Below, piece by piece: positions 1-32,000 of a stretch of DNA of 32,000 nt. The notes beneath the pieces are model-generated. The model was not told the DNA's origin and did no database searches. It was given only the letters and a program-made list of their open reading frames with translations. This DNA comes from Haloquadratum walsbyi C23 (GTDB taxonomy: Archaea > Halobacteriota > Halobacteria > Halobacteriales > Haloferacaceae): positions 2,820,001 through 2,852,000 of the forward strand of contig NC_017459.1 in NCBI RefSeq assembly GCF_000237865.1. The letters run 5' to 3'. Every line of letters begins with the position of its first letter. The first letter of the stretch is position 1. The position numbers were made by a program, and so were the translations under genes.

Positions 1-1
1 T

Positions 2-412
2 CTGGAAAGAGAGATGTGTTTTGATTATCAGTCGGCTGCTCGGCAGTTAGAGCGTATTGCTGACCATGCAACAAAAATAGGCCACTTAACATTGAAATTC
101 AATGAGCAAGTCCCCGAAGATGTAATTGATTCGCTTATGGAACTGTGTGATGAGGCGCAATCGATTGTTGATGCTGCGATGGACGCACTGTTTACTGCTG
201 ATAATAACAAAGTAACCGATCTGGCGAATGATGCGCGTGAGTCGGTACAGCAAATTGATGAGCGCGCACGACAAATCGATGAATTACTCAGAGGACTTGA
301 CCCTGCCCGCGCACAGTTACTTGGACTGATTGTTGACTCGGTATCTCGAAGTGCAGATTATGGTGGAAATATTGCTGAGACTGCACTACAAAAAGCAGCA
401 CCAACACCATGA
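2..412 (+). CDS. PhoU-domain phosphate-uptake regulator, C-terminal part (5' end lies outside the window)
   Basis: The reading frame is open to the window edge. The motif ARQLERIADHATKIG and a second helical repeat ending SADYGGNIAETAL are typical of the PhoU repeat. Composition is acidic. Confidence 0.75.
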   Translation: MEREMCFDYQSAARQLERIADHATKIGHLTLKFNEQVPEDVIDSLMELCDEAQSIVDAAMDALFTADNNKVTDLANDARESVQQIDERARQIDELLRGLDPARAQLLGLIVDSVSRSADYGGNIAETALQKAAPTP

Positions 413-745
413 GACCTTCCCTGCCCTGAAGCGCAAAGATTCCTTCGTGGGGCATCGGACCGTCCAACGCTACCCCGAAGGTAACGTCCTCATCCACGAC
501 GGATGAGCAGTGGGAACAGCACAAGTCGCTCTTCGAGAAGTATCTGTGGGGTGGTGGGTTCTGCGTTCGTTCGTGATACATCAGGACTGCGGGAACCGTC
601 TCAACGGAAGCAATTGAAGAGTACGTCGAACAACCAGAACACGTCTAAGCGTCGGATCGACCTTCTCGGAATCAGATTAGAGCCCTGAGGCATTCTGCCT
701 CGAAACCTGTAGAATTATTTTAAAGTTGGAATACAGTCTGATACG

Positions 746-1123
746 TTAGCTATCTTCAAGAAGGACAGCGCTGACTTGACCAGTTTGTCCTGGTCGGGAT
801 GTCACACGTGCCTGCCCTGCAGAGGTTTCGATAATTGCTCCCTTCGTGATAATATTTCGTCGGATATAATTAACATTTGCAGGATTATCAACAACATTTT
901 CAATTTCCTCTGTAGTCACTTCACCACTATCTGCAACTTGTGCAATATTTGTTGAAAGTGCACGGAGTTTGTCGTCAGACCCACGAGCGTCGATAACTTG
1001 AAATCGGGGGTCATCGACTGTTGTCTCTGCAGGCTCACGCCCAAGTTGGTGTCGCTTCTTTTTACTTACATCATGAAGTCGTCCACCAGTTCGTTTCCGT
1101 GTTGATCGTCCTTGATCTTTCAT
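746..1123 (-). CDS. rps8e: 30S ribosomal protein S8e
   Basis: I trimmed ORF 746..1198 to the ATG at 1123. The N-terminus MKDQGRSTRKRTGGRLHDVSKKKRHQLGREPAETTV is the characteristic archaeal S8e N-terminus. The discarded 25 codons are Cys-rich and not halophile-like. Confidence 0.9.
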   Translation of the reverse strand: MKDQGRSTRKRTGGRLHDVSKKKRHQLGREPAETTVDDPRFQVIDARGSDDKLRALSTNIAQVADSGEVTTEEIENVVDNPANVNYIRRNIITKGAIIETSAGQARVTSRPGQTGQVSAVLLEDS

Positions 1124-1236
1124 ATTAATAGACTCTCTCGATGAGCACTTGAATGGCTCGCATTGTATGTATATGCGGGACACACTTGTCGGGTCCAATA
1201 GATTATATTGTCTGCATATGCAGTATGTGTATAGCT

Positions 1237-1698
1237 ATGAGTCTTGAAATTGCCGTTGCTGTCCCATTTAAACAACGTGGAACAACCCGTCTTGGCGAAG
1301 GTGCATTCGTCGTTGCACTTTCACTTGATCGGAGTTGGTTTTCACCCGACCAAGTCCAGCGATTAATTACTATCGCTGCCAGTCGCGGATTACTTTCTCA
1401 GTCTGATGATAAAGTTATTGCAGAGTTCGACCCAGCAACAGTATCAATTCCTGAGTCTTACGAACCCGACGAATCAATCCTTCGAGAGCAATCGGCATTC
1501 GAGCAGTTACTTGATGTACTTGTTACTGCTGGATATGAGAAACGTGAGGCGGTTGCTGAGATCAACGAACGACAACGTCAGCTCGCTATCTCCGTTGAAG
1601 CGGCAGCGGCAGTCTATGCGACGGAAGTCGGTCTTGATCTCGATACAAATGGTGGTAGTGCGATTGATATGGCGTATAACTCACTTTGCAGTGAATGA
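1237..1698 (+). CDS. Conserved haloarchaeal protein (recalled as DUF2240-type, unverified)
   Basis: I trimmed ORF 1153..1698 to the ATG at 1237 (MSLEIAVAVPFKQRG...). The protein is acidic. The discarded N-terminal stretch is Cys-rich. The gene is divergent from rps8e across an AT-rich spacer. Confidence 0.65.
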   Translation: MSLEIAVAVPFKQRGTTRLGEGAFVVALSLDRSWFSPDQVQRLITIAASRGLLSQSDDKVIAEFDPATVSIPESYEPDESILREQSAFEQLLDVLVTAGYEKREAVAEINERQRQLAISVEAAAAVYATEVGLDLDTNGGSAIDMAYNSLCSE

Positions 1699-1857
1699 CT
1701 GATTCACATCAATGAAATATCAGTAAAATAAATACTCTCACGATAATTTGTAGTTGAGACCGTGGAATATCTGTTGAGTCATACTACCCATGAACTACCA
1801 CGGGCGTGGTGGTTCGTAGTTTTGCTGTGGTCTCTGGCGGGAAGCTAGCGGAACGAC

Positions 1858-2184
1858 CGATGGCGAGTTTAATTCCGCCTGCGCTCGTCTCTGGTGAGAC
1901 TCACGTAGAACTGGTAACACCCGAACACACCGTCGGTACCACCCCAACAAATGTCGTCTGTTGCTGCCGTGATGGGTGTGTCCGTGGGTGTCCGCCCCTC
2001 GCGTGGGCGCGACACAGGCCCGGCGCACCGCGTCTCACCCAATAGTGGGTGCGTGGGTTTTGCGAGACCGGTAACGTGGGTTCCAGACTGGTATACGGCG
2101 TCCCGATAGCTCGGAACAGGCGCGTAGCCGAGCGCACGCGTTTCACCCCCGCCCACGGTGGGGCGAGGAACTCGCGCTGCTTTT
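1858..2184 (-). ncRNA. Large G+C-rich structured RNA-like element. Tentatively 7S/SRP-like RNA, or alternatively the largest copy of the interspersed element family described in the findings.
   Basis: There is no credible ORF. The 5' GCGAGUU (2175-2169) pairs with the 3' AACUCGC (1869-1863). Three 5' hairpins have U.G wobbles that work only on the minus strand. GCGCCUGUUCCGAGCUAUCGGGAC resembles the UGUAAU-turn and helix-4 part of SRP Alu domains. A long imperfect helix joins the 5' and 3' halves. An A/T box (2211-2220) lies about 32 nt upstream. I could not find a canonical helix-8 GNAR/AGCA arrangement. Confidence 0.4.
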
Positions 2185-2201
2185 GATTCACAGTGAATAA
2201 C

Positions 2202-5200
2202 TCAACCCCAGTTATTTTTCAATGTTGGTCGATCGGAGACCGGGTCGATATCTATTGGGTCATTTTTGCTGTCAATCGCTTCAAGTGCGGCAAAGGCTGA
2301 TGCGGTTGTTGAGAAGTATGTGATTTCCTCTTCAACGCAGACTTCAAGCGGATCGCGATCGCGGGAAATGACAATATCAATTTCGCCCTGTCGAAGTGCA
2401 TTGATAAGAGTGTCCACATCATCATCCTCGGAGAATGTCACGAGTTCAAAACACGCGTCATAACCATCTCGGAGCGCAGCGCCATCATTACTATCCGGGG
2501 CGGGGAACTCTTCATCTGAGAGATCGACCCAAGCGGTCCCTGAGGATGGAATTGGCTTTCCAACTGAATGTTGTGCTTTGTCATAGGCTTTGCCAAAGGT
2601 TGCAGCGGTTCCCATGACCTCCCCCGTTGATTTCATCTCAGGACCAAGTCGTGGGTCTGACCCTGGTAATCGATCAAACGGTAAGACAACTTCTTTAACA
2701 CTGGTTTCTGCTGGAATTTGTTCGGTAACATCTAATGTGGTCAGCGATTCACCAGCCATTACCTTCGCTGCGAGTTTTGCGATTGGAACACCTGTTGCTT
2801 TTGAGACAAATGGCACGGTGCGTGACGATCGCGGGTTTGCTTCGAGAACATACACCTCATCGTCTTTGATAGCCAGTTGGACATTTAAGAGTCCAACTGT
2901 GTCCAGTGCAGTAGCGATATCCTCTGTAACAGTGCGAACACGAGCCATTGTCTCAGCACTCAGTGACCGCGGGGGGATCATACATGCAGAGTCCCCCGAG
3001 TGGACACCGGCGCTTTCGACATGCTCCATCACACCGCCAATGATCGTACGCTCACCATCAGCAACAGCGTCTACATCAAGTTCAATTGCATCAGCAAGAA
3101 ATTGATCAATAAGAATAGGTTTATCAGGTGAAACGCGGACTGCCTCTTCGATGTACTCCTGTAATTCTACATCAGAGTGGACAACATCCATCGCGCGCCC
3201 TCCAAGCACATATGAGGGGCGGACGAGTACAGGATATCCAAGATCATTCGCAAGCGTAAGCGCTTCAGACTCACTTGTTGCTGATCCACCGACTGGTTGT
3301 TTGATATCGAGACTGCTCATCAGACGGTTAAACCGATCACGATCCTCAGCAAGATCCATTGCATCGACGCTTGTGCCAAGAATATCACAGTCAAGTCCAC
3401 GACGGTCAAGTTCAGCTTCAAGTGGATGTCCAATATTAACTGATGTTTGCCCACCAAACTGCACCATCACACCATCAGCGTTGGTTGCTTCAGCGACATC
3501 CGCAACCTCTTCAGCAGTAATTGGCTCAAAAAAGAGCCCATCAGAGGTATCATAATCTGTTGAGACAGTCTCTGGATTATTATTGATGACGTGTGCATCG
3601 ATTCCAAGTTCCCTAAGAGCACGCACTGCATGGACTGAGCAGTAATCGAATTCCACGCCCTGCCCGATTCTAATCGGACCACCACCGACGACGACAACAC
3701 TTTCAATATCACGGTCAACGCGAAGTTCTCCTGCTGCTGCAGCGCCTTCATACGGTCCAGAACCAGAGGTAAATTCAGGCTTTCTGGAAGAATAATAATA
3801 TGGTGTTTGTGCAGCGAACTCGCCAGCGCAAGTATCGACTTGTTTATACGTTCGACCAGGAACAGTTTTCTCAACCACGTCAATCGTCTTTTCTGTTGTC
3901 TCCGCAATTTCGGTGTTTGTAACACCAGTTGTTGCAGCGGCTGTCAGTTCACCTTCCTCTGCGGTTTTCAGTGCAGTTGGCACGCGCTGGAATCGTTTGA
4001 GATACCACTGTTTGATACCGGTAAGCTCAGCGACCGTATCGACAGTATACTCACGATCGAAGGCTTCAAAGATTGCATACGCACGATCTGGCGTTGGTCT
4101 ACTGAGATACTCAGATTTGAGCGTTTCATCACTGAGAGTCTCAAGATTGGCTGCTGGGTCGTACTCAGATGAGCGTAATGCTTTCAACAATGATTCCTCA
4201 AATGTTCGACCGATGGCCATTGCCTCACCGGTAGATTTCATAGCTGTTGAGAGCTCAAAGTCGACATTATCAAATTTATCCTTAGGCCAGCGCGGAACCT
4301 TTGTAACGATATAGTCGATTGCAGGTTCGAACGCAGCGGTCGTCTCACCGGTTATCTCATTGTTAATTTCATGGAGTCGCTTCCCGAGTGCGACTTTTGC
4401 CGTGACACGAGCAATCGGGTATCCAGTTGCTTTCGAGGCAAGTGCTGAGGACCGAGAGACTCGAGGATTCACCTCAACAACACGATACTCTCCCCCAGGA
4501 GTCCCGTCGTCATGCCATGCGAATTGAATATTACAACCACCTTGAATGCCAAGTTCACGGATAACATCGAGTGCAGCATCACGCATTGCTTGATGTCCTT
4601 CATCAGGAATAACCTGGGATGGAGTCACCACAATTGATTCACCAGTATGAATCCCCATCGGATCAAGATTCTCCATGTTGCAGATAATAATAGTCGAATC
4701 GTCAGCATCACGCATTACTTCATACTCAAGTTCTACCCATCCCGCAATTGACTCGGTGATTAATACTTCACTGTTGCGAGAGAGCCGTAAGCCCTTGCGG
4801 ACACGCTCGATCAGCTCATTCATCTCAGCAACAACACCTGAGCCAGATCCGCCAAGGGTGTATGTAGTCCGAGCAATAACTGGAAGCCCGCCAACTGTCT
4901 CAACAGCCTCATGTACTCGATCTTTGAGATCTGCCTCGGTAAGCGATTGCACAGCCTCGTCTTCTGTCAGTGAGATAGTGGTCGACTGAGGTACCGGCTG
5001 TCCGATGCGCTCCATCCGTTGACGGAACAGATCGCGATCTTCTGTTGCATATATCGTCTCAAGCGGTGTTCCCATAATCTCGACATTGTGTGTTTCAAGA
5101 ACACCTTCCTCTGCAAGTTCTGCTGTGACATTTAATCCAGTCTGCCCACCAAGTCCGGCAATTACACCGTCTGGCTGCTCGGAACGAATAATCTCAGCAA

Positions 5201-5471
5201 TCGCCTCAGTCGTAATTGGTTCGATGTATACCCGATCAGCCATCTCCGGGTCTGTCATGATTGTTGCAGGATTTGAGTTGACGAGGACAACCCGTGCGCC
5301 CTCCTCTTGAAGCGCTCGACAGGCCTGTGCGCCGGAGTAATCGAACTCAGCCGCCTGCCCGATTTGGATTGGACCACTGCCGATAAGCAGGATCGTTCGG
5401 TCGGCTGATGTGGAGTCAGCGCTATTGGTATCGACCCTCATATTGTCATTTGCGTCCTCGTCAGTCATCAC
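2202..5471 (-). CDS. carB: Carbamoyl-phosphate synthase large subunit
   Basis: 1089-aa ORF with two ATP-grasp halves (ILLIGSGPIQIGQAAEFDYSG and VVVVGGGPIRIGQGVEFDYC) and an MGS-like C-terminal domain. Confidence 0.97.
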   Translation of the reverse strand: MMTDEDANDNMRVDTNSADSTSADRTILLIGSGPIQIGQAAEFDYSGAQACRALQEEGARVVLVNSNPATIMTDPEMADRVYIEPITTEAIAEIIRSEQPDGVIAGLGGQTGLNVTAELAEEGVLETHNVEIMGTPLETIYATEDRDLFRQRMERIGQPVPQSTTISLTEDEAVQSLTEADLKDRVHEAVETVGGLPVIARTTYTLGGSGSGVVAEMNELIERVRKGLRLSRNSEVLITESIAGWVELEYEVMRDADDSTIIICNMENLDPMGIHTGESIVVTPSQVIPDEGHQAMRDAALDVIRELGIQGGCNIQFAWHDDGTPGGEYRVVEVNPRVSRSSALASKATGYPIARVTAKVALGKRLHEINNEITGETTAAFEPAIDYIVTKVPRWPKDKFDNVDFELSTAMKSTGEAMAIGRTFEESLLKALRSSEYDPAANLETLSDETLKSEYLSRPTPDRAYAIFEAFDREYTVDTVAELTGIKQWYLKRFQRVPTALKTAEEGELTAAATTGVTNTEIAETTEKTIDVVEKTVPGRTYKQVDTCAGEFAAQTPYYYSSRKPEFTSGSGPYEGAAAAGELRVDRDIESVVVVGGGPIRIGQGVEFDYCSVHAVRALRELGIDAHVINNNPETVSTDYDTSDGLFFEPITAEEVADVAEATNADGVMVQFGGQTSVNIGHPLEAELDRRGLDCDILGTSVDAMDLAEDRDRFNRLMSSLDIKQPVGGSATSESEALTLANDLGYPVLVRPSYVLGGRAMDVVHSDVELQEYIEEAVRVSPDKPILIDQFLADAIELDVDAVADGERTIIGGVMEHVESAGVHSGDSACMIPPRSLSAETMARVRTVTEDIATALDTVGLLNVQLAIKDDEVYVLEANPRSSRTVPFVSKATGVPIAKLAAKVMAGESLTTLDVTEQIPAETSVKEVVLPFDRLPGSDPRLGPEMKSTGEVMGTAATFGKAYDKAQHSVGKPIPSSGTAWVDLSDEEFPAPDSNDGAALRDGYDACFELVTFSEDDDVDTLINALRQGEIDIVISRDRDPLEVCVEEEITYFSTTASAFAALEAIDSKNDPIDIDPVSDRPTLKNNWG

Positions 5472-5531
5472 TGCGGTACAGTCCGCACATCGTAATAAGC
5501 CCGGCGAAATGCTACGAGATACGAAGTCGAA

Positions 5532-5546
5532 TTACGAAATTCGTAA
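5532..5546. promoter_or_regulatory. Perfect 7+1+7 palindrome TTACGAA-A-TTCGTAA upstream of carB (candidate operator)
   Basis: Seen directly, 61-75 nt upstream of the carB ATG (5471). A palindrome of this size is expected about twice by chance in 32 kb, so only its position is suggestive. Confidence 0.25.
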
Positions 5547-5598
5547 GCACATACGCACAGAAATCATTAGATAATAGATCTTCTGTGATCAAGCATAG

Positions 5599-6129
5599 TT
5601 ATTGCATTACATCAGCCTCAGAAAATTCACGCTGGTTGCGATATTGCTCAACAAACTCATCAATATCAAATTCATGCATCTGTGATTCAAACTGTGCTGC
5701 AACAGGGTCCTCACCATGACTCACAGCGTGATCCATTAATTCAATTACGAGTTCAATAATCAGTTCATGTAATCGTCGAGAATCAAAATCAGTAACCCAG
5801 ACAATCCCTGCACCGACTTCACCATCATCGCTCACATCAACAACGGCAACGTGGTCAGGAAACTCCTCAAGTACAATCCCAAGAAGATGAGCGGTCCCAA
5901 ACTCCGGCATCTCCTCGCTAGTCGTCTCTACTGCCTCTCGGAGCACCTCAACAAGGAACTCTGGAAGAAACCGTTCTGGAGGGTGGACATCCATCACAAC
6001 AGCGTGCTGTGTCCCACAGTCACACTCAAACTCACGCATTCCAAGGTCAAGTTTGCGGACAGCAGTTGTCTCACCACAAGTGAGCTCAATCATTTCACCA
6101 CCTCCACTTGGGACCCGCGGTTGCGTCAT
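5599..6129 (-). CDS. Conserved haloarchaeal hypothetical protein with a small Cys/His cluster
   Basis: 176-aa very acidic ORF. The N-terminal LTCGETT...FECDCGTQH resembles a small metal-binding knuckle. I do not recognise the family with confidence. Confidence 0.6.
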   Translation of the reverse strand: MTQPRVPSGGGEMIELTCGETTAVRKLDLGMREFECDCGTQHAVVMDVHPPERFLPEFLVEVLREAVETTSEEMPEFGTAHLLGIVLEEFPDHVAVVDVSDDGEVGAGIVWVTDFDSRRLHELIIELVIELMDHAVSHGEDPVAAQFESQMHEFDIDEFVEQYRNQREFSEADVMQ

Positions 6130-6323
6130 ATCATTATATTATATCCACAGCTGTTAAAAACCCTGATTTAGAGAATCATTCAGCCAAGATTGCGAAAAGA
6201 CCAGCCCCTCATGGAGCGGCTGGAGAGACCGAGTAACAAAGCGTTATCCACATTAATTAGTCGTTTCAGACAGAAGAGCCGAAAGCAGTCGGGTGATTAT
6301 AATAACTAATTGATACGATTTTG

Positions 6324-6575
6324 TCACTCACTCGCGGTTGTATATAATAATGGACCGACAAGCAGCAGTGCAATACCCAAGAAAAGATAATGTATCGGGA
6401 CAAGTGCCTGTGGTGTAAGAATAAAAATAAGACCGAAAAGAGTGGTATTCGCTGCGATTAATCGTTGAGATTTCAATGGAAGTGCACCAACAGTAGCAAG
6501 CACAAACCCGAGTAATAGTGCCTGTCCGATGTTGTAGTTGAGCAGGAAACTATCGACAACTTGTAGAGGGAACAT
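6324..6575 (-). CDS. Small membrane protein (about 3 predicted TM segments)
   Basis: 83-aa hydrophobic ORF, co-oriented with and 57 nt downstream of the membrane protein at 6633..6959. Confidence 0.45.
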   Translation of the reverse strand: MFPLQVVDSFLLNYNIGQALLLGFVLATVGALPLKSQRLIAANTTLFGLIFILTPQALVPIHYLFLGIALLLVGPLLYTTASE

Positions 6576-6632
6576 CGTTAATCAGATTTTCTATGTGACC
6601 TGCGCATTAAACTTCCGTTCTGAAGAGCAATC

Positions 6633-6959
6633 TTATCGCCCGGTTGGTCCTGTGATGTCAAGCGGACGTATCCAGCCAAACCAGACCGCAAATACCATTC
6701 CAGCGTATCCAAAAACGAAAATAAGGACTCCGAGATTGCTGTATCCTGCTTCACCGAGAGCCCGTCGTGCGAGTCCTGACCCGGCAATGCCACTCAATAA
6801 TACGAGTCCTAATAATAATTTGCTTCGTGTCAGTTTGAATAGATTTGAATCATCATTATCAGTTGTATTGATTGTTCTTCCAGTGTTGTCATCAGCACCA
6901 CTATCAGAGCCATCAACAGTATCGTCCGGATTGCTATCTGATGTACTGTCAGTATTCAT
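6633..6959 (-). CDS. Membrane protein with an acidic Asp/Ser/Thr-rich N-terminal tail
   Basis: I trimmed ORF 6633..6995 to the ATG at 6959 (MNTDSTSDSNPDD...). The C-terminal half has two hydrophobic segments. Confidence 0.5.
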   Translation of the reverse strand: MNTDSTSDSNPDDTVDGSDSGADDNTGRTINTTDNDDSNLFKLTRSKLLLGLVLLSGIAGSGLARRALGEAGYSNLGVLIFVFGYAGMVFAVWFGWIRPLDITGPTGR

Positions 6960-7132
6960 CCTTATACTCACTACGTACTGTTTGTTGCTGATCATTCCTG
7001 AATTACTCGATTTTAATTAGAGCATCATAGATGACAGTGTGTATCGGCCATTATTCGAGTAAGAGAGCATACGATCAGATCAATCGTTAGTATACACCGA
7101 AATTAGTTGGCTGGGGAGTTATGGCCCCAGAC

Positions 7133-7157
7133 TTCAACTGGGGAATGCCCAGTTGAA
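7133..7157 (-). other. Perfect 10-bp hairpin in the tRNA-Ile trailer
   Basis: TTCAACTGGG (7133-7142) and CCCAGTTGAA (7148-7157) flank the loop GAATG. A second 6-bp hairpin, CTGGGG/CCCCAG, lies at 7111-7130. A U4 run (complement of 7157-7160) lies 4 nt after the 3' end of the tRNA. Confidence 0.5.
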
Positions 7158-7164
7158 AAGGAGG

Positions 7165-7238
7165 TGGGCCAACACGGATTTGAACCGTGGACCTCCCGGT
7201 TATCAGCCGAGCGCTCAACCTGACTGAGCTATTGGCCC
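7165..7238 (-). tRNA. tRNA-Ile (anticodon GAU)
   Basis: The reverse complement GGGCCAAUAGCUCAGUCAGGUUGAGCGCUCGGCUGAUAACCGGGAGGUCCACGGUUCAAAUCCGUGUUGGCCCA folds as a 74-nt cloverleaf. It has a 7-bp acceptor stem, GCUC/GAGC D stem, CUCGG/CCGGG anticodon stem with loop CUGAUAA, and CACGG/CCGUG T stem with a UUCAAAU loop. CCA is not fully encoded. Confidence 0.95.
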
Positions 7239-7368
7239 CCGGTTAAGCGCACATATTGCTAGCGTGATGATGTGTTTAAGCGTTTCCTTTCAGAGGTTTT
7301 GCAATCGTATCAAGATCACTACACTGTATCGGGGTCGGCAACGATATTATTTCCAGAAGTTGGGGTCG

Positions 7369-7848
7369 CTATCGGTCCTCGTCAGGACGCCCATATTCTT
7401 CAGGATCAAGGTTTACTGTATCCTCATCTGGAAAACCATCTATATATATATTGCCGGATACGAAGTCATTTGTTCGCCGATCAAGTATCGGAGTGACGAT
7501 ATATCGTTTTGTGAGAATTCGAATCGGGTATCGTGTTACCGGAATTGCACTTGCGAATCCGATTATATCAGTGACAATCCCGGGTGTCAATAAAAATGCA
7601 CCAGCAGCGATGAGTAACCCCCCATCGATTAGTTCATTTGTCGGAAGCGTTCCTCGTGCAATCTTCTGTTGAATTCGTTGTATTGTGGTCCGACCCTCAG
7701 CACGAACAAGCACCATTCCAAAAAGACCAGTTAGGACAACAATAAGCACTGTTGTGAGGAGACCGATGGCTGTCGCAATCGGCACAAGAAGCAGTGTATC
7801 AACGAGTGGAATCGATAATAGCCCTACGATCACCCATCGAGTCTTCAT
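7369..7848 (-). CDS. fxsA: FxsA-family membrane protein
   Basis: I trimmed ORF 7369..7863 to MKTRWVIVGLL. The pattern LTGLFGMVLVRAEG...LIAAGAFLLTPGIVTDIIGF...P is the FxsA signature as I recall it. Confidence 0.75.
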   Translation of the reverse strand: MKTRWVIVGLLSIPLVDTLLLVPIATAIGLLTTVLIVVLTGLFGMVLVRAEGRTTIQRIQQKIARGTLPTNELIDGGLLIAAGAFLLTPGIVTDIIGFASAIPVTRYPIRILTKRYIVTPILDRRTNDFVSGNIYIDGFPDEDTVNLDPEEYGRPDEDR

Positions 7849-7976
7849 ATAACATATACTCAATCAGCGTTGATAGACCTTGTGTCAGTATTAATCTCAG
7901 TTGCCGTTATGACATGTAATTATATTTATCATTTACCCTCGAAGCTCTTAGGATGCGTCATCACTGATATCGTATT

Positions 7977-9695
7977 GTGATTGAGGATCCGACCCGCATC
8001 GAGTGGCGTCAGTGGGGTGATGAAGCGTTTACCGAAGCGCAGGCAAGTGATACACCAATACTTCTCTCATTGACAGCAACTTGGTGTAATAGTTGTCGTG
8101 AGATGGATATTGAAACATATGCTGAACCACGTATCGCCGCTAATATTAATGATGGATTTATTCCGATCCGTGTCGATATCGATCGTCATCCACGGGTCCG
8201 TGAGCGATATAATATGGGTGGATTCCCATCGACTGTCTTCTGCACGCCAACAGGAAAGTTACTCACAGGTGCGGCATATCTTGGACCTGATGGGATGCGA
8301 CAAGTCATTGACTCCGTTCGGTCTGTCTGGGCTGAAAGGGGTGCTGATGCCGGCCGAGTCCCACAGGCGCTCACAGATAATCCAACGCCAACAGGAACGG
8401 TCGATGAGCGTATCGAGTCACATCTTGTCGGGCAACTTGAGTCAAAATGGGATGATCGATTTGCGGGGTGGGGAGATAATGCAAAGTTCCCACTTCCGCG
8501 GACGATTGAGTTCGCCCTTAAACGAAAACAAAGCCAAGCAATTGAGACACTTCGTGTGATTGCGGAGTCATTATATGACCATGATATAGGCGGATTCTAC
8601 CGATACGCTAACAGCCGCGATTGGTCGACACCGCATAAAGAGAAAATTCTTGATACAAACGCTGCGCTTATTCGCGCATTCGTAAATGGGTATCTCTATA
8701 CGGGTGAGGAAACACTGCTTGATCCCGCATACGGCACACAGCAATTTCTTATTGATCAACTATGGAATGGTGAAGCATTCGGAAAAAGCACTGTTCCGCG
8801 GTCGGAGAATGAGTCGGTAACAGAGGCATCAGAGACAACCGCCGACACTCGTCGTGACTTAACAGCGTACGCAGGATCAAACGCACTCATGGCAGATGCA
8901 CTATTGACACTCGGTGCATATACCGATGACAAAGCAGCGTATGAATATAGTCGTCGTGCACTCGCGACGCTTGAGTCAGCGTTTATTATTGATAATGGAA
9001 TTGTTCTTCATGCTAAGTATGACAGAGAATCAGATAACGCTAGCATAGCTGATGATGCGACAGTCATCACAGAAATAGCCGATATTGACTCTTCTAAGCC
9101 TGTGCTATTATTAGAAGACCATGCTCGCATCATCAATGCATTCGTCACCGCACATCAAGTGCTTGGACCAGATGTAGATGCGCTCAGTGATACTCCCATG
9201 TCAATTGCGAGTGCTGTTGCTGATGCGGCAATAGATGCACTCTATGATCCTGACGCTAATGGAGCGTTTCGAGATGGTCTGACAACTGGTCCCGGATTGC
9301 TTGATTGCCCACTTCGACCACTTGATGCGACCGTTGAGATGGCAGAAGCACTGTTTGAGCTTGCAGTTGTAAGCGATACTAAGCGATATAGTACAGTTGC
9401 AACAAATGCACTGGCAGCATTTGCGGGTGCTCGTGACCGGTTGGGTGTCCAAGTCGCTGGGTATGGAGCAGCCACAGCACGGGTAACACGACCAATGCTC
9501 GTTGTGAGAATAGGTGCTGGGGTAGGGTCAGATCTTCATCGTGCCGCGCTGCGCATTGCTGATCACGAAGCGATTGTTATACCTAGTGTCTCGGATATCC
9601 AACACGATTCAGCCCGTCTCACCCGTGGGTCAAAAGTCGAGACTGCAACTACGCCGGATGAAATAATGAACGCGGTGTCAATGCTCACAGAGTGA
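7977..9695 (+). CDS. Thioredoxin-domain protein of the DUF255/YyaL type
   Basis: 572-aa ORF with a GTG start. The N-terminal thioredoxin fold carries an atypical CxxC (TATWCNSCREMD), followed by an alpha/alpha-toroid-like region. Confidence 0.75.
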   Translation: MIEDPTRIEWRQWGDEAFTEAQASDTPILLSLTATWCNSCREMDIETYAEPRIAANINDGFIPIRVDIDRHPRVRERYNMGGFPSTVFCTPTGKLLTGAAYLGPDGMRQVIDSVRSVWAERGADAGRVPQALTDNPTPTGTVDERIESHLVGQLESKWDDRFAGWGDNAKFPLPRTIEFALKRKQSQAIETLRVIAESLYDHDIGGFYRYANSRDWSTPHKEKILDTNAALIRAFVNGYLYTGEETLLDPAYGTQQFLIDQLWNGEAFGKSTVPRSENESVTEASETTADTRRDLTAYAGSNALMADALLTLGAYTDDKAAYEYSRRALATLESAFIIDNGIVLHAKYDRESDNASIADDATVITEIADIDSSKPVLLLEDHARIINAFVTAHQVLGPDVDALSDTPMSIASAVADAAIDALYDPDANGAFRDGLTTGPGLLDCPLRPLDATVEMAEALFELAVVSDTKRYSTVATNALAAFAGARDRLGVQVAGYGAATARVTRPMLVVRIGAGVGSDLHRAALRIADHEAIVIPSVSDIQHDSARLTRGSKVETATTPDEIMNAVSMLTE

Positions 9696-9730
9696 AAGAG
9701 TTGCTACCGGATCTCATCGATTGGAATCAC

Positions 9731-10080
9731 TAACAGCGCTTTGTACCGGGACTGCGACCGCCATACCTCCACGCTGGGTGGCGTTTGCACTGGGGTTAAC
9801 CTGGGGCACAGCGCCTGTATATCGGTTAAAACTGTTTTTATGATGCTGAATGCTGACCGAGGCGGTTTCTACGCCCTGTTTCAATGAGACAGATTGAGAT
9901 TCTTTCTTTCGTCGTGGAAGCCACCTCGTGAACTCACCCAGGGTCAAGCCCTGAGGCAGTCGCCCCGAACCGCCTATACATCAGCCGAATGAGGTGCAGG
10001 ACGCAGAAAATAACCCCGAATCCCCGTCTCTCGACAGTAGGTACGGTATAGTGGCGTGGCAATACCAGCGTTCCTTTTTG
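9731..10080 (+). repeat. G+C-rich ORF-free structured block, member of the interspersed element family
   Basis: The only ORF (9714..9947, minus) is strongly basic and not halophile-like. Modules are collinear with the element at 2184-1858 and with 24673-24880 (coordinates in the findings). The block starts 36 nt after the upstream stop codon. Confidence 0.45.
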
Positions 10081-10112
10081 AACTGTAAAATTCTCAATCT
10101 CACAATCCAGAA

Positions 10113-10133
10113 AGTCTCCGCGTGTGGGAGACT
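10113..10133 (-). terminator. Hairpin plus U-tract downstream of mptA
   Basis: AGTCTCC (10113-10119) pairs with GGAGACT (10127-10133). On the minus strand the hairpin is followed by UUUCUGG. It lies 25 nt after the mptA stop. Confidence 0.4.
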
Positions 10134-10157
10134 CCGTCGTTTATTTTGAAGAGAATA

Positions 10158-11087
10158 TCACGATGCACTAACCTCTGCTCGCAATTGTTCAAGTGTAACC
10201 TCACGTTCGGCATGTGCATTGTGCTGATGAATTGATTCATCATTTGATTGTTTCATTCGAACAACAGCGTCATCAGCGAGATGGTCAAATGAATTGACAA
10301 CCTGTTCAGCCATTGAGCGAACACAGTCTTCAACAAACTTTGCATCGGCATGCGCATGATATGTCATATAGTCTTCGTCCGGACGTTTTGCAAGGTTATA
10401 GATCCGCGCAGACATTGCATCGCGAGCGATATCAGCGAGTTCAATCAAATCAACATCTGGTGATCCATCTGCTGTAACTGTAAGTGTTGCATGTCCTCGC
10501 TGTGAGTGCCCCGGTTGCGGGACCTGCTCAAGAAACGTCTCAATTGTCTCATCCTCAATATCGAGATCATGCATCACATCACGAGCTCTGGATGCAGACA
10601 TTCCTTGAGAGCATGGACATACTGTCATTCCGATTACCTCTGCTCCAATTTCTTCGCGTGTTCCCTCATCAGTCGCAGTCGCGCTGGCAAGTATCGAGAT
10701 TGTATTTTGTGTTGGAAGTTCACTTGCTGGCGTATCTTCATGCATAACTAGATCTGCGGTCATCTCGACTGTTGCAGTTGTTGTATATTCGTGTTTTTCC
10801 AATAGTCGCTCTGCAACATCACCGCACATATCCTCAACGCGAGAAACAGACCCTGAGACAGCCGCCTCAAGCGTCTCATCAATTACTTGCATATTTCGGC
10901 TCATATCGATTCCTTTCCGACCACTTGGGAGGTCAACAAACACCTCGAATTCAGCCATTAATACAAGTGGGGTTTCTCCATCGCGCTCGATCTTCACGAG
11001 TTTATCAACGTCTGTGACTCCGACCTGACTCAACCCGACGGTGACATCGGGACGACTTGCCTGAACATCAGGCAACTGGTGACTCAT
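10158..11087 (-). CDS. mptA: GTP cyclohydrolase of the FolE2/MptA family
   Basis: 309-aa ORF. Recognised by LPDVQ...VGVTDV...[21 protein letters not shown], the CPCSQ motif and HSQRGH, which are characteristic of the archaeal type IB/MptA cyclohydrolase. Confidence 0.85.
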
Positions 11088-11281
11088 CGATGAGACCCTA
11101 GAACGGTATTCGATTAATGCTTTCGTTCTGTAAAGACGAATATTTGTCTGGTCAAAATCAACGAAGAGGATATATAATTCATAGTATACACATGTATATC
11201 TGAAGCTGAGATAATTACATTCAGGATAGTAGTAAGACCAATCAGAGACACAATCGAGATAGCCATTAAGAATGAGAGTGA

Positions 11282-11674
11282 CTAGGGCCAGTCATCACGT
11301 TCGTTCGACTCAAACGGATCATCTGTCTCTGTAGCCTCAGCTAGTTCCCACCCGGCAGCGGACGCTGCATTGTCGAGCGGGAGGAATTCCCAATCAACAC
11401 TTTCAGCAACATCAGCATCGGTCTGGTCATTACTGACGAGAACGTGACGGGCTGTTTCAAATTGTTGTTTGACATTCTCAAGACTTGCCTCGACTCCACG
11501 TGGTCCTGAGAAGAAATCCTGTCTCACCCGATGTTTCCGGGTGAAGTTTGTAACAACATATGTTGGCTTCTCACTCACAACGCCAACGTATTCTGTCCAC
11601 TGCCGCGCATCATTAAATACAGAATTCGGATCTGCAAGCGCGCGTAACGCTTCTAACTCAAATGCAAGCGTCAT
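11282..11674 (-). CDS. Conserved haloarchaeal hypothetical protein
   Basis: Acidic ORF. I prefer the start at [13 protein letters not shown] (11674). The 33 upstream codons of ORF 11282..11773 are basic (SKKKSKTAHSRVR) and contain an A8 run. Confidence 0.55.
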
Positions 11675-12026
11675 ATCCGCGTCACCACCTGGTGCTCCGC
11701 CATCAGTTCGGACACGCGAGTGAGCAGTTTTGCTCTTTTTTTTCGAATGTAAACTGTATATACTATTGGTCATAATTATATTGATCTTAACTATGCTACT
11801 GGACAGTCATCAAAAATTGCATCGGTCCAGCTTTACTTCATGACTTCGTATAAAGTCTGTTAGTCATAGATATTATTTCTATCAGATAAAAATATATGAA
11901 TCTAGATTCAGATGCATCTTGAAGATTATGTCTATTTTATATTATCGTGGTCGAATCTATCCTCTTGATCATTATCCGAACCGTCCTCACGTATTAAACG
12001 AGCGCTGAGTCGTATCTGGACCTAAA

Positions 12027-12121
12027 CGGAAAGCAGCGCGAGTTCCCGATGCCACTATGCGTCGGGTACTTCACAGAATTGTAATCCGGATATCATGACG
12101 GCTAATCCCGAGGCAGTTCAC
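12027..12121 (+). ncRNA. Truncated paralogue of the 5' domain of the element at 2184-1858
   Basis: The 17-nt stretch 12030-12046 is identical to 2183-2167 (minus strand). It is followed by a 13-bp hairpin (12040-12071) that is isostructural with 2169-2146 but has a different stem sequence. A UUGUAAUCC motif and a TATTAAA box (11992-11998) are also present. Confidence 0.45.
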
Positions 12122-13366
12122 TCACTCGATAACTGTTTCTATTGGCTCAAGATCGTCTAATTCGAATTCTTCCTGCATCAATATATCACGCTGACCAGAG
12201 ACAACGCGACGTTCTCGCATCAGTTGTTTATATTTCGATTGTGGTGAGAGGTCACCGATAAGAACGCCACCGACAATACGCCCATCTTTAAATGCTAATC
12301 GTCGCCATTCAGTGTCGGAGTGTTTTGCCTCGGCAGTATCATCACCAAGGGTTGGATGTCCAAATGAGAGGAATGGGAAATCAAAGTGAGTAATCGAGTA
12401 TGATGAGACCCACTCAAATGGTTCTGAATTATACTCAATCATGTTTTTTGCTGCAATCGATCCTTGCTCTTTTGCCGACCCCCATGCGCCATTCTGCCCA
12501 CGTTCTCCAAGTATCCGGTCATAAAACTGTGTGATATCGCCTGCAGCGAATACATCCTCGTGACTTGTCTGCATATATTCATCGACAATAATCCCATCAT
12601 CACACTCGATTGGGGTATTTTGGAGAATCTCAGTATTGAAATTCAACCCAATCGCAATACCAACGAAGTCAGCATCATACTGGTCACCATTTGGGTCAAC
12701 GGCTGTAGTTACATGACCAGTCTCATCGACCTCAAAGTGATCAACTCCTGACTGGAACACGGGCTCAACGCCACGTTCACGAAGCGCATCATGAATAATT
12801 GATGCACCCTGCTCGGAAAGCGCATATCGCCACCAGCAATCCCCGCGCATCAAGTACTTTCCTTCGACGTCCTGTGCGGCAGTGATAGCTGCGAGGTCAA
12901 TCCCGAGTAATCCTGCTCCAACAATAACGGAACTGTCCGCAGACTCAATGTTTGATTTGATGTCTCGAGCATCTTGGAATGTCCAGAAGTGATGGACTCC
13001 ATTTGCGTCAGCGTTCTCAACCGGCAGTTGTGTCGGCGTCCCACCTGTCGCGAGAAGGAGCTTATCCCAGTCATACACGTCGCCATGATGTGTCTCAATT
13101 GTATGCTCAGTAACATCAATATCAACGACAAGGGTATTCAATTCGAGATTAATATCACGATCATCATACCAAGACACATCGTGAATTGAGATTGGCGCCG
13201 CTGGGAGCTTTCCTTTTGCATACTCCTTGATTAGAATTCTATTATATAACGACTCGCCTTCATCGGTGAGAACGGTGATATCAGCATCAGGTGCCTCCCC
13301 ACGAAGTGTCTCAGCGGCGGAGCTCCCCGCAACCCCGTCACCGATAATCACGTACGACTGGGTCAT
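12122..13366 (-). CDS. FAD/NAD(P)-dependent pyridine nucleotide-disulfide oxidoreductase family protein
   Basis: 414-aa ORF with two Rossmann GxGxxG motifs (VIIGDGVAGSSAA and VIVGAGLLGIDLA) and FAAGD near the C-terminal third. Confidence 0.85.
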   Translation of the reverse strand: MTQSYVIIGDGVAGSSAAETLRGEAPDADITVLTDEGESLYNRILIKEYAKGKLPAAPISIHDVSWYDDRDINLELNTLVVDIDVTEHTIETHHGDVYDWDKLLLATGGTPTQLPVENADANGVHHFWTFQDARDIKSNIESADSSVIVGAGLLGIDLAAITAAQDVEGKYLMRGDCWWRYALSEQGASIIHDALRERGVEPVFQSGVDHFEVDETGHVTTAVDPNGDQYDADFVGIAIGLNFNTEILQNTPIECDDGIIVDEYMQTSHEDVFAAGDITQFYDRILGERGQNGAWGSAKEQGSIAAKNMIEYNSEPFEWVSSYSITHFDFPFLSFGHPTLGDDTAEAKHSDTEWRRLAFKDGRIVGGVLIGDLSPQSKYKQLMRERRVVSGQRDILMQEEFELDDLEPIETVIE

Positions 13367-13387
13367 ATGTAGAGTGTTTGCGTCGGG

Positions 13388-13394
13388 ATTAAAA
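13388..13394 (-). promoter_or_regulatory. TATA-like box (TTTTAAT) for a probably leaderless oxidoreductase mRNA
   Basis: The box lies at -28 to -22 relative to the A of the ATG at 13366, the usual haloarchaeal TATA-to-start distance for leaderless transcripts. Confidence 0.4.
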
Positions 13395-13514
13395 GTGAAT
13401 TGCTATCAGGAGTGCCCAGGTCTTAACAACGATATTAATACACACACCAACCTATAACATAATATCTGCAATTCAGATCTCTTCATATGAACCGTTTGTA
13501 TGGCAGCCGTGAAC

Positions 13515-13545
13515 TGCCTCGAGGTCAAATCAAAGCCTCGAGGCA
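13515..13545. promoter_or_regulatory. 10-bp inverted repeat containing two CCTCGAGG palindromes, in a divergent promoter region
   Basis: TGCCTCGAGG (13515-13524) and CCTCGAGGCA (13536-13545) are separated by 11 nt. The two 8-bp palindromes are 19 bp apart centre to centre. Confidence 0.4.
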
Positions 13546-13649
13546 CTCGCCTTGTTCCGCCTGTAGATTGATTACAATCACATGTATGAGTGGTGTAATA
13601 TACATATACAATCGGATACTTGAAGTTCGCTCAAACTAATCCAGGGTTG

Positions 13650-14258
13650 ATGAAAATTCGTCAGAATATTCGACATTTCGCCGCAAAGAAGGCACTCACG
13701 ATGCCTATTATTGGTGATATCGCGACAGAAAAACTCGTGGATCTTCATGTCAGTATTTTTGGGAAGAAAGCCGACCCTGAGTACCGCGAGGAACGAGAGC
13801 CACATCTTGAGACATTTTTTGATTGCACATTTGAAACGTATGTCTGTGCACTTGAGGAAGGATTTACTGAGGCAGAAGCCCGGGAAATCACGCATATTCA
13901 AGCGAATTTCGACTTTTATAATCATGGATGGACAGAAATGATGGAATTCCCTGCGGAAGAACTTGAAACGCATTATGAGCGGTATGAGGAGTTCTTTAAT
14001 AGATATAATATCGACATCGCAAGTCCACTTGGTGATTTCAAAACACAAAATATCATTGCAGCATCATCAACGCCAGGACGGCTTAATAACCCAGAACATC
14101 CACATGCCGAGGGTGGATTTGCGGACGACGTATACGTTGAAACTGAGTCTGGCGAACTTACTGTCGGTAGTCAAACAGAGCCAGATACTATTAATGTTGA
14201 AGATGCACCTGGACTCCAAGATGTTGATACTGACACCGATGAGATAACTGAAGCTTGA
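13650..14258 (+). CDS. Conserved haloarchaeal hypothetical protein with an acidic C-terminal tail
   Basis: I trimmed ORF 13620..14258 (TTG start) to the ATG at 13650 (MKIRQNIRHFAAKKAL...). The protein is acidic. I do not recognise the family with confidence. Confidence 0.55.
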   Translation: MKIRQNIRHFAAKKALTMPIIGDIATEKLVDLHVSIFGKKADPEYREEREPHLETFFDCTFETYVCALEEGFTEAEAREITHIQANFDFYNHGWTEMMEFPAEELETHYERYEEFFNRYNIDIASPLGDFKTQNIIAASSTPGRLNNPEHPHAEGGFADDVYVETESGELTVGSQTEPDTINVEDAPGLQDVDTDTDEITEA

Positions 14259-14497
14259 GGTCTTCCCCCATCCTGAAGGAACGATGGTTTGACCCACAGC
14301 TTCTATACGTCGAATAACGTTAGAGTAGGCAGTATCTGCTTTGTTTACCTGTGAGTAGCCTAAGCAGCAGACGGAATCCAACTCACTCGCCACCGCTCAA
14401 TCAGCTGTGTTTCTATATGATAAATTATTAATCATTAAATAAATAGTTGCCGTGCTACATCGCACAGTCTGTGGCTCTTCATAATAGCAATTTGATA

Positions 14498-15940
14498 TTA
14501 TGAGCCACCATCTGGTCGCACAGTTGATGACTGCATTGGGTTTGTATTTCGTGTATCATCAATATCAGTGCTACTCTGAGTTGTATTCTCACCGTTATCG
14601 AATGTTTTAATAATACGGTCGGCTGCTTCGTATCCAGCAACAACCCCGCCATTGAGCGAACGCTCCGGATACTGTGCTGCCGAAGCCATCCCAGCGTAAT
14701 AAATCCCGTCACCGACTGTCTCTCCAATATCATACGGAATAACTAAATCAAGATAGCCACGTTCATATATCGGTGCTGCACGAGGATTCCGTGAGATACG
14801 AATATCATTAATATTTTCTCGACTGAACTCCGGAAACATCGATTCAATTTCTGTGAGCCATTGTTTTTGTACACTTTCGTCATCAGCCTGCCAGAGGTCC
14901 TCTGTTTGGTCCTGAACGTATGCGGCGATATACATCAAATGATCACCGCCATATCTTTCAGGATCAACAAAGTTCGTATGTTCAATAAGAGCCCCAAATG
15001 GCGCATCGTGTGCGATATTAAGCCAATATGTATCTAATACGGACTCATCCATGCTCATAAGTCCACAGACAGCTCCCTGGAAATCAATATCGCATGTATA
15101 GCCTGTGAGTGATTCTAATACATTTGGCATTGTCGCTACAATAGCCGAATCAACTGAATACATTGTGTCTGTATCGTCTTTCGACCCTGTAGTATCGGTC
15201 ACTGTGAGTGAACTCACAGCGTTCGTCTCTGAGTCAATGGTGATGTCAGTCACAGAGGCATTTGTCATGATATTCTCACGACCGACAGCATCAATAAGCG
15301 CATCAAGCAATACACCAAAACCACCATCGAAGTAACCAAGCACCTCTCCCCGCAACGGATCACGCTCACCACGGAATCGAACACGCCCAAGGAACCATGC
15401 AGCTGAAACGTCATGTTTTCGATCACCGTATTTCCCATCAAGCAATGGATCGACGAAGCTCTCATACACGCCCGTGGTGGTATGTTTCTCGACAAACTCT
15501 CGGACAGTCATGTGCTCATACGCCGCAAGATCGTCATATGCGTCAAGATCTGGAATGCCATCGCGAATATCAACGCCAAGAGTCAACAATCCAAGTCTGA
15601 AAGTGTCGTACAGACTTAGATGTGGATATGTAATAATGTCTAAGGGAGTATTGAGTGGATGTGCAGTTCCATCGACGTAATATCCATTTGTTCCGATACG
15701 CCATTCAACACGATCCCCCAGTCCCAGCTCTTCAGCGAGTGCAACGATTGTTTCTTCGGACTTTGAGAGGTGATGGTAGAATCGCTCAATATCGTCACCG
15801 GCTGTTTCATACACAGCTGCAAGCCCACCAACCGTTTCTGTGGCTTCGAATACCTGCACTTCATGTCCCGCTTGTTGAAGCCGATATGCCGCAGCTAATC
15901 CAGCAATGCCGCCCCCGACGACACCAATCATGATACTCAC
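14498..15940 (-). CDS. FAD-dependent oxidoreductase (amine oxidase, protoporphyrinogen oxidase or phytoene desaturase-like fold)
   Basis: 480-aa ORF with an N-terminal dinucleotide motif (IGVVGGGIAGLAAAYRL...VFEA...GG) and a C-terminal YYAG...GGVVAGYEAA motif. Confidence 0.8.
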   Translation of the reverse strand: MSIMIGVVGGGIAGLAAAYRLQQAGHEVQVFEATETVGGLAAVYETAGDDIERFYHHLSKSEETIVALAEELGLGDRVEWRIGTNGYYVDGTAHPLNTPLDIITYPHLSLYDTFRLGLLTLGVDIRDGIPDLDAYDDLAAYEHMTVREFVEKHTTTGVYESFVDPLLDGKYGDRKHDVSAAWFLGRVRFRGERDPLRGEVLGYFDGGFGVLLDALIDAVGRENIMTNASVTDITIDSETNAVSSLTVTDTTGSKDDTDTMYSVDSAIVATMPNVLESLTGYTCDIDFQGAVCGLMSMDESVLDTYWLNIAHDAPFGALIEHTNFVDPERYGGDHLMYIAAYVQDQTEDLWQADDESVQKQWLTEIESMFPEFSRENINDIRISRNPRAAPIYERGYLDLVIPYDIGETVGDGIYYAGMASAAQYPERSLNGGVVAGYEAADRIIKTFDNGENTTQSSTDIDDTRNTNPMQSSTVRPDGGS

Positions 15941-16197
15941 TATTCAATTGTCCATCAAGTGTGTTCCGCTTGAATAAGCAATGTGTGCGGATGTATGACT
16001 GCAGTATATATTGCATGTTGTATATCAGATATTGTATATGACATAATTCTCGGAGGAATAGGATCAATATCTCTAGATATATTATCTGACGAATACAGCC
16101 TAAGCTACGTTCTTCAGGAGATAAATCTAAGCAAGTCGGTATAATTCACTTGTTGGGTACTCGTTCGCTACCTTTTTACCCGCAGTTTGGCAATCTG

Positions 16198-17079
16198 ATG
16201 CGTATGGAGACGGTCAGGGCGCCTGCGACAAGTGCAAACCTTGGTAGTGGGTTTGACGTTTTTGGCGTTGCACTTGATCGTCCCGCTGACATTGTCCGCG
16301 TTGAGCGCGCCGATAAGACAACGATTGAGGTAACTGGGGTTGGAAGCCAATATATTCCGGAAGATCCACATTCAAATGTTGTTGGTGCTGTCGCAGAGGC
16401 ACTTGATGCTCCTGCACAGATTCAAATTGACAAGGGTGTTCGACCGTCTTCGGGGCTTGGATCATCAGCCGCCAGTGCAGCAGCCGCGGCTGTTGCACTT
16501 AATGGATTATACGACCGCGGACTATCGCGGACAGAACTCGTTCCAATCGCTGCTGAGGGCGAAGCGATTGTTTCTGGCGAAGCACATGTTGATAATGTCG
16601 CACCAGCACTACTTGGTGGATTTACTATCGCTCGAAATAGCACGGTCACAACCGTTGATACCACGATCCCTCTTGTTGCATGTCTTCCAGAAATTGCCGT
16701 CTCGACGCGGGATGCTCGTCGAGTTGTCCCAGACTCGATAACGATGGAGGAAGCAGTTCATACAGTCGGGTCCGCAGCAACGCTCACCGTTGGAATGTGT
16801 CAAAGCAATCCAGCGTTGGTCGGAGCAGGAATGGATGAGCACGTTGTGACGCCAGCGCGAGCAGAATTGGTCACTGGATACGATACTGTTCGTGAGGCAG
16901 CACTAACTGCTGGAGCAACAGGTGTTACCGTCTCGGGAGCAGGTCCCGCGATTCTTGCCGTATGCAAGGCAGAAAGACGTCGTGCTGTTGCTGCGGCGAT
17001 GATTGATGCATTTGAGACAGCTGATGTTGAAGCCCGCGCATACCAGACATGTGTAAGTGCCGGTGCGACATTATTCTAA
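16198..17079 (+). CDS. thrB: Homoserine kinase
   Basis: I trimmed ORF 16150..17079 (TTG start) to the ATG at 16198. The GHMP kinase motifs APATSANLGSGFD and PSSGLGSSAASAAAA are present. Confidence 0.9.
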   Translation: MRMETVRAPATSANLGSGFDVFGVALDRPADIVRVERADKTTIEVTGVGSQYIPEDPHSNVVGAVAEALDAPAQIQIDKGVRPSSGLGSSAASAAAAAVALNGLYDRGLSRTELVPIAAEGEAIVSGEAHVDNVAPALLGGFTIARNSTVTTVDTTIPLVACLPEIAVSTRDARRVVPDSITMEEAVHTVGSAATLTVGMCQSNPALVGAGMDEHVVTPARAELVTGYDTVREAALTAGATGVTVSGAGPAILAVCKAERRRAVAAAMIDAFETADVEARAYQTCVSAGATLF

Positions 17080-17432
17080 AGGTAACATCGAGATTTTTAG
17101 GATCACCTGACCTCTGGATGACTCAGTTGATTTCTTGACTCGCAAACCCTACCATTCGTTCGGAATGTAAGCCTGTCTAGATCGGAGCGCTTTGTAAGCT
17201 ACCCATCCTCATTCCACGAACTCGCTCTGCGTGGAGCGCTGTTGATATATGTTGAAGCGATTGTAAAAGCCACGGGTTACTCAATTCATGATCGTTTATT
17301 CTGGAGATAAATATGAAAGATCCTTGCACCAAATCCAGCGATTAACTGTAAGTCAAAAAGAGGTTTATCATTCCGATAGCCGTCAAATAGGTCAAAAACG
17401 CTTACTTGCCGAAAATTAACAAAACCGGCTGT

Positions 17433-18341
17433 TTACACGCCGCGAGTCTGCAGTTTCTCGCCCTCAGATAGATCAGCGTTAGCTTCGCCTTTCATGCCTT
17501 TACCAGGGTTGGATGCAATCTGAGCGAGTTCATCAGGATCATCCCAATTGTTTACAGCTTCAACAATTGCTCGACCCATCGCACGTGGATTTTCAGCGCC
17601 GAAAACACCCGATCCAACGAAAATCCCATCGCAGCCATGATGCATCATTAATGCAGCGTCGGCTGGAGTTGCAATGCCGCCAGCCGCGAAATTCACGACC
17701 GGGAGACGACCCATCTCAGCGGTTTCATGAACAAGTTCTGCAGGTGCCTCATGATCACGTGCCCATCTTTCACGCTCTTCGTAACTTTTTCCAATGAGTT
17801 CACGGATTGAGCTCTTGATGTTTCGTTGATGATGAACTGCTTGATTCACATCGCCGGTTCCAGCTTCACCCTTTGTCCGAATCATTGCTGCCCCTTCGTC
17901 AATCCGACGAAGTGCTTCTTGAAGATTTCGTGCGCCACAAACAAATGGTGCGGTAAAGTGGCGCTTATCTATGTGATACCGGTCATCAGCAGGGGTAAGA
18001 ACCTCACTTTCGTCGATCATATCGACGCCAAGAGATTCGAGGATTTCTGCCTCTTTTGTGTGTCCGATTCGGGACTTCCCCATCGCCGGAATTGAAACTT
18101 CATCGATGATTTCAGGGACAATGTCTGGATCAGGCATCCGAGCAACACCGCCACGCTTTCGAATGTCTGCTGGAACAGATTCAAGCGCCATCACAGCGAC
18201 TGCACCTGCGTCTTCTGCAATCCGTGCTTGTTCGGCGTCAACGACATCCATAATCACGCCGCCTTTTTGCATCCGTGCGAACCCACGTTTCACTAATTCC
18301 GTACCGCGGCGTAATTCAGACAGATCGGTCTTCTCGGACAT
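17433..18341 (-). CDS. pdxS: Pyridoxal 5'-phosphate synthase lyase subunit PdxS
   Basis: I trimmed ORF 17433..18365 to the ATG at 18341 ([34 protein letters not shown]...). Identity to the PdxS/SNZ family is very high along the whole length. Confidence 0.95.
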
Positions 18342-18364
18342 ATGTTTAATTATACCCGAACACA

Positions 18365-18370
18365 CTTAAA
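18365..18370 (-). promoter_or_regulatory. TATA-like box (TTTAAG) for a probably leaderless pdxS mRNA
   Basis: The box lies at -29 to -24 from the A of the pdxS ATG (18341). Confidence 0.4.
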
Positions 18371-18611
18371 CCGATTCACTCGTGCGCGCACGCGGCGTTT
18401 AGACGATATCAGTGACCGTATTATAAAATGGTCTCAGTATACAAGCGGTCGGATTTATTCTAGTATGAACATTAGATTCGTTTTCATTCTTGACTGGTGG
18501 CAATGCGGGAGATTTATTCGATGAAGCTTCCCATGAGAAATTGTGTATTGGTATCACCACCTGTGCGGTGTTATCAATCTTGTATCTCGGCGATAACTCA
18601 CAGTGTAATAT

Positions 18612-19355
18612 ATGTCTATATCCGATGCACTTCATCGACTTACATCCGGTCAGGGACTGCCGAGTGCAGACCGACTTCCGCGGTGGCTCTCGCCGGTGCC
18701 GAGATGGCTTGAGAATCTTGGACTCCGATTGGTTCCAGCAATAATTATTATCAACGTGCTTGGGACATTGTTTGGGTTTTGGTATTATGGGTTTCATCCC
18801 ATCCCGCAAACTGATCCACTCATCACATGGCAGTTCGCAAGCGAGCCGGTCATCATGTGGCCATTTGTCCCTGATAGCCCACTTGCAACATTATTCATCG
18901 CGCTCGCGTTTTTTACGTGGTGGCGTGGAAAAACGAATGAATATCTTGCCGCTCTTGCCTTTTTTGGCTGTTGGAAGCTTGGGCTATGGACACCGTATGT
19001 ACTTACTGTGTTTGCGGATGCATTCTTATCTGTTACATGGACGCCACTGTATCTATTTTTATTTATTAGTCATCTCGGAATGGTTATCGAAGCGTTTGTG
19101 CTACATCGGATTGCAGACTTTCCTATTCGGGCTGTGGGTGTTGCGCTTATATGGTATGGATTCAACGATATTGTCGATTATCTCATACCGATTGTTGGCG
19201 ACCCGCATCATACCGCAATTCCGGTGGCAGACACAACCACTGTCGGAAACTCAACTGCACTCCACCTTGCAGCTGCCGGCGCGATTACGCTCACATTTAT
19301 TGCAACGTTCTTTGCACTCTCAACGCGTATCTATAAGATCAAAACTCGTTCATGA
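18612..19355 (+). CDS. Polytopic membrane protein (recalled as DUF1405-type, unverified)
   Basis: 247-aa ORF with about 6 hydrophobic segments, Trp-rich, with a FVPDSP motif. The overlapping ORF 18760..19377 is in another frame and is not halophile-like. Confidence 0.7.
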   Translation: MSISDALHRLTSGQGLPSADRLPRWLSPVPRWLENLGLRLVPAIIIINVLGTLFGFWYYGFHPIPQTDPLITWQFASEPVIMWPFVPDSPLATLFIALAFFTWWRGKTNEYLAALAFFGCWKLGLWTPYVLTVFADAFLSVTWTPLYLFLFISHLGMVIEAFVLHRIADFPIRAVGVALIWYGFNDIVDYLIPIVGDPHHTAIPVADTTTVGNSTALHLAAAGAITLTFIATFFALSTRIYKIKTRS

Positions 19356-19556
19356 TTGTCTCATGGAGAATAATTGATAGCAATGACTGAGGAGGATATA
19401 TGCTCATACCATGTGTCACTGGAAGCGAAAATATGGGTACATCAGTTATTAGGAATAAATAGAAACTGGTGTTTCGATTGGTGGCTACTGGCACATCTCA
19501 CAATCTGACGATGCGATTTAATTATTAGGCTTATTGGTAGAAGTGAAATATCATCA

Positions 19557-20510
19557 TTAATTTTGATAGGTATCAGTTTCTGCTTGAACTTGCTGTGCAA
19601 GGACATCATCATCCTCAGCGTGTGCTCGTACCCAAAGTTGGCCAATATGTGAAAGTCGGGTTCGATATGATTTTCCACGGTCCTCCTGTTCGATATATCC
19701 TTTTCCACCGGGACCAAGACGATCGACATTATATATCACCTTCGAGCGGAATGAGTCAGTATATTCCTCATTCATGTCACGCGCGAGCATCTCAGCAAGT
19801 TCTGAGACCGAATCAAACTCTCCGTATTCACCGAGTTCAAACAAAATGATCTTTTCGAATGGTTTGACGTTCCGAAATGAAGCGACTGGAAGTTCAATGA
19901 TATGTCCACCATCCACAGGCTTAGCGCCGATTGTCGTCCCCCGTTCATCAAATTCTTCAATGAGATCAGCAGCTGTCTGGTGTCGCTCGCGAATACGCTG
20001 ATCAAATTCTGTGGCGTTACTACTATCAAGAATATCCCCAAGAAGTTCTTTCGCAGCACGCACTTCCTCAGCGAGTTCCGTCTCAAGATACTTTTCAGGG
20101 GCCGTATAGTACGTATGAATCCGATCTCTATCGGCTTGGCGTTCAACCATAATTGAATGAGCAGCCGTAGCATACGCAAATGAGACCGGACGGGGCATTG
20201 CTGAGACGTTCACCCATACCTCTGCATCTTTCGCAATGTCGAGTTGATCATTGATGAGATCATATGCCTGCTCAAATGCAGCGTCATAATCGTATACATC
20301 CGCAACGACGACACGATTCGTATCAGCACCTAGTAAATTCTTGAAATCCTTCTCAAGTTTTTTAGAGAGATTTTGAGAATACTCAACGTTTGATTCACTG
20401 CCCACCGCGCCCTCAAGCAGAATAACGCGGTCAACATCTACTTGATCTCGTATCAGCGGTGCAATGAGCCGATCGTAATCAAATCCAACGGGGACCACGT
20501 GTGTCTGCAT
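19557..20510 (-). CDS. Csa3/CARF-like N-terminal domain fused to a C-terminal winged helix-turn-helix. Putative ligand-sensing regulator (I recall homologues being named HFX_2341 family).
   Basis: The N-terminus MQTHVVPVGFDYDRLIAPLI...VDRVILLEG resembles the Csa3 beta1-GF motif. The C-terminus FEKIILFELGEYGEFDSVSELAEMLA...SKVIYNVDRLGPGGKGYIEQ...YRTRLSHIGQLW fits a wHTH pattern. Confidence 0.6.
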   Translation of the reverse strand: MQTHVVPVGFDYDRLIAPLIRDQVDVDRVILLEGAVGSESNVEYSQNLSKKLEKDFKNLLGADTNRVVVADVYDYDAAFEQAYDLINDQLDIAKDAEVWVNVSAMPRPVSFAYATAAHSIMVERQADRDRIHTYYTAPEKYLETELAEEVRAAKELLGDILDSSNATEFDQRIRERHQTAADLIEEFDERGTTIGAKPVDGGHIIELPVASFRNVKPFEKIILFELGEYGEFDSVSELAEMLARDMNEEYTDSFRSKVIYNVDRLGPGGKGYIEQEDRGKSYRTRLSHIGQLWVRAHAEDDDVLAQQVQAETDTYQN

Positions 20511-20750
20511 ACAACTTGATAGAATGGAGATGGTGTTACCATTGTTGGTGTTCGATTAGTTGAGATAAATTTATACTACATATATCGTATATTACTGTTA
20601 TTAATCTGTGGCGAAATCACCCAATGGCAGCATCCATGTCCACATCTCAGGATACTCATATCGTTTATATTAAACATGAGTTTGATACCATCCATGCACA
20701 GATGCATCAAATTGGCTTTTGAGTGTGATGGCTGAAATGAACATACGGGT

Positions 20751-22263
20751 TTAATCTGCGCGTGACTGTGACCGTGACCCAACGGCGAACGCCTCGGTCT
20801 GTTCATCGGCTCCAGCGGTTGTAATAAGAGAAACACCGACAGTCAATACAAGCGAAAGAACGATTCCATACAGCGCAAAGTCCCAGGTTAAATATGTTGA
20901 TCCAAACACCGTGACGCCAGCGATGGTGGTCGATGGAATAAATACATGTAAGAGATAGAATACTTGAGAACCAGCAATTCCAGCAAACATTCCCTGTCGT
21001 GTTGTTTGTGACCAATATAGTGCAATTAATACTGGGAGCGTCAGTTGTGCGAACCCACCAAATGCTGTATCGCCGATTTCAACAAGGTCCCCGGGCGGAA
21101 CAGACTGGCAGCAAATGTTGCAAGTGCAAATCCAGCAACTCCAAATCTTCCAATCCATCCTTCCCGACTCGTTGATGCTGTTGGGTTGATGAGGGGTCGA
21201 TAAATATCACGAGTAAGATATGATGACCCAGAGAGGAGCATCGAGTCTGATGATGACATCATCGCTGCCATAGCACCGGCAACGACGAGTGCAGCAAACC
21301 ATGCTGGGGTATATTCAGTTAATAATACAGGAATAACATTTGATCCTGATGGGACAGAAATTCCCAATCCAGCGGCCCATGACCCAAGGAGAAACGCAGG
21401 AACAAAGAGTAATAAGACAAGGATCGGCATAGCGTGAATGAGCGCTTTAGCACTGTAGCACTTTTAGCGACAAAGAATCGCTGATTGATCTGTGGAAACA
21501 TTGTGACGCCAAAGGCAATTGTCACTGCTGTTGAAATCATCCATTGTGGGGAATATAATCCACCACCAAGTGAGAGAAACTCTGGATTTGATGTTGCAAG
21601 CGCAGTCGAAACCGAATCCATGCCGCCTGCACTTGACAGCACCCATGCAACAGCAATCCAGATGATACCAAGCATAAATATACCCTGAAGGGTATCGGTC
21701 CATGCAACCCCACGAAGTCCCGACGCGGCGACATAGATAATCATAAAAACGGTTATCAGTGCTGCACCCGCCCAATATGGCACTGCGCCACTAGTGAGTC
21801 CAACAAGTGCCTCGCCTGCACCCATCTGTTGTAACATGATATATGGGAACAGCCAAAATAATGACACACCGGCAACAAGATATCGCAATCGCGCTGAGGC
21901 GAAGCGATCGCCAAGCATCTCGCCGAGTGTTACATAGCCATGGCGTTCACCAACAAGCCATTGCCGATATCCAATGACATACCAAAGGATTGCAAAGAGG
22001 ATGCCATCCATTAGCCCCATGACAAGTATCCATTCAGGACCAGCACCATATGTGAGATTTGGACCACCAAAGAATGTAAACGCCGAGAGAAGAGTCGCAA
22101 AGGTGGTAAAAAGCAGTACGATTGTTCCAAGCGAACGACTGGCAAGATAATAATCTTCAGCATCGCTGCCCGTTAATCGGTATCCAACAATCCCAACACT
22201 AAGAGCAAGAACGAGATATGCAGCAACAACGCCTAGTTCAATGCCAATTGCCGATTCAGCCAT
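20751..22263 (-). pseudogene. Sodium:solute symporter (SSF) family transporter, disrupted by two frameshifts
   Basis: Three consecutive ORFs in different frames (21319..22293, 21041..21430, 20751..21158) together read as one SSF protein. The frame switches near 21431-21446 and in the C/G run at 21087-21099. Confidence 0.8.
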
Positions 22264-22507
22264 CTGCTCGGTCCTCCATGCCATCATCAACACCTGTTAT
22301 TGGAACATCCATACCACGGTCCCATGCGTTGCGGGTAAAAGCGGCAAATGCAACCGCTGCAATACACATCCATCCGATATGCCACCATAACCACACTGGA
22401 AGACCTCCGAACGTGACGGTGTTTCCCCATAGAAACCATGGGATGGCGAATGTGACAAGCACTGCAAAAACCCCGATCCATATATAATCCCTCTGATTTC
22501 GGGTCAT
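22256..22507 (-). CDS. Small two-TM membrane protein, the usual DUF3311-type partner of SSF symporters
   Basis: 83-aa Trp-rich ORF with 2 TM segments. Its stop overlaps the symporter ATG (22263) by 8 nt. Confidence 0.65.
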   Translation of the reverse strand: MTRNQRDYIWIGVFAVLVTFAIPWFLWGNTVTFGGLPVWLWWHIGWMCIAAVAFAAFTRNAWDRGMDVPITGVDDGMEDRADG

Positions 22508-22775
22508 ATCTGATAATAGTTGATTGATACACCTAAACGTTGTTCTTCAAGCTTTCATTAACGCTGTTGAAGAGATATTTTATTCAAAAGCGGCGAAATA
22601 TTGATACCTAATTCATTGCTGTCGTCGATTGCTATGATGAGGTCCCCTAACAATACCGTGGTGACACTGTGGTGTACGATATACGACAAGTATTTGCCGC
22701 GAGCAAGCCGTATCTAAATACGTCACAGAGATGTGACATCATCATATCATCATTCACCCCGCAGGGGGAATTATC

Positions 22776-24503
22776 ATGAACGACTCAGATAAATATCTCA
22801 TCCACGCCGCGATTACTGCAGACGGAATCGTTGAGCGCTCTGACGTTGTGGGAGCGATCTTTGGTCAAACAGAGGGATTGCTGGGCGACGAACTCGATCT
22901 TCGTGATCTTCAGCAGTCCTCAAAAGTCGGGCGAATTGATGCCGACATTGATTCACAGAATGGTCAATCTTTTGGCGAGGTTACAATCGCCAGTAGTCTT
23001 GATCGTGTTCAAACAGCAATTCTTGCTGCCTCGCTCGAGACAATTACTCGGGTTGGACCATGTGATGCGACTGTTGAAGTTACTAACATTGAGGATGTCC
23101 GGCAAGCCAAACGTCGTGAAGTCGTTGAACGAGCAAAAGAGCTTCTTGTTGAGTCATTTGATGAAAGTGTGATGACTTCTTCAGAGATTCTTGAGGAGGT
23201 TAAAGAAAGTGTTCGAATCGGAGAAATTGATGAATACGGCGGTCTCCCTGCTGGTCCGCATGTTGCTGATTCTGATGCAGTTATTATCGTTGAGGGACGT
23301 GCCGACGTACTGACACTTCTTCAGTATGGGATCAAGAATGCAGTTGGAGTCGAGGGGACCAATATCCCAGAGTCGATAGCCAAGTTGACACACAATCGAA
23401 CGACGACAGCTTTCTTTGACGGCGACCGTGGTGGTGATCTCATTCTTCGTGAATTAAGCCAAGTCGGCGATGTTGATTATGTTGCATTCGCCCCCGAAAA
23501 CAAATCTGTAGAGGATCTCAAACGCGCAGCTGTATTTGATGCACTCCGAGAGAAAATCTCAATTGACGCAGTGGAGATTGATCCCAACCGTAGGGTAGAT
23601 AATGAGCCTGATGTTGGTAGCGCCACTAATGCAGATATTGGTCTCAATACTGAATCCAGCGATACTGACGAATCATCATCCCAAACAACAGTCACTGATG
23701 GTGAAGGAAAAGTGCGTTCTAAAGCCATATCGGCAGCAGAATATCATACGGACACATCAGGCGTTGATAATGCACATAGAGACCAATCGCCAGATGTAAT
23801 CACAAACGATCAATCAGCAACTGAAACACACTCAGATGATGTCGAGCAACGTACCACCAATCAACATATTTCAACAGCAAATAATAGCTCCCAGGTTCAA
23901 TCAGAATCTGTCACAACTGATTCAGCAGTAGATTCAAACAACTTAGACAGTGTAAATACCATTTCATCAGAAGCACAATCATCCCAGTCACCTAATCAAT
24001 CCGTGGATAAGTCAGAACGAGAGACAGAACCAGAGACAGAGACAGAGACGGATGTGAATTATTCACCTGAGAAGACACAATCAAATACTAATAAAAACTC
24101 CGTTACTGATGTCCAAAGCAGTGTCGAGGGGCAACCGGATATGTCTGAGGAAGCATCAAAGTCTGACAACGGTGCTCAGGATAACTCAGCGGGGGAATCC
24201 GAAGAGCCCAGTTCGTTACGCGATCACGCACGCACAGTCGTTGGTGGAGACACAGGGTGCGTTCGGCTTGTTGATGAAGAGTATACAACGCTCACGGAAG
24301 CACCAGTTGCAACCGCTGTTGATGCCGTTAAGACAGCCGATGCTGTTCCACACGGTGTCATCGCCGATGGAGATATCACGCAGCCACTGCTTGATATCGC
24401 CTCACAGCGCGGTGTTGAGCAGATTATCGCTGCATCAACAGATGAGTTCGTGAAGCGACCAGTTGGTCTGCAATTGCGGACAGCAGATGAGCTACTGAGC
24501 TGA
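22776..24503 (+). CDS. dnaG: Archaeal DnaG primase (TOPRIM) with a very long low-complexity linker
   Basis: The N-terminal YLIHAAITADGIVERSDVVGAIFGQTEGLLG and the TOPRIM motifs (IIVEGRADVLTLLQYG, FFDGDRGGDLI) identify it. About 210 aa of S/T/D/E/Q/N-rich sequence precede the conserved C-terminal domain. Confidence 0.9.
   Translation: MNDSDKYLIHAAITADGIVERSDVVGAIFGQTEGLLGDELDLRDLQQSSKVGRIDADIDSQNGQSFGEVTIASSLDRVQTAILAASLETITRVGPCDATVEVTNIEDVRQAKRREVVERAKELLVESFDESVMTSSEILEEVKESVRIGEIDEYGGLPAGPHVADSDAVIIVEGRADVLTLLQYGIKNAVGVEGTNIPESIAKLTHNRTTTAFFDGDRGGDLILRELSQVGDVDYVAFAPENKSVEDLKRAAVFDALREKISIDAVEIDPNRRVDNEPDVGSATNADIGLNTESSDTDESSSQTTVTDGEGKVRSKAISAAEYHTDTSGVDNAHRDQSPDVITNDQSATETHSDDVEQRTTNQHISTANNSSQVQSESVTTDSAVDSNNLDSVNTISSEAQSSQSPNQSVDKSERETEPETETETDVNYSPEKTQSNTNKNSVTDVQSSVEGQPDMSEEASKSDNGAQDNSAGESEEPSSLRDHARTVVGGDTGCVRLVDEEYTTLTEAPVATAVDAVKTADAVPHGVIADGDITQPLLDIASQRGVEQIIAASTDEFVKRPVGLQLRTADELLS
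24021..24050 (+). repeat. Tandem hexamer repeat (GAGACA-like, 5 units) inside dnaG
   Basis: The sequence gagaca gaacca gagaca gagaca gagacg encodes ETEPETETET. Confidence 0.85.
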
Positions 24504-24505
24504 AT

Positions 24506-24573
24506 ACGGGTGCTAATCCCCCGTCCTCAAGAAACGAGCGAAGCGAGTGAGTAGGGCGGGGATACAGCACCGT
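24506..24573 (+). other. 19-bp interrupted hairpin starting 3 nt after the dnaG stop codon
   Basis: ACGG(G)UGCU pairs with AGCACCGU and AUCCCC(C)GUCCU pairs with AGGGCGGGGAU, around a 25-nt loop. One U.G pair is valid only on the plus strand. No U-tract follows directly. Confidence 0.5.
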
Positions 24574-24672
24574 CATCAGTTATTCATACAGTTCAATCGA
24601 TACAGATATTCTCCTCTTGGCATAATTAATGATACGATACTTCCTACGCTTCTGACAGTGTCCAAGCGCAAC

Positions 24673-24880
24673 AAAAAGCGCGCACTGTCGATTGTGGGCG
24701 AGTATCCACAGGTAGGAGTGGTTCACTCCGAACCGCCCCTGAAGGGAAATCGCCTGCGGAGTCTGGAATCCCGTGCCCACATTTGGTATACATTCCGACG
24801 CAGAAACAGGAAGCCCTGTCCTCAGCAAGCGAGGGGCGAGCTTCCGAGCGCAGTAGAGCAGGGTAGTTCACTGGTAATTC
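24673..24880 (+). repeat. G+C-rich ORF-free structured block, a short (5'+3'-like) member of the interspersed element family
   Basis: Four blocks are collinear with 2184-1858 (minus) and three exact blocks with 9965-10009. Internal perfect helices are GUGGGC/GCCCAC, GGAGUG/CACUCC and GGAAGC/GCUUCC. The ends GCACU (24682-86) and AGUGC (24873-77) can pair. Confidence 0.45.
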
Positions 24881-24905
24881 TTAGTGCTGCTATCTGGGAT
24901 GTTCA

Positions 24906-25475
24906 TTACAGTTGCTGAATCATCTTCGCATATGTGATTGCATCCAACTCAGTGGTTTGATTATTTGTCTCGATTTGATAAAACCCCTCATGGCGACAGA
25001 CTGGATTGAATCCGGCAGTTTCATACAACGCTCGTGCCGGGCTATTATTGACAGCAACATTGAGTGTAAGTCGAGTTCCAGAATTAAGTCGGGTGAAAAC
25101 CGCATTCAATAATTGAAATCCACGCCTCTGCCGTCGGTAGGTAGGATGGATAACTAACTCGGCAAGGTGTGCGTTCGCTGTCGCATCGGTATTTGATATA
25201 TTTATATTATCAGTGTGTACTTTATCATCTTCATCAGAATAATATTTTGATTCCTCAATAAGATCGGATGTCCTAGGATCGGTCTGCTCGGTACTGGTGA
25301 GCCAAAGTGCATATCCAACAGCATCTGCTGCCTGCGTGGTTGAGACAAGACAATTACCAAGCTTCTGTGTTCTGACAACGGTCCGAAGTAAGTGTGGTGA
25401 CGGTGAGTAAAGATACTGTTGAAGTGATATAAGCCGTGGATAATCTGTAGGATGACTAGAACGGTATGTGTTCAC
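24906..25475 (-). CDS. GNAT-family N-acetyltransferase
   Basis: The acetyl-CoA motif LAELVIHPTYRRQRRGFQLL and the C-terminal NSPARALYETAGF are present. The GTG start overlaps the upstream stop (GTGA). An acidic insert lies in the middle. Confidence 0.75.
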   Translation of the reverse strand: MNTYRSSHPTDYPRLISLQQYLYSPSPHLLRTVVRTQKLGNCLVSTTQAADAVGYALWLTSTEQTDPRTSDLIEESKYYSDEDDKVHTDNINISNTDATANAHLAELVIHPTYRRQRRGFQLLNAVFTRLNSGTRLTLNVAVNNSPARALYETAGFNPVCRHEGFYQIETNNQTTELDAITYAKMIQQL

Positions 25476-26797
25476 AGTAAGGTAATCGCGCTACCGACAC
25501 TCAGGATTGCACCGATGAACGTTGCAGCTAAATTAACTGTCTCATTGCCAACTTTGTCACCCTCAATCGTCGCTCCAAGAATGCTATCAGCTGTCATGCC
25601 AAGAAACCCAGCGATTCCAATTGCTATACTCCCAGTAGCATCCACTGATGGAAACAACGCAAATGCAACAATTCCAATAATGAGCCCACCAAGAATACCG
25701 AATATCTCTCCTTGCCATGTTACCCCACCGTCAGTCCCTGGAGGCACCGGTGTAAATGTTGTAATTAGTCGTGGATTATCATATAATCCACCAAGTTCTG
25801 ATGAGAGTGTATCACTGAGTGCGGCAGCGATTGAGCCAGCGAAAGCATATTGAAATAACACCGGGTCAATAGGGATTGACTCACTTGCTGCGAAGCAGAT
25901 GACACAAATCAGGGCAACGGCAGCGTTTCCAAGAACATTTCCCGTCCCGCGTGCGCCTTCGTTTTCCTCTGCAATGCCTCGTTGTTTCTTCTCATCATAT
26001 CGATATTTTGTCGACAGTGCGCCAAGACTGAAGAAGCTAATAACCACAGCGAACCATCCGAATCCACCAAGGACGATGACAAGCAGACTGAGAAGGACTC
26101 CAGAGAGCATGCCGGCTACAGATGCGGTCCCAAGCGCATATGAGATAAACCCAAGAGCGGCTGTGACAGCAAGTGCCACGCTAAGCTCAATTGCTTCAAC
26201 CCCACTCCCAAGATACGCAAAGAGCCATAATAAAAGTCCACTCGCAAGCATTACAAGCGGATCATCACGTTCAAAAAGCATTTCACGAAGTAATGCTGCG
26301 ACAAGCGCCCCAGCAGTCGCAAGGAAGACATATCGGGGGATTACGACTTGAGATTCAATGATTGTCGCTGTCGTAAATTGTCCAGCAATGCCAGCCAGTG
26401 TCCCAGTGATAACAAATCCAGCAGTCCCGACAAATGGTTCATCAGACGTCTCTGCGATGAGTCGTTTTCCGAGGTTTCCATATGCAAGAATAAGAACCGA
26501 TGCAACAAACAACTCAACTGGAAGTCCAAGTTCTGTTGATAAAATCGCGAGTCCAGCGGCTGCAAGAGCAAATCCTGCAAGCCCATTTAGTCGACCATCC
26601 TGCCTATCGCCGGGGCGGGCGAATAATTCAAAAATTGGACCGTCGGTGATCAGGAATGCAGCCATGATACCAACAGCGGCGAAGGGTGCGAATGCAGCCT
26701 GACCAAGCACCGGAGCGGTGACCGCCAAGGTCCCAATAAGGGCAAATCCACCAGCCCGCCGGAGCGTAGGTTGCACGTACGCCGCTATCGGCGACAT
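25472..26797 (-). CDS. Polytopic membrane protein with a C-terminal DUF92 (TMEM19/VTE6-like) domain
   Basis: 441-aa ORF. The C-terminal half (GARGTGNVLGNA...AALSDTLSSELG...PPGTDGGVT..G) matches the DUF92 pattern as I recall it. The N-terminal roughly 200 aa is an additional multi-TM region. Confidence 0.7.
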   Translation of the reverse strand: MSPIAAYVQPTLRRAGGFALIGTLAVTAPVLGQAAFAPFAAVGIMAAFLITDGPIFELFARPGDRQDGRLNGLAGFALAAAGLAILSTELGLPVELFVASVLILAYGNLGKRLIAETSDEPFVGTAGFVITGTLAGIAGQFTTATIIESQVVIPRYVFLATAGALVAALLREMLFERDDPLVMLASGLLLWLFAYLGSGVEAIELSVALAVTAALGFISYALGTASVAGMLSGVLLSLLVIVLGGFGWFAVVISFFSLGALSTKYRYDEKKQRGIAEENEGARGTGNVLGNAAVALICVICFAASESIPIDPVLFQYAFAGSIAAALSDTLSSELGGLYDNPRLITTFTPVPPGTDGGVTWQGEIFGILGGLIIGIVAFALFPSVDATGSIAIGIAGFLGMTADSILGATIEGDKVGNETVNLAATFIGAILSVGSAITLL

Positions 26798-26936
26798 ATA
26801 CTTAATGGTCCCGACACGGGTTTTCGCACGTCATGCGATTGTTATCTACAGATAGAATATAGTCAGCCTCACCGAAAGGCAATATAGATTAAGACAAACC
26901 CGGAGACATATATTATCCAGTATCACTGGTGTATAT

Positions 26937-27545
26937 GTGGGCATTTACGATTGGTATCTCGTATTACGTCATCGATTTCATGACGCAAAGCCACCAGCAC
27001 ATGTGGCTGTGGTCATCACTGAACGAGATTTACTTGAACAGGGCGCATATCAGACGCTCTCGCAATTTCTTAATTGGGCATTCGAATATGGTGCAACACG
27101 AGTAACAATTTCAGTGAGTGTGTTAGATGAGGCAGTAGTCCCAACGCTTGCCCGTGAATTTCGCGATCTCACCACCCCACGATCGATTGTTGTCCGCCAG
27201 CCTAGTAATACTGAACCAGCGGATGCACCGATACAAGTCAACATTGGATTGGGTGGGAAGCGTGAATTTGCAGCAGCCGTCCGCCAGATTGCTGAAGCAG
27301 TTGATGAAGGATCGATTGACCCAGATACAGTTGATGCTGATACAATTGAAGATCGACTTGTTTTTGCTGATGAACCGGATTTAGTCATCAAAACGGGAGC
27401 TGAACGGCTTTCTGATTTCCTTATTTGGCAATCGGTCTATTCGGAATTGTATTTTACGGATGTAAATTGGCGGGATTTCCGCCGCCGAGATTACGTCCGC
27501 GCAGTGATTGATTACCAGAATCGTCAGCGACGGTTTGGACAATGA
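26937..27545 (+). CDS. UppS-fold paralogue lacking the catalytic DGNRR motif (putative non-catalytic cis-prenyltransferase subunit)
   Basis: GTG start. HVAVVITERDLLE replaces HVAIIxDGNRRxA. The C-terminal half (LVIKTGAERLSDFLIWQSVYSELYF..VNWRDF) aligns with UppS. The protein ends in ...NRQRRFGQ, an RXG motif. Confidence 0.7.
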   Translation: MGIYDWYLVLRHRFHDAKPPAHVAVVITERDLLEQGAYQTLSQFLNWAFEYGATRVTISVSVLDEAVVPTLAREFRDLTTPRSIVVRQPSNTEPADAPIQVNIGLGGKREFAAAVRQIAEAVDEGSIDPDTVDADTIEDRLVFADEPDLVIKTGAERLSDFLIWQSVYSELYFTDVNWRDFRRRDYVRAVIDYQNRQRRFGQ

Positions 27546-27578
27546 TGCAGTCGAGTAGGTCTCTGATCGGATTACATA

Positions 27579-28538
27579 TCAGTCGGCACTATCAACCGAG
27601 TCAGTTGGTGAGTCGTGTTGTCGGGAGAGCTCAGCAGATACTTCTCGAGCACCTGTTGGGGAAAGTTGCTCTCGGAGTCGACCCGCAACTTGCCGTGCAT
27701 CCTCAATCTCAGTTTTAGCAACAGCCCTGACGAGTGCAACAGCACGCTTGGTGCGTGATTGACGCCATGATTCCTCTCGTGACTCATATGTACGAAGACC
27801 CCGCAGGAAGTCTATTTTTGAGAATTCCGGCCAGTATGGCGCACAGAAGTACACAGCTGCCTCGTTTCCATTTGCATGCCACGGAAGGAAGTTCGATGTT
27901 CGTTCATCACCACCTGTTCGAACAATCAAATCAACGTCACGGGTTGTATGTCTTGAGAGCCGACACTCAACCGTCTCAGCATCAACTGTGGATGGATCAA
28001 GTTCACCAGCATCGACATCGTGTGCAACACTACGAGCAGCACGGAGGAGTTCAGATCGACCACCATACGCCAACGCAATATTAAGCCGAAAGTCATCGTA
28101 TGCAGCAGTCTGTGATTCAGCGTACTCAACAGCGCTTTGGACCCGCTGTGGAAGTCGATCAATATCACCAATCGCACCAATTCGGACGGAGTTTTCGTGT
28201 GTCCGTTCGGCGTCAGCAAACTCGTATAGTTTCGACTCAATGAGATCAAAAAGTGGCTGTAGTTCCGCATCTGGGCGAGTGAAATTTTCTGTTGAAAATG
28301 CATACAGAGTCAATTCTTCGATTCCAAGTTCTTCACACCACTCAAGAACACGTTCTGTTGTCTGTGCACCTTCGCGATGCCCCTCATGTGCATCGTTACC
28401 CTGTTCTCTAGCATAGCGACGATTCCCATCTTGGATAATGGCAACGTGCGTCGGTCCTTCTGTGATTTGACGTTGGAGCGCTCGCCCATAGGCGCGCTGT
28501 ATAACACCACGGACACGCCGAAACATACTCATATACAA
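27579..28538 (-). CDS. uppS: Cis-prenyltransferase (undecaprenyl/polyprenyl diphosphate synthase family), catalytic type
   Basis: The motifs HVAIIQDGNRRYA, LYAFSTENF.R and IVRTGGDERTSNFLPW are present. It has a roughly 70-aa C-terminal tail. Alternative ATG starts lie at 28532 and 28526. Confidence 0.9.
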   Translation of the reverse strand: MYMSMFRRVRGVIQRAYGRALQRQITEGPTHVAIIQDGNRRYAREQGNDAHEGHREGAQTTERVLEWCEELGIEELTLYAFSTENFTRPDAELQPLFDLIESKLYEFADAERTHENSVRIGAIGDIDRLPQRVQSAVEYAESQTAAYDDFRLNIALAYGGRSELLRAARSVAHDVDAGELDPSTVDAETVECRLSRHTTRDVDLIVRTGGDERTSNFLPWHANGNEAAVYFCAPYWPEFSKIDFLRGLRTYESREESWRQSRTKRAVALVRAVAKTEIEDARQVAGRLREQLSPTGAREVSAELSRQHDSPTDSVDSAD

Positions 28539-28737
28539 TGATGCTGGTTTGTATGTCTCTTCTGTTTTATCCCTCTCAAAAGAGCATTATGAGATTGATC
28601 AAATATTTAATATATTTACGGAGAGCATTAATGATAGCAAAATCGAATATAGATCTAGATGACAATTCCCTAGTAGTATCATTGATGTCAGAGTGCCGCT
28701 GAAGTGCGAGTGATACTTGTTTTACCGGCTCATACAT

Positions 28738-29142
28738 ATGCTTATGACCGATTCTGTCGATAAAGATCTCTATCAACGGACAATGGCTCTTATCGAGCCT
28801 GGAGATATCGATCTTGTTGGGACAGTTGTACACACAGATCTCACTGGCGAAGAGGATCTTGAGATGCAGGAGCTCACTGTAAGTATTAATGAGTGTCTTG
28901 CAAGTCATATCGGAAAGGGAGAAACATATATCTATGCTGGGAATGACTCCTCAGAGTTTGCATCGAATCAATTTCAAGGACTGACTATTGATGATGAGTC
29001 ATTTGTGTGGGAATGTCAACAGCTCCTTCGCAAGGGAACATTTGATCTTGTGTTTTATTATGAAGCCGGACCGACACAAGCGGCTATCGCAGACGATCTT
29101 GAGTCGATTGAATATATAAAAAATGTCACAACAGTTCCATAG
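28738..29142 (+). CDS. Conserved haloarchaeal hypothetical protein
   Basis: I trimmed ORF 28717..29142 (TTG start) to the ATG at 28738 (MLMTDSVDKDLYQRTMALIEPGDIDL...). The protein is acidic. FVWECQQLLRKGTFDLVFYYEA looks like a conserved core, but I do not know the family number with confidence. Confidence 0.6.
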   Translation: MLMTDSVDKDLYQRTMALIEPGDIDLVGTVVHTDLTGEEDLEMQELTVSINECLASHIGKGETYIYAGNDSSEFASNQFQGLTIDDESFVWECQQLLRKGTFDLVFYYEAGPTQAAIADDLESIEYIKNVTTVP

Positions 29143-29279
29143 GTGCGATTGTATTATATCTTTGATTATATATTAGGATAGATTTTGATTGTTACGGTGT
29201 ATCATTTTTGACCTATTTTTTATTTAAATTACTAACCGATGTATATGCGTTTATCCTCGCTGAATACTGAGAGCCATAT

Positions 29280-30401
29280 ATGACAAAGACACAGGGGAAT
29301 AACTCCACCAGCACCACTGGAAATGGCGAAACGAGTAATGAGACCGATAGTGATACCTTATCAACAGTCGATCGTGCTGTGATTAATGCATTTCAAGGTG
29401 GATTTCCAGTCGTCAATCGACCGTTTGAATCGGCTGCAACCGCATTAAAAGATCGTGGTGTCGATATCACACCAGAGGAACTTTTGAATCGGATCCGGAC
29501 GCTGAATCATAATGATGTCCTAAGCCGTTTTGGTGCGCTGGTGAATGCAGAAGAAATCGGAGGAACAGCAACATTGGTTGCAATGCATGCCCCTAAGAAT
29601 CGGTTTGATTCGGTTGTTGAGGCAGTGAATGACCACCGTGAAGTCGCGCATAATTACGAACGTGAACATCCACATCTTAATATGTGGTTTGTTGTTAGCG
29701 TCGCGGATGCTGATCGAGTTGAGACAGTTCTCAACGAGATTGAACAAGAAACGGGACAGGAGACATATAATATGCCGAAACAGCAAGAATTCCGTGTCGA
29801 GGCAAAGTTCCTTCTTGATGGTCCGATTGCAGATGGTGATATCGATTGCTCAGACATTGGTCCAACGCCGGAACCAATAAATCGACAAACGCTAACACCC
29901 CCAGAGCGTGATCTAATCGTTGAAATTCAGGGAGGATTACCGATCAGTGAAACACCGTATCATGATGTTGCTGACGCGATTGAGGCGGACCCATCATGGG
30001 TAATTGAGACAATTGCTCGATTTAATCTCGAAGGCAAAATTCGACGAGTCGGCGTCGTTCCGAATCATTACTCACTTGGATACACTGAAAATGGGATGAC
30101 AGTCTGGGATGTTCCTGATGCTCAAGTTGAAACGATTGGTCCGGCAGTTGCCTCACTTCCGTTTGTGACACATTGTTATCATCGACCACGACATGAGGAT
30201 GTCTGGTCGTATAATTTCTTTGCGATGACGCATGGTCGCTCGGTTGAGGAAAGTGAGAGGCGAATCCAAATGATCTATGAAATAATGAATGAGCATTGGG
30301 ACGTTGCTGATGATGATTGGGATTCACTCTTCTCAACGCAGATTTTGAAGAAAACGGGTATTCGACTTGATGAGCGCGCAACTGCGAATACAGTCTCATA
30401 G
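29280..30401 (+). CDS. ahbAB: Siroheme decarboxylase, fused AhbA/AhbB (NirDL/GH-like) type
   Basis: Two tandem Lrp/AsnC-like HTH plus effector modules are present (INAFQGGFPVVNRPF...VAHNYEREH and IVEIQGGLPISETPY...VTHCYHRPR). The gene lies beside sirC and hemA. Confidence 0.8.
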   Translation: MTKTQGNNSTSTTGNGETSNETDSDTLSTVDRAVINAFQGGFPVVNRPFESAATALKDRGVDITPEELLNRIRTLNHNDVLSRFGALVNAEEIGGTATLVAMHAPKNRFDSVVEAVNDHREVAHNYEREHPHLNMWFVVSVADADRVETVLNEIEQETGQETYNMPKQQEFRVEAKFLLDGPIADGDIDCSDIGPTPEPINRQTLTPPERDLIVEIQGGLPISETPYHDVADAIEADPSWVIETIARFNLEGKIRRVGVVPNHYSLGYTENGMTVWDVPDAQVETIGPAVASLPFVTHCYHRPRHEDVWSYNFFAMTHGRSVEESERRIQMIYEIMNEHWDVADDDWDSLFSTQILKKTGIRLDERATANTVS

Positions 30402-30501
30402 CGTGTCAGGTATACAGATATACATATATACATGATTCAAAAAGAGTGGTGTAATTCGATGATGATTATCGAGGGAATATAGCAAAGAAATATACAACGG
30501 A

Positions 30502-31173
30502 ATGATCCCATTATACCACGACTTTACTGAGGAAAAAGTCATGATCTTTGGTGGCGGTCCTGTCGGTGCACGGAAGGCACGCCGATTTAGCTCTGAAGCG
30601 CACGTTATAGTCATCAGCCCGACATTTTCTAAAGATAGCTTTGGTACTGCAAGCCTAGTTCGTGCGGCACCATCACCATCGGATGTCCATGAATGGGTTA
30701 CACGAGCGGATCCAACACTGATTATCGCTGCGACAGGCAATGATGAACTCAATAATAGTATTGCAGATATTGCACACGATAATGAGCTCCTTCTCAACCG
30801 TGCCGACCGGTCAAAAGCGAATTCAAAGGAGAATCGCGCATTGTCAACAGCGTATGAGGTTATGACTCCGGCAACTGTTGAAGACGGTCCTATTCAGGTT
30901 GCTGTTTCGACCGGTGGTCGAAGTCCGGCGCTCGCAAAGTATCTTCGAGAACAGATAGAGACTGATATTGAATCCGCGGGTGCAATGGCAACCCTCACTG
31001 CCGATCTTCGTGCCGAACTTCGCGGACGTGAGTGTAGTCCATCGGAACGCCGTGATGCGATTCGCTCGGTCGTCCGCGATCCAGACGTTTGGAAGGGTTT
31101 ACGTACGGGGGAAAATAACGCACGACAAGAGGCAACGCGCGTGATACGCAATACAATGGGAGGTGAGCGATGA
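30502..31173 (+). CDS. sirC: Precorrin-2 dehydrogenase / sirohydrochlorin ferrochelatase (SirC/Met8-like)
   Basis: The N-terminal Rossmann motif VMIFGGGPVGARKA and the motif VSTGGRSPALAKYLR are present. Its stop overlaps the hemA ATG (ATGA). Confidence 0.8.
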   Translation: MIPLYHDFTEEKVMIFGGGPVGARKARRFSSEAHVIVISPTFSKDSFGTASLVRAAPSPSDVHEWVTRADPTLIIAATGNDELNNSIADIAHDNELLLNRADRSKANSKENRALSTAYEVMTPATVEDGPIQVAVSTGGRSPALAKYLREQIETDIESAGAMATLTADLRAELRGRECSPSERRDAIRSVVRDPDVWKGLRTGENNARQEATRVIRNTMGGER

Positions 31174-32000
31174 ATACAGGGGTTATCTGTGGCGTACGAG
31201 TTTCCCACAATCGTGCAAGCGTTGAAGAGATTGAATTGGCAGGTGAACGGGATAGTCGAACAATCATGGAGACTCTTCTCACGCGTGATGGAATCACCGA
31301 ATCATTCGCTATTCAAACATGTAATCGATCAGAAGCTTATGTTGTTGCCGATGGCGCAGTTGCAGGTCGACGCGCACTCGCGAGTTTCGCACCCGATGTG
31401 CGCGATGGTGCTGTTGTTGACATGTCTCATGAAGAGAGTCTTCGGCACTTACTCCGGGTAGCAACTGGACTTGAGTCGCTTGTCTTGGGTGAGGATCAGA
31501 TTCTTGGTCAATTCAAACGTGCCATTGAGGTAGCTCGTGGAATTGGCGCACTGGGTCCTATGCTGGAGGCTGGCGTAACAAAGGCTATTCATGTTGGTGA
31601 GCGAGCACGAAGTGAAACTTCAATTAATGAGGGTGCGGTCTCAATCGGATCTGCAGCCGTTCGACTTGCTGGGCAATCAGTTGGACTCAATGGTCGAAAA
31701 GCACTCGTCATTGGTGCTGGTGAGATGGGCTCATTGGTTGCTGAGTCACTTGCATCGACGAACATCTCTGAGGTTGTTATTGCAAATCGAACCATCGAAA
31801 ACGCTGAGTCTATTGCTGAAACGATTAACAGTCCAGCTTATGCGGTATCGCTTGATTCTCTTACAGAGGTAATCACTGAGGCGTCGATTATTATGACTGC
31901 AACAGGCTACGGAAAGTATCTTATTGAGCCCACAGACATCGATGGTGCTGGTGAGACGTTTATAATCGATCTCGCACAGCCACGAAACGTGCATCCAGCG
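31170..32000 (+). CDS. hemA: Glutamyl-tRNA reductase, N-terminal 277 codons (3' end lies outside the window)
   Basis: This frame is not in the ORF track because it has no stop before the window end. My translation from the ATG at 31170 gives MNTGVICGVRVSHNRASVEEIE...IQTCNRSEAYVV...LESLVLGEDQILGQFK...VIGAGEMG, which are classic HemA motifs. Confidence 0.9.
   Translation, partial: MNTGVICGVRVSHNRASVEEIELAGERDSRTIMETLLTRDGITESFAIQTCNRSEAYVVADGAVAGRRALASFAPDVRDGAVVDMSHEESLRHLLRVATGLESLVLGEDQILGQFKRAIEVARGIGALGPMLEAGVTKAIHVGERARSETSINEGAVSIGSAAVRLAGQSVGLNGRKALVIGAGEMGSLVAESLASTNISEVVIANRTIENAESIAETINSPAYAVSLDSLTEVITEASIIMTATGYGKYLIEPTDIDGAGETFIIDLAQPRNVHPA

What the first reader, a model, noticed from the sequence alone, without database searches (positions are those of the whole stretch)
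413..24905. Six of the eight convergent spacers carry a related G+C-rich structured block, co-oriented with and close behind the upstream stop codon
Divergent (promoter) spacers here are short and AT-rich. Convergent spacers are long (201-503 nt, apart from one of 33 nt), and six of the eight contain an ORF-free, visibly G+C-richer, hairpin-dense block.

The blocks share short collinear modules (details in the separate findings). Each is on the strand of the gene that ends just upstream:
- 428-716 (+) starts 16 nt after the phoU-type stop
- 2184-1858 (-) starts 18 nt after the carB stop
- 9731-10080 (+) starts 36 nt after the stop at 9695
- 14345-14395 (+) lies after the stop at 14258
- 17186-17250 (+) lies after the thrB stop
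- 24673-24880 (+) lies after dnaG

Only 12027-12121 lacks a co-oriented upstream gene.

This position and orientation pattern is what bacterial REP/BIME elements or 3'-UTR-derived sRNAs show. I do not know of a described archaeal equivalent. I do recall that Haloquadratum genomes are annotated with intergenic repeat or MITE-like elements, which could be the same thing.

Caveat: 8-11-nt matches occur by chance many times in 32 kb. The case rests on collinearity, spacing and position, not on any single match.
Basis: partly seen in the sequence, partly recalled or inferred. Interest (0 to 1): 0.75.

Follow-up and report, generated by a model that had tools for sequence, protein, structure and literature searches.

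The report
Decayed IS200/IS605 transposon relics (PATEs)
The G+C-rich blocks between convergent genes in this Haloquadratum walsbyi window are gene-less or gutted copies of IS200/IS605 transposons, a class described in this species in 2011 as PATEs, so the finding is real but already explained.

Summary
The window is Haloquadratum walsbyi HBSQ001 DNA. Five of the six flagged convergent spacers, plus the tandem spacer at 12.0 kb, contain recognisable IS200/IS605-derived elements. These are two full-length PATEs (1790-2187 minus strand; 24500-24871 plus strand), a 245-nt PATE interrupted by a nested 53-nt PATE (9846-10143), a gutted element with a tnpA pseudogene remnant (410-708, minus strand), a tnpB 3'-end/omegaRNA-type remnant (17119-17315), and a 49-nt "terminal-only" PATE (12026-12074). 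I found one more PATE at 13509-13562, in a divergent spacer. Block e (14259-14400) and 9696-9845 could not be verified. The blocks are not one sequence family: only 4 of 28 spacer pairs beat shuffled controls. They are related only by class, through left and right ends that match published HqIRS44/46/54/71 and ISNph/ISHwa termini. "Co-oriented with the upstream gene" is automatically true in a convergent spacer, and block a is actually on the other strand. Closeness to stop codons is real and has a cause: the insertion targets (TCTAA, TTAG) are often stop codons, and insertions into the last codons supply new stops. Dyall-Smith et al. 2011 described these elements, and later papers showed that such elements are transcribed and often encode omegaRNAs. 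Already known; low interest.

The parts
410..708 (-). Internally deleted IS200/IS605 element: left end (HqIRS46-like), tnpA C-terminal pseudogene remnant (reads on the + strand, 478-645, with an internal stop) and right end (ISHwa24/HqIRS54-like, 462->410). The last bases of the right end overlap the PhoU stop codon (410-412).
   Evidence: Published termini align above shuffled maxima. blastn matches annotated tnpA genes at 80% identity. tblastn with TnpA gives E=1e-17. nhmmer LE46 profile gives E=0.0019.
709..713 (-). Target motif (TAM) TCTAC immediately 5' of the left end of element a; 32 nt downstream of the S8e stop codon (746-748).
   Evidence: Alignment to HqIRS46 5' end from position 1.
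1790..2187 (-). Full-length (398 nt) HqIRS44-type PATE, 62% G+C. The left end starts 14 nt after the carB stop codon. The right-end hairpin and the terminal TTCAC (now TTCAT) are degraded, and the target motif is degenerate (TGTGA).
   Evidence: HqIRS44 5' end scores 81 against a null maximum of 24, and the 3' end scores 48 against 27. Full-length copies at 77-85% identity occur in Natronococcus, Natrinema, Salinibaculum, Halovenus and Salinarchaeum. Its core gives an Rfam sot2652 hit with E=0.075 in a local search.
9846..10143 (+). 245-nt PATE (CTGAATGC...CCGTCGTTTA) split into 9846-9925 and 9979-10143 by a nested insertion. Its right end lies 14 nt before the folE2 stop codon.
   Evidence: A contiguous 253-nt copy in Natronorubrum aibiense (L006:1501-1753) aligns to the two halves.
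9926..9978 (-). Nested 'terminal-only' HqIRS46-type PATE (about 53 nt, fused left-end and right-end palindrome, ending ...GAGTTCAC).
   Evidence: Matches the HqIRS46 3' end to its last base and the 5' palindrome. nhmmer LE46 gives E=0.0022. It fills exactly the gap in the Natronorubrum alignment.
12026..12074 (+). Terminal-only HqIRS44-type PATE (49 nt) preceded by the target CCTAA (12021-12025). It shares an exact 17-mer with element b.
   Evidence: I23; z=14.5; 26-nt matches to about 30 haloarchaeal left ends.
12100..12121 (+). Weak right-end-like fragment (..CCCGAGGCAGTTCAC) whose last base abuts the stop codon of the pyridine-nucleotide oxidoreductase gene (12122-12124).
   Evidence: 15/15-type match to the ISNph8 3' end, marginal. 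nhmmer RE46 gives E=0.46. Tentative.
13509..13562 (-). Terminal-only HqIRS46-type PATE with target TCTAC (13563-13567).
   Evidence: nhmmer LE46 gives E=1.5e-4 and RE46 gives E=0.11. Sequence read directly. Also.
17119..17315 (+). 3'-terminal remnant of an IS1341-type tnpB gene plus its downstream region (omegaRNA/sotRNA-type), decayed. It starts 39 nt after the thrB stop codon.
   Evidence: blastn matches the last 133 nt of annotated TnpB genes plus 48 nt downstream, in 5 genera, at about 75% identity. tblastn with TnpB residues 404-436 gives E=2e-5. Rfam RF02657 sot2652 aligns full-length at 27.5 bits (gathering score 61), with E=3e-4 in a local search and many broken pairs.
24500..24871 (+). 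Full-length (372 nt) HqIRS71-type PATE. Left end CTGAATAC..., right end ...GTAGTTCAC, degenerate target TGAG at 24496-24499. The dnaG stop codon (24501-24503) lies inside the first bases of the element.
   Evidence: 42 plasmid records, 103 places. Sharp family boundaries. Alignment A1 of 11 copies from 8 genera. Covariation-supported structure. nhmmer LE71 gives E=2e-13 and RE71 gives E=6e-17.
14259..14400 (.). Block e: unverified. It resembles a reverse-complemented right end of the HqIRS54 type, or an HqIRS71-type left end, but not significantly.
   Evidence: No blastn hit. nhmmer gives E=1.2. The only support is local similarity e-h (z=4.4) and d-e (z=3.5). A sister lineage carries a 508-nt PATE in the orthologous spacer.
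9696..9845 (.). Left part of spacer d: unassigned, 52% G+C. It has an 11-nt ATACAGGCGCT left-end-like motif on the minus strand near 9830.
   Evidence: No hits. Read directly.

Best explanation
WHAT IT IS. The G+C-rich blocks are non-autonomous derivatives and decayed remnants of IS200/IS605-family insertion sequences. Most are PATEs (palindrome-associated transposable elements), from at least four different families (HqIRS44-, 46-, 54/56- and 71-type).

HOW IT WORKS (established knowledge of IS200/IS605, not shown here). A Y1 transposase, TnpA, supplied in trans, excises the top strand as single-stranded DNA. It recognises the sub-terminal hairpins of the left and right ends. It reinserts the element immediately 3' of a 4-5-nt target (TTAC, TTAG, TCTAC, TCTAA), with no terminal inverted repeats and no target duplication. 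The 3' part of full elements encodes the omegaRNA that guides TnpB.

SHOWN HERE. (1) The ends match published termini. (2) Full tnpA/tnpB elements and gene-less copies share the same left end across genera. (3) tnpA and tnpB pseudogene pieces sit inside two of the blocks. (4) One PATE is nested inside another. (5) A sister Haloquadratum lineage has a filled site and an empty site in the orthologous spacer e, with a TTAC target, a TCAA end and no duplication. (6) The HqIRS71-type family has a strand-specific secondary structure supported by covariation.

INFERRED. The elements accumulate in convergent spacers because insertions there spare promoters. They sit at stop codons for two reasons: the targets TCTAA and TTAG are frequently the stop codon of the upstream gene, and insertions into the last codons are tolerated because the element ends contain TGA and so supply a new stop. 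The elements are G+C-rich because they are shared with 60-65% G+C haloarchaea. The window copies are old: fixed in the population, the most diverged members of their families, drifting towards A+T, and probably no longer mobile.
For: 1. Published PATE/IS605 termini (Table S9 of PMC3119063) align above shuffled maxima at 410-443, 681-713, 1791-1834, 2138-2184, 9928-9964, 12022-12066, 13516-13567, 24498-24531 and 24796-24871.
2. Block b has full-length relatives at 77-85% identity in five genera. Its left end, always preceded by TCTAA, also heads complete tnpA/tnpB elements in nine loci.
3. Block h has relatives in 42 plasmid records (103 places), with boundaries TTAG|CTG...GTAGTTCAC|.
4. A TnpA remnant gives E=1e-17 and a TnpB remnant gives E=2e-5. 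Block f equals the last 133 nt of tnpB plus 48 nt downstream.
5. There are sub-threshold Rfam sot2652 hits.
6. The nested insertion is resolved by the Natronorubrum copy.
7. Filled versus empty site: a 508-nt, 61% G+C insert after TTAC, ending in TCAA, with no duplication, in L145 but not L146. It truncates the amine-oxidase gene from 489 to 463 aa, with the new stop inside the right-end hairpin loop.
8. Structure of the h family: 96.3% of cells paired; 27 pairs with double changes against 12.1+-2.3 in shuffles (0 of 500 reach the observed value) and 3-9 in slid controls; many invariant G.U pairs.
9. Polymorphism: blocks 4.8%, other non-coding 3.2%, coding 0.9%.
10. Window copies have the most private changes, with GC->AT against AT->GC of 33:16 and 27:10.
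11. Target used as a stop codon: 27% of element sites against 9.5% of background TCTAA sites end an ORF of at least 200 codons (p=0.04), and 41% against 16% for at least 80 codons (p=0.018). Annotated CDSs end on the TTAG target in L138 and L140.
12. Organism: the oxidoreductase protein is identical to H. walsbyi CAJ53416.1 and CCC41581.1, and locus L152 is AM180088.1.
13. Literature: PMC3119063, PMC10055086, PMC4615843.
Against: 1. Block e and 9696-9845 have no significant relatives, so 'six of eight' becomes five of eight verified.
2. The 12100-12121 fragment is marginal.
3. The window copies were present in all 16 near-identical H. walsbyi records examined, so the mobility of these particular copies is inferred from relatives, not observed.
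4. The b family is too conserved for covariation (4 of 121 pairs), and Rfam hits are far below gathering scores, so an RNA role for the window copies is not shown.
5. I could not read the GenBank mobile_element annotation of AM180088/FR746099 to confirm the HqIRS numbers assigned to these copies.
6. The stop-codon/target enrichment rests on 22 against 74 sites and mixes target preference with survivorship.
Confidence: 0.92

Rival explanations
1. The blocks are host-selected structured RNAs: 3'-UTR-derived sRNAs, terminator or stabiliser modules of the upstream gene that merely resemble each other.
For: They lie directly behind stop codons, in sense to a flanking gene. Blocks h and t fold better than shuffles. 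The h family has a covariation-supported, strand-specific structure. PATE and sot transcripts exist in Halobacterium (PMC4615843).
Against: The blocks are more polymorphic than other non-coding DNA within H. walsbyi. They are absent or replaced at the orthologous sites in J07HQW1- and J07HQW2-type lineages, although the genes are 77-90% identical. Homologous copies sit in unrelated contexts in many genera. Two blocks contain transposase pseudogene pieces. The window copies carry broken pairs.
Confidence: 0.07
2. They are an archaeal counterpart of bacterial REP/BIME elements, mobilised by a RAYT-type (TnpA-REP) transposase.
For: They are extragenic, palindrome-bearing and enriched between convergent genes. 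RAYTs are relatives of IS200/IS605 TnpA (general knowledge).
Against: The units are 245-400 nt (or about 50-nt fused ends), with distinct left and right ends identical in type to those of tnpA/tnpB-bearing IS605 elements. They are not 20-40-nt REP palindromes in inverted pairs. No RAYT gene is present in the window. tnpA (IS200-type) and tnpB remnants are present.
Confidence: 0.03
3. They are MITEs, mobilised by a DDE transposase.
For: They are short, non-coding, repeated and intergenic. H. walsbyi does contain MITEs (HqIRS32-39).
Against: There are no terminal inverted repeats: the left end CTGAATAC... is not the reverse complement of the right end ...GTAGTTCAC. There is no target-site duplication in the filled/empty pair or at the window copies. 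The ends match IS605-type, not DDE-type, elements.
Confidence: 0.01
4. For the two unverified pieces only (block e and 9696-9845): remnants of decayed host genes, or simply fast-evolving spacer DNA with chance similarity to the other blocks.
For: No significant hits in any search. H. walsbyi has unusually long, gene-poor spacers that mobile elements do not fully explain (abstract of PMC3119063). Fold z-scores are near zero.
Against: Their G+C content (0.50-0.52) is above that of neighbouring spacers. There are short similarities to left- and right-end types. The orthologous spacer e is a proven PATE target in a sister lineage.
Confidence: 0.4

Closest known systems
PATEs (palindrome-associated transposable elements) of Haloquadratum walsbyi, HqIRS44/46/54/56/71 types (Dyall-Smith et al. 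2011, PLoS One 6:e20968)
   Same: Same species. Same terminal sequences, targets (TCTAA, TCTAC, TTAG, TTAC), sizes (about 370-400 nt full-length, about 50 nt 'terminal-only'), lack of inverted repeats and target duplication, heterogeneity between types, and tendency to insert into other mobile elements.
   Different: Nothing essential. The window copies are diverged (heterogeneous) members. I could not read the database annotation to give their exact HqIRS numbers.
IS200/IS605-family insertion sequences with tnpA (IS200-type) and tnpB (IS1341-type), e.g. ISNph6, ISNph7, ISNph20, ISHwa17, ISHwa24
   Same: The left-end and right-end hairpins and the targets are shared. Blocks a and f retain tnpA and tnpB 3' coding remnants.
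   Different: No intact transposase or TnpB gene is present in the window, so the elements are non-autonomous or dead.
omegaRNA / sotRNA (Rfam RF02657 sot2652; Gomes-Filho et al. 2015; Meers et al. 2023)
   Same: Block f covers exactly the tnpB 3'-end plus downstream region that encodes these RNAs, and it aligns full-length to RF02657. The HqIRS71-type family has a conserved sense-strand structure. PATEs are reported to be transcribed and to 'often encode omegaRNAs'.
   Different: Scores are far below the Rfam gathering threshold, pairs are broken in the window copies, and neither expression nor TnpB association was tested.
Bacterial REP/BIME elements (REPtrons)
   Same: They are extragenic palindromic repeats that pile up between convergent genes, and they are moved by a Y1/HUH transposase related to TnpA.
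   Different: The unit size and architecture differ (asymmetric left and right ends against short REP pairs). No RAYT gene is present. The elements derive from tnpB-bearing insertion sequences.

Membership tests
PATE (Dyall-Smith et al. 2011) | Too short or degenerate to encode a transposase | tested here: met
   No tnpA or tnpB Pfam domain in any window ORF. Only a 56-aa TnpA remnant with a stop codon and a 33-aa TnpB remnant were found.
PATE (Dyall-Smith et al. 2011) | Near-terminal palindromes related to those of IS605-type transposons | tested here: met
   Alignments to the Table S9 termini exceed shuffled maxima. nhmmer profiles give E values from 2e-13 to 2e-3. The same left end heads tnpA/tnpB elements. 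Not met for block e.
PATE (Dyall-Smith et al. 2011) | No terminal inverted repeats and no target-site duplication | tested here: met
   The ends CTGAATAC... and ...GTAGTTCAC are not inverted copies of each other, and the flanks are not duplicated. In the filled/empty pair the insertion lies between TTAC and the next base, with no duplication.
PATE (Dyall-Smith et al. 2011) | Conserved terminal or target oligonucleotide at the 5' boundary | tested here: met
   TCTAC at 709-713 and 13563-13567; CCTAA at 12021-12025; TTAG in 8 family members; TCTAA in 24 of 27 cross-genus copies. The target is degenerate at b (TGTGA) and h (TGAG).
PATE (Dyall-Smith et al. 2011) | Repeated or mobile: multiple copies and strain-specific insertions | tested here: inconclusive
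   Many copies exist in other genera, and a presence/absence polymorphism exists in a sister lineage. The window copies themselves are fixed in all 16 H. walsbyi records.
Autonomous IS200/IS605 element | Intact tnpA and/or tnpB gene between the ends | tested here: not met
omegaRNA / sotRNA (Rfam RF02657) | Score at or above the Rfam gathering threshold | tested here: not met
   27.5 bits (block f) and 18.5 bits (block b) against a gathering score of 61. Nothing reached the threshold in the gathering scan.
omegaRNA / sotRNA (Rfam RF02657) | Encoded at the 3' end of tnpB and extending to the right end, on the sense strand | tested here: met
   Block f equals the last 133 nt of tnpB plus downstream sequence. 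The h-family structure is strand-specific, with invariant G.U pairs.
omegaRNA / sotRNA (Rfam RF02657) | Transcribed and bound by TnpB | not testable with these tools
   No expression data are available here. The literature gives precedent only in other species.
REP/BIME | Imperfect palindromes of 20-40 nt with a conserved GTAG/CTAC head, arranged in inverted pairs | tested here: not met
   The units are 245-400 nt with asymmetric ends, or about 50-nt fusions of a left end and a right end.
REP/BIME | Associated RAYT (TnpA-REP) gene in the genome | not tested
   None is present in the window. The whole genome was not available.
MITE | Terminal inverted repeats matching a DDE transposon, plus a target-site duplication | tested here: not met

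The most novel reading that the evidence does not exclude
In haloarchaea the insertion targets of these IS200/IS605 families (TCTAA, TTAG) frequently are the stop codon of a gene. The element then lands in sense orientation directly behind that gene, and its omegaRNA-like, structurally conserved core would be made as part of the gene's 3' UTR by read-through, without a promoter of its own. Insertions into the last codons give host genes new stop codons and new C-termini. PATEs would then systematically remodel gene 3' ends and act as a reservoir of orphan guide RNAs for TnpB acting in trans.
Probability: 0.15. Interest if true: 0.5.

Novelty: already known. Interest (0 to 1): 0.15.

Why it matters
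It matters little beyond correct annotation. The long G+C-rich convergent spacers of this window are explained by old IS200/IS605-derived insertions, which were catalogued for this species in 2011. Two by-products may be useful. First, there is a measurable tendency for the targets TCTAA and TTAG to be the upstream gene's stop codon. Second, there is a direct filled/empty example of a PATE truncating a gene and supplying its new stop codon. Together these explain why the class sits 'right behind stop codons' and show how it reshapes the C-termini of proteins. The covariation-supported structure of the HqIRS71-type family, seen across eight genera, could seed an Rfam-style model for haloarchaeal PATE and omegaRNA annotation.

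Tried and rejected
1. Rfam at gathering thresholds found only tRNA-Ile. A hit to Plastid-ycf2 is the antisense strand of that tRNA and a chance match.
2. I suspected the 414-aa ORF at 12122-13366 was a tnpB. Pfam shows it is a pyridine-nucleotide oxidoreductase.
3. blastn of block e and of 11774-12125 against plasmids gave no match. blastn of e, 9696-9845, spacer g and four control spacers against 237 kb of haloarchaeal loci gave no match. The nhmmer left-end and right-end profiles do not reach significance on e.
About three quarters of its hits were chance bacterial matches and none came from Haloquadratum, so genome-wide copy number and orientation in H. walsbyi could not be tabulated.
5. 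An exact-protein look-up with the folE2 ORF found nothing.
6. I looked for presence/absence variation of the window copies in 16 near-identical H. walsbyi records. All copies are present in all of them.
7. I looked for a clean empty site for the 13509-13562 PATE in the J07HQW1-type lineage. That spacer is 52 nt shorter but too diverged to call.
8. Covariation in the b family: there is too little variation.

Full report
ORGANISM AND LAYOUT. The window is about 47% G+C and carries haloarchaeal genes. The oxidoreductase encoded at 12122-13366 is identical to the Haloquadratum walsbyi proteins CAJ53416.1 (HBSQ001) and CCC41581.1 (C23). A locus fetched through the DUF92 protein is AM180088.1, at positions that place the window at roughly 2,664,551-2,696,550 of the HBSQ001 chromosome. 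No intact tnpA or tnpB gene is present.

- Spacers a (413-745), b (1699-2201), d (9696-10157) and h (24504-24905) are 51-56% G+C, against 36-45% for ten control spacers.
- The claim that the blocks are related to one another is weak. With Smith-Waterman scoring and 100 dinucleotide shuffles per pair, only 4 of 28 spacer pairs exceed every shuffle. These are a-d (a shared palindrome), b-t (an exact 17-mer), d-e and e-h.
- 'Hairpin-dense' holds only for h (z=-3.4), t (z=-2.2) and b (z=-1.8). For a, d, e and f the low folding energies are what their G+C content predicts.
- Divergent spacers are A+T-rich but are 114-482 nt long, so they are not short.

WHAT THE BLOCKS ARE. That paper catalogues 177-194 PATEs and about 100 mostly disrupted IS605-type elements per H. 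walsbyi genome. PATEs are palindrome-associated transposable elements: non-coding, without inverted terminal repeats, without target duplication, and with near-terminal palindromes like those of IS605-type transposons. The termini printed in its Table S9 align to the window above the best of the shuffled queries at nearly every block. Small profile HMMs of the end types confirm this. Element by element:

(a) 410-708, minus strand. The target TCTAC lies at 709-713, followed by an HqIRS46-like left end. A right end like that of ISHwa24 runs down to position 410. In between, 478-645 (read on the plus strand) encodes the last 56 residues of an IS200-type TnpA with an internal stop (61% identity, E=1e-17). 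At DNA level this stretch matches annotated tnpA genes in a dozen genera. The arrangement is left end, then antisense tnpA, as in full elements. It is a gutted IS200/IS605 element.

(b) 1790-2187, minus strand. This is a 398-nt HqIRS44-type PATE (left-end score 81 against a null maximum of 24). Full-length copies at 77-85% identity occur in Natronococcus, Natrinema, Salinibaculum, Halovenus and Salinarchaeum. In 27 haloarchaeal loci found with its 17-mer, the same left end, preceded by TCTAA, heads either a complete tnpA/tnpB element (nine loci) or a gene-less element of about 400 nt.

(d) 9846-10143, plus strand. This is a 245-nt PATE. A contiguous 253-nt Natronorubrum copy aligns to 9846-9925 and to 9979-10143. 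The 53 nt between those pieces are a 'terminal-only' HqIRS46-type PATE on the minus strand. So this is one PATE inserted into another. 9696-9845 remains unassigned.

(t) 12026-12074, plus strand. This is a 49-nt terminal-only HqIRS44-type PATE behind the target CCTAA. A marginal right-end fragment ends at 12121.

(New) 13509-13562, minus strand. This is a terminal-only HqIRS46-type PATE behind TCTAC, in a divergent spacer.

(f) 17119-17315, plus strand. This corresponds to the last 133 nt of annotated TnpB genes plus 48 nt downstream (about 75% identity in five genera). It still encodes TnpB residues 404-436. It aligns end to end with Rfam RF02657 (sot2652), the Halobacterium IS1341 3'-end RNA, but at 27.5 bits against a gathering score of 61 and with many broken pairs.

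(h) 24500-24871, plus strand. This is a 372-nt HqIRS71-type PATE with relatives in 42 plasmid records. In eleven copies from eight genera, similarity starts right after TTAG and stops exactly at GTAGTTCAC.

(e) 14259-14400. Nothing significant was found.

STRUCTURE. For the h family, RNAalifold predicts 103 pairs. Of the cells, 96.3% are paired. Twenty-seven pairs show changes on both sides, against 12.1+-2.3 in column shuffles (0 of 500 reach the observed value) and 3-9 when the partners are slid by 1-3 columns. The supported helices include the left-end and right-end hairpins and several internal ones. Many pairs are invariant G.U, so the structure belongs to the top (left end to right end) strand. 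This fits both TnpA's single-stranded DNA substrate and a sense-strand omegaRNA-type transcript. The data cannot separate the two. The window copy has 8 of 103 pairs broken. The b family is 88% identical and gives no usable covariation.

ARE THE WINDOW COPIES FUNCTIONAL OR DECAYING?
- In ten collinear contigs that are 98.8-99.1% identical to the window, every element is present. However, the blocks are more polymorphic (4.8% of sites) than other non-coding DNA (3.2%) or coding DNA (0.9%).
- The window copies of h and b have the most private substitutions in their families, with GC->AT outnumbering AT->GC by 33:16 and 27:10.
- The right-end hairpin of b is degraded, and the targets of b and h are degenerate.
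- In more distant Haloquadratum lineages (J07HQW1- and J07HQW2-type; genes 77-90% identical) the same spacers cannot be aligned, and they hold other IS605-type ends or none.
- These are old, fixed, decaying copies, not conserved host RNAs.

DIRECT EVIDENCE OF THE INSERTION MECHANISM. Two sister contigs of the J07HQW1-type lineage differ in the orthologous spacer e by a 508-nt, 61% G+C insert. The empty allele reads ...ggaTTAC|CC|ctg.... The filled allele reads ...ggaTTAC|AGTTGTTCAAGACGAAAGCCCACACGGC...GGGAGGAGGTCAA|CT|ctg.... The TTAC target, the TCAA end, the HqIRS54/ISNph18-type hairpins and the absence of duplication are the IS200/IS605 signature. The insertion falls 33 codons before the end of the convergent amine-oxidase gene. 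The gene now ends after 10 new codons, at a TGA in the loop of the right-end hairpin, shortening the protein from 489 to 463 aa.

ORIENTATION AND STOP CODONS. In a convergent spacer, an element on either strand is necessarily co-oriented with the gene that ends upstream on that strand. Closeness to stop codons, however, is real.
- The right end of a overlaps the PhoU stop codon.
- The fragment ending at 12121 abuts the oxidoreductase stop codon.
- The dnaG stop codon lies inside the first bases of h.
- b starts 14 nt after the carB stop codon, and d ends 14 nt before the folE2 stop codon.

Two causes emerge. First, the targets contain stop triplets. Among cross-genus copies of the HqIRS44/ISNph6-type left end, the TAA of TCTAA ends an ORF of at least 200 codons in 6 of 22 sites, against 7 of 74 background TCTAA sites in the same loci (p=0.04). 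For ORFs of at least 80 codons the counts are 9 of 22 against 12 of 74 (p=0.018). NCBI-annotated CDSs end exactly on the TTAG target in two h-family loci. Second, insertions into the last codons survive because the element ends contain TGA (CTGAATAC; the reverse complements GTGAAC and TTGAC; the CTGAAG loops). The filled/empty pair shows this directly. Removing h from the window sequence predicts an ancestral DnaG ending ...ELLSGNS*, where the protein now ends ...ELLS*. This last point is inference.

WHY G+C-RICH? The families are shared at 72-85% identity with genera of 60-65% G+C, whereas Haloquadratum spacers are about 40% G+C. The elements are immigrants that have only partly drifted towards the host composition.

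COMPARISON WITH WHAT IS KNOWN.
- The class, its occurrence in this species, its derivation from IS605-type elements, the 'terminal-only' forms and the nesting are all described in Dyall-Smith et al. 2011.
- Gomes-Filho et al. 2015 showed RNAs at the 3' ends of IS1341 tnpB genes and an expressed PATE in Halobacterium, and noted that fused ends are common in haloarchaea.
- Meers et al. 2023 state that PATEs often encode omegaRNAs that TnpB would act on in trans.
- REP/BIME elements are mechanistic cousins only, and the MITE criteria are not met.

VERDICT. Novelty: already known. Interest is low. The stop-codon-as-target tendency and the supply of new stop codons are minor additions that would need a genome-wide test.

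Noticed in passing
window 20751-22293 (-): The sodium:solute symporter gene is split into two ORFs in the window by two 1-nt deletions (after 21085 and 21427), relative to all ten near-identical contigs, where it is an intact 512-aa gene. This is either a strain-specific pseudogene or sequencing errors.
   Followed up: partly
window 13509-13567 (-): A 54-nt terminal-only HqIRS46-type PATE with its TCTAC target sits in a divergent (promoter) spacer, between the oxidoreductase and DUF6149 genes. This shows the elements are not confined to convergent spacers.
   Followed up: yes
L145 (reverse-complement coordinates 12438-12945) versus L146: A presence/absence polymorphism of a 508-nt HqIRS54/56-type PATE in a J07HQW1-type Haloquadratum lineage. 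It inserted after TTAC inside the 3' end of the amine-oxidase gene, which now stops at a TGA in the loop of the PATE right-end hairpin (489 to 463 aa).
   Followed up: yes
L065, L100, L119 (left-end hairpin); L157, L139, L142 (element cores): Small hairpin-rich insertions lie inside IS605-type elements in other genera. A 50-nt insertion (about 150 nt in L100) sits at the same position in the left-end palindrome in Natrialba, Halorutilales and Halovenus. A 52-62-nt double-hairpin insertion sits in PATE cores of Natronococcus and Haladaptatus. They behave like the SMR-A elements described only for Haloquadratum.
   Followed up: no
L158 418-500; L140 543/544: An annotated DHFR-family CDS in Natrinema runs about 80 nt into the right end of a PATE. 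In Natronorubrum bangense a PATE fills the whole spacer between two convergent CDSs: one stop codon is the TTAG target, and the other abuts the right end.
   Followed up: partly
window 19356-19556: The one long convergent spacer with no recognised element is 110-130 nt longer than in the J07HQW1- and J07HQW2-type lineages (about 73-94 nt there). It is 37% G+C with no detectable repeat.
   Followed up: partly
window 26937-27545 (+) and 27579-28538 (-): A 202-aa ORF covering only the C-terminal half of the undecaprenyl-diphosphate synthase domain lies convergent to a full-length uppS gene, 33 nt away. It is called as a gene in all the records examined.
   Followed up: no
L148 13395-15105: The thioredoxin-domain (DUF255) gene that is intact in the window (7977-9695) is broken into five short ORFs in the J07HQW2 genome.
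   Followed up: no

Follow-up and report, generated by a model that had tools for sequence, protein, structure and literature searches.

Two loci of Haloquadratum walsbyi C23 that share a 17-mer and a compensated hairpin are very probably non-autonomous derivatives of one IS200/IS605-type lineage

Introduction

Two places in the window, the 32,000-nt stretch of Haloquadratum walsbyi C23 DNA analyzed here, carry the same 17 nucleotides, each leading into a hairpin of the same shape whose stem differs in sequence. Protein sequences encoded in the window are identical to Hqrw_3847, CCC41579, and CCC41581 of that strain. We refer to them as copy A (minus strand) and copy B (plus strand). Do they belong to a family of unannotated RNA genes, or does another kind of element account for both the shared 17-mer and the compensated stems?

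Palindrome-associated transposable elements (PATEs), which come from IS605-type transposons, were catalogued in a comparison of strains C23 and HBSQ001; C23 holds 177 PATEs and 99 IS605-type elements (Dyall-Smith et al. 2011, PMC3119063). In Table S9 of that study, the 5′ end of HqIRS44 reads TCTAA ACGAAAAGCAGCGCGAGTTCCCCGCCCCACCGTGGGCGGGGGTGAA, TCTAA being the targeting sequence, and its 3′ end reads ...CCACGGGCCACCGCGCCCGTGGTACTTCAC; the 5′ end of ISNph6 is nearly identical to that of HqIRS44. HqIRS45, which is of HqIRS44 type, measures 403-406 bp (Table S8). The left and right palindromes of HqIRS44 differ from each other, and some HqIRS44 insertions are strain specific (PMC3119063). [quoted passage not shown]

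The best reference point for how such ends are recognized is IS608, whose TnpA binds subterminal imperfect palindromes as hairpins and does so on the top strand only. Cleavage falls 19 nt 5′ of the left hairpin foot and 10 nt 3′ of the right hairpin foot, at sites that are read by base pairing with bases beside the foot and not by the protein directly (PMC3201880).

Results

An exact 17-mer and two hairpins of one shape

The 17-mer AAAGCAGCGCGAGTTCC matches the window exactly at 12030-12046 on the plus strand and at 2183-2167 on the minus strand, as originally predicted, and nowhere else; no third match appeared in the window with up to two mismatches allowed, and none of 100 dinucleotide-preserving shuffles reached two matches. 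Each occurrence runs into an 8-bp stem with a 6-nt loop: CCTCGCCC/CACCGT/GGGCGGGG in copy A and CCCGATGC/CACTAT/GCGTCGGG in copy B. The claim that the two hairpins share one structure with compensated stems is borne out, since three both-sided changes and one wobble separate the two stems. So is the strand dependence of the wobbles: the T.G pair of copy B (12050.12061) and that of copy A form on the named strands only. The copy B hairpin pairs at 8/8 positions, counting its one T.G wobble, lengthens to 12040-12071 over a single T.T mismatch, and is predicted whether the strand is folded as RNA or as DNA; as DNA, the top strand folds at −8.4 kcal/mol and the bottom strand at −6.9. The short motifs reported beside the two copies are likewise present, namely TATTAAA at 11992-11998, TGTAATCC at 12080-12087, and GAAAAATAAC at 2220-2211, the last of which lies within the final codons of carB.

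We also considered whether the two 17-mers are the arms of an inverted repeat that bounds one composite element of 9.9 kb, from 2167 to 12046. We rejected this arrangement because the arms face outward and each copy is complete from left to right.

The 17-mer belongs to the left end of a family found in many haloarchaea

The published 5′ end of the PATE HqIRS44 and of ISNph6 contains the 17-mer (TCTAA followed by ACGAAAAGCAGCGCGAGTTCCCCGCCCCACCGTGGGCGGGG; published 3′ end, ...GCCCGTGGTACTTCAC). A scan of 185,579 species genomes for the 17-mer returned at least 120 stretches, mostly unrelated bacterial chance matches; among the matches listed, at least about 29 copies in 28 haloarchaeal loci also carry the extended context, which consists of tCTAAACGA, the 17-mer, and then CCGCCCCACCGTGGGCGGGGGTGAAGCGCGT. 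The genera among these listed matches are Natrialba, Salinibaculum, Halobacterium, Halonotius, Natronococcus, Halovenus, Haloarcula, and Natronomonas. In nearly all of the listed haloarchaeal copies tCTAA stands directly 5′ of ACGA or ACGG, and in all of them the 17-mer is part of the left end and keeps a constant spacing to the hairpin. Eight matches in viral contigs lack the CTAAACG flank and were set aside as chance.

What follows the left end divides the family into two classes. The full elements, ~1.85 kb long, encode a 135-aa IS200-type TnpA (PF01797, Y1_Tnp; E = 1e-38), transcribed divergently, and a TnpB of about 434-457 aa (PF07282; E = 7e-15); carriers of tnpA and tnpB with the same left end include loci L018, L070, L125, and L127. 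The 3′ ends of the full elements score 171-179 bits against Rfam sot2652, and they finish with the hairpin CCTCGGGC CACCGC GCCCGAGG followed by TTGTTTAC. The second class is non-coding, measures ~400 nt, and finishes with CCACGGGC CACCGY GCCCGTGG followed by TACTTCAC.

Since family members encode TnpB together with an omega RNA, the 17-mer could in principle be conserved as the target or guide match of an RNA-guided nuclease and not as part of a transposon end. We give this reading next to no weight: omega RNA guides derive from the flank of the right end, which differs in every copy, whereas the 17-mer keeps its place within the left end at its fixed spacing from the hairpin, and the DNA 3′ of the right end of copy A (GGGTAGTATGAC...) is unrelated to it.

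Several retrieved loci show variant ends. Left-end hairpins are split in Natrialba sp. SSL1 (locus L058, about 7500-7608), Halorutilales Cl-col2-1 (L093, about 3500-3619), and Halovenus amylolytica (L112, about 3386-3500), where at least 50 nt of short tandem hairpins (TTCCGAAAACCGCAGGTTTTCGG CTTTCGCAAATCTTTGATTTGCG ...) sit between CCGCCC and CACCGTGGGCGGGG. These arrays resemble SMR-A elements, which have been reported in PATE palindromes of Haloquadratum; here they occur in other genera. In a Salinibaculum rarum plasmid (L066, 1018-1060) and three saltern metagenome contigs (L136-L138), the left arm ...GCGCGAGTTCC is joined straight to GCGC..., which resembles the right arm of the right end; at this junction, a second type of core-deletion junction, an alternative 5-6 bp hairpin GCGCG/CGCGC replaces the canonical stem. 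A Natronomonas metagenome-assembled genome (L011, 3873-4600) has an HqIRS44-type left end joined to the middle of tnpB and a 3′ end of another right-end type (...GCCCCGCCCTTCAGGCGGGGAGGGTATCAA); it seems to be a chimera or to have lost internal sequence, and owing to its different right-end type we did not accept it as the parent IS. Two left ends lie 92 nt apart with N between them in Natrialba aegyptia (L074, 273-460), most likely an assembly artifact at a repeat.

Copy A is a complete PATE with a core that resembles an omega RNA scaffold

Copy A had been described as 7S-like. With Rfam, however, no match to SRP RNA was obtained at E values up to 10 in 1700-2400 or 11750-12400, and the sole match at gathering score in the whole window is a tRNA-Ile (7163-7238). 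The permissive run gave only RF02657 (sot2652) in copy A, at 18.5 bits (E = 0.1) against a gathering score of 61 bits, and we therefore abandoned its identification as 7S/SRP RNA or any other known RNA. RF02657 covers RNAs that overlap the 3′ end of IS1341-type (tnpB) genes (PMC4615843), and sot RNAs are now taken as omega RNAs (PMC12558985); even a weak match of this kind pointed in the direction of a transposon.

Aligned end to end, copy A is 83-84% identical to PATEs of Salinibaculum (L040, L108) and Salinarchaeum (L114), and we describe it as a complete PATE (Table 1). With its 5-nt target it measures 403 nt, and its neighbors are carB (2202-5471, minus strand) and a DUF2240 gene. It agrees with the published 5′ end ACGAAAAGCAGCGCGAGTTCC at 19/21 positions and then enters the palindrome; its tail keeps 6/8 positions of the family tail, behind a decayed palindrome, and its target 3/5 of the consensus TCTAA. 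ORFs within copy A have no Pfam match. The core opens with the omega RNA 5′ motif GTTACCGGTCTCGCAAAACCC and shares a 21-nt match with a full IS, at the corresponding point where the omega RNA region of that IS begins; copy A could be an orphan omega-RNA-like module that TnpB might use in trans.

Table 1. Positions of copy A, copy B, and nearby PATE-type sequences in the window
Feature	Positions	Strand	Sequence, basis, or remark
Copy A, complete 398-nt HqIRS44-type PATE	2187-1790	−	Full-length alignment to PATEs of other genera
Copy A target-like pentamer	2192-2188	−	TGTGA
Copy A linker	2187-2169	−	
Copy A left-end hairpin	2168-2147	−	
Copy A core, omega RNA scaffold-like	about 2075-1922	−	
Copy A right-end hairpin, decayed	1819-1798	−	
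Copy A tail	1797-1790	−	TAGTTCAT
Terminal-only HqIRS46-like element	9928-9980	−	Hairpin-plus-TTCAC scan
Copy B target, outside the element, 5′ side	12021-12025	+	CCTAA; family consensus TCTAA
Copy B, 49-nt terminal-only derivative (54 nt with target)	12026-12074	+	
Copy B 19-nt left-end linker	12026-12044	+	ACGGAAAGCAGCGCGAGTT; holds the first 15 nt of the 17-mer
Copy B sole subterminal hairpin	12045-12066	+	CCCGATGC CACTAT GCGTCGGG; predicted fold
Copy B right-end tail, element end	12067-12074	+	TACTTCAC; 8/8 match to the HqIRS44-type 3′ terminus
Sequence like the right arm and tail of an HqIRS46-type right end	12107-12121	+	CCCGAGGCAGTTCAC; local alignment
Terminal-only HqIRS46-type PATE (target TCTAC, then a 54-nt element)	13509-13567	−	Compared with the HqIRS46 core-deleted sequence, Table S9

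Copy B joins a left-end linker and a right-end tail through a single hairpin

Copy B lies in the 348-nt spacer between the genes for a FAD-dependent oxidoreductase (12122-13366, minus strand) and a DUF7124 protein (11282-11773, minus strand). Its linker, taken together with the CC at 12045-12046, agrees with the published HqIRS44/ISNph6 5′ end at 20/21 positions. The distance from target to hairpin foot is 19 nt, and the pentamer CCTAA keeps 4/5 positions of TCTAA. On the other side of the hairpin, the family 3′ terminus follows at the expected offset from the foot. Copy B had been drawn as running to 12121, but similarity to every family member stops at 12074, where the right-end tail ends. 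It is thus a truncated relative of copy A, one of the two options originally allowed for it. In the copies here, as in HqIRS44-type elements, the ends have no mutual inverted repeat, and the flanks of copy B (...CTGGAC and AGAATTG) have no common direct repeat, in keeping with an element that makes no target duplication.

Could copy B instead be the broken left end of a decayed element, with TACTTCAC standing after the hairpin by coincidence? In favor of this, its stem is unlike both the left-end and the right-end stems of HqIRS44, and full left ends carry GTGAAGCGC after the hairpin, the opposite strand of which also has TTCAC-like letters. We consider this very unlikely, because the tail agrees with the family 3′ terminus at 8/8 positions exactly where it should stand, a match with a chance probability of ~1.5e-5 (4^-8) for any one fixed position, because similarity to left-end interiors stops wholly at the hairpin, and because a length of 49 nt (54 nt with target) fits the ~52-bp terminal-only class (PMC3119063).

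Sequence 3′ of copy B and further mini-elements nearby

Collinear blocks shared with copy A had been proposed 3′ of the copy B hairpin. We aligned 12075-12121 locally against the interior of copy A and found that 54/1000 shuffles reached the same score; the best segment pairs CCCGAGGCAGTTCA with the right-end tail of copy A and is not among the blocks listed. The blocks are therefore not upheld. The last 15 nt of the stretch behave differently: CCCGAGGCAGTTCAC, which adjoins the oxidoreductase stop codon (12122-12124), has a local score met by 3/2000 shuffles against the HqIRS46 core-deleted sequence and by 1/2000 against the element at 13509, whereas the first 30 nt of 12075-12121, taken by themselves, reach no significance (464/2000). 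By this sequence likeness, CCCGAGGCAGTTCAC probably survives from a second PATE that has since decayed. It may be what is left of a decayed 47-nt terminal-only element that inserted directly after the TTCAC end of copy B.

Copy B has three further PATE-type ends as neighbors within 2.2 kb. The terminal-only element at 13509-13567 reads TCTAC followed by AGGCGGAACAAGGCGAGTG CCTCGAGG CTTTGATTTGA CCTCGAGG CAGTTCAC, in which CCTCGAGG forms the hairpin arms and CAGTTCAC the tail; its fold has a z-score of −3.1. It occupies the spacer directly upstream of the oxidoreductase gene, so that with copy B on the other side this gene is bracketed by mini-PATEs. The element at 9928-9980, between a thioredoxin-domain gene and a GTP cyclohydrolase gene, starts with AGGCGG after TGTAT and reads TGTAT followed by AGGCGGTTCGGGGCGACTG CCTCAGGG CTTGA CCCTGGG TGAGTTCAC. 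With 4 or 5 ends inside 4 kb, the locus illustrates how densely terminal-only PATEs can occupy Haloquadratum intergenic spacers, in line with the numbers of PATEs and IS605-type elements published for C23.

Distribution among strains and the case for a small RNA

Copy B is present in every C23/HBSQ001-like metagenome contig examined. The orthologous spacer has an unrelated sequence in the J07HQW1 and J07HQW2 lineages of Haloquadratum, and copy B is missing there. No empty site was recovered for either copy; the J07HQW1 and J07HQW2 spacers are too diverged to define that of copy B. In the J07HQW2 spacer between the oxidoreductase and DUF7124 genes (KE356561.1; locus L130, 3746-3986), TCTAC AGATGAACAAGTCGAGTGGCTCGGGGCTTGTCCCCGAGGTCCCTCAC has the form of an HqIRS46-type terminal-only PATE. 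As this element stands there in place of copy B, the same spacer has been struck independently across lineages. A metagenome scan that skipped the orthologous site found one further single-hairpin HqIRS44-type locus, in three samples, with a decayed canonical stem.

The original prediction left room for copy B being the start of a small RNA. On a fuller version of this reading, copy B is or has become all or the 5′ portion of a small RNA gene with plus-strand transcription from the TATTAAA box, its hairpin is selected as RNA, and it might act antisense at the 3′ end of the oxidoreductase mRNA. Several observations agree with it. The hairpin is intact, an A/T-rich box lies 32 nt upstream, and across seven strain-level contigs 12013-12059 is invariant compared with 16 SNPs in the remaining spacer; the only SNP in the stem, 12060 C>T, keeps a G.T pair (G.U as RNA) on the plus strand. 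Against these stand the origin of the sequence, which is the terminus of a mobile family found in many genera, its absence from the J07HQW1 and J07HQW2 spacers, and the second terminal-only copy, which has lost its hairpin at another locus. Moreover, copy B has no Rfam match, the RNA fold of 12022-12125 is ordinary (z = −1.77; 7/200 shuffles fold equally well), and the DNA 3′ of 12074 varies among strains and had no homologue that we could find. On balance, we regard a small RNA as improbable here, and none of our results requires the promoter boxes or an antisense RNA.

Pairing is kept while stem sequences change

The original prediction suggested that covariation be checked on more homologues. 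For illustration we assembled by hand a set of 14 hairpins: left ends taken from several genera, right ends both of full elements and of PATEs, copy B itself, and its strain variant. In this hand-picked set 96.4% of cells are paired, 5/8 pairs show both-sided changes, and 0/500 shuffles met the covariation score; sliding the register by 1-3 columns lowers the paired fraction to 34-53%. Left and right hairpins of one element already differ in their stems, so a copy B stem that is paired but different is normal for the family. The argument from compensation to selection on RNA structure thus stands in part: a conserved structure on one strand is real, but it belongs to the left end of a mobile element and not to an RNA gene. 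Compensated stems with strand-limited wobbles fit a function in single-stranded DNA as well as one in RNA.

Discussion

We conclude, with a probability of about 0.9, that both loci are non-autonomous derivatives of one IS200/IS605-type lineage, the HqIRS44/ISNph6 group. The family to which the features of both copies belong is already known, having been described in this genome. The departure of both targets from the TCTAA consensus, CCTAA in copy B and TGTGA in copy A, counts against the PATE reading.

Copy A would then be a full PATE with a left end, a core taken from the omega RNA region, and a right end, and copy B a terminal-only PATE that retains a 19-nt linker, one subterminal hairpin, and an 8-nt right-end tail, 3′ of CCTAA. 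By analogy with IS608, the hairpin would form in single-stranded top-strand DNA and be bound by its shape by a Y1/HUH transposase, TnpA, with cleavage expected 19 nt upstream and 8-10 nt downstream of it at sites read via base pairing beside the foot. Recognition in which shape outweighs stem sequence would account for stems that vary between left ends, right ends, and subfamilies yet stay paired, and for T.G wobbles on the active strand only. The strict conservation of the 17-mer would fit its position in the linker, which separates the cleavage site from the foot of the hairpin.

The likeliest origin of copy B is a parent element that lost the core separating its two near-terminal palindromes; alternatively, copy B was mobilized as a short form. 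Since the two palindromes of HqIRS44 differ, a simple repeat-mediated deletion of exactly HqIRS44 would not yield a perfect stem; the parent was therefore probably a relative with matching palindromes. The palindrome expected of such a parent, CCCGATGCCACTATGCGTCGGG (CCCGATGCCACTATGYGTCGGG), had no match in the viral contigs or in any retrieved locus.

Beyond transposon descent, the 49-nt element might have a present role, either as a minimal REP-like substrate mobilized by TnpA in trans or as a sequence adopted by the host, whether to stabilize or terminate the oxidoreductase mRNA from within its 3′ UTR or to act as a short antisense RNA. Both possibilities would account for a stem that is fully compensated and does not vary among strains, although the sister copy elsewhere has decayed; still, we think a role of this kind unlikely.

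These results correct the view that a GC-rich, structured element of ~400 nt and a short hairpin with a common 17-mer make up a family of unannotated RNA genes: they are transposon ends. Compensated stems with strand-specific wobbles are to be expected at IS200/IS605 ends because the transposase reads a hairpin in single-stranded DNA, and in genomes rich in such elements this signature alone is insufficient proof of an RNA gene.

The closest known elements are the PATEs HqIRS44 and HqIRS45, which are related to ISNph6 and ISNph8 of Natronomonas pharaonis. They come from the same organism and share with our copies the 5′ terminus including the 17-mer, the targeting pentamer in part (4/5 positions in copy B, 3/5 in copy A), the 3′ terminus TACTTCAC, in the case of copy A the length (398 nt plus the 5-nt target = 403), and the lack of terminal inverted repeats and of a transposase gene. 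Copy A has diverged from them in its target, in its tail, and by two G>A changes in the right-end stem, whereas copy B consists of the termini only and has a stem sequence that does not appear in the published table. Copy B in turn resembles the terminal-only 52-bp PATEs (core deletions of HqIRS46 and ISHwa23) in having one hairpin, a left linker, and a right tail within ~50 nt of intergenic DNA, but its termini are those of the HqIRS44-type group, unlike HqIRS46 or ISHwa23.

Two other systems share part of this design. Like copy B, REP elements (RAYT/TnpA-REP) are single short intergenic hairpins with a conserved 5′ flank and kinship to IS200/IS605 ends; copy B differs in retaining both IS termini and in a copy number that appears low (one further single-hairpin copy in the metagenome scan). 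For RF02657, the full relatives with the same left end reach high scores, whereas copy A, although its core shares the starting motif, stays far under the gathering score and copy B holds no part of an omega RNA.

Compared with IS608 of Helicobacter pylori, the archaeal family differs in that tnpA is divergent from tnpB, the target is TCTAA instead of TTAC, and the right spacing is 8 nt instead of 10. What the two would have in common are subterminal imperfect palindromes bound as hairpins on one strand, a short target lying outside the element, right cleavage a few nt 3′ of the right hairpin, the lack of target duplication, and a left spacing of 19 nt.

Follow-up and report, generated by a model that had tools for sequence, protein, structure and literature searches.

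A convergent gene pair of Haloquadratum walsbyi probably encodes the catalytic and accessory subunits of a heteromeric cis-prenyltransferase

In Methanosarcina acetivorans, cis-prenyltransferase activity is divided between two proteins: neither subunit alone supported yeast growth, and mutation of His29 (equivalent to His100 of NgBR), Arg221 or Gly223 in the accessory subunit MaUPPS-B each cut activity (bioRxiv 10.1101/139675). The same 2017 preprint found no predicted transmembrane domain in the Methanosarcina accessory subunit, and predicted heteromeric cis-prenyltransferases for 'Halomebacteria and Archaeoglobaceae' (bioRxiv 10.1101/139675). Reviews list MM_1083/MM_0618 of M. mazei and Af1219/Af0707 of A. 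fulgidus as heteromers, and describe a further M. mazei protein, MM_0014, as a homomeric enzyme without the C-terminal RxG motif, so that absence of RxG is in itself no proof of partner dependence. The idea of an archaeal two-subunit enzyme is thus not new, having been predicted for the group to which Haloquadratum belongs and shown to exist in M. acetivorans, M. mazei and A. fulgidus. An earlier note on the present DNA, made from its letters alone, proposed that two neighbouring genes form a candidate enzyme of this kind. Its mention of a reported M. mazei heteromer agrees with the reviews, and our literature search for experiments on a haloarchaeal heteromer pair found none.

The window analysed here is a stretch of 32,000 nucleotides from H. 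walsbyi C23 (contig NC_017459.1, positions 2,820,001 to 2,852,000). Both open reading frames were found where the earlier note had placed them, and the following features, given in positions of the window, are used below.

25472..26797, minus strand: DUF92/TIGR00297 polytopic membrane-protein gene (PF01940), facing the accessory gene head to head; candidate functional partner.
26937..27545, plus strand: putative accessory (non-catalytic) subunit gene of the NgBR/Nus1/MaUPPS-B type, 202 aa, GTG start (PF01255, family profile).
27000..27038, plus strand: HVAVVITERDLLE, degenerate remnant of the catalytic loop in the accessory protein (translation, alignment).
27531..27539, plus strand: R199-F-G201, the RxG motif of the accessory protein, followed by Q202 and the stop codon (translation).
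27546..27578, no strand: spacer of 33 nt between the two convergent stop codons (ORF coordinates).
27579..28538, minus strand: putative catalytic subunit gene of the DHDDS/Rer2/MaUPPS-A type, maximal ORF of 319 aa from TTG (PF01255, TIGR00055).
27582..27761, minus strand: residues 260-319 of the catalytic subunit, its C-terminal extension (orthologue alignment, AlphaFold model).
27762..27770, minus strand: S257-W-R259, occupying the place of the R-x-G of homodimeric enzymes (aligned with E. coli and A. baumannii UppS by HMMER and MAFFT).
28416..28430, minus strand: DGNRR, loop of the catalytic subunit that carries the catalytic aspartate (translation).

Judged by their sequences, these two convergent genes are very probably those of the two subunits of a single heteromeric cis-prenyltransferase (probability roughly 0.85). 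The minus-strand ORF carries a complete cis-prenyltransferase domain with a full set of catalytic residues, with matches to positions 1-216 of the 219 in the Pfam profile PF01255 (E 1e-68) and to TIGR00055 uppS (235.7 bits). Its catalytic motif, already pointed out in the earlier note, lies within HVAIIQDGNRRYA (28410..28448, minus strand), and alignment to E. coli UppS extends the match well beyond DGNRR: D37, N39, R41, H54 and S82 correspond to D26, N28, R30, H43 and S71, and N85, R88, R207, R213 and S215 to N74, R77, R194, R200 and S202. DGNRR is present in 51 of the 57 orthologue ORFs from Halobacteria (the remaining 6 gave no match), and is also kept in Methanosarcinales-type relatives. 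Translation probably starts at the ATG at 28526, which yields a protein of 315 aa, because the orthologues are 313-317 aa long and start at an equivalent Met.

At the position where homodimeric enzymes end in RxG, the catalytic protein reads differently, with S257-W-R259 aligned on R242-F-G244 of E. coli UppS, as the earlier note had claimed in calling the motif absent. None of the 57 orthologues has a conserved R-x-G after WPxF, although 5 of them show sporadic matches within their variable tails, and the Methanosarcinales-type relatives likewise lack a C-terminal RxG. The protein instead continues into an extension that had been put at about 70 aa; the extension is indeed there, while its length is 60 residues after S-W-R and reaches about 70 only when counted from TYESRE. 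It consists of about 45 conserved, predicted-helical residues, in which the orthologues keep a RAVALVRAV...ARxVAGRLRxQL block, followed by a variable acidic tail ending in AD, and it is common to the catalytic protein and its Methermicoccaceae and Methanosarcinales relatives. In the AlphaFold model of the catalytic protein it contributes to helices at residues 237-287 and 290-305 (315-aa numbering; pLDDT 60-81). The best Foldseek matches of this moderate-confidence model (pLDDT 67.5, rmsd about 9.6 A) are structures of human DHDDS, for which 303-306 columns align, compared with about 226-238 for bacterial UPPS, and the DHDDS matches span the C-terminal helical extension. Model and Foldseek matches together suggest that the extension may be homologous to that of DHDDS; a sequence search of solved structures with the extension alone returned no match to DHDDS.

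The plus-strand paralogue shows the complementary pattern. PF01255 matches its C-terminal half only (residues 97-201 on profile positions 115-219, E 7e-27), and the catalytic loop, which the earlier note had reported missing, is replaced by I-T-E-R-D within HVAVVITERDLLE. In the alignment to E. coli UppS the segment holding S71, N74 and R77 is missing altogether, leaving the protein without equivalents of D26, H43, S71, N74 and R77. Some residues of the isopentenyl diphosphate site are retained (K152, R157, S159 and E170), so this protein might have a separate role. Its C-terminal half aligns to E. coli UppS with E 2.7e-22, the C-terminus falling exactly on NRERRFG, and the claimed terminal RxG was recovered as R199-F-G201-Q202-stop. 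A profile of the accessory family can be aligned to UPPS over its whole length (E 1e-35), and its alignment to human NUS1 likewise runs from end to end, as far as the last residue (E 2.5e-11). All 80 orthologues from Halobacteria, which are 62-90% identical and mostly 202 aa long, end in R-R-[FY]-G-x-stop, and all members listed outside Halobacteria end in R-[RK]-[FY]-G-x. No N-terminal transmembrane anchor was found in the accessory protein, its maximal 19-residue Kyte-Doolittle mean being 1.05 against a transmembrane threshold of 1.6. Neither of the two proteins combines the catalytic loop with RxG.

The accessory protein is related to those of the archaeal two-subunit enzymes, and the catalytic protein probably so as well. 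In BLASTP the accessory protein aligns end to end with P0433 of M. barkeri (34% identity, E 1e-43), a member of a Methanosarcina cluster whose length of 224 aa, His29 and Arg221 agree with the published numbering of MaUPPS-B; H22, R199 and G201 of the window protein fall on His29, Arg221 and Gly223 of the Methanosarcina accessory subunit. This homology, together with the way in which the motifs are divided over the pair, supports the candidate heteromer proposed in the earlier note. The accessory family, with members of 190-225 aa, includes proteins of Methanosarcina, ANME-2, Methermicoccaceae, Syntropharchaeales, Geoglobus and Ferroglobus, the last two (Archaeoglobaceae) being 31-33% identical to the window protein. 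Over its full length, the catalytic protein shares 47% identity with one from Methermicoccaceae. By its sequence it belongs to an RxG-less subfamily that includes proteins of Methermicoccaceae, ANME-2, Methanoperedens, Methanolobus and Methanocellales; these share a SNFLPW-x-ANGNE...YFC-x-PYWPEF signature with it, together with the absence of RxG and the helical extension.

As the earlier note described, the genes stand tail to tail with 33 nt between their stop codons, the accessory gene ending in TGA at 27543..27545 and the catalytic gene in the complement of tca at 27579..27581. Since they are convergent, they cannot be co-transcribed, and scans for promoters and terminators around the pair gave background level. 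Chance is no concern for either ORF, given the strength of their family matches. Across Halobacteria, a catalytic orthologue lies convergent with the accessory gene within 4 kb in 57 of 80 loci, and within 300 nt in 36; the other 23, including those of Halorubrum, Haloparvum and Halopenitus, have no catalytic gene within 4 kb. The convergent layout was found in Methermicoccaceae too. In ANME-2, a 365-aa gene convergent with the accessory gene was found not to encode a cis-prenyltransferase. Strong purifying selection acts equally on both genes (dN/dS 0.070 for the accessory and 0.066 for the catalytic gene), and in 46 of 52 genomes the accessory protein outscores the catalytic one in conservation.

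In the enzyme that we propose, the protein of about 315 aa would provide the only working active site, its DGNRR loop binding an allylic primer to which isopentenyl diphosphate units would be added in cis. The 202-aa protein, with the same fold and a dead N-terminal half, would join it through the usual cis-prenyltransferase dimer interface, and the catalytic protein would depend on this partner. The R199-F-G201 tail of the accessory protein would then be laid over the site of the catalytic subunit, where the tail arginine and the glycine backbone may assist in binding the Mg2+-diphosphate of each isopentenyl diphosphate that enters, and in closing the pocket. The product would presumably be a C55-C60 polyprenyl diphosphate leading to dolichyl phosphate, the sugar carrier of N-glycosylation in haloarchaea. 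A fold of both proteins fused in one chain, computed without an alignment, was unusable (pLDDT 40.7, pTM 0.33).

The accessory gene is flanked on its other side by a DUF92 gene. PF01940 covers residues 211-425 of the encoded protein (E 8e-60), and its score against TIGR00297, 178.8 bits, is under the cut-off of 205.85; the N-terminal 206 aa have no Pfam match, and the DUF92 family profile found no relative among solved structures. This gene is adjacent and divergent to the accessory gene in 63 of 80 Halobacteria loci, and the head-to-head pair recurs in 7 of 10 other lineages sampled, among them ANME-2, Ferroglobus, Methermicoccaceae and three further ones. Of all our results we had least expected this head-to-head arrangement of the DUF92 and accessory genes, which is found in Halobacteria, ANME-2, Archaeoglobaceae and Methermicoccaceae. 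It raises the tentative, and to our mind rather doubtful, idea that the heteromer is part of a conserved three-component module with the DUF92 membrane protein. The latter might dock the soluble two-subunit enzyme at the membrane, replacing the transmembrane anchor of eukaryotic NgBR; or it might act as a polyprenyl or dolichyl (phosphate) kinase, supplying or recycling the lipid. The plant phytyl-phosphate kinase VTE6 is a member of the DUF92 family; a literature search for a link between VTE6 and DUF92 returned no paper.

A different account of the same genes would have the catalytic protein act alone as a homodimer, its helical extension substituting for the RxG tail, with the paralogue serving separately, for example in regulation or lipid binding. 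MM_0014 gives a precedent for an RxG-less homomeric enzyme, the extension is conserved, and the two genes are neither co-transcribed nor, in 23 of 80 loci, neighbours. MM_0014 is, however, only distantly related to the catalytic protein, which scores 60.8 bits to it (7caq_A) against 164 bits to UPPS, and the subfamily of the catalytic protein reaches, with Methanolobus, into Methanosarcinaceae, the family in which single subunits proved insufficient. It is also hard to see why RxG-x-stop should be kept so strictly, in 80 of 80 paralogues, if it had no role at a catalytic site. We give a self-sufficient homodimer little weight. A further suggestion, that the paralogue is a functionless, decaying duplicate, could appeal to its lost N-terminal catalytic motifs and to a Pfam match confined to the C-terminal half, but the selection data already contradict it: with dN/dS at 0.07, 62-90% identity and a mostly kept length across Halobacteria, higher conservation than the catalytic gene (46 of 52 genomes), and a family spanning several archaeal classes, decay is extremely improbable.

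It might also be argued that the paralogue chiefly partners the DUF92 membrane protein, with which it would act instead of, or besides, the catalytic cis-prenyltransferase, for example as the soluble polyprenyl-phosphate-binding subunit of a membrane kinase. The head-to-head pair of DUF92 and accessory genes is more widespread than the pair of accessory and catalytic genes, and among the 10 lineages sampled beyond Halobacteria the catalytic gene is nearby in Methermicoccaceae only. Methanosarcina, on the other hand, where the heteromer was demonstrated, does not have DUF92 adjacent to its accessory gene, and the DUF92 profile has no relative among solved structures. A DUF92 partnership of this kind is in our judgement improbable, and we retain a cis-prenyltransferase composed of the two convergently encoded proteins as the preferred explanation.

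Dolichyl phosphate carries the N-glycans of the haloarchaeal S-layer and of other surface proteins. A two-gene synthase, if confirmed, would bear on annotation, where both genes are now named 'undecaprenyl diphosphate synthase', on the genetics of Haloferax and Halobacterium, and on heterologous reconstitution of the pathway. With this pair, a third archaeal class would join those that point to an origin of the eukaryote-like two-subunit design within Euryarchaeota. Specialists would not find such a heteromer surprising, since one had been predicted for the group and others proven in sister lineages, and we regard the pair as an expected further case of the two-subunit design and no novel type of system. 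The conserved DUF92 neighbour is a testable lead to a missing membrane component of the pathway; either of the roles considered for it, if true, would assign a function to archaeal DUF92 and supply a piece missing from archaeal dolichyl phosphate metabolism.

Among described systems, the Methanosarcina heteromers (MaUPPS-A/MA3723 with MaUPPS-B/MA4402, and MM_1083 with MM_0618) resemble the window pair in having a catalytic chain with DGNRR and without RxG, and a soluble accessory protein of about 200-225 aa that has no transmembrane segment and an RxG-x end; the catalytic signature and extension are moreover shared with a member of Methanosarcinaceae, Methanolobus. They differ in that gene numbers suggest unlinked genes there, whereas the Halobacteria pair is usually convergent and flanked by DUF92, and in M. 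barkeri the accessory gene adjoins neither a catalytic gene nor DUF92. The proteins of the predicted haloarchaeal pair are also acidic. With the A. fulgidus pair Af1219/Af0707 the connection runs through the accessory family, to which the window protein and the Archaeoglobaceae members of Geoglobus and Ferroglobus both belong; in Ferroglobus, too, the accessory and DUF92 genes stand head to head, but the locus has no catalytic gene near the accessory gene.

Eukaryotic DHDDS/NgBR enzymes (Rer2 or Srt1 with Nus1) show the same division of labour between subunits, although the haloarchaeal accessory protein has no N-terminal membrane anchor and its profile scores far nearer to homodimeric UPPS than to NgBR (E 1e-35 against E 2.5e-11). 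Enzymes of the MM_0014 type share a catalytically competent chain without RxG, but MM_0014, distant by the bit scores given above, ends in TLGG, has no helical extension and needs no partner. The bacterial homodimer of E. coli UppS resembles the catalytic subunit in fold and catalytic residues (E about 5e-47) and the accessory protein in its C-terminal half, including NR-x-RRFG; the catalytic loop and RxG that E. coli UppS holds in one chain are here found in two proteins.

Both open reading frames that the earlier note had read as the halves of a heteromeric cis-prenyltransferase are present, convergent and with 33 nt between their stop codons, in a window whose G+C content stays at 44–50%. 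Together with the gene upstream of the shorter one, they are:

27579..28538, minus strand, catalytic protein, at most 319 aa
26937..27545, plus strand, paralogue (putative accessory subunit), 202 aa
25472..26797, minus strand, DUF92/TIGR00297 gene, encoding a 441-aa polytopic membrane protein

The longer protein had been described as catalytic but devoid of the C-terminal R-x-G (RxG) motif of homodimeric UPP synthases, with a tail beyond that site, and our alignments agree. It matches positions 1–216 of 219 in PF01255 (Pfam, E 1e-68) as well as TIGR00055 (uppS, 235.7 bits), and a sequence search against solved structures ranks bacterial undecaprenyl diphosphate synthases first (E about 3e-47) and human DHDDS next (E about 1e-39). 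A three-way MAFFT alignment locates equivalents of all of E. coli D26, N28, R30, H43, S71, N74, R77, R194, R200 and S202 (D37, N39, R41, H54, S82, N85, R88, R207, R213 and S215 in 319-aa numbering). Alignments with E. coli and A. baumannii UppS place S257-W-R259 opposite the bacterial R-F-G, and 60 more residues follow. Since orthologues have 313–317 residues and begin at the equivalent Met, the likely start codon is the ATG at 28526, which yields a protein of 315 aa.

We sampled 80 Halobacteria genome loci encoding the paralogue. In 57 of them, the 4 kb downstream contain a catalytic orthologue, on the opposite strand every time, and the gap is shorter than 300 nt in 36 of the 80; no catalytic gene was found within the flank in 23, including Halorubrum, Haloparvum and Halopenitus, some of these being contig ends. 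Since convergent orientation excludes co-transcription, this is a conserved neighbourhood rather than an operon. The DGNRR pattern is matched in 51 of the 57 catalytic orthologues, and E/A-S-W/F occupies the RxG position in all 57. No conserved R-x-G occurs anywhere after the WPxF motif; five orthologues show sporadic matches in the variable tail. Their C-terminus comprises a conserved block of ~45 residues (RAVALVRAV...ARxVAGRLRxQL) and a variable acidic tail, mostly ending in AD. Databases name these orthologues geranylgeranyl-diphosphate-specific synthases, a name that is annotation only. Divergent from the catalytic gene is a DUF5778 gene (28717..29142, plus strand, 141 aa), with a homologue in 29 of the 80 loci. 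Further on, a 373-aa protein (29280..30401, plus strand) with two NirDL-like HTH and AsnC-type ligand-binding repeats resembles a siroheme decarboxylase fusion (AhbA/AhbB-like) from the alternative haem pathway.

The paralogue, likewise as the earlier note had it, lacks the catalytic motif and carries RxG at its very C-terminus. Its PF01255 match is confined to residues 97–201, HVAVVITERDLLE stands at the place of the catalytic loop, and the S71/N74/R77 segment of E. coli UppS has no counterpart in the three-way MAFFT alignment; the paralogue aligns with E. coli UppS through the NRERRFG of the latter and ends in R199-F-G201-Q-stop. All 80 Halobacteria paralogues end in R-R-[FY]-G-x-stop, and 69 share the motif H-[VI]-A-x-[VI]-[IL]-T-E-[RQ]-D-L-L. 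In a comparison with H. walsbyi J07HQW2, the paralogue has a dN/dS of 0.070 and the catalytic gene one of 0.066, and across 52 genomes the mean identity to the window protein is 71.9% and 68.2%, respectively, with the paralogue more conserved in 46. The protein without a catalytic loop is therefore no relic, and the selection data exclude a decaying duplicate. Between residues 152 and 170 it keeps counterparts to several residues of the E. coli IPP site, K152 (R194), R157 (R200), S159 (S202) and E170 (E213); the KTGAERLSDF segment around them is near-invariant among the aligned Halobacteria orthologues, and in the family at large the counterparts of R200 and S202 are variable.

Scanning 1.84 billion representatives with the paralogue (HMMER) returned many full-length relatives of 190–225 aa at 32–50% identity, while ordinary synthases rank below these and match the C-terminal half only. 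By cluster look-up, the relatives come from Methanosarcina (barkeri, spelaei), ANME-2/Methanocomedens, Methermicoccaceae, Methanosalsum, Syntropharchaeales, Geoglobus and Ferroglobus; none has DGNRR, and all end in R-[RK]-[FY]-G-x. Proteins of the Methanosarcina cluster have 224 residues, including His29 and Arg221, in agreement with the numbering published for MaUPPS-B (MA4402) of M. acetivorans (Grabinska et al., bioRxiv 10.1101/139675). Aligned with the M. barkeri protein, the window paralogue matches from end to end (34% identity, E 1e-43), and H22, R199 and G201 fall on the Methanosarcina His29, Arg221 and Gly223 positions.

On the catalytic side, a Methermicoccaceae metagenome contig repeats the layout of the window:

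L091 1552..5422, DUF92 gene (minus strand), accessory gene (plus strand), one 191-aa gene and a convergent 334-aa PF01255 gene

The 334-aa protein, with DGNRR and without RxG, is 47% identical to the window catalytic protein over its full length, extension included, and the three-gene arrangement thus appears older than Halobacteria. Haloarchaea and Methanomicrobia are united in Cavalier-Smith's class 'Halomebacteria'. A search with the 334-aa protein gave matches annotated as Methanosarcinales, ANME-2, Methanoperedens, Methanolobus psychrotolerans and Methanocellales. All aligned members of this subfamily share the signature SNFLPW-x-ANGNE-x-A-x-YFC-x-P-x-WPEF, RTY-x-x-RE without RxG, and a helical extension with a conserved [VI]-E-x-E-[DE] turn. 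These alignments show orthology on the catalytic side at the level of the subfamily only; to the validated MA3723, MM_1083 and Af1219 the window protein is a putative orthologue.

The 315-aa protein was modelled with 77 orthologues (pLDDT 67.5, pTM 0.58); the model has a well-predicted core and, at the C-terminus, a long helix (237–287) and a second helix (290–305) with pLDDT 60–81. In the PDB, Foldseek ranks human DHDDS chains 6w2l_A and 6z1n_A highest, over 303–306 aligned columns against about 226–238 for bacterial enzymes; the rmsd is high (about 9.6 Å). The conserved helical extension (27582..27761, minus strand) is covered by the DHDDS matches and absent from bacterial enzymes; searched alone, it has no sequence match to DHDDS. 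The resemblance of the extension to that of DHDDS is suggestive only.

The DUF92 and accessory genes stand head to head in 63 of the 80 Halobacteria loci, some without a nearby catalytic gene, and in 7 of 10 lineages sampled outside Halobacteria: ANME-2, Ferroglobus placidus, Methermicoccaceae and three further archaeal lineages have the divergent pair, and the loci of M. barkeri, Syntropharchaeales and Methanosalsum do not. DUF92 copies head to head with an accessory gene lie at:

L081 (ANME-2 locus), 8566..9963
L085 (archaeal locus), 3847..4959
L088 (archaeal locus), 1746..2486
L089 (archaeal locus), 1693..2961
L090 (archaeal locus), 1549..2937
L091 (Methermicoccaceae contig), 1552..2949

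DUF92/TIGR00297 forms the C-terminal half of the 441-aa protein; the N-terminal half (~206 aa) matches no family, nor does the extra N-terminal membrane domain of 160–220 aa in most copies. Invariant polar residues in the DUF92 half, including K270, R283, N287, D329, E334 and D404, would fit an enzyme, and the family profile found no relative among solved structures. We take plant VTE6, a phytyl-phosphate kinase, to be a DUF92-family member; our literature search found no paper mentioning VTE6 and DUF92 together. A functional link of DUF92 to the soluble archaeal heteromer, as a membrane dock or a polyprenyl/dolichyl (phosphate) kinase, is a tentative and rather doubtful proposal. Overlapping the DUF92 gene's 3' end by 4 nt is a GNAT-family acetyltransferase ORF (24906..25475, minus strand, 189 aa), with a homologue in 25 of the 80 loci. 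At the ANME-2 locus, a 365-aa gene (L081 10733..11830, minus strand) is convergent with the accessory gene, at the catalytic gene's Halobacteria position; it has no Pfam match and was ruled out as a cis-prenyltransferase.

Two rival readings are unlikely: that the DUF92 protein is what the paralogue mainly serves, or that the catalytic protein works without a partner, as the RxG-less MM_0014 does. The catalytic protein is only distantly related to MM_0014, and its subfamily reaches Methanosarcinaceae, the family of the organisms in which a partner was required. The motif split, the orthology, the constraint on both genes and the conserved neighbourhood are seen in the data and make the heteromeric cis-prenyltransferase that the earlier note had proposed, by homology, the very probable reading. 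In such an enzyme, the two proteins would associate, and the 202-aa protein would supply R199-F-G201 to the only active site, that of the 315-aa protein, which would depend on it. Where the C-terminus is visible in homodimeric enzymes, the arginine of RxG coordinates Mg2+ by way of water; work on NgBR/DHDDS found the accessory RxG essential for activity and proposed a role in IPP binding and active-site closure. The product would presumably be a C55–C60 polyprenyl diphosphate, the dolichyl phosphate precursor; Dol-12 is mentioned for Halobacterium in a review. Both proteins lack any hydrophobic stretch of membrane-spanning length.

The paralogue-family profile and human NUS1/NgBR align from roughly position 20 through to the C-terminal residue of each (E 2.5e-11), whereas homodimeric synthases score far higher (E about 1e-35); judged by these scores, the accessory subunit of archaea therefore stands much nearer to ordinary synthases than to NgBR. 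Growth of a yeast triple mutant required co-expression of MA3723 and MA4402, either alone being insufficient, and mutation of MaUPPS-B H29, R221 or G223 (G223A) reduced activity in each case (bioRxiv 10.1101/139675). The same work states that heteromeric enzymes were predicted for 'Halomebacteria' and Archaeoglobaceae, with one orthologue lacking RxG and the other NgBR/Nus1-like. Our literature search found no paper testing a haloarchaeal pair experimentally; later reviews list M. acetivorans, M. mazei (the case the earlier note had named) and A. fulgidus as the tested archaeal heteromers. With that prediction and these cases on record, the H. walsbyi pair would be an addition to an established type.
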